Of a stretch of 42,449 nucleotides of DNA, positions 1 to 42,449 are shown piece after piece (position 1 is the first letter of the stretch; every line of letters starts with the position of its first letter). Below the pieces are notes generated by a model, which saw nothing but the letters and a program-made list of their open reading frames with translations, searched no databases and had not been told where the DNA came from. Origin of the DNA: a virus (lineage: Duplodnaviria > Caudoviricetes); IMG/VR virus record IMGVR_UViG_3300030207_000811, positions 1 to 42,449 of that record. One strand, given 5' to 3'. Position numbers and translations under genes: made by a program.

Positions 1-199
1 AAACAACACCTGAACCTTCTGGTTTTACTTGTGCTTGAGCGAAACCTGACAACATAACTTCTTCTTCAAAAGCTCTGTCAGATGTCTCAGTTGCGTATAT
101 TTCAGCATGTTCTTGTTCATACTGTTTATATTCCAGGCCGAATAGGGCATTCAAACCTGGCTCTAGTTCTTTGACTAGTTGATTTCGTGATATAGCCAT
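1..199 (-). CDS. major capsid protein, N-terminal part (runs off the window)
   Basis: Not in the ORF track; manual translation MAISRNQLVKELEPGLNALFGLEYKQYEQEHAEIYATETSDRAFEEEVMLSGF, which I recognise as the capsid N-terminus of this marine phage group. AGGAGG RBS upstream; lies downstream of scaffold and portal. Confidence 0.85.
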   Translation of the reverse strand, partial: MAISRNQLVKELEPGLNALFGLEYKQYEQEHAEIYATETSDRAFEEEVMLSGFAQAQVKPEGSGVV

Positions 200-215
200 A
201 ATTTAATACCTCCTA

Positions 216-794
216 TTATACCCCTGTAGTGTCTAAGAAGAACGACTGATTAATAAGAACTCTCCATACTACATTCGCAGATGTAAGATCATTATTTTCA
301 GGGTCTCTTGAGACTCCTACGATTTTAAGTTGTTGGTCAGCATTATTGTTAAGAGTTGAATCATCTAGAGTTGCTCCTGATATATAATTAGGACTTCCTC
401 CAGCTGAGTATGCAATGTCTGCTGTGTTACCAACATCAGTTTGATCCGACGCTCCAGTGTTATTACTTCTGATCTCATACTGTTGGATCGGACTGTCGTT
501 TACTAATGCAACGATGTCTGATGCAGTGTTTGATCCTTGTAAGTAGTTCTGAAACGTAGGCTTTGATGTTGTAGCATCAGTATAGAAAACTCCGTTAAGT
601 GAGCCGATAATATCTTCAGTACCAGCTGTACCTACTACAACAAATCCAGTTGCTGCCTGACAAACCAAATCTTGGTTGTAGATAGCAGATGAAGAAGCTG
701 CAACAGGGTATTCACCTAAACCCATGTTTTCATAACCGTTGCCATACATCTTAATTGGTTTCAATCCGAAACCAGTTGATGAACTATTAGCCAT
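216..794 (-). CDS. capsid-associated structural protein (decoration/cement-like)
   Basis: 192 aa, Gly/Ser/Thr/Asn-rich, directly upstream of the capsid gene, TAAGGAG RBS. Confidence 0.55.
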   Translation of the reverse strand: MANSSSTGFGLKPIKMYGNGYENMGLGEYPVAASSSAIYNQDLVCQAATGFVVVGTAGTEDIIGSLNGVFYTDATTSKPTFQNYLQGSNTASDIVALVNDSPIQQYEIRSNNTGASDQTDVGNTADIAYSAGGSPNYISGATLDDSTLNNNADQQLKIVGVSRDPENNDLTSANVVWRVLINQSFFLDTTGV

Positions 795-811
795 AGTTGT
801 TTCTCCTTAAT

Positions 812-838
812 GTACCTGCCCTTGCGGGCCTCCAGTAC
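812..838 (-). promoter_or_regulatory. leader hairpin with GCAA (GNRA) tetraloop just before the RBS of the 192-aa gene
   Basis: Minus strand GTAC-TGGAG-GCCC-GCAA-GGGC-AG-GTAC followed by ATTAAGGAG. Confidence 0.5.
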
Positions 839-875
839 GGTTTATTTATTTCGCTGGTTTTGAATTGTTAAAAAA

Positions 876-1367
876 TTAACTTTTCTTGCCACCGAAGGTT
901 ACACGAGAATCCCTATCGATATCGATTGGCATTCCCTTACGCTGTTCCTTCAGTAGATCGTTGTCGATTGCTGTCATTTGATCCTGCGCCTGATTCATAT
1001 AATAATCAGTACGCTGTCTCGCGATCTCTTCCGGTACCCTTGTCAGCACAAGGCCTCCGTGCCCGATAACCCCTGCGTATTTGCCGTCTTGTACTACTGG
1101 AAAGTCCTCGTTCGGATATTCATCTGCTCTAACAAGTTCATAGCCAGATCTTAATCTACCTTGAACATTTTTAGTGTCGACGAATCCTAGGATTTCTACC
1201 CTGACCCATCTGTGTCTGTAGCCGTTCGGCGCGTTGGGCGTATCTAAGTACGATGGTGGAGCCCAAACTTTTGGTTGTACTTTTGGTGCAACCGTTTTTG
1301 CTTGTGATTTTACTTTTGTAGAATCACTTTTAGTTTGACTCGCACGAGTTGGTTGTTTCTTTTCCAT
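876..1367 (-). CDS. conserved head-module protein, function unknown
   Basis: 163 aa with W-x-PP and YRHRWVR motifs, between scaffold and capsid genes. Confidence 0.6.
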   Translation of the reverse strand: MEKKQPTRASQTKSDSTKVKSQAKTVAPKVQPKVWAPPSYLDTPNAPNGYRHRWVRVEILGFVDTKNVQGRLRSGYELVRADEYPNEDFPVVQDGKYAGVIGHGGLVLTRVPEEIARQRTDYYMNQAQDQMTAIDNDLLKEQRKGMPIDIDRDSRVTFGGKKS

Positions 1368-1371
1368 ATGC

Positions 1372-2379
1372 CTATACCTCCTTCGTGTTCATAAGTTGTT
1401 TCGCATATTCTTCTAATGGCACACCTAATTTTTTAGCAATTGCTACTTGAGAAGATGTGAGTCTCACGCTTTTGCGACTAGTCTTTGGACTACGCGTTGC
1501 AGAGGCAACGTTCTGTGTAGGTTTACTAGTCTGTTGTTCCACAGGTTTATCAAATTTGTGCGGAAATTCAAGTCTTATCCTCTTGTCAATTTCAGCATAA
1601 TAGTCATCAGATTTAGGATCCATTCCTTCCTCTTCTGTCAGTTTCCTATGTAAATCAAATGCAGTATAAGTCATGGCTGAATCTGTTCCAAACCATGGAT
1701 TTTTTTCTGCCCATGCTTCCGCTTTTGGATCTGGCGCAGATGGTTGTTTTGGTTTGTTATCAACTTCAGGCTGTTCTTTAGCTGCTTTTTCTTGTAACTC
1801 ATGTTGAGTTTTTAATTCAGCTAATTTACCTTGTTCATAACCTAATTGAGAGATAGCAGTTAAAGCTTCTGTTTCAGCTTTTGGATCGTCTGCTTGTCTT
1901 GCAGCTGTAAGTTTAGCTTGAGCTGCAGCTAATTGTCCAGATATTCTATTCTCCATTTCTGTAGCATAGTTTTTATCTAGTGAGCTAGCTTGAGTTTTAA
2001 ACTCGTCTCTCTCTTTTTTTAATGAGCTTGCATAACGTAAAGCTTCTTCTCTTTGTCTTTCAGCTTCACGCATTTTTTTAGTGAGCTTAGCTATTCTTTT
2101 TTTGACTCCTTCAGAATATTCTTCAATTGCTTGATCTTTATCTTGTTGTTGATCACCTTCAGGTTTGTCAGCTTTCTGTGTAACCTCACCGCCTTCGTTC
2201 TTTTTATCTCGAACATCCAACTGCTCATCAGGTTTCTCAGATGTGTCAGTGGACTCAGTATTGTTTTCATTACTTTCATATGTTTTGTCCTCTTCTTTTA
2301 TTTTTTCTTCTGGCAGTTTAATCTCAACTTCAGGACCGGAAGTATCAATATCAACTGTTTTCTTTTCTTCGTCTGGCAT
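1372..2379 (-). CDS. capsid scaffolding protein (putative)
   Basis: 335 aa, acidic N-terminus, long coiled coil, C-terminal LTSSQVAIAKKLGVPLEEYAK helix; head-module position. Confidence 0.65.
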   Translation of the reverse strand: MPDEEKKTVDIDTSGPEVEIKLPEEKIKEEDKTYESNENNTESTDTSEKPDEQLDVRDKKNEGGEVTQKADKPEGDQQQDKDQAIEEYSEGVKKRIAKLTKKMREAERQREEALRYASSLKKERDEFKTQASSLDKNYATEMENRISGQLAAAQAKLTAARQADDPKAETEALTAISQLGYEQGKLAELKTQHELQEKAAKEQPEVDNKPKQPSAPDPKAEAWAEKNPWFGTDSAMTYTAFDLHRKLTEEEGMDPKSDDYYAEIDKRIRLEFPHKFDKPVEQQTSKPTQNVASATRSPKTSRKSVRLTSSQVAIAKKLGVPLEEYAKQLMNTKEV

Positions 2380-2397
2380 AGTTTTTCTCCTCTATGA

Positions 2398-2811
2398 TTA
2401 AAATTCGTGGAATATATCTTCGGGGTTTTCCACGGTCGCTAAAACTTCATCATCATTGAGAAGTCTTATCTCACCCCCATCTATTTTAATTCGTGATCCT
2501 GCATATCTTGCAAAGATAATCCAATCACCTTTTTTACACCAAGGTCCCTCTGGATATCTTTCTTTGTCATAACAATGTGGACCCATTTTTAAAACTAAAC
2601 CGCAAGTCGATGCTACTTGTGATCGTTCTACTGTTTCATCTGCTAATAATATACCGCCTTTAGTTTTTTCTTTTTGTTTAAAAGGTAAAACTAAAATTCT
2701 CCAACCTGTTGGTTCCGGCAATTTTGATGATTCATCTATTTCTTTTTTAACGCCTACTAATTCTTTATTTGGTAGAATTACCTTTGAGGCTGACGACTGT
2801 TGTTCCTTCAT
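2398..2811 (-). CDS. groES: co-chaperonin GroES (Cpn10)
   Basis: PTGWRILV, TKGGILL, KKGDWIIFARYAG, LLNDDEVLA match the Cpn10 pattern. Confidence 0.9.
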   Translation of the reverse strand: MKEQQSSASKVILPNKELVGVKKEIDESSKLPEPTGWRILVLPFKQKEKTKGGILLADETVERSQVASTCGLVLKMGPHCYDKERYPEGPWCKKGDWIIFARYAGSRIKIDGGEIRLLNDDEVLATVENPEDIFHEF

Positions 2812-3004
2812 TTTCTTTTTGCTCCTTTTTATTTAGCAGGGTGGATATTTCCTGATTTAAATATTGGTACGTTCGTACCTGTCCTAACATATACTGGTAT
2901 TTTTCCATATTGTCAACGGCACCAGAGACCATCGCTGCTACGACATCGTCGTGTCTCATCTTAATTATCTTTTGAATCTTAGCTACAAAACTTAGATCAT
3001 CCAT
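2765..3004 (-). CDS. hypothetical protein
   Basis: 79 aa, overlaps both neighbours in the operon. Confidence 0.7.
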   Translation of the reverse strand: MDDLSFVAKIQKIIKMRHDDVVAAMVSGAVDNMEKYQYMLGQVRTYQYLNQEISTLLNKKEQKENEGTTVVSLKGNSTK

Positions 3005-3209
3005 CTATAAACTCCTTTAGTATTATTAGTTTTTCTTCAGCAGTGGCTATTTTTTCAATTAACTTATCACACTCTTCAATATGTTGAGGGTGTTCTCCAA
3101 TACCAACTGAATTATTAAAATATATTTTTAATGTAGCATCCGCTTCAGAAATCTGTGCGTTATACTTATCTTCTAGTGCTTTTACTATTACTGATTTTAA
3201 CATTTCCAT
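2997..3209 (-). CDS. hypothetical protein (VGIGEH motif)
   Basis: 70 aa helical protein with NSVGIGEHP, a motif I recall from marine phages. Confidence 0.7.
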   Translation of the reverse strand: MEMLKSVIVKALEDKYNAQISEADATLKIYFNNSVGIGEHPQHIEECDKLIEKIATAEEKLIILKEFIDG

Positions 3210-3478
3210 CTTCTTCTAGCCTGACGTAGTCTAGAATTAGGATCTCTTGCTGCCTTTGGAAATTTCTTCATTTGACCTGCACTTCTTGCGCAGTATGATT
3301 TTCGCCTTTTAGCGGCAGCGGACCCCTTCTTAACTTTACCGGTCACAGCTGTTTTTAGTTTTGAGCCAGGATTCATTCTTCTATAGGCTTTGACCCCAGC
3401 TTGTGTCATGCCTGCGCCCGACTTAGTCGAACGAAAGTTCTTTTTATTTCTTTTGGGCATGTTGTCTTGTTTTCTCAA
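3197..3478 (-). CDS. small basic protein (DUF6321-like)
   Basis: Lys/Arg-rich, KRRKSYCARS...ARRRWKC. Confidence 0.7.
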   Translation of the reverse strand: MRKQDNMPKRNKKNFRSTKSGAGMTQAGVKAYRRMNPGSKLKTAVTGKVKKGSAAAKRRKSYCARSAGQMKKFPKAARDPNSRLRQARRRWKC

Positions 3479-3750
3479 ACTAAACCTCCCATGCTCATCT
3501 TTTTTCTTTTTGCAAATGTTGCAACGTTAGTTGGTTTACCGCCTGGATTACCGGCTGCTCTTTTTCGTCTGACAGCACTCGCCTTTTGCGACTTTGTCAT
3601 CCGTGTGGCTTTCGCAAGTGGGACACACTTGGGGTACTTTCTTTTTGAACCTGTTGATGATTTTCTTCCACAAGGTTGATATTTGCCATCCTTCTTTGGT
3701 GCTCCAATATCTACCCATTTTTGATTTACCCATTTTTTTAGATCACCCAT
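3475..3750 (-). CDS. small basic protein (DUF5872-like)
   Basis: LKKW...KWVD...CGR...YPKCVP; ends KKMSMGGLV. Confidence 0.7.
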   Translation of the reverse strand: MGDLKKWVNQKWVDIGAPKKDGKYQPCGRKSSTGSKRKYPKCVPLAKATRMTKSQKASAVRRKRAAGNPGGKPTNVATFAKRKKMSMGGLV

Positions 3751-3944
3751 TAGACTACTCGAGTTATTTTTTCTCTACCTTTCATAATCTTACCACATCC
3801 TCTTGCAACGAATCCACCATTTCTTGCATTGGCTCTTACTTTACCTTTGCAAACTTTTGATGCATACATGTTTGCGTACGCCGAAGGGTACACTTTGAAT
3901 TTACGCTTCGCTGCGGCTTTACCTTTAGGACATAGTTTAGCCAT
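3750..3944 (-). CDS. small basic protein (YPSAYAN motif)
   Basis: 64 aa; TAATG stop/start coupling on both sides. Confidence 0.7.
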   Translation of the reverse strand: MAKLCPKGKAAAKRKFKVYPSAYANMYASKVCKGKVRANARNGGFVARGCGKIMKGREKITRVV

Positions 3945-4081
3945 TATCTTTTTCTCGCTCTTCCACCTTTTTTAGCAACCATTCTTTTTGGATTGTATCC
4001 AAATTTTTTTGCTAACTCAGGTTTCTTTTTTGCTAGCTTAGCTAAGCCAGGATTTTTACTTTTACTTATTGGTTTTCCCAT
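3944..4081 (-). CDS. 45-aa basic micro-protein
   Basis: Manual translation MGKPISKSKNPGLAKLAKKKPELAKKFGYNPKRMVAKKGGRARKR; TAATG overlaps at both ends. Confidence 0.7.
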   Translation of the reverse strand: MGKPISKSKNPGLAKLAKKKPELAKKFGYNPKRMVAKKGGRARKR

Positions 4082-4227
4082 TACTTCTTCCTTTTTATTC
4101 CAGCTTCAGAAAGAGCAATAGCAATTGCTTGCTTTCTGTTTTTGACTTTTTTCTTAGAACCGCCACTCGTAAGTTTACCTTTTTTAAACTCACGCATTAC
4201 TTTTCTAACTTTTTTCTGACCCTTCAC
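4081..4227 (-). CDS. 48-aa basic micro-protein (DUF6496-like)
   Basis: GTG start in a TAGTG overlap; MKGQKKVRKVMREFKKGKLTSGGSKKKVKNRKQAIAIALSEAGIKRKK. Confidence 0.7.
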   Translation of the reverse strand: MKGQKKVRKVMREFKKGKLTSGGSKKKVKNRKQAIAIALSEAGIKRKK

Positions 4228-4538
4228 TATCTATTTATCTTTCCAGATTTTTTAGCTTTGGATCCAAACTTACCATAAGACTCATCTCTAGAAGCTTTTA
4301 ATTGCTTCTTAGTTCTTTTCTTTTTGATTCTCATAGCAATAGACTCATCTTTTCTAGCTTTGTAGCCTTGTTTTTTCTTACCAACACGACCACCTTTTTT
4401 CATCATAGGTCCACCTCTCATACCCATGTCGTCTTCGTAGTATCCAGATCTCATATCTCTTCTGGCTGTTGACATACCACCACCTCTTAAAGCTTTTCTA
4501 GATTGTGTAGTTTGTGTATTGTATCTTGGATTTGCCAT
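4227..4538 (-). CDS. basic low-complexity protein
   Basis: Start moved to MANPRY (GGAGG RBS); contains MKKGGRV and a repeated (K/R)DES motif. Confidence 0.7.
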   Translation of the reverse strand: MANPRYNTQTTQSRKALRGGGMSTARRDMRSGYYEDDMGMRGGPMMKKGGRVGKKKQGYKARKDESIAMRIKKKRTKKQLKASRDESYGKFGSKAKKSGKINR

Positions 4539-4539
4539 A

Positions 4540-5160
4540 TTACTTTCCTCCTTTGAATGCTTTTCCGAAGCCACGTTTTGCAGCTCCTCTTCTTTTAGTT
4601 ACTCTTCCGCCATCTTTCATGTCGTATGCACCTAAACCAAAATCTTTAGAATCTTCGCTAGGCTTAAAAAAATTTCTAATCGCTTCTCTATTTTTACCTT
4701 GTTGAGTTGTTATATTTGTTCTTCCCGGAGCTCTTAATTGAGGTGGTAACATTCCTTTTGCCATTTGTTTATTTGCAAGATCTACAGCACGTTGTGTTGG
4801 AGTCTTGTCAGTTTTTCTAACACCTAAAGTTAAACCTGCAGATTCAAATGGTTTTAGTGTTTTTGTTTTACCTTCTTTATCTACAACTTGACCAAACCTA
4901 AGTGGTTGTTTAGCAGCTTTAACACCAGCGTCGCCTCTCATTATAGCGTCTTTATAAACTTTTTCTTTAAACTCATCTTCCATTATTTTATTAGCACTTG
5001 CTCTTGCTTTTGCACTAGCGCTGTCTCCACCTCTTCCACTATCAACACTAATGTTTGACATTTCAGATCCTTTACCTCTGTTAGCTAATGCTAAACCAGT
5101 TCCAAGTAATGCTAACGCACCTAAAATTTTTCTATTTCGTCTTCTACTTTTTTTACTCAT
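4540..5160 (-). CDS. basic protein with an N-terminal hydrophobic segment
   Basis: MSKKSRRRNRKILGALALLGTGLALA; C-terminal MKDGGRV...RGAAKRG. Confidence 0.7.
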   Translation of the reverse strand: MSKKSRRRNRKILGALALLGTGLALANRGKGSEMSNISVDSGRGGDSASAKARASANKIMEDEFKEKVYKDAIMRGDAGVKAAKQPLRFGQVVDKEGKTKTLKPFESAGLTLGVRKTDKTPTQRAVDLANKQMAKGMLPPQLRAPGRTNITTQQGKNREAIRNFFKPSEDSKDFGLGAYDMKDGGRVTKRRGAAKRGFGKAFKGGK

Positions 5161-5546
5161 TATTTTTTTCCTCCATTACGGAATATTTGTGTACCCTTTA
5201 TACCATATATGCTCGCCACTACAAGGATCCATAAATTTGTGAACCATGACGGGAGCTGCGAGAACATCTCGAAAAACAATTTTACCTTGTCCATCGCTGT
5301 TGGGTCGTCTGATATGACTGCATATGCGAGCACCAACACGGGCAAACTAAGAATTATCAAAACTGCCTCGTCCTTCCAGTCTGATTGCCGAGCTTCTAAT
5401 AATTTTCCCTGATACTGTTCTTCACCCTGGGCCATTTTAGTGGCATGCATAAGCTGTGCCTCTGACATGGCCATTTTCGTTCTCTGCTTATTAGCATAAA
5501 TCTTACTTCCAGCAGAAACGGCTAATTTAATTGCCGATAACCACAT
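5160..5546 (-). CDS. holin-like membrane protein (3-TM type)
   Basis: SDWKDE followed by two hydrophobic helices and a basic C-terminus. Confidence 0.6.
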   Translation of the reverse strand: MWLSAIKLAVSAGSKIYANKQRTKMAMSEAQLMHATKMAQGEEQYQGKLLEARQSDWKDEAVLIILSLPVLVLAYAVISDDPTAMDKVKLFFEMFSQLPSWFTNLWILVVASIYGIKGTQIFRNGGKK

Positions 5547-5549
5547 GAT

Positions 5550-5732
5550 TTAGTACCAAGTAGCCTTTACAGGTTTTTTATCAGGTCTAATTCTTCTAGT
5601 ACCTTTAACATCCACAGTTTGTGACTCAGTTGGGTTAGTAGCTTCGATAACTATGCCGCCTTTTTGCATACCATCTTTGTCTGCACCCAATTCTGGAGTA
5701 ACTTTTGGATCTTTTCTATTTTTATTTGTCAT
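5550..5732 (-). CDS. hypothetical protein
   Basis: 60 aa, AAGGAG RBS, follows the portal gene. Confidence 0.65.
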   Translation of the reverse strand: MTNKNRKDPKVTPELGADKDGMQKGGIVIEATNPTESQTVDVKGTRRIRPDKKPVKATWY

Positions 5733-5746
5733 AGTTTCTCCTTATA

Positions 5747-8260
5747 TTATCTTTTTGGACCTTTCAAGATCTCAACGTCCGCCATTTTCATTAAATCATT
5801 CTCCATTTTAGCTGCTTGAGACATTGCTTGCTTTGTTAACGAAGTATTTGCTCGTAATTGTGCTAATTCTTCGTTCTGTTCAAGTTTTTCGTCGAACTGT
5901 TGTTGTCCCATTAGCTGTTTTGAACGATCTAAATCAATTTTTTCTTGGTCTTGATCACGTTTTGAGGCATCATTCATAGCTCTAAGGTCTAATTCTCTTG
6001 CTTTTAGTTGTGCAACAGGATCATTTCCGAAAGCACCCATAATTTGATTCTCTTCTTCTTTAAATTCTTGTGTCATTTCTGCAATTAATTTTGCTTTTCT
6101 AGCTTCTAACGCTAAAGTTAACTGCAAAGTTTGTGATTGAACCTGTGGATCTTGTTGCAACATTGGATTTTGTTGAATTGCCATTTGCAATTGTTGCAAT
6201 TGTTGTATCTCTTCTCTAAATTCTACCTCTAATTGCTCTTGTGCCATCAAAGAAATGTGTTCAAAAATATTTTTTTCTAATGCTGCTTTAACTGGTGGTG
6301 CGTTTCTTGCAGTATTAGTAGCCATAAAATTTAAATGCGTAGTTATATGTGCTCTATGATCCTGTCCTTTGAAAGCTTGAAAAGGTTTTCCTGACATAGA
6401 TAAAATATTTTCTGTAGCTGGGTCCATTGGCATAGGTGGTTGAGGTGGTGGTAAAATTTTTGCAATATCTTTTACACCAATCGCTTTATACATATCTCTA
6501 AATGCTTCGTACATATTATGCATTTGTGGATTAGACATAGCTAATTGTAATTCTGTTTGTGCTAAACTTATTCTTTGTGATTGTGAAAATATATTTGGAT
6601 CTGCAACTGGTATAATATCAATCTTGTCATCGAAGTCTGTCATCTTAACATTTTTTTCTCCACCAACTACATCGTAAGGATATTCACCTGGAAGATAACT
6701 TTTAAACACTGAAGCTAAAAGTGCAAACTCTTGCTTCATCGCCACATACAATCTTTTATGTATGGCTGACATGACTCTGGAACCACGTTCTAAGAGAGCT
6801 ATGGTCGTTCCAACAGCTGCTTGTTGGTTGCCGTCACCGACCTGCATGTCAGCTATGGCGGCAAATCTCTGTGCACCCTGAACCACAATTCCCATAAGCT
6901 GTAATAATGTTTGTGATGGTTCTTTAAAAGGTAAAGGCATAAATGCATCTCTGATGTTTCCACCAGGTGTATCTACGTCTCTAAACTCTCCGGGTTGAAT
7001 TGAATTTGCTTCGTCTCTTACACGAATTCCTCGTTGTTTAAATCCTGCAGGCATATTTGAAAATGTTCCTGCATCTATTAATTGTCTTAATGCGTTCGTT
7101 GCAGTTCTAGATAAACCACCAATCATGTGGATTAAACCAAAACCATAAAAACCCATTCCAGGTAAAAATTTAAAGTGAACGAAATATTCTATTTTATTTT
7201 TTTGTGGATCGTCTGGTTGATAGTTTCTTCTAATAGCTAAAACCTCTTTGCTACCAGCATCGATCGTTACTATGTACGGAAGTTTTATTCCCGTTGGATT
7301 TTGTTCTGCATCTTTATCTTCAAAACCTTCAAGATCAAGTGCAGTGTGTATTTCTAAAATTGTAAATACATCTTCGTCTCTTGTTCTCTTAACACCTTCT
7401 AATTCTCTTTCTTTTTTCTCTACTTCTGTTTCTTGTGAGTAACCTGGATTTATTTCTACGTCTCTATAAAAACCAGATACTTGTTTTTTTCTTAGATCAT
7501 TTTCCGACATTTTTAAAACGTGCACAACTGCAGTTGCATCTTCAATAGATGTAGCCGTGTACGGTACAACCAAATCATCTGATTGTACAAATTTGGAAAC
7601 GGCTCTGCCAAGAAGTTCATCGTAATAAACTTTCTTAAAAGCAGAGCCACTAAGAGGGAGATAAAAAAGCATCTGATCGAACTCGGGTTCATACTCTTTC
7701 ATCACATTCATGAGCTGATAGTTCATGAAATCTTTTACTCTAACCGACTGATCGTCTTTTTGTGGTGTAGGTTTCCCCATGGTCTGTGTGTGAACAGGAC
7801 CATTCGCCGGTAGTAATTCTTTGTAAGCTTGTGCTTGAAACTGTGTTACCGCTTCTGCTAAAACAGGGTGAGTTGCACCACTGGCATTTTGAAACGGTTG
7901 TGTTCTGTTTTCGTATTTAAATCCTAAAAGATCTAAACCTTTTGTATAACTGTCTTCCCAATCTTTTCTTGAAGATTTATACATCATGTAATCTTCATAA
8001 AGTTCAGAAGATAATCTACCTAAAACATCTTCAGGTAATAAATCTGCTAGATTGTCAAAGTGTTCGTTTGTTCCTGGTTGGTTAATAGCTTCAGGATCAA
8101 ATGTAATTGTAGCGCTTCCATCTTCTTCAGTCGTAACTTGAACATCATCTGGTCCAACTTGTTCTTCTACGTTTTCCTGAGATGCTTCTACAATCTCTTC
8201 TTCGCTAGGTAATTTTATTTCTTGCTCTACGTTCGGTAGAGACTTGTCTATTTCTGACAT
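5747..8260 (-). CDS. portal protein
   Basis: 837 aa; HPVLAEAV, GSAFKKVYYD, GFYGFG motifs and a Gln-rich coiled-coil C-terminus typical of P22-like portals; head-module position. Confidence 0.85.
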   Translation of the reverse strand: MSEIDKSLPNVEQEIKLPSEEEIVEASQENVEEQVGPDDVQVTTEEDGSATITFDPEAINQPGTNEHFDNLADLLPEDVLGRLSSELYEDYMMYKSSRKDWEDSYTKGLDLLGFKYENRTQPFQNASGATHPVLAEAVTQFQAQAYKELLPANGPVHTQTMGKPTPQKDDQSVRVKDFMNYQLMNVMKEYEPEFDQMLFYLPLSGSAFKKVYYDELLGRAVSKFVQSDDLVVPYTATSIEDATAVVHVLKMSENDLRKKQVSGFYRDVEINPGYSQETEVEKKERELEGVKRTRDEDVFTILEIHTALDLEGFEDKDAEQNPTGIKLPYIVTIDAGSKEVLAIRRNYQPDDPQKNKIEYFVHFKFLPGMGFYGFGLIHMIGGLSRTATNALRQLIDAGTFSNMPAGFKQRGIRVRDEANSIQPGEFRDVDTPGGNIRDAFMPLPFKEPSQTLLQLMGIVVQGAQRFAAIADMQVGDGNQQAAVGTTIALLERGSRVMSAIHKRLYVAMKQEFALLASVFKSYLPGEYPYDVVGGEKNVKMTDFDDKIDIIPVADPNIFSQSQRISLAQTELQLAMSNPQMHNMYEAFRDMYKAIGVKDIAKILPPPQPPMPMDPATENILSMSGKPFQAFKGQDHRAHITTHLNFMATNTARNAPPVKAALEKNIFEHISLMAQEQLEVEFREEIQQLQQLQMAIQQNPMLQQDPQVQSQTLQLTLALEARKAKLIAEMTQEFKEEENQIMGAFGNDPVAQLKARELDLRAMNDASKRDQDQEKIDLDRSKQLMGQQQFDEKLEQNEELAQLRANTSLTKQAMSQAAKMENDLMKMADVEILKGPKR

Positions 8261-8369
8261 TATTTTTCTCCGAGTTCTGGACCACTATAGGCTGTTTTAA
8301 AGGAACATTCAACCCCTGTGGATTAGGTCCACGTAATGGTGGTATAGTTCTAGTTAGTCGTTTAATCAT
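8205..8369 (-). CDS. 54-aa small protein (PPLRGPNPQGL motif) overlapping the portal start
   Basis: Manual translation MIKRLTRTIPPLRGPNPQGLNVPLKQPIVVQNSEKNNVRNRQVSTERRARNKIT; fills the gap between two long genes. Confidence 0.5.
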   Translation of the reverse strand: MIKRLTRTIPPLRGPNPQGLNVPLKQPIVVQNSEKNNVRNRQVSTERRARNKIT

Positions 8370-10653
8370 CTTTCTTGCTTAAATAATCATACAAGGATAG
8401 TCCCCCGGATATTGCTAAACCTGGTAAACCAAATCTACTAGATACTGCTCTTAGTGCACCAGGACTTATACCTAGTCTCATAAACTTAGCCATTCTAGGA
8501 CTTAAACCTTTTGTAGCAAAATCAGAAACAGGTCCAACAAATGCAGCACCTAAATAATTTAATGGATTACTTGCTATATCTGCAACTGACTCTCCTTCAG
8601 CTATTTGTGATCCTATATTCATCGCTTCAATCGGTAATAATCCTGCTGGTGTGCCTAGAGTAGCTAAACCTCTTCCTAAAGTTTTTAATCCAGTTTTTGT
8701 AATTCCAGATTGTGGTGAACCTAACGCTGTTGATCTCGCCGCTTTAATTGTTGATGGAGCTACGGCTGCCGTACCTGCAGCTGCCTCAGCAGCTAACACT
8801 GGAAGCTGATAATCTAATATTGCTGGTCTTGTTTTTGATTCTTCGAATATATCTTCTGGGGATATTGGATCGAGCAACATGGACTTTAACATATTTTTTT
8901 GTTGACCTTCGTCAGATAAATAAGTTGAAGCGTCATCATTCATGTATTGTTTTACAATTCCTATTCCAGCTCCTAATGCACCAAATTTTCCAAAGCTTCT
9001 AAGAGCAGGACTCTTTAAAAAATTTGTTGCAAAAGTTTTTACTTTTTGCATGGCTGAATTTGTTGCAGGCGCTTTTTCAAAAATTTGTGCTGCCTTAACA
9101 GGATCGTTGTCTATTGCAGCTGCACAATCTCCAGGGAGTCCACCACGAGAAAGTAAACTACAATATTTTAACTGATCTTTTTTACCTAAACCTGAAACAG
9201 CTTTTCTTAAATCATCTTTTGTAACTTCAAAAAATGGTCTAGCTCCTTTAACATCTACAAAATATCCTTTGTCTTTTGCAAACTTTCTTATGTCTAAGCC
9301 TTTCTTAGCATATCTATCTAAGTCTGCAGGATCATAAACACTTTCAACATCTGTGCCTTCAACTAAAGAAGCAAGTCTAACTTGGTCAGCAGCTTCTTGC
9401 CCAAATTTTTTTGCTATACCTGCTAATCTTTTTGGGTTTGTTTGTTCGTTAAATAATCTTATTTTTCTTTGAAACTTAGCTGTATCATCTTTGTATTTAT
9501 CCAAATAAGATATTGCTTTTGATAAATCAGATTGTTGTCCTGCAATATATCTATTTAAATCTGATCTTGTTAAATCTACAAATGCAGCAAAAGGTGCTAT
9601 GTTATTTCTGTAGGCTCCTTTGACAGGTATAATCTCATTAATTGATGTACGATATTTTTTATCAATACCCATCTCATCAAATATTTTATTCATCTCCTCG
9701 GTGTATGTCGTTTTAAAAGTTCTAAAACTTCCAACACCTTTTAATTCTTTATCAACCTGTCTTAGTCCTTGCTCATAAACAGGTGCAGACCAAGGATCTC
9801 TTTCTTTAAGGTCTGTTAAACTTTTAAATATAAATCTTGCTTTATCTTTGTCAGGTTTGACATCAACTCCTCTAATCTTATCACCATCATATGCTCTTGC
9901 TAATATGGACATTGCATAAGACGCTTGATAAGGAGTTGCGCCTCCTAAAACCTTTATGGCATCTGCCCTACCTTTTTTAGTCCATAATAACGGATTTCTA
10001 CCATCAAGATAATTTTGAATAACTTTTGATTTTTTAAATTTATTTACTCGTTTTATGGTATCCTCTGCAGCAAAATCTTGGTCTGTAAAATCTTTGTACT
10101 GTTTAATTTTATCATTAAGTCCTGTGCTGCTTATATAAGTTGCTTGATTTGGTATTACTGTAAATTTAAATAATTTATTAAACTCTTTTCCTCTACCAGA
10201 ATCTTTTTGTACTCCTCTTAAAGATTTAATATTGGCTTCACCTAAACCTGATCGTTTTGCAAATTCTTTTAAAGTAATTGCATTTTCAGGAATTAAACCT
10301 GCGTCTTTTGTTATTTTTGCTATTCGTCCAATTTCTGTATTTAATTGATCGTTTGTTAGATCTGCAATTTTTGTACTGCCATGTTTTTTAATATAAGCAT
10401 CTTTAAAAGATTTATTATTATCAAAAGCTTCTCCAATTTGTTTTACTCTACTTCCTCTTCCTTTTTTTAACGGCTTAACATTTTTGATATCTAAAACATT
10501 TAGTAATAAATAACTTGCTCTTTTTATCGCTGCTTGTTCTGATTTTATTTTTTCTACTTTTTGTACTTCTTTTATAAATTCAGCATTATCAAAATATTTT
10601 TGACCTTGAACTGTAAAAGTATTATTTTTAATCCACGCTTGAAGCTTTTCCAT
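8362..10653 (-). CDS. large hypothetical protein, probable internal virion/ejection protein
   Basis: 763 aa, Lys-rich N-terminal part, Gly/Ala-rich amphipathic C-terminus. Confidence 0.55.
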   Translation of the reverse strand: MEKLQAWIKNNTFTVQGQKYFDNAEFIKEVQKVEKIKSEQAAIKRASYLLLNVLDIKNVKPLKKGRGSRVKQIGEAFDNNKSFKDAYIKKHGSTKIADLTNDQLNTEIGRIAKITKDAGLIPENAITLKEFAKRSGLGEANIKSLRGVQKDSGRGKEFNKLFKFTVIPNQATYISSTGLNDKIKQYKDFTDQDFAAEDTIKRVNKFKKSKVIQNYLDGRNPLLWTKKGRADAIKVLGGATPYQASYAMSILARAYDGDKIRGVDVKPDKDKARFIFKSLTDLKERDPWSAPVYEQGLRQVDKELKGVGSFRTFKTTYTEEMNKIFDEMGIDKKYRTSINEIIPVKGAYRNNIAPFAAFVDLTRSDLNRYIAGQQSDLSKAISYLDKYKDDTAKFQRKIRLFNEQTNPKRLAGIAKKFGQEAADQVRLASLVEGTDVESVYDPADLDRYAKKGLDIRKFAKDKGYFVDVKGARPFFEVTKDDLRKAVSGLGKKDQLKYCSLLSRGGLPGDCAAAIDNDPVKAAQIFEKAPATNSAMQKVKTFATNFLKSPALRSFGKFGALGAGIGIVKQYMNDDASTYLSDEGQQKNMLKSMLLDPISPEDIFEESKTRPAILDYQLPVLAAEAAAGTAAVAPSTIKAARSTALGSPQSGITKTGLKTLGRGLATLGTPAGLLPIEAMNIGSQIAEGESVADIASNPLNYLGAAFVGPVSDFATKGLSPRMAKFMRLGISPGALRAVSSRFGLPGLAISGGLSLYDYLSKKDD

Positions 10654-11939
10654 TACACCTCCAGGATCTTAGCTAGGCCGCCGCTTTTAAATCCAAGTCC
10701 TACATCTATACCTAACTTCATTTGTATTTCTTTGATTGTGTCTGGAAACTGTTCGGGATTTTTTAGTGCTTGATTCAATACTTTAAAATATTCTGTTTTT
10801 TCTTTACCTGCTAAAGTTGGGTCCAGAGAAATTTCTTTAAACATGTTTGTGATATCTTCTCCTTCGATACCGTACTTACGCATGTCTGCATACCCTCTGC
10901 TTACACCTTTTTCTAGAGCTTGTTGTTTTTTAAATAACCCTAAAGCTTTACCAACAAGTTTACCACTTCTAAGACCTACACGACCACCATCTGCAAATTC
11001 AAAATCAGATGGATCAACTGAATCAGGATCAAAGAACCTACTAGTTATTGTGTTACCTTTTACATCTTTAACTTTAACTAATTGTTTTGCAAACAGTTCT
11101 ATTTCTTCTCGACCATTTAAATTTGCAACAACAGATGAAACTCTTGGGCCAAAATATTTTTGTACTAGTAATAATGGATCACCCATAATTCCACCACCAC
11201 CTTCAGTCATAAATTTAAAATCATCTGTCTCCATAATTGATGATAGTGTTGGGCCACCTGGATTTGTTGGATCTTCCATATCTTTAATTGTATTTAAAAA
11301 ATCTCTAGCGTTACCACGCGCTACCGGTTTTGCATTTACTGCAACACCTGCTGTGTCATAAACTTTTTTGATTAAGTCCTCACTAATTAAATCTATATTC
11401 TTAACATTTTTAATTGCTTCTAAACCTGCACCTGTTGGTAAAATAGTTTCTGCTGCATCAACACCTTCTGACTTTGCTAAATTTCTAATTGTCTCTTCTG
11501 CTGATCCAACTGGTGCCGCTATATCGTCTGCTCCTCCACGTGAACCTGGTGGTGGCAGATCATCTGCCATAGCTCTTAAAGATTCTAAACCTTCAGCTGT
11601 TAGGCCCCTGGTCCCTGTTCCCATGTCCGTGATGTTTGCTGGAGCTGCAGGTGGAAAATAAAACTCGTTTGCTTTTTCTAAATTATTAATTAGTTTGGTA
11701 GCTTGTATATCGTTTAACTTATTCGAAGTTAAATAACCCATTGCACTTTCAAACTCATCAACGACTCTTGATTGTGGAATAGCACCGAAAGCTTCGATGT
11801 TTATATCCATGTCAATTGATGGTTCTGTAGTTTTACCTAAAAAATTAACATTGGACCGGGTACCAAGGATTTTGTTTAAACTGCCACCTAAATTTTGGTA
11901 GAGTTTAATTGCCCTATCTATTAAAATTTTACTCGCCAT
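10653..11939 (-). CDS. hypothetical protein, probable virion protein
   Basis: 428 aa between terminase and portal; carries FADGGRV and terminal FKSGGLA motifs. Confidence 0.55.
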   Translation of the reverse strand: MASKILIDRAIKLYQNLGGSLNKILGTRSNVNFLGKTTEPSIDMDINIEAFGAIPQSRVVDEFESAMGYLTSNKLNDIQATKLINNLEKANEFYFPPAAPANITDMGTGTRGLTAEGLESLRAMADDLPPPGSRGGADDIAAPVGSAEETIRNLAKSEGVDAAETILPTGAGLEAIKNVKNIDLISEDLIKKVYDTAGVAVNAKPVARGNARDFLNTIKDMEDPTNPGGPTLSSIMETDDFKFMTEGGGGIMGDPLLLVQKYFGPRVSSVVANLNGREEIELFAKQLVKVKDVKGNTITSRFFDPDSVDPSDFEFADGGRVGLRSGKLVGKALGLFKKQQALEKGVSRGYADMRKYGIEGEDITNMFKEISLDPTLAGKEKTEYFKVLNQALKNPEQFPDTIKEIQMKLGIDVGLGFKSGGLAKILEV

Positions 11940-13431
11940 AATATTCTATATTCCTTCTCTCCACAGGTTCATATTTTTCATCTTCAGGATGAACTATTAA
12001 TCCACCTTGTCTAAATCTCATTAGCGCTTGAGTCATGGAGTCAACGTAGTCATCGTGATCACCATGCGGAAACGCAGCACATTCCTCTATAACCTCCTGG
12101 GCAAAATGCTCGTGCATAGGAGCCCAGACTTTACCGGCCTCAAAGAAAGGCGAAACTGAGTTTACTCTAGCGTGTTTATCATTTCCTTTGCTCGGTGTAA
12201 AGTTCCCAACTGGGATTCCCATTTTTCTCAATTCGTGAGTTAATGGTGTTCCTGAAGCTTTAGACTCAATCAAGACTATGTCAGGACGCCAATATAGATA
12301 CTCTTGATGGGCCATTCTCCTAAGTTCAGGAAATTCATACCTATCCTTAAAAGCGTCTAATAATATTATATTGTGTCCCATGTCATCATCTACAAAGACT
12401 CCCCACGTTGTAATTGCACTAAAGTCAGCCGTTTCTTTTTTCAAAAAGGCTGTGTCGTAAGACTGTATTTTAAATTTTATTGGTGGTGGATATTCGTGTT
12501 CCCAGTTTCTCCACCAGTCTCTTTTGATGATAGCTCCTTCTTCTGCTGTGGGCTGCTGCATGTATTGAGCATTCCAATTTGATACAGGTATAGATGCTTT
12601 AGTTTTTTCTAATTCGTTTACGCTCCAGTATTCTGGCCAAACAGGATTTCCATTTGGAAGTATTGCCGGTAGTTCTACAACTTCCCATTGGTCAGAGTTC
12701 TCTTCTCCCTGAGCCTTGAGTAATTGTCCGGTAATATCTTTTGTAGACCAACGAGTCATTACAACTACAATACGACCTCCTGGCTGCAAACGCTGTCTAG
12801 GTCCTGACGTGTACCAGTTCCATGCTTTGTCAAAAGACTTACTATCTTTTTTAATATCTTGTTCTTTGTGTGGATCGTCAATGATCAGGAGATCGGCACC
12901 ACGACCTGTGATTGCTCCACCAACACCGGCTGCAAAGTATTCACCACCTTGTTCAGTTTTCCATTTACCAGCAGCCTGAGAATCTTCCATGAGTCTTGTA
13001 TCAAAGACTTGTTGATAGTTTCCATCATCAACTAGGTTTTTAGTTTTACGTCCAAAGTCTACAGCAAGATCTGCTGTGTGTGTTGCTTGGATTATTTTTA
13101 ATTTTGGATTTTTACCGATCATCCATGCCGGGAGTAAGTATGAGGCAAACTCCGACTTTGTGTGTCTTGGCGGCATGTTTATGATCAGACGTTTAATTTT
13201 CCCCTGTGCGAGGTCATTAAATTTTTTATTAATTTTTTTGTGATGAGAGCCTTCAATAAATTCAGGCCACACAAATTTTACAAAACTTAAAAAATCATTT
13301 TTAATTTCAGGAGTTACTTCTTCTAGTTTGATAGCTTCTTGACTTTCTAGATAATCAGCAAACTCTTCCTCCGTTAAATGTTTCTTTAAGTCGTCTTCAG
13401 AAATTTTTATAATATTTTTTTCAGAACTCAT
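11929..13431 (-). CDS. terL: terminase large subunit
   Basis: MPPRHTKS Walker A variant, LLIIDDP Walker B, MTRW coupling motif, RNase H-like SYDTA...HDDYVDS. Confidence 0.95.
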   Translation of the reverse strand: MSSEKNIIKISEDDLKKHLTEEEFADYLESQEAIKLEEVTPEIKNDFLSFVKFVWPEFIEGSHHKKINKKFNDLAQGKIKRLIINMPPRHTKSEFASYLLPAWMIGKNPKLKIIQATHTADLAVDFGRKTKNLVDDGNYQQVFDTRLMEDSQAAGKWKTEQGGEYFAAGVGGAITGRGADLLIIDDPHKEQDIKKDSKSFDKAWNWYTSGPRQRLQPGGRIVVVMTRWSTKDITGQLLKAQGEENSDQWEVVELPAILPNGNPVWPEYWSVNELEKTKASIPVSNWNAQYMQQPTAEEGAIIKRDWWRNWEHEYPPPIKFKIQSYDTAFLKKETADFSAITTWGVFVDDDMGHNIILLDAFKDRYEFPELRRMAHQEYLYWRPDIVLIESKASGTPLTHELRKMGIPVGNFTPSKGNDKHARVNSVSPFFEAGKVWAPMHEHFAQEVIEECAAFPHGDHDDYVDSMTQALMRFRQGGLIVHPEDEKYEPVERRNIEYYGE

Positions 13432-13452
13432 ATTTATAAACGTGGTTTCAAA

Positions 13453-13481
13453 AGTATACCTTAATCGTCTAAATCTTACAA
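13453..13481 (-). promoter_or_regulatory. sigma70-like promoter for the terL/head operon
   Basis: Minus strand TTGTAA-17 nt-TATACT, about 20 nt upstream of the terL ATG. Confidence 0.55.
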
Positions 13482-13516
13482 TATATACTAGACTTGGGAC
13501 CCCTTGTTTGGTTTTA

Positions 13517-13530
13517 GGGTGGGCCCGCCC
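13517..13530. repeat. GGGTGGGCCCGCCC quasi-palindrome, copy 1 of 3
   Basis: Identical 14-mers at 13517, 15864 and 15900. Confidence 0.9.
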
Positions 13531-13582
13531 AAGTTTTCAAGCAAAAAAATCAATATGTTGTGGTACCTCTATCGAGATACAC

Positions 13583-13625
13583 TATGCAAGTTTTGCATGG
13601 TAGTAGTTATGCAGTTTTTGCATGG
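13583..13625. repeat. two TATGCA-N5-TGCATGG palindromic boxes
   Basis: TATGCAAGTTTTGCATGG at 13583 and TATGCAGTTTTTGCATGG at 13608. Confidence 0.75.
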
Positions 13626-13648
13626 GATAGTGTAGGATTTCCCATGTA

Positions 13649-13683
13649 CACTTGGTGGGGATTAGCCTCACCCCCACCGAGTG
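13649..13683. other. GC-rich hairpin downstream of the 97-aa gene
   Basis: CACTTGGTGGGG-11 nt-CCCCACCGAGTG; no clear U-tract. Confidence 0.55.
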
Positions 13684-13689
13684 GAAAGA

Positions 13690-13983
13690 TTAAAACAACT
13701 CTTGTTGTTTGTCCTCATCTATTTCATCAGTTAATACTAAAGGCTTATCCTTATCAGTTTCCTGATTATTATCTTTTGTCCAAAGATAATCCATATTAAC
13801 AATGTAATAAATTTTGTCTTTGTCCTCGTTTAAAGTTCTCAACGCAACCAACTTTGTAAATGCCTCATTCTCATCAACATCTGCAAATTTAACTGTCCAA
13901 CTATCGTTGAATGTTGAAAACTTATGTTGTTCTATAACTAGATATTTATATTCTTTCTTATCCATTATAGCCTCACTTTCCAA
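13690..13983 (-). CDS. hypothetical early protein
   Basis: 97 aa, acidic; true start may be the second Met (MDKKEY). Confidence 0.65.
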   Translation of the reverse strand: MESEAIMDKKEYKYLVIEQHKFSTFNDSWTVKFADVDENEAFTKLVALRTLNEDKDKIYYIVNMDYLWTKDNNQETDKDKPLVLTDEIDEDKQQELF

Positions 13984-14156
13984 CTATCTGACGCAGTTCT
14001 ATATCCATCTTGATCTACGTCAAAATAAGTCATTAGTAATCTGCCACTTTTTGACACCCAATATTTGCATTGGTCTGTCCATAAAGCATTTCTTGTTATA
14101 TGCTTTTTATCACTTGCAGAATAATAAGTGATAGTAAAAGGTTTATTATTTATCAT
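13965..14156 (-). CDS. small SH3/WYL-like beta protein (putative)
   Basis: FTITYY...TRNA...MTYFDVDQDGYRTA pattern; purine-rich RBS. Confidence 0.55.
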   Translation of the reverse strand: MINNKPFTITYYSASDKKHITRNALWTDQCKYWVSKSGRLLMTYFDVDQDGYRTASDSWKVRL

Positions 14157-14184
14157 TGTTTTTTCTCTTTCTATATACTTTTTG

Positions 14185-14216
14185 TATATGGGATTAAGTT
14201 ATATTAATCCCATATA
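14185..14216. promoter_or_regulatory. perfect 13-6-13 inverted repeat
   Basis: TATATGGGATTAA-GTTATA-TTAATCCCATATA, intergenic. Confidence 0.75.
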
Positions 14217-14228
14217 GATTGCAACAAC

Positions 14229-15236
14229 TTAATTTAAGTTATCCACATTTTTTTCAGATTGTTGCATATATGCAACTCTTTCTGCTATCTTCTCGGCTCT
14301 TGTTTTTTCCCTCTTATTTTTCATGCCTTTTATTCTATCTGCAAGATTTTTAGGATTGTAAATAGTTAAGCCTGTTGAGTTAGTTCTGATTATTTCATGG
14401 TCTTTAATATCCAATCCAAGTTCAGTACATAATTCGATAGCCTCATCTAAATATTTGTAGCCTTTTAAACCAACTTTAATTTCTTTCATTTGTTTTAAAA
14501 TGCTCTCAATCCATTTTTCGTGAGCCATGACAAAATTTGCTTTTGCTTTTTTCCAAGTAATCAAAAAGTCAAATTCAGATTTTTCACAAGCTATTGATCT
14601 ATCTCTACAATACTCACGACCAATTAAATCGAGTTGATATTTTTCATTCCACTCACGACCATATTTGGTTTCATTATTTCTTCCACCACTCAATCCCAAA
14701 TATTTTTCATTGTTCTCGACAAACTTTCTTTTGTGAGGGTTGTCATCTTTGTCAGCTTGTTCGATTAAGATGTCAGCATTACAATCATCTTGCGAATTGA
14801 TTTCATCTCGAAACAAAGCGAAACCATAAGACAAATCTCTTTCATTAGAGTAATTGCTATCAGTATCAAAAGAGCCATTTAAACGAAAGTCAAAATGTTT
14901 TTCTATTGGTACATTTTCTTCAATGGTAGTGTTCCCATTGTAGTCAGTTTTTTCTTTTGTTCCAAGATAATGAAAATGAAAACAACTATCTTTTGCAATA
15001 GTCGAAACATTTTCAAACTTGTTTTGAAGATAATATGCTTTTTCAACATCTTCATCTGTATAATGCCTACGAACAATTTGTTCTGCCATTTTCCAAGCAT
15101 TATCATTTATGTCAATTTGATCTGCTTTCAAACTGTCATACTTTCTTTTTTCTTCTGTATCTTCTTGTTGCAAATGTACTCTTATTCTATTTGCGATCTT
15201 GTTTCGGTACTCTTGGTTAAGTCTTATTCTAGCCAT
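14229..15236 (-). CDS. hypothetical early protein
   Basis: 335 aa charged helical ORF with GAGGA RBS. Confidence 0.75.
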   Translation of the reverse strand: MARIRLNQEYRNKIANRIRVHLQQEDTEEKRKYDSLKADQIDINDNAWKMAEQIVRRHYTDEDVEKAYYLQNKFENVSTIAKDSCFHFHYLGTKEKTDYNGNTTIEENVPIEKHFDFRLNGSFDTDSNYSNERDLSYGFALFRDEINSQDDCNADILIEQADKDDNPHKRKFVENNEKYLGLSGGRNNETKYGREWNEKYQLDLIGREYCRDRSIACEKSEFDFLITWKKAKANFVMAHEKWIESILKQMKEIKVGLKGYKYLDEAIELCTELGLDIKDHEIIRTNSTGLTIYNPKNLADRIKGMKNKREKTRAEKIAERVAYMQQSEKNVDNLN

Positions 15237-15292
15237 GTGTCCTCTTTCTTTGTTAATTGTTTATTTATTTTAAAATTTCTTTTAAACTATTC

Positions 15293-15320
15293 TTGACTTT
15301 TGTCAATGGGATATTATATT
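15293..15320 (+). promoter_or_regulatory. sigma70-like promoter in a divergent intergenic region
   Basis: TTGACT-16 nt-TATATT containing TGGGATATTATA; an opposing TTGACA lies on the minus strand. Confidence 0.5.
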
Positions 15321-15360
15321 AAAAACTGTTATTTATAAAAACTTAACACAACATGAAAGT

Positions 15361-15403
15361 ATTGGGTTGAGAGGTAGTTCCAGAGTGGAATACTCAACCC
15401 AAT
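15361..15403 (+). promoter_or_regulatory. 5' leader hairpin abutting the RBS
   Basis: ATTGGGTTGAG...CTCAACCCAAT 11-bp stem with inner TTCCA/TGGAA stem, then AGAAAGGA. Confidence 0.6.
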
Positions 15404-15418
15404 CAGAAAGGACAGAAA

Positions 15419-15793
15419 ATGGCGTTAAAATATTGCCAAAGTCATAAGTGCCATACTTACGACACAAAGGACAGGAAACGAGGTTCCAAAGGAAACCGAG
15501 TTAATCAAACTAGAAGAAGATCAGATTTCTACTATGGTGGTGGAAATTTTTGCTCATTGAATTGTTATAATGATTGGGCAGATCACTTTATGAATAGAGC
15601 CATAGACCAAGTAAGTGGTCGGATTATTGAGCCAATAACTTTAACAGAAGAAAATGCGTGGAATAAAAGAAGAAGTTATAGGTATGAGAATGGAAATTAT
15701 ACTTCAATGTATTATTGGCATAATATGGTTAATGGTAGAGATATTGAAATTACTGAAGAAGAATTCAGAAATCAAACTCAACCAAATCTATAG
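15419..15793 (+). CDS. hypothetical zinc-binding protein
   Basis: CQSHKC and FCSLNC (MYM/TRASH-like) motifs. Confidence 0.7.
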   Translation: MALKYCQSHKCHTYDTKDRKRGSKGNRVNQTRRRSDFYYGGGNFCSLNCYNDWADHFMNRAIDQVSGRIIEPITLTEENAWNKRRSYRYENGNYTSMYYWHNMVNGRDIEITEEEFRNQTQPNL

Positions 15794-15812
15794 TTTCATC
15801 TGTCCTTGATGA

Positions 15813-15847
15813 TTTTCCTAGTTTAGAATTATTCTAAACTAGGAAAA
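15813..15847. promoter_or_regulatory. 35-bp perfect palindrome containing an Irr/ICE-type box
   Basis: TTTTCCTAGTTTAGAAT-T-ATTCTAAACTAGGAAAA; core TTTAGAA-N3-TTCTAAA. Confidence 0.6.
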
Positions 15848-15863
15848 ATTTTTTCTTTTTTTT

Positions 15864-15913
15864 GGGTGGGCCCGCCCATAATCTATTAGATCTCAAGCAG
15901 GGTGGGCCCGCCC
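15864..15913. repeat. GGGTGGGCCCGCCC copies 2 and 3
   Basis: Exact copies at 15864-15877 and 15900-15913. Confidence 0.9.
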
Positions 15914-15973
15914 AGTATCCTGAAGCCCGCAAGCTGTCAAGAAAATTATTTGTGGATAAGTTAAATTTTTTTC

Positions 15974-16002
15974 TTGAGCTCTGGGATATTATAGGATATA
16001 CC
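15974..16002 (+). promoter_or_regulatory. sigma70-like promoter overlapped by TGGGAT-N4-TAGGAT
   Basis: TTGAGC-17 nt-TATACC, then GGAGG RBS and ATG at 16021. Confidence 0.5.
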
Positions 16003-16020
16003 TGCTGACTGGAGGACAAC

Positions 16021-16251
16021 ATGACAGATAATAAAGACTATACCAGACGGAACAGGTTCAATGGTGAAAGCGTTGAGCTCACAGCTGAGGAGGCTGATAA
16101 ACATGATAAGATTTTTTATCATGAAGCTCTGGCCACGCTCGAGGATCAAAAGCTTGGGACCGGGGCCAGCAAACACTGGCAGGAGATGCGAAAGCTCCTG
16201 GACTGGTTCATGAAAAATAATGCCAAAGCTTACATGGTTTTATTGGATTAA
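16021..16251 (+). CDS. hypothetical early protein (C-terminal AYMVLLD)
   Basis: 76 aa, GGAGG RBS. Confidence 0.75.
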   Translation: MTDNKDYTRRNRFNGESVELTAEEADKHDKIFYHEALATLEDQKLGTGASKHWQEMRKLLDWFMKNNAKAYMVLLD

Positions 16252-16259
16252 AAAATTCT

Positions 16260-16424
16260 GGGGCCTGCAGGCCCCGGATACTCAGGCCGCGGCCTGGGGT
16301 TGTTCCAGCTCATTAGCTCAAGCCTGGCGGCGGCCGGGTGGCGCGTGCAGCTGGGGCGCAAGCTCTCAAGCTTGCAGAATCCCGCCAACCAGTAGTGGGC
16401 GGCAAGCTTGACAAGCTCTCAAGC
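16260..16424. repeat. GC-rich intergenic block with palindromes and CAAGC repeats
   Basis: GGGGCCTGCAGGCCCC, CAGGCCGCGGCCTG; CAAGC at 16319, 16359, 16367, 16403, 16412, 16420. Confidence 0.8.
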
Positions 16425-16436
16425 ATAGGATAATCT
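16408..16436 (+). promoter_or_regulatory. sigma70-like promoter of the gp88-like gene
   Basis: TTGACA-17 nt-TAATCT. Confidence 0.55.
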
Positions 16437-16460
16437 GGGAGCCAGAAAGGAAAAAAATTT

Positions 16461-17063
16461 ATGTTAAAAAAAGAAGCAAGAAAAATAACTGGCGGGCTGT
16501 CGAAGCCGTCGAAGATGCCAGGACCAGCTTATAACCTGCCGGCCTGGCATTGCCAGACTGGCGCAAAGCTCAGGAAGATTGAGGGCACGCCGTGCTTCGG
16601 TTGTTATGCAATGAAAGGCCGCTACAGGTTTAGCAATGTAAGGGCCGCGCTGGAGCGAAGGCTGCAAGCACTGGAGGACCCGCAATGGGTCACCGCGATG
16701 GTAACACTGATCAAGGGCCAGCCCTGGTTCAGATGGCACGACAGCGGGGACATCCAGAGCCAGAAGCATTTACAAAATATTTTTGAAGTGTGTAAGCTCA
16801 CGCCGGAGACCAGGCACTGGCTGCCAACACAAGAGCGGCAATACCTGCCAGCGGATCCGGCAACAGTTCCAGATAATTTAATTATCAGGCTGTCAGGATC
16901 TAAGGTTGATGGACCAGCGCCCAAGGCGTGGCCCTGGACCTCTTCAGTAGTTACGAGCCCTGAAGCTCGTACGTGTCCAGCCCCGACTCAGTCGAACGAA
17001 TGCAAAGACTGCCGGGCATGTTGGGACCGGTCGACGCCAGACGTTGCATATGGTAAACACTAG
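16461..17063 (+). CDS. gp88-like Cys-rich protein (radical-SAM-like)
   Basis: C-x13-C-x2-CY, FRWHDSGD, C-terminal C-x8-C-x2-C-x2-C. Confidence 0.75.
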   Translation: MLKKEARKITGGLSKPSKMPGPAYNLPAWHCQTGAKLRKIEGTPCFGCYAMKGRYRFSNVRAALERRLQALEDPQWVTAMVTLIKGQPWFRWHDSGDIQSQKHLQNIFEVCKLTPETRHWLPTQERQYLPADPATVPDNLIIRLSGSKVDGPAPKAWPWTSSVVTSPEARTCPAPTQSNECKDCRACWDRSTPDVAYGKH

Positions 17064-17098
17064 AATGGTTTGGTATCATCCGAAATATTACGCTGAAC

Positions 17099-17500
17099 TC
17101 AGGAAGCAGGGTCGCAAGCTCCCAAGCTCTCAAGCTTCAAGCGAACAAGCTCCCAACCCTGAGCCAAAGGCTCAAGCCTCAAGCCAGAAGTCACAAGCTC
17201 AAGGACCTGTGAACCAGGGTACAAGCGGACCTTCCCCTTATCCGGGGCACAAGCAACAAGGATAAAGGTATTGTTAGGATGTTTCACGTGAAACGATATC
17301 TGATGTGCAGATATTTGGACTTTTAGGGATTTAACTGATTTTAATTCCAGTGTGAAAAAGTGGCCGTGAGGAGAATAACCCAATAGATCAGGAGTGCCAA
17401 GTAAGGCCCAGTTTTCAATCCTAATCCACGAAATTTTAGGTGTTTCAATTTTTAATTTCCTCCATAAACTACGTTCAGAAATAACTTTATTCTGACCCAT
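17099..17500 (-). CDS. PD-(D/E)XK nuclease, VRR-NUC/Holliday junction resolvase-like
   Basis: RIEN...GTPDLLG...LELK...ISAHQ. Confidence 0.75.
   Translation of the reverse strand: MGQNKVISERSLWRKLKIETPKISWIRIENWALLGTPDLLGYSPHGHFFTLELKSVKSLKVQISAHQISFHVKHPNNTFILVACAPDKGKVRLYPGSQVLELVTSGLRLEPLAQGWELVRLKLESLGACDPAS
17115..17254 (+). repeat. CAAGC repeat array
   Basis: Ten exact CAAGC copies in one orientation; the first five are spaced 7-8 nt apart. Confidence 0.85.
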
Positions 17501-17517
17501 AATTCAATCCAAAGGAA

Positions 17518-17742
17518 TTACAAAATTTTAATGGGCATGCCCATTTTTTCTGTAGGTTTTTTGCAAGTTAAAACTAATCGATGGGTTTCTTTACTACCAA
17601 TTATTTTATTTTCAAGAAGTTTCCCACCAGTAATGTCATAAAATTCTCCGTTAGGTAATTCTATTTGAACTCTAGCAGCTTGACACACTGGAGATTGAAA
17701 AAACTTATCTAAACCTGATCTGAATGTCTTTCCGTCTATCAT
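17518..17742 (-). CDS. hypothetical protein
   Basis: 74 aa ORF divergent from terS. Confidence 0.65.
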   Translation of the reverse strand: MIDGKTFRSGLDKFFQSPVCQAARVQIELPNGEFYDITGGKLLENKIIGSKETHRLVLTCKKPTEKMGMPIKIL

Positions 17743-17788
17743 ATTTCTAGCTTGATATATAAACCATGTAGGATATATTGCAACTATT

Positions 17789-18253
17789 ATGGCCAGACCA
17801 AAAGCTTTAACGAATCAACAAGAAAAGTTTTGTTATTATCTTGTATTTGGAAACCCAGAAACAGGGAATCCTTGTAGTAAATCAGAAGCTGCTAAGCTAG
17901 CAGGATACAAAGACCCTGTATATTATGGAAGTAGACTCTGTAACGTAGATAAATATCCACTTGTTGTAGCATTTAAACATGAACTCGAACGAGAGTTAAA
18001 AGAAAAATACTCAATCAATTACGACGGACACGTCAGTAAGATGGGTGAACTACGGGATCTAGCCAAAGACAACAAACAATTTTCTAGTGCAATCAGAGCA
18101 GAGGAATTAAGAGGTAGACTCCAGGGCTACTACATAGAACAAAAAGCTATACTTCACAAAAAGGTGTCAGCAGATGATGCTAAAAAGAATATAAATAGAT
18201 ACGAGGATATAGTAAAAGCTAGAAAAATAACGTCTAAATTAATTAAAGACTAA
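17789..18253 (+). CDS. terS: terminase small subunit (putative)
   Basis: LTNQQEKFC...SEAAKLAGY helix-turn-helix and AIRAEELRG, typical of TerS; preceded by TTGATA-16 nt-TATATT. Confidence 0.7.
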   Translation: MARPKALTNQQEKFCYYLVFGNPETGNPCSKSEAAKLAGYKDPVYYGSRLCNVDKYPLVVAFKHELERELKEKYSINYDGHVSKMGELRDLAKDNKQFSSAIRAEELRGRLQGYYIEQKAILHKKVSADDAKKNINRYEDIVKARKITSKLIKD

Positions 18254-18537
18254 ATCGGAATCTTCTCCATTTTAACAATACAACCCACAGGAAAAACATT
18301 ACGGTCAGAAAATGAAACGTCTTTATCTTCATATGATGCAAATGTCCAAACGAATTTGGAAGTCTTTTTATATATGTATGCATGTGTTATCATTTTGCTG
18401 CATTCGAATTTATCAAATTCTTCGACTGATGCATGCCCCGCATCCCCAGTTATATCGACCCACTCGAGTCTATAAAAGAAATACTTCTTCGAACCGATCA
18501 CGACGTGTTTAAATTTGGATTTCTTATTTCTGCGCAT
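18250..18537 (-). CDS. hypothetical protein
   Basis: 95 aa; LEWVDITGDAG and FPVGCIVKM. Confidence 0.7.
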   Translation of the reverse strand: MRRNKKSKFKHVVIGSKKYFFYRLEWVDITGDAGHASVEEFDKFECSKMITHAYIYKKTSKFVWTFASYEDKDVSFSDRNVFPVGCIVKMEKIPI

Positions 18538-18560
18538 GGCTATGTATACTCCAGGTTTTA

Positions 18561-18770
18561 TAATTTATAAATTTATTTATAGAATCATATGCGCGCGTCC
18601 CTTGTATCGTTGGTATTACTAGGTTTTTAGCAATTGTACCAATTGTACCTGATTGTACCAACCCCTTTTGGTACAAAAATGAACGAATAAGTGTTGGTAT
18701 TACTATCTTTTTTAAATTGTACCAATTGTACCAAGGTTTAAAAAAAATAAAAAAATTTTTTTTATTTTTA
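18561..18770. repeat. iteron-like ATTGTACC array with AT-rich flanks (candidate replication origin)
   Basis: ATTGTACC at 18633, 18642, 18652, 18716, 18725; inverted GGTACAA at 18670; GTTGGTATTACTA at 18609 and 18693. Confidence 0.7.
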
Positions 18771-18830
18771 TACAGAAAAGTGTATACAATACCCCTCATG
18801 GTCAAATTATACTGGAATTTCCTATACTTT

Positions 18831-19541
18831 TTAATCATTTTTTGTACCTTCGTCGTTTGGAGTCTTGGTACAATTTGCATAATATTGGTCCACCTTCTTC
18901 AAGAAGGTGTGCATATAGCCCTGAAATTCTTTGTCAGACACTTCAAACTTCTGAAAGAATCCATCTTTACTACACATTAGAATGATTCCAGACTGTATCT
19001 CTGTATCATAGACACAGTTATGGGCCATAGCATAAGCTGCTAACTGGGTGAAGTAGTCATCAATCCACTCACGCTGTTTAGGTTTATTAGTTTGTTTGAA
19101 GTCAATGATCGCAGGTTTACCAGCATAAACACCAACCACATCTGTTTGTCCGGCGTACAACCCAGGGTAGTACAGTGTAACTTCCGTACCCCAGACCTCT
19201 CCCAGGTCCCCGAGCCCTGATCGAATAACCACATCAGCCATTTTTCCTGCCTCCTGGCCCAAGGCGGTAAGATCTAGGTGTCTCTCGTCCTTTATATAGC
19301 CCTCTAAATAGGTATGCATCGAGGTGCCTCGCATCGCGGATATATCTCTGATCCGATCAGCAGTCTGTCTACCCATTCGAGCCTGCCAATTAGCGAGACT
19401 CTTACGCTTCTCTTCCGACTGCGTTGCTGACAATATAGTAGTAACACTAGGTAATTTCTCACCTATAATATCGTAATGTCTTTTACCGTTCACCAAAGAT
19501 CGAGTCGATGGTGGATACGTAAATTTTTTATTCCAGATCAT
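18831..19541 (-). CDS. PD-(D/E)XK exonuclease
   Basis: LPSVTTILS, RGTSMH, YAGQTD, IIDFKQ, QLAAYA. Confidence 0.85.
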   Translation of the reverse strand: MIWNKKFTYPPSTRSLVNGKRHYDIIGEKLPSVTTILSATQSEEKRKSLANWQARMGRQTADRIRDISAMRGTSMHTYLEGYIKDERHLDLTALGQEAGKMADVVIRSGLGDLGEVWGTEVTLYYPGLYAGQTDVVGVYAGKPAIIDFKQTNKPKQREWIDDYFTQLAAYAMAHNCVYDTEIQSGIILMCSKDGFFQKFEVSDKEFQGYMHTFLKKVDQYYANCTKTPNDEGTKND

Positions 19542-20071
19542 TGTGTATCTGCTATTACGTTTAGATCAAAAGCTACAATCTTCTTAACTTGTTTAGATAA
19601 ATTATGAGGCGTAAAATGTCCGACGTGACTAGGTACAATAACCATATCACCTTCATTCACTGCCATGTCATGATACTGTGTATGTCCTGTAACCCAATCA
19701 GGATTAGCATTTACAAAAACAGTATGAGGCATCTTATCTTTTAAAGTCAAGTATACAATTCCTGACAGTCCTTTGTTGTTATGATTATGATACGGATGAT
19801 AGTCACCTGTCTTATAACTTGCTGACCATACATCTGTTATCTCACAATGTTTCTTAATCATAGTTGCAAAACCATTCAACTCTTCTTGAAATATTTCTCG
19901 AAAAGGTTCTACAAAATTAGAACCACGATTCGATGCAAAGGTTTGTAATTGCGTAGGTTTTTCACGATACGTACGCAATAGTTTTTCTATGTTTTTCTTC
20001 TTAACTGTAAAATTATTTACTCTAGTTTTCCAAAATGGAACAACAAATAAAGCATCACTTGTCCACGTCAT
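19538..20071 (-). CDS. 2OG-Fe(II) oxygenase superfamily protein
   Basis: W...YKTGDYHPYHNH...LSGIVYL...EGDMVIVPS...H...IVAFD. Confidence 0.8.
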   Translation of the reverse strand: MTWTSDALFVVPFWKTRVNNFTVKKKNIEKLLRTYREKPTQLQTFASNRGSNFVEPFREIFQEELNGFATMIKKHCEITDVWSASYKTGDYHPYHNHNNKGLSGIVYLTLKDKMPHTVFVNANPDWVTGHTQYHDMAVNEGDMVIVPSHVGHFTPHNLSKQVKKIVAFDLNVIADTQ

Positions 20072-20490
20072 TAAACCTCCAGACTCATGTATTGTTTATA
20101 TTTTTCTAAATCGACAACGTTGCCATTCATTACTTGGCCGCCATAGTGATCAATGATCTTTTGTATACCTTCCATTTTTACATGGGTGTATGGCCACAAC
20201 AATCTAGCTACAAAGTATGCATCTCTAAACTGACATCTCCAACGCCATTGTTTTTTCCAACCCACAGTGTATGGTGTCTTGTATCTTTTTTCTCCAACTG
20301 TACCAACCTGCAATACTTCATGGACCCAACGTAGAACAGACTCATCTGTCATTGCCATCTCCATTCTGATACTCCAGGTAGGGTAAGCTTTCTTCTGGTG
20401 TTTACGTTTACGCATGTATTGTTTGTAAGTTATACAGCCCTCACCATCAAATAACCCGGCTATATAACTTATATCTGATTCCGATATCAC
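20071..20490 (-). CDS. single-motif LAGLIDADG endonuclease-like protein
   Basis: YIAGLFDGEGCI motif. Confidence 0.8.
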   Translation of the reverse strand: MISESDISYIAGLFDGEGCITYKQYMRKRKHQKKAYPTWSIRMEMAMTDESVLRWVHEVLQVGTVGEKRYKTPYTVGWKKQWRWRCQFRDAYFVARLLWPYTHVKMEGIQKIIDHYGGQVMNGNVVDLEKYKQYMSLEV

Positions 20491-20681
20491 AATACTTTAC
20501 CTTGGTTTCTTACAAGTCTAAAATTATTATTTTCTTCTAACAATCTTTCAAACTCTTCCTCAAGTACCTTGTTCTTCTCAATGAGTTTTTTATTTGAATT
20601 TTTTAAATACTCATTTTGATTTGTAAGGTACTCGATTTGATATTCCAAGTCGTTAGGTCCTCTAGTGTTTTGTTTCTGCAA
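20487..20681 (-). CDS. coiled-coil hypothetical protein
   Basis: Heptad Leu pattern; GGAGG upstream of the TTG start. Confidence 0.6.
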   Translation of the reverse strand: MQKQNTRGPNDLEYQIEYLTNQNEYLKNSNKKLIEKNKVLEEEFERLLEENNNFRLVRNQGKVL

Positions 20682-20820
20682 CGTCTACCTCCCCTTGGTT
20701 ATTACAAAAATCACAATCGGCCCATTGTTCTTCTCTTACTTGTTCGTAAGGAATTCTAATAAACCCATTGCCTTTACATACTTCGCAGATCTTCTTAGTC
20801 TTTTTTTCTGACTTTTCCAT
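20662..20820 (-). CDS. DnaJ-type zinc-finger micro-protein
   Basis: Manual translation MEKSEKKTKKICEVCKGNGFIRIPYEQVREEQWADCDFCNNQGEVDVAETKH. Confidence 0.75.
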   Translation of the reverse strand: MEKSEKKTKKICEVCKGNGFIRIPYEQVREEQWADCDFCNNQGEVDVAETKH

Positions 20821-20971
20821 TCAGTTTCCTCGCTTTCTCATTCACTAATATACTTATAGTTTGTGATCTACTTAGCACTGTGTCTGGTTGTATGACTTTT
20901 CTTATCTTATCAATGAGATCATATGTTTTATGACTCAGGGATACATTTTTATATTTTGTTATGTCGGTCAT
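20795..20971 (-). CDS. ribbon-helix-helix-like DNA-binding protein
   Basis: Manual translation MTDITKYKNVSLSHKTYDLIDKIRKVIQPDTVLSRSQTISILVNEKARKLNGKVRKKD; AAGGAG RBS. Confidence 0.65.
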   Translation of the reverse strand: MTDITKYKNVSLSHKTYDLIDKIRKVIQPDTVLSRSQTISILVNEKARKLNGKVRKKD

Positions 20972-21034
20972 GTGATATACTCCTTTCTCAGATTTATCAT
21001 ATGGGATTTATCTCACAATATACAATAGGTGTCA

Positions 21035-21247
21035 ATGAAATTTATTTTAATGTTAATAATGTGTTCTGGAATATCAGGACAATGTATTCCTCCATATGAA
21101 TGGCCTGAAAGATTCGATACTATGTATGAGTGTTTACAGTTTGGTTATGGTGAAGCATCTAACAAATTAACTCAGCTTGGACCTGACACGGTCAATGAAT
21201 CCTACGCTCACATTAAATTTTATTGTCAACCAGTTACAGAAACATAA
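21035..21247 (+). CDS. small exported/membrane Cys-containing protein
   Basis: MKFILMLIMCSGISGQC hydrophobic N-terminus, four Cys. Confidence 0.65.
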   Translation: MKFILMLIMCSGISGQCIPPYEWPERFDTMYECLQFGYGEASNKLTQLGPDTVNESYAHIKFYCQPVTET

Positions 21248-21254
21248 TCCATTT

Positions 21255-21464
21255 CAACCCCCCTGGTTTCCGTGCACGTACTCCCAGGAGAGCAAAGGCT
21301 CCACACCTCCACAGTAATTGCTGCTTCTTAGGTTGCCGTACAGGGACTAGCGCGAGGCGTTGTATGGACGGAGGTCCTTTTCAGTTTCTTTGTGGCTCTC
21401 GGTAGGTCTCACCCGAGATTATTCCTAGCACATGCCGTGCATCGCATCCAAGACCAATGGGCCA
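21255..21464 (-). ncRNA. candidate structured non-coding RNA
   Basis: GC-rich gap between convergent genes with several stems whose G-U pairs favour the minus strand. Confidence 0.5.
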
Positions 21465-21680
21465 CTAATTCATTATACAACCGTAAAAGTCACCACTACC
21501 ATCATTCATTACATGAGCGTTGATAGGATAGTCCTGATACGTTGTAAGCTTTAACCTAATAATGTCACACAAATCAAAAAAATTAATTTGATCTTTGTTA
21601 AACAACATCATGTCAGTCATCATTTCTTTTGTCACTTCGACTAGATGATACATCCCGTCTGTTAATATAATGAGGTCCAT
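21465..21680 (-). CDS. hypothetical protein
   Basis: 71 aa, AAGGAG RBS. Confidence 0.65.
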   Translation of the reverse strand: MDLIILTDGMYHLVEVTKEMMTDMMLFNKDQINFFDLCDIIRLKLTTYQDYPINAHVMNDGSGDFYGCIMN

Positions 21681-21843
21681 TACACCACTCCTTTATGTAT
21701 TTGTACCAAAGATCTTTATATTTAGGATCTTTAGTTTTTTCCCAAAGGTTAGCGACATCATCTATCTTGTTCTGATATTTGTCCACCAATTTTAGTCCCC
21801 CATAATATAGTTTTCCTGATCCCCGGTGCCTTAATCTCGACAT
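21613..21843 (-). CDS. hypothetical protein (true start probably the downstream GTG, VDKYQ)
   Basis: LWEKTKDPKYKDLWYK core; overlaps neighbours. Confidence 0.5.
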   Translation of the reverse strand: MSRLRHRGSGKLYYGGLKLVDKYQNKIDDVANLWEKTKDPKYKDLWYKYIKEWCNGPHYINRRDVSSSRSDKRNDD

Positions 21844-21955
21844 CTACACCATATGGTTTCCAGGCTTTCTTCATTAGGTTTAACTCCAATAGAAAATTAA
21901 TCCATTGTTTTTGAGTTATGCCTTTTGGTTTTATTGTTATTATTTTTTCTTTCAT
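21758..21955 (-). CDS. hypothetical protein, probably leaderless
   Basis: 65 aa directly after a promoter -10 element. Confidence 0.65.
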   Translation of the reverse strand: MKEKIITIKPKGITQKQWINFLLELNLMKKAWKPYGVDVEIKAPGIRKTILWGTKIGGQISEQDR

Positions 21956-21961
21956 AAGGAT

Positions 21962-21989
21962 AATATAATATCCCAGAAAATAATGTCAA
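21962..21989 (-). promoter_or_regulatory. sigma70-like promoter containing TGGGATATTATA
   Basis: Minus strand TTGACA-16 nt-TATATT. Confidence 0.6.
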
Positions 21990-21990
21990 G

Positions 21991-22125
21991 CTATTGTTTT
22001 CTGCCCTGACGATTATATTTTTTATGTGATCTTTTCTCGTTTTTGTTGAGTTTTTTCTTATGACGTCGAGGACGTTTGGGAGGTTTATCTCGAGGTACGA
22101 AGTGTGTAAACTTAACTCTCGCCAT
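21991..22125 (-). CDS. 44-aa highly basic micro-protein
   Basis: Manual translation MARVKFTHFVPRDKPPKRPRRHKKKLNKNEKRSHKKYNRQGRKQ. Confidence 0.65.
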   Translation of the reverse strand: MARVKFTHFVPRDKPPKRPRRHKKKLNKNEKRSHKKYNRQGRKQ

Positions 22126-22342
22126 CGTTAAAGTATCTGTCTAAGTCTGATTTCAATGTGTTGGGATGCATTGTTGGTATATAACTTATCTTACCATTTA
22201 CGTGTTGCTCTAAGTCTGCACCACACGTCATACATCTATAGAATTCTTTTGTAAGTCCCACTAATAAAGTGTGTTCATCACAGGTAGGACATTTACCTGT
22301 AACAATTTCTGCTTTAAATTTTAGAAAACCTTTTCCTGTCAT
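22112..22342 (-). CDS. zinc-ribbon protein
   Basis: CPTC and CMTC pairs. Confidence 0.7.
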   Translation of the reverse strand: MTGKGFLKFKAEIVTGKCPTCDEHTLLVGLTKEFYRCMTCGADLEQHVNGKISYIPTMHPNTLKSDLDRYFNDGES

Positions 22343-22427
22343 ATATTCTTTTATTCTTTATCACTTTTTGTTTGAAATGTCTAAGTTGTCTAGCCACAGG
22401 GTTGCGTTTCTTATTTGCTTTCTTCAT
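22314..22427 (-). CDS. 37-aa basic protein with ArfA-like pattern
   Basis: Manual translation MKKANKKRNPVARQLRHFKQKVIKNKRIYDRKRFSKI; TAATG coupling. Confidence 0.6.
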   Translation of the reverse strand: MKKANKKRNPVARQLRHFKQKVIKNKRIYDRKRFSKI

Positions 22428-22642
22428 TATTCTAAGATTAATGAAAGAATTTTTTTCTCCCCCATGTATACTTCTACGTTTGCTTTAGATTGAATGCATT
22501 TGAATGTGACTCTCTCACCAGGACTTCTGTCCTTCATCGCATAACGTCTGGCTTTCATACAAGAACTTAGACTCTCGTGATAACGATGCTCTATAATTTT
22601 ATGATCCTGTAAAAGTAACAGGGCAAAAACCATCTCAACCAT
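22427..22642 (-). CDS. hypothetical protein
   Basis: 71 aa, TAATG coupling. Confidence 0.65.
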   Translation of the reverse strand: MVEMVFALLLLQDHKIIEHRYHESLSSCMKARRYAMKDRSPGERVTFKCIQSKANVEVYMGEKKILSLILE

Positions 22643-23040
22643 TAGTGTCCACTCCCATTTCTAATTAACTTCTCTACGTCTTCTGTAAGTTTTTCTGTTC
22701 TGCTTTTTAAAAAGTCGATGTTAACGGCATTGTTTCTCATGCCTTTAATCTCTGTATCTATATCCTCTACGACGCTGCTCAAATGTTCCACCAACATGAA
22801 AAGCTCCGCCTCCCCACTTGACTGACCAAGTTCTCCACGCGGGTATTTGATTCTAAATTCTGAGTTAGCCTCTAAATCTTTTTGCATCAACTCTATTTTT
22901 GTTGAGTGCTGATTGAGAGTTTCATGAAGACCGAAGTATGCCCAGGTCCCAATCGCCACCATCATGATCAACGAGGCAACCGTCTTCATCGGCATCTGCA
23001 CCGCTGCTTGTTCCGATATTTTGAGTGGTTTGTTGCTCAT
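22642..23040 (-). CDS. membrane-anchored coiled-coil protein
   Basis: One TM segment (VASLIMMVAIGTWAYFGL) followed by coiled coil. Confidence 0.7.
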   Translation of the reverse strand: MSNKPLKISEQAAVQMPMKTVASLIMMVAIGTWAYFGLHETLNQHSTKIELMQKDLEANSEFRIKYPRGELGQSSGEAELFMLVEHLSSVVEDIDTEIKGMRNNAVNIDFLKSRTEKLTEDVEKLIRNGSGH

Positions 23041-23120
23041 CTAGGAATATAACCTGGCTCCAGAAAGAAGGCCATGAGAACGAATAATACAATCAAAACT
23101 CCCGTGAAATAATAATTCAT
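23037..23120 (-). CDS. 27-aa single-TM peptide
   Basis: MNYYFTGVLIVLFVLMAFFLEPGYIPR, GAGG RBS, ATGA overlap. Confidence 0.5.
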   Translation of the reverse strand: MNYYFTGVLIVLFVLMAFFLEPGYIPR

Positions 23121-23141
23121 TCCTGGCTACCTCTATCATAA

Positions 23142-23213
23142 CTAATTCCAGATTTTTCTTTTTAAGTTTCTAATTGGTCTTACGATCCATTTTCTAATAA
23201 ATGCTCTAATCAT
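23142..23213 (-). CDS. 23-aa amphipathic basic peptide
   Basis: MIRAFIRKWIVRPIRNLKRKIWN, TAATG coupling. Confidence 0.4.
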   Translation of the reverse strand: MIRAFIRKWIVRPIRNLKRKIWN

Positions 23214-23317
23214 TATATTATGATTGCCCCTACTATGAATCCTGCTACGAAACAGATTATCTCTGTTCTGTAATGTAGCTGCCAGACCATAAATTTATCT
23301 TTGTATTTACTTATCAT
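23213..23317 (-). CDS. 34-aa single-TM peptide
   Basis: MISKYKDKFMVWQLHYRTEIICFVAGFIVGAIII, GGAGG RBS. Confidence 0.5.
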   Translation of the reverse strand: MISKYKDKFMVWQLHYRTEIICFVAGFIVGAIII

Positions 23318-23966
23318 CGTTTTCCTCCAAGTTCCTCAGCTGATAGTCATAACTTCCTTCTTCATGCTCATCCGTTATCCATTTAGCTGAATTTTCTACG
23401 GAGTATATCTTACTTGTTACAAGTCTGTTAATCAAGTTTTTTGATGGGTCTACACCCATAGATGCATCAAACATTTTAAGCCTATTATTGGGCTGTATTG
23501 CGAAGTTTCCGTCCTCTAATTGAAGAACATGACCGCATTTATGCTGGTCTGGTTTCTCTGCATAACCAAAATTTAATTCGTTGAAATCACCTGCGCACCA
23601 GTCGATTGTAAATAGGTATTTACCTTTACGTTTTACTTTACGTCGTGATGTGTATTGCATAGTTGCACCAGCTAACTCATAAAAAGTTGTGACACTTACA
23701 TTATAGCTAAAGCTGTCCCACATAACTAACTCGTCCAAAGGTAATTCTTTTACACCTGGTTTTGTACAGAAAGCTGAGATAGGTGCTCGCCACCACAAAC
23801 CACCATCTTCCATTAAGAAATGAAACAACGGTACTCTGTTTGGTATAGAACTAAAACCAAATACTCCTACTTCAAAATATTTATCGTGAGAATCTTTTTG
23901 ATCTCTTAAATAATTACCTCTGACATAACACTCTATGACAGGTATGTTTGCATTTAAATAAGCCAT
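23307..23966 (-). CDS. conserved phage protein of unknown function (MAYLNANIP)
   Basis: 219 aa directly after DNA polymerase; YLFTIDW, HKCGH, QPNNR motifs. Confidence 0.75.
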   Translation of the reverse strand: MAYLNANIPVIECYVRGNYLRDQKDSHDKYFEVGVFGFSSIPNRVPLFHFLMEDGGLWWRAPISAFCTKPGVKELPLDELVMWDSFSYNVSVTTFYELAGATMQYTSRRKVKRKGKYLFTIDWCAGDFNELNFGYAEKPDQHKCGHVLQLEDGNFAIQPNNRLKMFDASMGVDPSKNLINRLVTSKIYSVENSAKWITDEHEEGSYDYQLRNLEENDDK

Positions 23967-23968
23967 AG

Positions 23969-25825
23969 TTATCCATTTATTTCACCCCAGTTTTCTCCAA
24001 ACTCGTAATCAACTTTGTTTGGAACTTCTAGATTAACAGCCTGCTCCATAATTTCAATTACCTTTTTAGCCTGTGCGTCATCTTCAATTGATAAATCTAA
24101 TTCATCATGTATTTGTATGTGCGGCACAATTCCTTCTTTGTATAATTCTAACATTGCTTTCTTTGTCATGTCAGCTGCTGATCCTTGTATTAATTTATTT
24201 AATGCTTTGTATGTGTAAGCTCTCCTGATCCCCGGTCCATGTTCCCTGAGTGCTTCTTCATGCGGCAATGCTTTGTGCATACCAAACTGATTAGGTTCCC
24301 ATAGATGAAACCTGCATAGTCGTCCTAACAATGTACGGATTTGTCCCCGGTCTTGTGCTCTGTTCGATGCTTTCTCCATCAACTGTTTTACAAATGGTAC
24401 ACGTGAATGATACGTGTTAAATAAATCTGCAGCTTTTTCTTTTGTTACACCTAACTCTGCTTGTAGCTTAGCTTTACCCATACCATAAAACAAACCAAGA
24501 TTAATTGTCTTCGCTTGTGATCTAGGTATCTGTGCCATGTCTGCTACAGTCTGGTGAAAGTCTGCGCTTGAATCGTTGCTGTAAGATTCAACAACATCAT
24601 AAACTGATGGAAGTTTATATAAAGATGCATAGTGTACTACGAGTCTAGGTTCTTGTTGAGAATAGTCAAAAACCCCCCATTTATGGCCCTTTTCTGGTAT
24701 AAATAAACTTCTAATTTTAGGACCAAGATCTTTATTTCTTGCAGGAATCTGTTGTAAGTTCGGATTCTGGTAGGAGAACCTACCAGTCACCGTGCCCCCG
24801 GTTTGTGATCTCAGCTGATTTATCTCAGCATGTATTCTACCTTTGTGTTCGTAACGTAGAATAGAGTCTATAAAAGTTGTGTGTGCTTTATTTATTTCTC
24901 TTGCCTGTGCAATCATATTTACAACAGGATGTTTGTGTTCTTGTAAAAAATTTTTTGTAAAACTTGGTGCTTGTGTTTTTTCTGTACGTGGATACTCTAA
25001 TCGTAACATATCAAATACATTTGCAATTGATCTTGCTGCCCAGATCTGTGTATCAATATTTGTTTCACCTTTTATTTTGTGAAGTAGTTCTTGTTCAGCT
25101 GTCTTCATTTCTTGTTTCATTTGATGTGCACGTTCTATATCTACACGTACACCTTTGAATCTCATGTCAACCAAACAATGAAACAAGTCAGACTCTAAAT
25201 CAAATATGTCTTCAAGATCTTGACTTATAATTTCTTTTTTCATCTCTTGCCAAAGACCAAGTGTAACTTCAGCGTCACGTTCTGCATATGCACCAGCATG
25301 CATCGCAGGTAATTTGTACATTTCTGATTTAGGATCTATACCCCACTCAGATGCAGCTTCTGCTAGTGCTGCTTCGTTCTTACCATAACCTAAGTAATGC
25401 CAAGACAAACTATTGAGATCATAACGAAATCTGTTCTCATCTGTTATAGCTGCAGCGATCATAGTGCAAGCTATGTCACCATTTATTTTGAAACCCATAG
25501 CACGTAGCCAACACACATCATACATTGCATTGTGAAATACTTTTGTAGATGGAGACTCGAGTATATCTTTTAACCAAGATAAAACTCTTGTCTTATCCAT
25601 GTTACCACCACCTTCATGTGCAATAGGAAAGTATCCTTTGAAATGTTTTGTAGCAACAGCAATACCAATTACTTCACCATTGCCAATAACAGAACCAGAT
25701 CCTTTTTTAATTAGATCAGGATCTTTTGTCTCCAGGTCAATTGCAATCTCATCAACTTGTCGTAAGTCTGGAAACTCAGTTGGTTTTACCCATTCTGTCT
25801 GTGCTTCAAACTTAGGAATTTTCAC
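23969..25825 (-). CDS. polA: DNA polymerase, family A, with 3'-5' exonuclease domain
   Basis: DLET, HNAMYD, YAERD exonuclease motifs; TGRFS, NLQQIP, DYSQQE, AKTINLGLFYG, QIHDEL polymerase motifs. Confidence 0.95.
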   Translation of the reverse strand: MKIPKFEAQTEWVKPTEFPDLRQVDEIAIDLETKDPDLIKKGSGSVIGNGEVIGIAVATKHFKGYFPIAHEGGGNMDKTRVLSWLKDILESPSTKVFHNAMYDVCWLRAMGFKINGDIACTMIAAAITDENRFRYDLNSLSWHYLGYGKNEAALAEAASEWGIDPKSEMYKLPAMHAGAYAERDAEVTLGLWQEMKKEIISQDLEDIFDLESDLFHCLVDMRFKGVRVDIERAHQMKQEMKTAEQELLHKIKGETNIDTQIWAARSIANVFDMLRLEYPRTEKTQAPSFTKNFLQEHKHPVVNMIAQAREINKAHTTFIDSILRYEHKGRIHAEINQLRSQTGGTVTGRFSYQNPNLQQIPARNKDLGPKIRSLFIPEKGHKWGVFDYSQQEPRLVVHYASLYKLPSVYDVVESYSNDSSADFHQTVADMAQIPRSQAKTINLGLFYGMGKAKLQAELGVTKEKAADLFNTYHSRVPFVKQLMEKASNRAQDRGQIRTLLGRLCRFHLWEPNQFGMHKALPHEEALREHGPGIRRAYTYKALNKLIQGSAADMTKKAMLELYKEGIVPHIQIHDELDLSIEDDAQAKKVIEIMEQAVNLEVPNKVDYEFGENWGEING

Positions 25826-26033
25826 TATAATCCCTTTCGATTATCATTTCTAAAAAATGTATTGCCTTCAATATATCTTCCTTCTTTCCCTTCAGCCTGT
25901 GCCTAAGAATATACTTTATAGCACAACCTTCAGGATATAACAACTCATTCTCTACTACAAACTTACTGGGTTGAATTTTAAAATTTTGATAGTGGCTCCC
26001 GCCGTGCTGCTTATCCCAAACTTTCGATGTCAT
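25812..26033 (-). CDS. DUF3310 / T7 gp1.7-like protein
   Basis: QHGGSHY, AIKYILRH..KG..EDI.KA.HFL. Confidence 0.8.
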   Translation of the reverse strand: MTSKVWDKQHGGSHYQNFKIQPSKFVVENELLYPEGCAIKYILRHRLKGKKEDILKAIHFLEMIIERDYSENS

Positions 26034-27510
26034 AACCTTTGTCCTCCTGTTTTGCAGTCATGATGTATAGGTTTTGTTTTGTTCTCGTTACACCTACATA
26101 CCAAACTCTTTGTTCTTCATCGTACTTGTCTTGACTTTTTTCTAATGCTTCTCGTATTGTTTTTGTATTATCTAAAATTAATAAAACGTTATCTGCTTCT
26201 CCACCTTTTGCAGAATGTATTGTAGATAGTTTTACTCTTGGATCCTTTCTTAATTCTTCTCCATTGCTTAACATTTCTCTTATGTATAAACACTCTTCAT
26301 AATCAGAAGTAAACACATCATACCAGGGTGCTTTCTTATCAAAACCAAGTTCTTCTAAATCATACATTTTTTCTTCTGTAGGTTCATCCATGATAAGTAG
26401 TGGGCTAGATTCTAGAATACCTCTTACTTCTGATAAAGACAAGAGCTCACCTTTTTGCCATCTGATGTAGTTTAGAATGTTTCTAAACAAAGTAGTCTTG
26501 TAACTTTTTCTATTTTTAAATTGAAAATAAATACCCATGTCTTTTAGAACTGGTTTTAATTTTGACAGCTTGTCATTATATCTAGCCAGGATCAGCCAGT
26601 TACCTTCGTACAATGGGACATCTTCAATGCTGGTTACATAATTTATATAACCATCTTCATCTCTAGCTTTCCAAGATTTTTTTATTCTTCTGTCATCAGG
26701 TATACGATCTAAAATTTTATCGGCCACGTTTTGAACAGTCTTGGGAACCCTGTAAGATTGTGGCAAAATTATGTCCTTCTTTGAAATTTCCTGCTGAAAT
26801 TTTTTTACATCTGCGCCTGCCCAACCATAAATGGCTTGATCGTCATCGCCTGCTAGTATAACATATTTGCTGTTTTTCTTGATAATATCAACCATTTTCC
26901 ACTGTATTGGTGATAAATCCTGAGCTTCATCAATAAATGCAACGTCAAATTTAGGACACAATTCAGACACATTAAATCTTTCAATCATGTCAGTAAAGTC
27001 CACTAATTTAAAAGCATCTTTGTAATTATTTAATTCATCAGAAAGTATTTGTAATAATCTGCTATCTAAATCTTGTGAGTACATGTCTGTATTGTATTCA
27101 TCTTCAATTGATATTTCTTTTATACGTGCAGCATTTATTAAATTAAAATACTCACTGTCAGAGTCTACAAATCCCGTGTTCTCCTGGCCATCAGAGTATA
27201 CCGTAACCTCTATACCTATCTTCCTACCAATGTCTTCGTAATGTTCGTCCTGCATAACTTCAGATTTTTTAAGACCGAGTCTTGTAAAAGCGAGTGAGTG
27301 TAGAGTCCTGAAATATTTTAGATCTTTTCTTTGAAAAGCCGTGTGATAGTCTAGCATTCTATCAATAGCCTCGTTTGCTGCCTTGGTTGTAAATGCAAAG
27401 TAACCTATCTTATCTATGGGTGTACCAAGTTTTAAAAATGTTTTTACATAACTTAATAGCTTTGTAGTTTTCCCTGTTCCCGGAGGCCCGTATAGTTTAC
27501 GACTAATCAC
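26011..27510 (-). CDS. UvrD/Rep-like SF1 helicase
   Basis: GPPGTGKT, DEAQD, GDDDQAIY, QSYR, STIHSAKGGE, YVGVTR. Confidence 0.92.
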   Translation of the reverse strand: MISRKLYGPPGTGKTTKLLSYVKTFLKLGTPIDKIGYFAFTTKAANEAIDRMLDYHTAFQRKDLKYFRTLHSLAFTRLGLKKSEVMQDEHYEDIGRKIGIEVTVYSDGQENTGFVDSDSEYFNLINAARIKEISIEDEYNTDMYSQDLDSRLLQILSDELNNYKDAFKLVDFTDMIERFNVSELCPKFDVAFIDEAQDLSPIQWKMVDIIKKNSKYVILAGDDDQAIYGWAGADVKKFQQEISKKDIILPQSYRVPKTVQNVADKILDRIPDDRRIKKSWKARDEDGYINYVTSIEDVPLYEGNWLILARYNDKLSKLKPVLKDMGIYFQFKNRKSYKTTLFRNILNYIRWQKGELLSLSEVRGILESSPLLIMDEPTEEKMYDLEELGFDKKAPWYDVFTSDYEECLYIREMLSNGEELRKDPRVKLSTIHSAKGGEADNVLLILDNTKTIREALEKSQDKYDEEQRVWYVGVTRTKQNLYIMTAKQEDKGYDIESLG

Positions 27511-29138
27511 ATTATCTCCGTTTTATGTTTTATTTGAGAGTGATGTATTGGCACTTCTTCAAACTCTTTTACATTTATCTGTATAATATTTTTTGTTGAT
27601 GAATTGTATTTACCTGATTCTTTTGATGGAAATCTTTTTTGTTCTAAGAATTCTATTTCGCAGTCTTTATATATAACCTGCATCATACGTCCTGTCTTGT
27701 CTTCACTGTGTCTCCAATTCTTTGATTTAAGTTTATCAAAAAATTTATCAAACTTAAAGAATGCATAGTCACCTTCAATCAAAACAGATCCAGTTTTAAA
27801 TGCTGCATCGTTGGTTGCCTTTGGTCCATTTATTTTTGCATGTAATACATCATGTAGTTTTTCTTTTGGTGATGTACCAATAGGTGGATGCACAACTTTC
27901 TGTGTTGCATACAAAGCGTCCATGACAGCTTGCTCTTCATCACCTTTAATCAATGGTGGAAAGAATCCTGCAGCTTTTGAAATAGCATTTCTTCTTTTAC
28001 GTTGATCGTTTAAATGCTCTACAGATCTGCAGTGTACCGTTGCAGTCTTGATGCCATCTGGTTTTGTTACATCAAATTCATACTCTGGTTCTGGATCTAG
28101 ATCTATTTTCTTTAGATTAGTTAGTGAAGGGTATGATCCTTTTGATCCAGCTAACACACCAAATCTTTTCTTGACGCATATACCTTTTTTACAATGCTCA
28201 CTCAAAGGACTCTGTGTACAGGTATACCCTTTGCTACTTCTATTCCATGATTTTACTTTTTGATTTAAAAATTTTTGATCCCATGCGTTTGCATGCACGC
28301 CTGCAAAATATTTAACTGGTGCATTCATAACTCTTTGTTGCCAGTTGTCTTGATACTTCATCTTAACCATGACGTGATAGTTGTACATAAATCTATCTTT
28401 ACCATCGAAGTCTGGATTCTTTGCAAGTTTAGATATTGCAGCTAGACAAGGTGGACCATCAACAAACTCTTCGTCAACACCCTCCATACTTTTTTCTTCG
28501 ATACCCTCTGTAATTTCTTTCAGTCTTTCTTTTGTAACCAGGTTTGCACTGATCACTTTCATAAATTGATCGAGCGTAAACGTCGTACCATCAACGTTCA
28601 AAGCTTTACGTTCTTCTCCGAAGTATGGTAGATTTATAAACTGTCCTGGTCTTAATTGACCTGTCTCACTATCTTTTGTTAGCTGTGTTTGTTTTGGAAA
28701 TATTTCACAGTCTGGTTTTAAATTAAATAAAGATAATAAGTTAGATAAAAATGATTTGATGACAGATGCATCAACCATCTTATCTAGAAATAAAAATAGA
28801 TGTAGACCACCGCTTTTAGATTCTACAGGTAGTAATGGTAGTTTGTATTGTTGTATAATATCGATGTAATCTTTTTTACTAAAATTTTCATAATCTTTTG
28901 GATCTATATCTATGACTCCAAATCTAACCAAACCATTTTCATTACATGGTTGAATACCAATTGAAAGTTTACCTTCTAAATGCTGTTGATATATTTCGTT
29001 TGTAAGTTCTTCAAAGTTCCATCTGTACACAGGTTTCTTTTTACCTGTCTCAGAGTCTATGTAGGAATCCTGGTGATTAAAATCTGCTACACCATAGGCA
29101 TGCCTGTATCCTGTAAAAAATTCTATATATCTATCCAT
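27507..29138 (-). CDS. archaeo-eukaryotic-type primase (putative) with Cys cluster
   Basis: GVIDID and SKSGGLHLF catalytic motifs; PPC...YTC...HC...IC; start moved to MDRYIE. Confidence 0.75.
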   Translation of the reverse strand: MDRYIEFFTGYRHAYGVADFNHQDSYIDSETGKKKPVYRWNFEELTNEIYQQHLEGKLSIGIQPCNENGLVRFGVIDIDPKDYENFSKKDYIDIIQQYKLPLLPVESKSGGLHLFLFLDKMVDASVIKSFLSNLLSLFNLKPDCEIFPKQTQLTKDSETGQLRPGQFINLPYFGEERKALNVDGTTFTLDQFMKVISANLVTKERLKEITEGIEEKSMEGVDEEFVDGPPCLAAISKLAKNPDFDGKDRFMYNYHVMVKMKYQDNWQQRVMNAPVKYFAGVHANAWDQKFLNQKVKSWNRSSKGYTCTQSPLSEHCKKGICVKKRFGVLAGSKGSYPSLTNLKKIDLDPEPEYEFDVTKPDGIKTATVHCRSVEHLNDQRKRRNAISKAAGFFPPLIKGDEEQAVMDALYATQKVVHPPIGTSPKEKLHDVLHAKINGPKATNDAAFKTGSVLIEGDYAFFKFDKFFDKLKSKNWRHSEDKTGRMMQVIYKDCEIEFLEQKRFPSKESGKYNSSTKNIIQINVKEFEEVPIHHSQIKHKTEIM

Positions 29139-29146
29139 AACCGTGG

Positions 29147-29180
29147 GTGCGGGCCACTCAGTCTCCCTCCTGGCCCACAC
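29147..29180 (-). promoter_or_regulatory. GC-rich hairpin just upstream of the primase ATG
   Basis: GTGTGGGCCA-GGAGGGAGACTGAG-TGGCCCGCAC. Confidence 0.6.
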
Positions 29181-29203
29181 TGTGCACTCATTCTCTTAGA
29201 GAA

Positions 29204-29962
29204 TTATATAATGCCCTGATCCTTTGGTTTATCTTCGCCGTGTTTAGCTTTAACACTTCCTTTAGAAATGTTTTCGCTGAACGACTTAGCTTGATCGTAC
29301 AAAGATCCGTCAGTTATTGGACCAACCTTACTTACTTCCCAACCAAACCACGTACCTTTGTCATTAGACATTTGCGTAGTTTTTAGTTTGTAAATGTGGC
29401 TGAAAGATGCTGGCGTGAACATCCCGTTCTTACCATTCATTTTTATCCCCGACATCATTGAGTTCCATTTTCTACTAATTTTTAATTGAGTAGATTTCAT
29501 AGAGATCAACGCTGTTGATGGACTATCTCCCTGTATAATAACAAAGTGAGATGCAGTCTTCTCGATGTAATTACCATTTGGTAATCTATCTTTGTAGTTT
29601 GCATCTGGTTTTGTTTTGGACATGATATCAGAAGAAGAATCATAAATTGCAACTGGTGCACCTACACCTTCTCCTCTATCTTTCCATTCGATGTACTCGA
29701 GTTTGTAAAAACATGGAATTACATCTATGCCTTTTACTCCATCGTATAAATCTCCAGAGACAGAATTGTAAATCATTCCTGGCTCTGCACCTTCGACATA
29801 CTTACCATCACGTTTGTTAACCTCTGGTGAAAGTTGTCCTAGGATTTTTAAAAAAGGAAGGGCTAGATCTTCTTGACCTATTTTACCCAAACCTTTTGCT
29901 GCATCTTCTTCAAACATATTTGCTGGAAGTGGTGCAGTCTTTTTCTCTGCTACTTGGTTCAT
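29204..29962 (-). CDS. single-stranded DNA-binding protein (putative)
   Basis: QEDLALPFLKILGQLSPEV N-terminus, NDKGTWFGW; replication-module position. Confidence 0.55.
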   Translation of the reverse strand: MNQVAEKKTAPLPANMFEEDAAKGLGKIGQEDLALPFLKILGQLSPEVNKRDGKYVEGAEPGMIYNSVSGDLYDGVKGIDVIPCFYKLEYIEWKDRGEGVGAPVAIYDSSSDIMSKTKPDANYKDRLPNGNYIEKTASHFVIIQGDSPSTALISMKSTQLKISRKWNSMMSGIKMNGKNGMFTPASFSHIYKLKTTQMSNDKGTWFGWEVSKVGPITDGSLYDQAKSFSENISKGSVKAKHGEDKPKDQGII

Positions 29963-29964
29963 GT

Positions 29965-30513
29965 TTATTTGCTCCTTGTTACTTTAGTTCTGTTTCCTGA
30001 GAACACGTTAAAAAGGTCAGAGGGAATCTCTTGTCCAGATTCTAGACGCTCTCTGACCAATGCTTTAAGTGTCATAGGTTCAACCTTTAATTTCTGGACA
30101 GGTTGGTACCCTTGACCTTGCGCAAGGTTTGCGTATTCGCTCGCCTTGTTATCTTCGTTACGACCAAAGGAAACTGTAATCTCATTTTTAATAAGATCAC
30201 CCAGGCCGTTATCTCGAAGCCATGTGTAAGCTGCTTCTTTATTCGCTGCCGAAATCGAAGCACCATAAACTGGTTTTACTTCAACTGAAGATCCATCTGC
30301 CAATCTCAATGTTGAGATATTCATCTCTTGCATCATGGTAGGTATGACCTCTCCTGATACTAAATCAATGTGCCTCTTCAGTTCTTTTAATTCTTTTTCT
30401 TTTTGTTCTAAGTCGTCTTCTAATTGTTTTAGTTTAACAACTTGATCAGACAAAGATTTTGCATCCTTAACATGATCCAAATCTTGTCGTTGATCTTCTT
30501 CAAAGTTAATCAT
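29965..30513 (-). CDS. replication-module hypothetical protein
   Basis: Coiled coil then WLRDNGLGDLIK...VEPMTLKALVRE. Confidence 0.7.
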   Translation of the reverse strand: MINFEEDQRQDLDHVKDAKSLSDQVVKLKQLEDDLEQKEKELKELKRHIDLVSGEVIPTMMQEMNISTLRLADGSSVEVKPVYGASISAANKEAAYTWLRDNGLGDLIKNEITVSFGRNEDNKASEYANLAQGQGYQPVQKLKVEPMTLKALVRERLESGQEIPSDLFNVFSGNRTKVTRSK

Positions 30514-30862
30514 CTATTTCTCCTTTCTCATATAAATTAATTTTAATAGGATAATATTTTCTTTCTTGTTTATCCCATTTCAATAGATTGTATTTACCGT
30601 TTGTAATATCAGAAACAATAGAGCATGCAACACCTATGATAGCAGGATCACCTGTTAACAACAAATAATCATCAGGTTGAAAATCTTTTAAAAGTTTTCT
30701 TAACTTAAAAATTAATGGGCCTGGTGAAAAAATTATTTGTGAAAGTTCTGGTAACAATGAAATAACTTTTCCGTAATCTGTAGCACCCACAATATTTATT
30801 TTAGGTGTTCCAGCTTTTGTACCAGGTACGTCTTGTATTAAATAAACTATTCTTTCTTTCAT
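30506..30862 (-). CDS. hypothetical protein (DYLLLTGDP motif)
   Basis: Likely start MKERIVY at 30862. Confidence 0.7.
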   Translation of the reverse strand: MKERIVYLIQDVPGTKAGTPKINIVGATDYGKVISLLPELSQIIFSPGPLIFKLRKLLKDFQPDDYLLLTGDPAIIGVACSIVSDITNGKYNLLKWDKQERKYYPIKINLYEKGEIDD

Positions 30863-30898
30863 TGACAAACAATATAAAGATGTTTATATGGATGTCAA
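30862..30898. promoter_or_regulatory. overlapping divergent sigma70-like promoters
   Basis: Plus strand TTGACA-17 nt-TATATG; minus strand TTGACA-16 nt-TATATT. Confidence 0.65.
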
Positions 30899-30917
30899 TA
30901 CAGAAAGAAGAAAAATT

Positions 30918-32351
30918 ATGAACTATAAATTTAAGACTAAGCCTTACGCGCATCAAATTAAAGCGTTAGAAATGTCATGGGATAAACCATACTTTGCATA
31001 TTTTATGGAGATGGGTACAGGTAAATCAAAAGTATTAATAGATAACATATCTATGCTTTATGATAATGGTAAGATCAATGGTGTTCTAATTGTGGCGCCC
31101 AAAGGTGTAGTAAAAAACTGGTATGAAAATGAGATACCTACACACATGGTTGATCACATAGATCACAAAACTGTTTTGTGGCAACCATTAATTACGAAAA
31201 AACAAACTGCAGCTTTAGATAGTTTGTTTGAAACTGGTGAAGATTTACACATACTTATTATGAATGTTGAAGCGTTATCAACTCAAAAAGGTTATGACTT
31301 TGCACAAAAATTTTTATTTTCTCATAGAGCCATGATGGCAATTGATGAGTCTACTACCATAAAAAATCCAGAAGCTAAACGTACAAAAAATATTTGTCAA
31401 CTGGGTTTAGCTACAAAGTACAACAGAATCCTTACAGGATCACCCGTAACTAAATCACCGTTAGATTTATACAAACAATGTGAATTCCTGATGCCCGGTC
31501 TGTTAGGCCATGAGTCTTACTATACATTCAGAACTAGGTATGCCATTATGAAAACAGCAAACTTTGGTGGTCGATCAGTACAAATAGTTGTGGGTTATCA
31601 AAGACTAGACGAGTTATCAGAAAAATTAAAAGAGTTTTCTTACAGAGTATTAAAAGATGAGTGTCTTGATCTACCAAAGAAAACTTTTATGAAACGTGTT
31701 GTTACACTTACACCAGATCAATTAAGAATATATAAAGAGATGAGTAGGCTTGCTCTTGCTAATTTCAATGGTAAGATGATGACTACAGCCACAGTATTGA
31801 CTCAACTAATGAGACTACAACAAATAACTTGTGGTAACTTTACATCTGACGATGGTGTCATACAAGAAATACCAACAAACAGATTGCCAGAACTTATGAA
31901 TTTGTTAGATGAAATAGAGGGCAAGGTTGTTATCTGGGCCCACTTTCAAAGAGATGTGCATAGAATTATAGATTGTATAAGTAAAGAGTATGGACCAGAC
32001 AGTTTTGTAGATTATTACGGTCTTACACCACAAGAAGATAGACAAAAAAATATAGCTAAGTTTCAAGATCCAGACTCAAAAGTTAGATTCTTTATAGGTA
32101 CAACACAAACTGGTGGTTATGGTATTACTCTTACAGCTGCTAGCACGATGATATATTATTCTAACGGCTATGACTTAGAGAAAAGACAACAATCAGAAGC
32201 TAGAATAGATCGTATTGGTCAAACAAGACCTATGACTTACATAGATATAATATGCGAAAAGACTGTTGATACTAGAATAGTCAAAGCTTTACGTAAGAAA
32301 GTAAATATTGCAACCCAAATAATGGGAGAGGAGTTAAAAGAATGGATTTAA
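30918..32351 (+). CDS. SNF2-family (SF2) helicase
   Basis: MEMGTGKS, DEST, LTGSP, GGYGITLTAA, QSEARIDRIGQ; start at MNYKFK. Confidence 0.92.
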   Translation: MNYKFKTKPYAHQIKALEMSWDKPYFAYFMEMGTGKSKVLIDNISMLYDNGKINGVLIVAPKGVVKNWYENEIPTHMVDHIDHKTVLWQPLITKKQTAALDSLFETGEDLHILIMNVEALSTQKGYDFAQKFLFSHRAMMAIDESTTIKNPEAKRTKNICQLGLATKYNRILTGSPVTKSPLDLYKQCEFLMPGLLGHESYYTFRTRYAIMKTANFGGRSVQIVVGYQRLDELSEKLKEFSYRVLKDECLDLPKKTFMKRVVTLTPDQLRIYKEMSRLALANFNGKMMTTATVLTQLMRLQQITCGNFTSDDGVIQEIPTNRLPELMNLLDEIEGKVVIWAHFQRDVHRIIDCISKEYGPDSFVDYYGLTPQEDRQKNIAKFQDPDSKVRFFIGTTQTGGYGITLTAASTMIYYSNGYDLEKRQQSEARIDRIGQTRPMTYIDIICEKTVDTRIVKALRKKVNIATQIMGEELKEWI

Positions 32352-32419
32352 GACCTGGTGTAGTTATAAGAATGGGACTATGGATTAGTCTGGTTATGTG
32401 TATGCTTTGGTATTTTTAA
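32342..32419 (+). CDS. 25-aa hydrophobic peptide
   Basis: MDLRPGVVIRMGLWISLVMCMLWYF, GAGGAG upstream. Confidence 0.35.
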   Translation: MDLRPGVVIRMGLWISLVMCMLWYF

Positions 32420-32892
32420 ACTAAATCTCTAGCAGATCCAATTACAGGTTTGTATTTTGTTTTGCCTTCTGATTTATATGCGTGTAAGAATTGTTTTCTT
32501 GGTTGGTCAGCAGTATAGCTGCAATGTATCCACCCACTGTTTGGCTCACCCGGAGTGTAGAACTCAAGTATAAGCTGGTCATAGTCTAGGTTCTTGTTGA
32601 TCCAGTCAGCTAGTTCAGCATTGTCTGTGCCCATACATTCGAAGTCTGCGGCCTCGGCTTTGGCGTGCTGTGAATTTATAGAGCTACCAATCTTTAAACA
32701 TAATTGTTCGCTACGGAATCCGCTAGTCACCTTGACTCTGCCAAAGTGGTCACGTACCGGCTGTAAAATATTTTCACAAAGTGCTTTTAATTTTTCTATC
32801 TGACCTGAGTTTGGATTATTATTAATGTCCAACCTGATAGCAGTGTCTGATTTAATTAACTCTTGAAGAGTAAAGTTACGTGAAAGATCCAT
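32416..32892 (-). CDS. peptidase M15A-family endolysin
   Basis: NFTLQEL, SGFRS, SQH...AAD, WIHCS zinc-peptidase motifs. Confidence 0.88.
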   Translation of the reverse strand: MDLSRNFTLQELIKSDTAIRLDINNNPNSGQIEKLKALCENILQPVRDHFGRVKVTSGFRSEQLCLKIGSSINSQHAKAEAADFECMGTDNAELADWINKNLDYDQLILEFYTPGEPNSGWIHCSYTADQPRKQFLHAYKSEGKTKYKPVIGSARDLV

Positions 32893-32893
32893 T

Positions 32894-33082
32894 TTATTTT
32901 GTAATTAAAGTAAATATAACGTATGCCATTCCTGTTATCAAGGCTCCAGTTGATACTAATAGTATACTTTCAACCCTGTTTATTTGGTGCTCTAGCTTAT
33001 GTATTTTATCATGTGTCTGCTTTTGCATTATTCTGCAAAGCTTTTCATGTTCTTCAATTTTTTGTAATGCGTTTTTAGCCAT
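32894..33082 (-). CDS. XhlA/holin-like small protein
   Basis: Coiled coil plus C-terminal TM helix, adjacent to the endolysin. Confidence 0.55.
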   Translation of the reverse strand: MAKNALQKIEEHEKLCRIMQKQTHDKIHKLEHQINRVESILLVSTGALITGMAYVIFTLITK

Positions 33083-33086
33083 ATTA

Positions 33087-36000
33087 TTACCTGTTAAATA
33101 GTAAATCTATTTTTTGTTCTGTTGTCAAGTTATTAAATACACTTCTATTACCTTGATTTGTATTAACTATATTTATGTTTGGTGCTGCCGTACCAAACAC
33201 TGACGTAGGTGTTGCAGGTGAGTCTTGCATAATAGGTAGTAAAGGATTTTCAAACACAGGAAACTCTGCGTTTAATAAACTTATGTTTGACATTTGATCT
33301 GCTAAGTTTTGTATAACTTCATCTGCTCTTTCATATGGATTAGGTACACCAAGTCTTAAAGCATTTTCTTCAAATGCTTTTTCTACTTCTCTTGATGGAA
33401 CAAAAGGTCTAAACTGATCTTCTAATAAAGCATTTATATCTCTGTTAGATAATCTTTCACCCAATGCATTTAGAGTTCTGTCTTCGTTTAATCCTAAAGT
33501 TTGTGCAAAGTCTATATTATTTGACATATCTTTTCTTACTTGAAACAAAGCTCTGTTAGCATTTAAATATGCGTCTACAATTTCTCTTGGTTCTATTGGT
33601 CCACCTCGTAAAGTTTCTCTAGTAAAAAGCGATCTAGCATTTCTAGTTCCTTTTTGATAGTCAGCTATTTTAAATTTTAAAGTTCTTTCAGGATTTACGT
33701 TTACTGCTCTAAAACCAAACAGTCCTGCAAACTCATCACCAAACTCAAATGTTTCTCCATACTTGTCAAACTCTGCATTTTTTCCACGCATTAAAACATC
33801 TACAGGTTTAATTGATTGATCAAGTCTTTTTAATTGTTGATATGAAAAAGGCATAAGAGCTTTTACTAAATGATTCATTATCTTACTTGCTTTGTCACCG
33901 TCTGTATCTAGTTCATTATAAACTTGAAAACCATCTCTGGTTCTACCACCTCTAGATACAATATCTAATACTGCTTCTGACCATATAGATTCTGAAACAA
34001 ATGGCTGACCAAACTCTTTCATTGCATTAAACGTACCAACAAGAAAGTCGTTCATGATTCCATCTTGATCTGTTCTGCCATCGGCTACAGCATTTATTAC
34101 GTTTTGTATTGGTCTTGTTAAGGTATCGTAAGCATTAGCATGACTAAAATCTACATATTTAAAATTACCGTTCTTATCTTTAATAGGTAGAATAGTAGAA
34201 TTTCTAGACCATGGAGCTACAAAATTACGTAATGCTTCTCTTTCTTCTTTTGTTACATCGTATATCGCTGCAAAAGCTTCAGCTGTTGCATACGGCACAG
34301 CTGCTACAGTAGTTCCAAAACCAAACAATCTAGTGTATCCTATGTTTTGAAAAGGTTTTACTACAGTTCCATCAGCTAATTCGATTGTTTCATTTATCTC
34401 TCTTAGTGCACGTCTTACAATATTTGTACCTGTTCTAGCTATCTCTGCTGGGAACGATACAAAGTTACCAATAGGTAGTTTTCTTAAACTTTTTATAAAT
34501 TCAGGAACATAATCATAGTTAGGTATATTGTTTTTAACTATGTCTGCAGCTTCTTGTTCTAAAAATTCTTCTGTTAATCTTACTTCTTGTCCGTTTCTTT
34601 TAAAGAATTGCCCTCTTACTATACCAACTTTTTCAAAGTTTTTTTCAAGTCTAGATTTTTCCATGGCCCATGATGCTATTTTCCAGAAGTCATCTTCTGC
34701 TGTGTATAGATCTTGTGATACAGATTTTAATTTTGATAATGGTTTTAACAACATTCTTAGACCTTTGTCGGACGTCATTGTTTCACCAAAGTTTACATCT
34801 TCAAGCAATCTGGTTAGATCTCCAAGTCTTACGTTAGAGTTTACAACACCTAGTTTTAAGAGTTTTTCATACAATTCATTTTGTTGTCTTGTTCCTTTTA
34901 ATGGTGTTTGTAATGCTTGATATGCATTTTTAATAGCAGTGCCGTCAGGTATAATACCATTGGCTGTTGCAAATGCAGCAGCACTTACAAAGTTTCTAAC
35001 ATGTGTTACTGGTGATAAAATTGTTTTTGCTATTTGTGATAGACCTTTTGGATATAAAACTAAACTTTGATATAGTTGACCTAACATACCAGCTTTATCA
35101 AAAGAAAGAGATGTTGCTTCTAACGCGTCAGCCATACCAGGTGTTGTATATAATTCGTTAAGAGGATTTACACTTCCACCTTTTGCTGCAACACTTAATG
35201 TTTTAGCTTGATCAATTCTTATTTGTTTAAAGTCATCACCAAAAAATTGAAGAGCTTCATCTTGATTTTTAGCAAACATAGGAGTCTTGCCTGCTGCTTT
35301 TAGTTCTTCTGATTTTTTTATTAATTCATCAAAAAATAAATTTCTTCTTGTAATCATGGATAACTTAGCTGTGCCACCAAGTATAGTTTGCATTGGGTTT
35401 GTTTGTTTACCCAGTAGTCTTTCAAATACTTGTCTATCTCCTTCTTTAATAGCACCTGCTGATACTAACGCAGAACCTCTATTTGTTACCACTTCGTCTA
35501 ACGTAGTTCTGTTTACAAAAAAATTAGGCACTTCAAATATAGCATCAGAAGGTTTGTCCATTCTAATACCTTTAGGAAGTCTAGCTGTTTTTAATACTCT
35601 AGATACGGCTTGTTCTGCTTGAAGGTCAGTCATCTCCTCACCAGCTTCTCTTGCACTAGCGATGAAAACTTCTTTTGCTTCATCAATTGCTTGTCTTGAT
35701 GGTGTGTATCTTAGCCAAGGTAGTATACTTTGATTTTGAAATATATCGTACGTAGACCCAAGATAGTTTTTAAACTTGTTACCAAATAATTTTTTAAATT
35801 CTTGTATTTCGTTTTGTCCTAATGATCTTCCTAATTTAGAAAACAAGTTTGACCATTTAGTTCTTATGCTAGATAGGTTACCTAATATGTCTGTGATGAT
35901 TTGATTATCTACATTTAAATCTTTTAATTTTTTTACTAATGCATCTTTCTTTGTTTCATCTAGTTTACCAAATGTTGCTACACCTTGATCATTTAGTTCA

Positions 36001-36944
36001 GCTTTACCTGATAGAAGAAGATCATTAATTTCTGATAGCAATTTATTTCTATCTTTAGCAGCTGCTTGATTAAATACAGTTTTCATTGGAGAAAATATTT
36101 TGTCAATGTTTTGATCTAATTCTCTAGATATGTTTCTAGCAGCCGCAGCATCTGAAGCTCTTTCACCTATTGATGTTCTTTCTATATCAAAAAATTCTTG
36201 AGTCTTACCACTTCTTGCCCTGAACCCCGATGCAATTTTATCTATAAATCTATCTAGTTTAGAGTTTGCTACATCTAATTGTTTGTTTCTATTTGTAAGT
36301 TTTTTTATTAAACTACCTGTGCCCCCTATGACACCGGTAAACAAAGCTCCTTCTGTACCAAACTTAACTCTATTTAAAAGATCTCTTGCAGGATCGTCGT
36401 CGGTTCCTCTTTCAATCTGTGTTGGACCACCAACTAAATCTCCTAATGAACCAATTTGTTCTACGTCACCAACAAAAATACCTTCTGCTGCACCACCACC
36501 AATAGCTCCTGCGATAAATTTATTTGTCTTACCTCTTGCATTTAGTTCTGCAGCTTTTCTAGCTGCATCGTTAAGAGGCACCGAGTTAGCTTTAAAATAC
36601 TTACCACCTCTCGCAGCTCTCATTGCATCATCAGCCATGGCTGCACCAACTTTAAAACCTTTTACTGCTGGTAGACCTATGTTAACTAATGCCTCTGTAA
36701 TCTGTCCGGCAGCTGTAGCTTCTGCTTTCTCATCAAATTCTGTAAGATCGTCAAAAAATGCTTCTACCTTTGCAGCTCTACCCTTATCTACTCCGAGATC
36801 CATAAGAGTTGCACCCAAAGAAAAGAAACCTTTAGGTATAGAAATTAAACCAGATGCAACACCAGATAATACAGACTCAATAGTTCCTACTGAGTTGTTT
36901 CTACTATCGTTTCTACTATCGTAAGAGTCAAATATAGAGGCCAT
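33087..36944 (-). CDS. large internal virion (ejection) protein
   Basis: 1285 aa, last of a series of Gly/Ala-rich genes after the tail genes; SPVTHVRN motif. Confidence 0.65.
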   Translation of the reverse strand: MASIFDSYDSRNDSRNNSVGTIESVLSGVASGLISIPKGFFSLGATLMDLGVDKGRAAKVEAFFDDLTEFDEKAEATAAGQITEALVNIGLPAVKGFKVGAAMADDAMRAARGGKYFKANSVPLNDAARKAAELNARGKTNKFIAGAIGGGAAEGIFVGDVEQIGSLGDLVGGPTQIERGTDDDPARDLLNRVKFGTEGALFTGVIGGTGSLIKKLTNRNKQLDVANSKLDRFIDKIASGFRARSGKTQEFFDIERTSIGERASDAAAARNISRELDQNIDKIFSPMKTVFNQAAAKDRNKLLSEINDLLLSGKAELNDQGVATFGKLDETKKDALVKKLKDLNVDNQIITDILGNLSSIRTKWSNLFSKLGRSLGQNEIQEFKKLFGNKFKNYLGSTYDIFQNQSILPWLRYTPSRQAIDEAKEVFIASAREAGEEMTDLQAEQAVSRVLKTARLPKGIRMDKPSDAIFEVPNFFVNRTTLDEVVTNRGSALVSAGAIKEGDRQVFERLLGKQTNPMQTILGGTAKLSMITRRNLFFDELIKKSEELKAAGKTPMFAKNQDEALQFFGDDFKQIRIDQAKTLSVAAKGGSVNPLNELYTTPGMADALEATSLSFDKAGMLGQLYQSLVLYPKGLSQIAKTILSPVTHVRNFVSAAAFATANGIIPDGTAIKNAYQALQTPLKGTRQQNELYEKLLKLGVVNSNVRLGDLTRLLEDVNFGETMTSDKGLRMLLKPLSKLKSVSQDLYTAEDDFWKIASWAMEKSRLEKNFEKVGIVRGQFFKRNGQEVRLTEEFLEQEAADIVKNNIPNYDYVPEFIKSLRKLPIGNFVSFPAEIARTGTNIVRRALREINETIELADGTVVKPFQNIGYTRLFGFGTTVAAVPYATAEAFAAIYDVTKEEREALRNFVAPWSRNSTILPIKDKNGNFKYVDFSHANAYDTLTRPIQNVINAVADGRTDQDGIMNDFLVGTFNAMKEFGQPFVSESIWSEAVLDIVSRGGRTRDGFQVYNELDTDGDKASKIMNHLVKALMPFSYQQLKRLDQSIKPVDVLMRGKNAEFDKYGETFEFGDEFAGLFGFRAVNVNPERTLKFKIADYQKGTRNARSLFTRETLRGGPIEPREIVDAYLNANRALFQVRKDMSNNIDFAQTLGLNEDRTLNALGERLSNRDINALLEDQFRPFVPSREVEKAFEENALRLGVPNPYERADEVIQNLADQMSNISLLNAEFPVFENPLLPIMQDSPATPTSVFGTAAPNINIVNTNQGNRSVFNNLTTEQKIDLLFNR

Positions 36945-36952
36945 TTATCCTC

Positions 36953-38263
36953 CTATAAACGTCTAGATATGTTGCCTTGAGCGTCAATAATAAATATAGA
37001 ATCACTGATTACATAATAACCTGGAGGAGTAGGAGTACCTTCTTTTCTAGCTACTTCTATTTGTTCTTTTAAAAATACTTCTTCATCTACACCTTGTGGG
37101 ACTTTTGTAGAATCTATTACTGTAGCATCGTTACCTGTTTTAACTTTGAAAAGAACTGCAAGATCCCTACCTTTTGGAGCATTTTCTTTTATTGTAGCCT
37201 CTGCTACTGCTTCTTCAAAAGTATCTCCCTCTAATTGTTTCTTACGCACTGCTAGTGTTGATTCTTTTACTCTTCTATCTAGATCGTCTTTCTCTCTGTT
37301 AATATCTTTTGTAATTTCTGCCTTGAGGATTGCAGCATCAATAGCATCTTTAGTTTTATCAGGTTTATCAAACGCTTTACTAACACTAGAAATTAATCTA
37401 GATTGTAAATCTCCAGATCTTAATCCTTCTTTAAGTGTAATACCTTCTCTATTTAAATTAGCTAGATCTTGACTAGCTGCGATTAAAGCGTCTCCTGTAG
37501 CTCTCTTAGTTAGTTTATCTATTTCCATGATGTCATAGTATTTTTTCTTTAAAGCTTCTCTTTGTTCGTTTTCTGTAAGTGTAGGAGTTCCCTCTCCTTC
37601 TTGTTTTTTATTAGGATCATTATAAAACATATCTGGATCTCCACCTCCCGGTGCTCCAGAAGTGCCGCCAACAGTTGAATCTGGTGGTGGTGGCGTTTCT
37701 TCTCCGTCTTTGTTAAAATATTGTCCTGCAAGATATAAACCTGTTACTGCTCCTGTAGGATTGTATACTAGTCTAGCTCCTGATGCTAAAAGACCTTTTG
37801 CTTTAGGGTTTGTAATACCTCTATATATTCCAGATGCTAACATAAAAGTAGGATCGTTTCTAAAAAACGGTCTAGTTTCATAGATAGAACCAACCTGTTC
37901 TTTATTAACAGTGTCTTTAGCAGTTTTTATTACTTTTGGTTTTAAACCTAATTTTTTACCGCCTTCAGATTGTGCTATTCTTATTGGAGTATAAGGAGCT
38001 GGTTTTTGTGTTTGAAATATATTTCTAAATCCTTGTGTTATTCGTGGTATCAAAGACGGAGCTGCTCTAGTTGCACCTACTCTTGCTGCAGTTCCACCTA
38101 TACCAAAAAGAGGTGCTAAAAATGCAAGAGGGCCAGCATATCCTGGTCTACTACCATCTGCAGCTGGTTGAACTAGTTGTTGCGGCTTATCTTTCATACC
38201 AGACATAATACCCTCTTTAATAGGGCCGCCTGTTTTAAACATAGGTCTATTTAATGGTCTCAT
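36953..38263 (-). CDS. putative internal virion protein
   Basis: 436 aa, starts MRPLNRPMFKTGG, amphipathic segments. Confidence 0.55.
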   Translation of the reverse strand: MRPLNRPMFKTGGPIKEGIMSGMKDKPQQLVQPAADGSRPGYAGPLAFLAPLFGIGGTAARVGATRAAPSLIPRITQGFRNIFQTQKPAPYTPIRIAQSEGGKKLGLKPKVIKTAKDTVNKEQVGSIYETRPFFRNDPTFMLASGIYRGITNPKAKGLLASGARLVYNPTGAVTGLYLAGQYFNKDGEETPPPPDSTVGGTSGAPGGGDPDMFYNDPNKKQEGEGTPTLTENEQREALKKKYYDIMEIDKLTKRATGDALIAASQDLANLNREGITLKEGLRSGDLQSRLISSVSKAFDKPDKTKDAIDAAILKAEITKDINREKDDLDRRVKESTLAVRKKQLEGDTFEEAVAEATIKENAPKGRDLAVLFKVKTGNDATVIDSTKVPQGVDEEVFLKEQIEVARKEGTPTPPGYYVISDSIFIIDAQGNISRRL

Positions 38264-38266
38264 GCT

Positions 38267-39127
38267 CTACCCAAATATTTTACTGTACAATCCACCAACA
38301 CCAAGAGCTGTTTGAAGTGCAGTCGTAAATGGACTACTTACAGGTTGGTCTTGATATTGGAATCCTGGAGTCGCTCCAGATAATCCAGTTATTGCGGATC
38401 CGTATTGTTGTAATCTTCCGTATGGTTCGTAAGCTCCAGTTCTTGCTGCTTGTTGATCTGCGCTTAATTGAGCTTGAGTCATTCCTTGTCTTAGTGCACC
38501 AAGTCCACCAAGAGCTTGAATGTCTGCACCCATTGATTGTCTACCAAAGTTAGAAAGATTTGCAAATTGCCCTGGTAATGCACCTTGCATTTGAGCAATG
38601 TTGCCTTGTTGACCAAATCTTTGTGCAGCTAATTGCTGTGCTTGATTAAATCCTTGTTGTAACAAACCTGCCCTGATCCCCGCTCTGTTGGCAAGTGTAT
38701 CGGCATCGTACTGTCCTAACAATGCTCCTTCTCTACCACCACCAAAAGCTCCAGCTGTTACTGCAGCGTCTTGGATTGATTGTCTGCCACCAATTCTTGA
38801 TTGATCGTACTGTCGTAAAGTTTCATCTATTACGTCCGTTTGATATGGGGACATAAAAGGTTGATATGCTTGTGGTCCAGTGAGACCTCTTAAACCAGCT
38901 ATATCAGCTGCTTGTTGTGTTGTTGCCGCTGTCGCTGCTTGTAAAAAAGGTGCATAAGAGCCAACACCTGCTCGTGCTAAATTAATTGCTTGAGTCTGTA
39001 ACGGATCTTCGCCAGCAACAAACTGACGTCCGGTAAATTTAGTTGTGTCAATCGGTGCACTATACGTTGCCGTTGCCTGTTCGGCAAAATCTTTGGCTGT
39101 ATCTTGTAAATAATCTGGTAATGCCAT
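38267..39127 (-). CDS. Gln/Ala/Gly-rich DNA-ejection protein (putative)
   Basis: FMSPYQ..V, AGAFGG.R, Gln-rich helices. Confidence 0.6.
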   Translation of the reverse strand: MALPDYLQDTAKDFAEQATATYSAPIDTTKFTGRQFVAGEDPLQTQAINLARAGVGSYAPFLQAATAATTQQAADIAGLRGLTGPQAYQPFMSPYQTDVIDETLRQYDQSRIGGRQSIQDAAVTAGAFGGGREGALLGQYDADTLANRAGIRAGLLQQGFNQAQQLAAQRFGQQGNIAQMQGALPGQFANLSNFGRQSMGADIQALGGLGALRQGMTQAQLSADQQAARTGAYEPYGRLQQYGSAITGLSGATPGFQYQDQPVSSPFTTALQTALGVGGLYSKIFG

Positions 39128-40098
39128 TATGCTATTCTACTCTCCAACATTTGTGTTTGTTCGAACATCTCTTGTGCAGGATTCATACCCTGAGACTCTT
39201 CAGATATCATACCACCTGCTTCTAAATTGTCCATCATGTTTTGCATAACTTCAGCGCCTTTGTCTATATCGCCACCGCCTGCATTTCTTACAGCCTCAGC
39301 TGTAAATACAAATTCGTTTTTACTTAGTCTTGCTGGTACATCGTCTGCTCTTTCTTCTCTTCCAAGATCAACAAAACCACCAGTGTTTCTAAAATCTTTT
39401 TCTTGTCCACCAAGATCCATGATACCACCTTCTTGTTTTTTTACTCTTACAGTTTCTCCACCACTAGGGTAGTTAAACTTATTAGTTCCTGGAGGTGTTT
39501 CATAACCAGGTACATCGGCTAATCCACCACCAGCAGCGTAAAAGTTACGTTGAACAAATTCTCTACCAGGCATAAAAAATAAACCTGACTCTTGAGGTGA
39601 ATAACCTTGTTGGTACATCTGCATAGCTCTTTGTCTAATTGCATTTGGATCTAGTTGCTCTACAACTTCTTCTTCTTCGTCCTCACCGTCACCCATTAAA
39701 AATGGTGCAATTATACCCGCAGCTCCTAAACCTGTTAGTGCTGTTTTACCTAAACTAAATTTACCATCTGTAGAAAATAAACCAGCTAGTGGTCCGTCAA
39801 AAGCAAACTTTCCACCTTGCATACTACCAATACCTAGTCGTGACCCAAGACCTGATAATGAAAAACCACCAAGACCTTTACCACCTAAAAATTGTGGTAG
39901 TCCACCACCACCTAATCCATACAGAGCTGCGCCCGCTAAAGCTGCTTTACCTATAGGACTTTTAATTATTTTCTTAATTGGTTTAGTAATTTTTTTAACA
40001 AGCTTACCTAAAAAATACCCTTGTCTAGGGTCTTGTAATGACGTAATTCCGCCACTTTCATATAATTCTCTGGGTAGTTGCATTCTAGAAATTGCCAT
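39127..40098 (-). CDS. putative internal virion protein (ADDVPARLSKNEFV motif)
   Basis: 323 aa, Gly-rich, multiple xxGG motifs. Confidence 0.6.
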   Translation of the reverse strand: MAISRMQLPRELYESGGITSLQDPRQGYFLGKLVKKITKPIKKIIKSPIGKAALAGAALYGLGGGGLPQFLGGKGLGGFSLSGLGSRLGIGSMQGGKFAFDGPLAGLFSTDGKFSLGKTALTGLGAAGIIAPFLMGDGEDEEEEVVEQLDPNAIRQRAMQMYQQGYSPQESGLFFMPGREFVQRNFYAAGGGLADVPGYETPPGTNKFNYPSGGETVRVKKQEGGIMDLGGQEKDFRNTGGFVDLGREERADDVPARLSKNEFVFTAEAVRNAGGGDIDKGAEVMQNMMDNLEAGGMISEESQGMNPAQEMFEQTQMLESRIA

Positions 40099-40120
40099 AT
40101 TTTAACCTCAATCCCTCGTT

Positions 40121-40321
40121 TTACTTTGTTTTTCCGAACAAATCAAGTCTAGGCATTACCACGTTTACGTCTCTTCTTATGTCAGTTTCTGGTATATTTT
40201 TAGCTTTCCATTCTTCTTCAGAAGCGTAGACCTCTCCAGTCTTAACATTACTAATTTTTGTGGTAACTTTTGTTGGTTCAATTACCGGAACCTCTTGACC
40301 GTTTACGATTGTTTTTTTCAT
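40121..40321 (-). CDS. hypothetical protein
   Basis: 66 aa, TAATG coupling. Confidence 0.7.
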   Translation of the reverse strand: MKKTIVNGQEVPVIEPTKVTTKISNVKTGEVYASEEEWKAKNIPETDIRRDVNVVMPRLDLFGKTK

Positions 40322-40674
40322 TAGTCTATTGTCTCCTTGTTTATGTTCATATAACTAATACCTATTGTTACAGAATCTGTAGAACTCATTGTAACTTTTA
40401 AAGCTGTGCTGCCCTCTACGATTAAAGGCAGAGTAAGTATTTCAGTGCTAGAATTTGCAGCTAAAGTCTGTGTGTTTACTATGTTAAAAGTATTGTTTTT
40501 AATTGTTATTGTTGGTGTGTTACCTGTATTATTTGTAACTCTAAAAGATTTAATAATATAAGTTTGATTTATTGTGGGTAATTGAGTGCCAGCAGCATTT
40601 GTACCAAACATAGCTGTTTCTGCAGTTGTAGCTAAATTTACTCCAAAGAATTTAAATTGATTTACTGTAGCCAT
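40321..40674 (-). CDS. small beta-rich virion protein (putative)
   Basis: 117 aa, Thr-rich. Confidence 0.6.
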   Translation of the reverse strand: MATVNQFKFFGVNLATTAETAMFGTNAAGTQLPTINQTYIIKSFRVTNNTGNTPTITIKNNTFNIVNTQTLAANSSTEILTLPLIVEGSTALKVTMSSTDSVTIGISYMNINKETID

Positions 40675-40841
40675 TATGAATCTAAAAAGAAACTTCTTGC
40701 TTCTATCTCTTGTTTTAACTCATCTTGAAAAGATGAATTTAGTTTTGTTATAACACCATCCAAATCTCTAACTAAAGATTGAAAAGTTCTTTCTTCATAT
40801 TCTTTACTTGCTCTTGTTAATGATTGTACAATTTTAGCCAT
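40674..40841 (-). CDS. 55-aa hypothetical protein
   Basis: Manual translation MAKIVQSLTRASKEYEERTFQSLVRDLDGVITKLNSSFQDELKQEIEARSFFLDS; fills the gap with coupled ends. Confidence 0.7.
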   Translation of the reverse strand: MAKIVQSLTRASKEYEERTFQSLVRDLDGVITKLNSSFQDELKQEIEARSFFLDS

Positions 40842-42003
40842 ATAATATACCTGCTAGTCCTCCTTCTTTAAATCCATATTGACCACCTCTTCTATCTTCT
40901 CGTGCAGAGTCAGATTGAGTATATCCACCGCCACCTACTCCAGATGTTTTAGCTGCAGATTCTGTTGTTACATCGCTTAGATTTCTGTCTGGTGGATCAT
41001 CTCTACCATAAGTTCCTGCATCTAATTGTCGTTGAATTTCTTCAGTTCTTTTTTTATTAGCCCTTATAATATCTGTATAACCAGTCTGGTCTTCAATATC
41101 TTTTAACTCTTGTAAACCTTGTTTATCATAATTGTATCTAAATAAATTCATTTTATTCATTTGATTAGCTTTAGCTGCTAATGCAGGATTGTTAACATTT
41201 ACAAAAGTATAGTTACCAAATTCGTCTTGAACTAATTTTGTATCACCATACCTATCTTGGAATAAATCACTTGAAAAATAGTCATCTAATTTGTCTATAT
41301 CTCTCTGTTGTTTTTCTGCATAATTACCAAAACCAGATCTTATATTTCTACCAAAAATATCTTTACTTCCTCCAGTAGTGTTTTCTCCAAATACAGTTGG
41401 TCCAGTGTATCCCATTTTACTTTGTGTATAGATTTGTTGAGGCATTGTCATTTTATCGTAATAACTATCAGGCAGCACTGCTTGAAGAATACCTGTTGCA
41501 CCAAAAGGTAATTGAGGTCTTACATCCAATGGATTTTCTACAGGATAGTTTCCAATACTTGTTTCGTCTGCTGCGTACTCTGCCATTGCTGCGTCTATTT
41601 CAGGTTTTGACATATTTGATGTTATGCCTATCTGTTTAAAGTCAGGACCTAATTGTGCCATGTTATATGCAGTTGCATCTCTCATCATTTGATCTACTGA
41701 TCTTTGTTGTGGAAAACCCATGTCATACATTTTTTGTGCAATAAAACTTGGGTTCTCTAAATTCTGTTGTCTCTTTTGTACAGCTGTACCAAAGTCTGCC
41801 ATTAATTGATTTGTAGGAAGAGATGAGATTCCACCACCTCCAATATTTTTTGTTGGAACGACGGGATTAACAATTAAATTTTCTACATCACCCTCATCTT
41901 CTTTTTCTAAATCATCCACAGTAGGAGGATTTAGCATATATTTTGATCGAGGCATGTATTCTAAATTTCTTACATTTCTATAATATTGATCTAAAGGTGA
42001 CAT
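40834..42003 (-). CDS. hypothetical protein, probable virion protein
   Basis: 389 aa ending FKEGGLAGILYG. Confidence 0.6.
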   Translation of the reverse strand: MSPLDQYYRNVRNLEYMPRSKYMLNPPTVDDLEKEDEGDVENLIVNPVVPTKNIGGGGISSLPTNQLMADFGTAVQKRQQNLENPSFIAQKMYDMGFPQQRSVDQMMRDATAYNMAQLGPDFKQIGITSNMSKPEIDAAMAEYAADETSIGNYPVENPLDVRPQLPFGATGILQAVLPDSYYDKMTMPQQIYTQSKMGYTGPTVFGENTTGGSKDIFGRNIRSGFGNYAEKQQRDIDKLDDYFSSDLFQDRYGDTKLVQDEFGNYTFVNVNNPALAAKANQMNKMNLFRYNYDKQGLQELKDIEDQTGYTDIIRANKKRTEEIQRQLDAGTYGRDDPPDRNLSDVTTESAAKTSGVGGGGYTQSDSAREDRRGGQYGFKEGGLAGILYG

Positions 42004-42449
42004 TATCTTCTCCCGTCTGGTTGTATGTCTAGTCTAAAAGTTCCTAACTTCCAGTCTTGTGACGTGCTAGTATTCTTCACGGTCATAGCAATAGATCTTG
42101 CACGAACGCGAGTATCTATTTTAGTCGTAGATGACGTCGTTGTAAAGGTTTGTGTTTTAGCAGAACTATTAGGAAAATCTCTTGTGGTAAAATCTATAGT
42201 CGTGGTTCCTACCTGTGAAATAAAGTCAGGTAAAAATCTACGTATTTTCATAATAAATTCACCATCTCCTCTAATATCTGGTGTCCCTACCGTCTGTCCT
42301 CTTGCTCTTCTTTGAGTAATATCAAAGTCACCAGAGGTTATAGTTCCAAGTATAGCAGTGGTTGTTCCTCCAGCTAAAACTTGATCGGTCCCTGTTTCGT
42401 GTTCATAGTATATTGTGCAACCATCAGTGTTTCCTGCAACATCATAAGA
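42003..42449 (-). CDS. tail/head-closure protein, P22 gp10-like (C-terminal part)
   Basis: Frame is open to the window edge; ends IDTRVRAR...WKLGTFRLDIQPDGRR. Confidence 0.65.
   Translation of the reverse strand, partial: SYDVAGNTDGCTIYYEHETGTDQVLAGGTTTAILGTITSGDFDITQRRARGQTVGTPDIRGDGEFIMKIRRFLPDFISQVGTTTIDFTTRDFPNSSAKTQTFTTTSSTTKIDTRVRARSIAMTVKNTSTSQDWKLGTFRLDIQPDGRR

What the first reader, a model, noticed from the sequence alone, without database searches (positions are those of the whole stretch)
3475..42003. Shared hydrophobic-x-x-Gly-Gly motif in about a dozen unrelated virion-module proteins: possible capsid-targeting or maturation-cleavage code
Seen: the motif, usually [FYML]-x-x-G-G followed by x-hydrophobic, recurs in otherwise unrelated proteins, often near termini. 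Instances: MSMGGLV* (3475), ARNGGFV (3750 gene), AKKGGRA (3944 gene), MKKGGRV (4227 gene), MKDGGRV (4540 gene), FRNGGKK* (holin), MQKGGIV (5550 gene), FADGGRV and FKSGGLAKILEV* (10653 gene), FRQGGLI (TerL tail), FKTGGPI (36953 gene), YESGGIT / KQEGGIM / RNTGGFV / LEAGGMI (39127 gene), FKEGGLAGILYG* (40834 gene). It is not conspicuous in the replication proteins. Known: adenovirus protease and ASFV pS273R mature core proteins at di-glycine sites, and T4 internal proteins share a short capsid-targeting sequence. Inference: a portable signal that docks cargo into the procapsid or marks it for cleavage. I see no recognisable protease in this window.
Basis: partly seen in the sequence, partly recalled or inferred. 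Interest (0 to 1): 0.85.

Follow-up and report, generated by a model that had tools for sequence, protein, structure and literature searches.

The report
Cut-before-AxGG code on pelagiphage cargo
A seven-residue Gly-Gly peptide recurs at the ends and joints of about ten unrelated late proteins of this marine short-tailed phage and matches the spot where phage T5's tail ruler protein is measurably cut, so it likely marks where proteins packed inside the particle are cut just before the Ala/Lys, probably by a small unnamed domain that the phage itself carries.

Summary
The motif is real. All 16 listed peptides are present. [FYM]xxGGx[VILMA] occurs 11 times in 30 virion-module proteins against 2.6 expected, and 0 times in 35 others. 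The main sites are conserved in relatives, up to 41 of 41. The holin site fails; the TerL and 5550 sites are doubtful. The phage is HTVC027P-like. The adenovirus-type reading (cut after GG) is probably the wrong register. T5 pb2 is cut at R1127|AEGG: the published 9702 Da fragment fits a cut before Ala, not after GG (9387 Da). The crAss001 cargo-protein model starts at A425-FGG. Gene 39127 ends in a small domain shared with lambda, JBD30 and Douge tape measures. It keeps an Asp and a Glu and begins with this motif. All 11 domain-bearing genomes examined carry the motif (77 sites vs 15.6 expected); three without it sit at background (5 vs 3.4). Best reading: a maturation cut site on internal proteins, read by that domain. 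No cut is shown here, catalysis is unproven, and the trans link is weak in distant lineages. This scan noted the same motif and T5 link before on other DNA.

The parts
39127..40098 (-). First gene of the ejection-protein cluster (323 aa): short leader, basic and Gly-rich segment, acidic linker, C-terminal conserved domain; carries several motif copies
   Evidence: PHROG tape-measure hit on residues 238-297; upstream of the phrog_4287 DNA ejection protein
39247..39390 (-). Core of the candidate reader domain (about residues 237-284; Asp252, Glu262), shared with tape-measure proteins; its first residues R|NTGGFV align with the A-x-G-G-x-V start of tape-measure members
40042..40062 (-). Motif Y13|ESGGIT, end of the N-terminal leader of gene 39127
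   Evidence: 48 of 55 homologues
39520..39540 (-).
   Evidence: 50 of 55 homologues
39418..39438 (-). Motif K221|QEGGIM, where the highly conserved C-terminal part of gene 39127 begins
   Evidence: 55 of 55 homologues; upstream sequence diverges
39205..39225 (-). LEAGGMI after the last domain helix; conserved with the domain, cut status unclear
   Evidence: 55 of 55 homologues
38219..38239 (-). Motif F9|KTGGPI, end of the 9-residue leader of the 436-aa ejection-cluster protein (36953-38263)
   Evidence: 41 of 41 homologues; HTVC027P gp84, G001, G002
40852..40872 (-). Motif F378|KEGGLA, start of an 11-residue C-terminal tail of gene 40834-42003
   Evidence: 6 of 14 BLAST homologues; many unassigned proteins share only this tail
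10977..10997 (-). Motif F315|ADGGRV in gene 10653-11939 (between TerL and portal)
   Evidence: 14 of 16 homologues
10671..10691 (-). Motif F417|KSGGLA, start of an 11-residue C-terminal tail of gene 10653-11939
   Evidence: 13 of 17 homologues
4600..4620 (-). Motif M181|KDGGRV in basic protein 4540-5160
   Evidence: 15 of 15 homologues
4383..4403 (-). Motif M46|KKGGRV in basic protein 4227-4538 (K+R 31%)
   Evidence: 17 of 18 homologues
3956..3976 (-). Motif A36|KKGGRA in basic mini-protein 3944-4081 (K+R 38%)
   Evidence: 3 of 5 homologues
3807..3827 (-). Motif A40|RNGGFV in basic mini-protein 3750-3944
   Evidence: 13 of 15 homologues
3478..3498 (-). Motif M85|SMGGLV at the C-end of basic protein 3475-3750
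   Evidence: 6 of 10 homologues
5649..5669 (-). M22|QKGGIV in gene 5550-5732; doubtful member
   Evidence: 4 of 21 homologues
11995..12015 (-). FRQGGLI in the TerL C-terminal region; doubtful member, probably a TerL element
   Evidence: 20 of 22 close homologues but RQGS or RAGN in HTVC023P and DSL-LC04
5163..5183 (-). FRNGGKK at the end of holin-like gene 5160-5546; rejected
   Evidence: 0 of 35 homologues fit the full motif; spacing varies
38267..39127 (-). DNA ejection protein (phrog_4287) without the motif; context and internal negative control
   Evidence: 0 sites in 60 homologues vs 7.0 expected
5747..8260 (-). Portal protein; no motif; possible docking site of the domain by analogy with crAss001
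   Evidence: 64.5% identity to HTVC027P; 0 sites in 74 homologues

Best explanation
The peptide x|[A/K]-x-G-G-x-hydrophobic recurs at the leaders, tails and module joints of this phage's late proteins and is likely a maturation cut site, cut just before the Ala/Lys, on proteins predicted to be packed inside the head, probably read by the small Asp/Glu-bearing domain at the end of gene 39127. Shown: the motif, its conservation and position, its absence from portal, capsid, scaffold and replication proteins, and the kinship of the 39127 domain with tape-measure C-terminal domains that begin with the same peptide. Taken from other phages: the register (T5 pb2 masses; crAss001 model start). Inferred: (1) the motif-bearing proteins are head cargo (ejection proteins, small basic DNA-neutralising peptides, accessory proteins); (2) the domain sits at the portal, as the motif-started crAss001 domain does; (3) it grips the A-x-G-G-x-hydrophobic strand, which mimics its own first strand; (4) the bond before it is hydrolysed, trimming 9-13-residue leaders and 11-residue tails and splitting polyproteins. 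In long-tailed phages the unit would act on its own chain; in these podophages the site has spread to other genes. Step 4 being catalysed by the domain's own Asp252 and Glu262 is the weakest link (about 0.3).
For: Register: T5 pb2 is cut after R1127 (PMC10038345), which reads FVPR|AEGGMM. Computed masses 121,680 and 9702 match the reported 121,683 and 9702; a cut after GG would give 9387. The crAss001 C1 portal-bound model is residues 425-552, starting at A-F-G-G, and conservation in 17 C1 domains starts there. One relative begins M-AEGGL where HTVC027P gp50 has MRSYY|SEGGL. Domain: profile hits tape measures in PDB 8zdo (E 2e-27), 8rk3 (2e-9) and lambda 8iyk (2e-4); about 10,000 IMG/VR stretches; 74 of 121 have an upstream site, with Ala first in 60 of 74. 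Asp and Glu/Asp are kept in 57 and 58 of 58 members not picked by the DNA pattern. Co-occurrence: 11 domain-bearing genomes or contigs have 77 sites vs 15.6 expected, 61 of them outside the domain gene; 3 without have 5 vs 3.4. Pra-JY27 and 10 metagenome loci first scored motif-positive and domain-negative, then proved to hold a divergent domain. In HMO-2011 and HTVC104P the domain gene lies between portal and capsid genes. One 449-aa basic protein of MW202545 has 6 strict sites and further looser copies in tandem, which suits a polyprotein. phiRIO-1, reported unprocessed, has no domain hit better than E 0.07.
Against: No cut and no virion proteome were found for this phage type in my searches. 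The T5 site is disputed: an older MALDI estimate gave V1148 +/- 1, and raw data are not public. The crAss001 authors read C1 as one chain threaded through the portal and mention no cleavage; a model start is not a measured N-terminus. The T5-type, crAss-type and window-type domains could not be shown homologous (hhalign probability 2.6, 1.1, 0.06), and PF25725 does not hit the window, so the register is carried over by the peptide alone. In 41 dereplicated ejection-module loci of more distant phages, sites outside the domain gene were 14 vs 10.0 expected in 32 domain-positive loci (13 of 32 had any) and 1 vs 2.7 in 9 negative loci, all of one clade: weak. crAss001 as a whole shows no enrichment with my pattern (1 vs 1.8). 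Two AlphaFold models are middling (pLDDT 70, pTM 0.45-0.47, no strands) and match no known fold or peptidase. For lambda the predicted fragment is 12.5 kDa against about 14 kDa reported. The invariant columns in alignments A1, A3 and A4 were partly imposed by my search patterns. The record is 69% complete.
Confidence: 0.5

Rival explanations
1. The site is cut before the Ala/Lys, but by a separate enzyme (a host protease, or a phage gene of unrecognised fold such as 876-1367 or one in the missing third of the genome); the 39127 domain is only a product that docks at the portal or tail.
For: Same register evidence. The domain core is under 50 residues and resembles no peptidase. A 1973 paper title in T5 reference lists mentions host involvement in tail-protein cleavage (title only). 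Gene 876-1367 has no named family.
Against: The site is shared by phages of E. coli, Bacteroides, Pseudomonas, mycobacteria and SAR11, and tracks the domain rather than the host. Counterparts of genes 876-1367 and 216-794, by position and N-terminal likeness, are also in CRP-902, which lacks the motif. No gene in the corresponding part of HTVC027P is annotated as a protease (not rescanned by me).
Confidence: 0.22
2. The motif is a docking tag that loads cargo into the procapsid by binding the portal-anchored domain or the scaffold; most copies are never cut.
For: 11-residue C-terminal tails are the only part shared by otherwise unrelated proteins. The motif-started crAss001 domain binds the portal wing in 12 copies. 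CRP-902 lacks the motif but has a different shared N-terminal peptide on four head-module proteins.
Against: The one mapped site (T5) is cut exactly there. Many tandem copies between short basic modules suit cutting better than addressing. Docking and cutting are not exclusive.
Confidence: 0.2
3. Adenain/ASFV-like cleavage after the di-glycine by a cysteine protease.
For: Invariant GG with a hydrophobic residue upstream.
Against: T5 fragment mass 9702, not 9387; the crAss001 model keeps AFGG joined to the domain; conserved preferences also lie after the GG; no such protease among 65 proteins.
Confidence: 0.04
4. No signal: Gly-rich linkers and shared ancestry of short repeats.
For: Virion-module proteins are GG-rich overall (83 vs 56); 8-residue tandem repeats occur; holin, TerL and 5550 instances look accidental.
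Against: Enrichment remains with Gly positions fixed; Gly-rich 38267 has 0 sites in 60 homologues; the motif survives where flanks do not.
Confidence: 0.04

Closest known systems
Maturation cut of phage T5 tape-measure protein pb2 into pb2* and pb2C, after R1127 (PMC10038345; PMC11937500; disputed in PMC11937520)
   Same: The sequence at the cut, R|AEGGMM, fits the motif and is followed by a small Glu-bearing domain of a large tape-measure family.
   Different: One site in one tail protein of a siphophage, enzyme unnamed in the passages read; here about ten head-module and ejection proteins of a podophage carry it, and the following domain is of another type whose homology to T5's was not shown.
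Lambda gpH to gpH* plus gpHC (PMC12617516)
   Same: gpH holds the same domain as gene 39127 (residues 754-780), flanked by F733|ATGG and Y778|ATGG.
   Different: The paper states that site and catalyst are unknown; the reported fragment is about 14 kDa against 12.5 kDa predicted; tail rather than head.
crAss001 cargo protein C1 (gp45) and its portal-bound domain, Pfam PF25725 (PMC10172136)
   Same: First ejection protein with motif copies at module joints; the ordered domain begins at A425-F-G-G and has a similar late Glu strand.
   Different: No profile hit to the window; hhalign probability 1.1; the authors describe no cleavage.
T4 prohead protease gp21 with its Glu-specific sites and the capsid-targeting sequence of internal proteins (recalled; also named in earlier scan notes)
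   Same: A short shared peptide on internal proteins, removed or cut during head maturation.
   Different: No known prohead-protease family among 65 proteins; capsid and scaffold lack the motif; specificity lies mostly after the cut; sites are N-terminal, internal and C-terminal.
Adenovirus protease and ASFV pS273R di-glycine sites (recalled)
   Same: Gly-Gly in core-protein precursors.
   Different: Those cut after the GG with a dedicated cysteine protease; here the evidence puts the cut two residues before the GG.

Membership tests
HTVC023P/HTVC027P-type pelagiphages | Portal, TerL, GroES, Pol A and gene order shared with HTVC027P | tested here: met
   Portal 64.5% over 100%; gene-by-gene likeness
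T5-type tape-measure maturation site | x|A-x-G-G-x-hydrophobic peptide at the joint | tested here: met
   first residue here is often Lys rather than Ala
T5-type tape-measure maturation site | Followed by the T5-type (G-E-x-G-x-E) domain | tested here: inconclusive
   The window has the lambda/JBD30/Douge type; hhalign to the T5 type probability 2.6, aligning only the A-x-G-G start
T5-type tape-measure maturation site | Bond actually cut in the particle | not testable with these tools
   needs virion mass spectrometry
Lambda-gpH-type C-terminal tape-measure domain | Profile match and conserved late G-E-F-V strand | tested here: met
crAss cargo protein 1 domain (PF25725) | Profile match | tested here: not met
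   0 matches at E <= 10; Atlas score 0.80 is within chance; hhalign 1.1
crAss cargo protein 1 domain (PF25725) | Binds the portal wing | not tested
   no portal co-fold was run
Adenain / ASFV pS273R di-glycine processing | Cut after GG | tested here: not met
   tested only on T5 masses and the crAss001 model start, not in this phage
Adenain / ASFV pS273R di-glycine processing | Encoded cysteine protease of that clan | tested here: inconclusive
   none in 65 proteins; record 69% complete
T4 gp21 / capsid-targeting sequence system | Prohead protease gene of a known family | tested here: inconclusive
   none found; genome incomplete
T4 gp21 / capsid-targeting sequence system | Capsid and scaffold share the site with internal proteins | tested here: not met
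   0 sites in 8 capsid and 9 scaffold homologues, some partial
Peptidase (any known clan) | Known fold or catalytic arrangement in the 39127 domain | tested here: inconclusive
   no Pfam hit and no fold match, on middling models

The most novel reading that the evidence does not exclude
A 50-80-residue domain carried in tape-measure and ejection proteins of tens of thousands of phages is an unrecognised Asp/Glu peptidase. It cuts before A-x-G-G, on its own chain in long-tailed phages (T5, lambda) and on a whole set of tagged cargo from a portal-anchored position in podophages such as these pelagiphages and crAss001. That would supply the missing enzyme and site of lambda gpH cleavage (F733|A734) and a portable tag for loading or releasing proteins in phage heads.
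Probability: 0.3. Interest if true: 0.9.

Novelty: new variant of a known kind. Interest (0 to 1): 0.7.

Why it matters
A 2025 paper states that the site and the catalyst of lambda gpH cleavage are unknown (PMC12617516), and the T5 site is disputed. The motif names an exact bond (lambda F733|A734) and candidate residues (lambda E755; T5 E1143 and E1147; here D252 and E262) that can be tested in laboratory phages. It also marks which 'hypothetical' proteins of an abundant marine phage group are probably head cargo, and predicts their mature ends. If the domain is the enzyme, it is a new, very small peptidase family.

Tried and rejected
Cut-after-GG register: rejected on T5 masses. Holin site: rejected; TerL and 5550 sites: set aside as doubtful. 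Known protease in the window: none. Gene 876-1367 as protease: no PDB relative, no named Atlas family, and its apparent counterpart is present in motif-negative CRP-902; not favoured, not excluded. PDB sequence searches with 39127 and the portal alone gave nothing. Two AlphaFold models and four fold searches gave no match. One complex prediction (domain residues 10-78 of alignment A1 with the last 33 residues of gene 40834) returned 'no answer', score 0.00, controls not run. Homology among the three domain types was not shown; the T5 hit is circular because T5 rows were in A3; without them E is 2.6e-5 in a five-sequence set and 0.02 in six frames of 16 kb. The first co-occurrence pass (14 vs 8.5 with domain, 19 vs 7.4 without) miscalled 10 loci until the model was iterated; one search also used a slightly stricter pattern. 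Of 124 loci fetched were given to the script and 41 remained after the flank and redundancy filters. Genomes were partly incomplete fetches (HTVC023P 49 of 61 kb, Pra-JY27 50 of 65, RW 50 of 62, CRP-902 50 of 52, MW202545 50 of 57, HMO-2011 50 of 55, HTVC104P 50 of 54, crAss001 92 of 103); four were chosen because they hold the domain. The claim in earlier notes that T4-like phages put their protease site at the same module joints was not tested. Literature: searches (xxGG; AxGG) listed no paper describing the motif; I saw listings and abstract starts only, and the library lacks most subscription papers.


Full report
Setting. The window is a whole IMG/VR virus record, 42,449 bases, estimated 69% complete. 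Its portal is 64.5% identical to that of Pelagibacter phage HTVC027P, and gene order follows that podophage. The virion module is on the minus strand in two blocks: 33087-42251 (tail nozzle end, ejection cluster) and 1-13431 (TerL, two large unknown genes, portal, a run of small basic proteins, GroES, a probable scaffold, two unknown genes, capsid start). In the passages I read, the HTVC023P/027P description does not mention a protease, a motif or mass spectrometry (10.1101/2019.12.14.876532).

Observation. All 16 peptides are there. With Gly positions held fixed, [FYM]..GG.[VILMA] occurs 11 times in 30 virion-module proteins against 2.58 expected, and 0 times in 35 others. The pattern was chosen with the window in view, so I tested relatives. 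In 160 loci it is dense in the 36953, 39127, 10653 and small basic families. It is absent from portal (0 in 74), the Gly-rich 38267 ejection protein (0 in 60), capsid and scaffold. Site-by-site conservation keeps ten genes' sites to varying degree, drops the holin site (0 of 35) and casts doubt on 5550 (4 of 21). The TerL site is kept in close relatives (20 of 22) but not in HTVC023P or DSL-LC04. Sites are about threefold enriched near both termini. Many proteins at the 40834 position share nothing detectable but the short tail. The position profile favours F/Y/M/A, then A/K/R, then D/E/K, G, G, L/R/I, and a hydrophobic residue (the GG and the last position were imposed).

Register. The same peptide sits at a mapped cut. 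T5 pb2 is cleaved after R1127 (PMC10038345, passages; preprint passages), and the sequence there is FVPR|AEGGMM. Reported intact masses are 121,683 and 9702 (PMC11937500, passages). I compute 121,680 and 9702 for a cut before Ala, and 9387 for a cut after GG. A reply disputes the site, citing an older estimate of V1148 +/- 1 (PMC11937520, passages); the T5 supplementary figures were not read. In crAss001 the portal-bound part of cargo protein C1 is modelled as residues 425-552 (PMC10172136, abstract and sections 7, 10, 11 read). Residues 425-428 are A-F-G-G, and 17 related domains become conserved at that point. So that chain is not cut after GG there. The authors describe no cleavage and propose a continuous threaded chain; their peptide-coverage figure is not held as text and one supplement is a scan. 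I therefore read the motif as x|A-x-G-G-x-hydrophobic, with the cut before the Ala or Lys.

Candidate reader. The last 100 residues of gene 39127 are far better conserved than the rest and start at K|QEGG. Their core hits tape-measure proteins and, as a profile, the tape measures of PDB 8zdo, 8rk3 and lambda 8iyk. It has no Pfam family, about 10,000 IMG/VR stretches, and 3529 cluster representatives at E <= 0.001. In tape measures the domain itself begins with A-x-G-G-x-V (74 of 121 loci have an upstream site), so the cargo motif copies the domain's own first residues. A second family (G-E-x-G-P-E, about 21,000 stretches) has the motif upstream in 86 of 122 loci, most often 15 residues before, which is T5's spacing. 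An Asp and a Glu persist in 57 and 58 (one as Asp) of 58 members found without the DNA pattern; they were still found by a profile built on it. The three domain types could not be linked by profile comparison. AlphaFold gave middling models without a fold match. The JBD30 paper predicts a hook of two helices and a hairpin for this region and found no peptidase motif (PMC11445458, passages).

Co-occurrence. Eleven genomes or contigs with the domain hold 77 strict sites against 15.6 expected, 61 outside the domain gene. CRP-902, QDWS535 and MW202785 lack it and hold 5 against 3.4. HTVC023P (3 vs 1.1) and Pra-JY27 (2 vs 1.2) are not significant alone, and crAss001 shows no excess with this pattern. 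Twice, motif-positive sequences that seemed to lack the domain proved to carry a divergent one. In HMO-2011 and HTVC104P the domain gene lies between portal and capsid genes, where prohead proteases often sit (general knowledge). Against this, in 41 ejection-module loci of more distant phages the excess outside the domain gene is slight: 14 vs 10.0 in 32 loci with the domain, 1 vs 2.7 in 9 without, while 29 sites lie inside domain genes. The spread to other genes is thus strong in some lineages, including this one, and weak in others. phiRIO-1, reported as unprocessed by semi-tryptic searching (PMC4819975, passages), has no domain hit and only single loose matches; this fits but proves little.

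Mechanism. Most likely the motif-bearing proteins are head cargo. The 39127 domain would sit at the portal, grip the motif, and the bond before it would be cut, trimming leaders and tails and releasing short basic peptides (K+R 27-40% in the mini-proteins). I put the whole at 0.5, cleavage by any enzyme at about 0.7, and catalysis by the domain at about 0.3. A separate protease (0.22) and docking without cutting (0.2) remain open.

Lambda. gpH carries the domain between F733|ATGG and Y778|ATGG. A cut at the first gives 12.5 kDa; about 14 kDa is reported, the site and catalyst are stated to be unknown, and residues about 690-817 are unresolved (PMC12617516, passages). Other GG pairs at 709-721 would give 13.8-14.8 kDa, so size does not decide.

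Novelty. Virion maturation cleavage is a known kind of system; this specificity, its spread over unrelated cargo and the candidate reader were not found in print by the searches (listings only). PMC1796659 (passages) notes only that tape-measure processing is common. The scan has noted the motif on other DNA many times. I saw three such notes, reached the T5 register, and read notes with the same T5 link; two papers came from those notes. They are repeats of the idea, not independent evidence. T4, adenovirus and ASFV specificities are recalled, not from a call.

Noticed in passing
L166 (CRP-902) 37200-38741, 38741-39277, 39536-40282, 41141-42451, minus strand: Four head-module proteins of this motif-negative relative share an N-terminal peptide MANP[VI]K..., a possible alternative cargo tag.
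   Followed up: no
L166 18568-19002; L537 12778-13206; L163 41726-42184; L542-L565: A GNAT-type acetyltransferase gene (so annotated in CRP-902 and QDWS535) sits directly before the 38267-like ejection gene in many relatives; those ejection proteins often start with Gly- or Cys-rich ends. The window lacks it at that place.
   Followed up: no
L554, L563, L565 (gene upstream of the GNAT gene); L540 33490-35778 C-end: An unnamed C-terminal domain starting RVIC[NT]EL, right after a GG in three loci, also ends HMO-2011 gp49.
   Followed up: no
window 2398-2811 (-): GroES-like co-chaperonin in the head module, present in motif-positive and motif-negative relatives alike.
   Followed up: partly
window 876-1367 and 216-794 (-): Two genes between scaffold and capsid, at the same place in the portal-related genomes fetched; no named family or PDB relative for 876-1367.
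   Followed up: partly
window 3197-4538 (-): Run of very basic mini-proteins (K+R 27-40%). The 3197 module matches the C-ends of much longer PHROG families and in HTVC023P gp43 follows a motif-bearing leader.
   Followed up: partly
L538 (MW202545) 37301-38650 and 20074-21993, minus strand: A 449-aa basic protein with many tandem motif copies, and an ejection-cluster protein with two copies of the domain.
   Followed up: partly
window 8205-8369 (-): A 54-aa ORF overlapping the portal start has 37 distinct homologues in the fetched loci, so it is probably a real gene.
   Followed up: no
window 16001-18000: G+C rises to 0.46 against about 0.36 elsewhere, over plus-strand genes including a GP88-family gene.
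   Followed up: no
L303 5274-5945 (lambda gpI) and 4777-5376 (gpK): gpI has a K-S-G-G at 98-101 and only residues 134-222 are resolved in the virion; neighbouring gpK is annotated as a C40 peptidase. A possible second processing route in lambda.
   Followed up: no
L304 8122-11781 (T5 pb2), residues 1135-1150: The His of the 'zinc carboxypeptidase motif' ascribed to pb2C is usually Ala in the wider family, while both Glu residues are kept (partly by my pattern), so that label may be accidental.
   Followed up: partly
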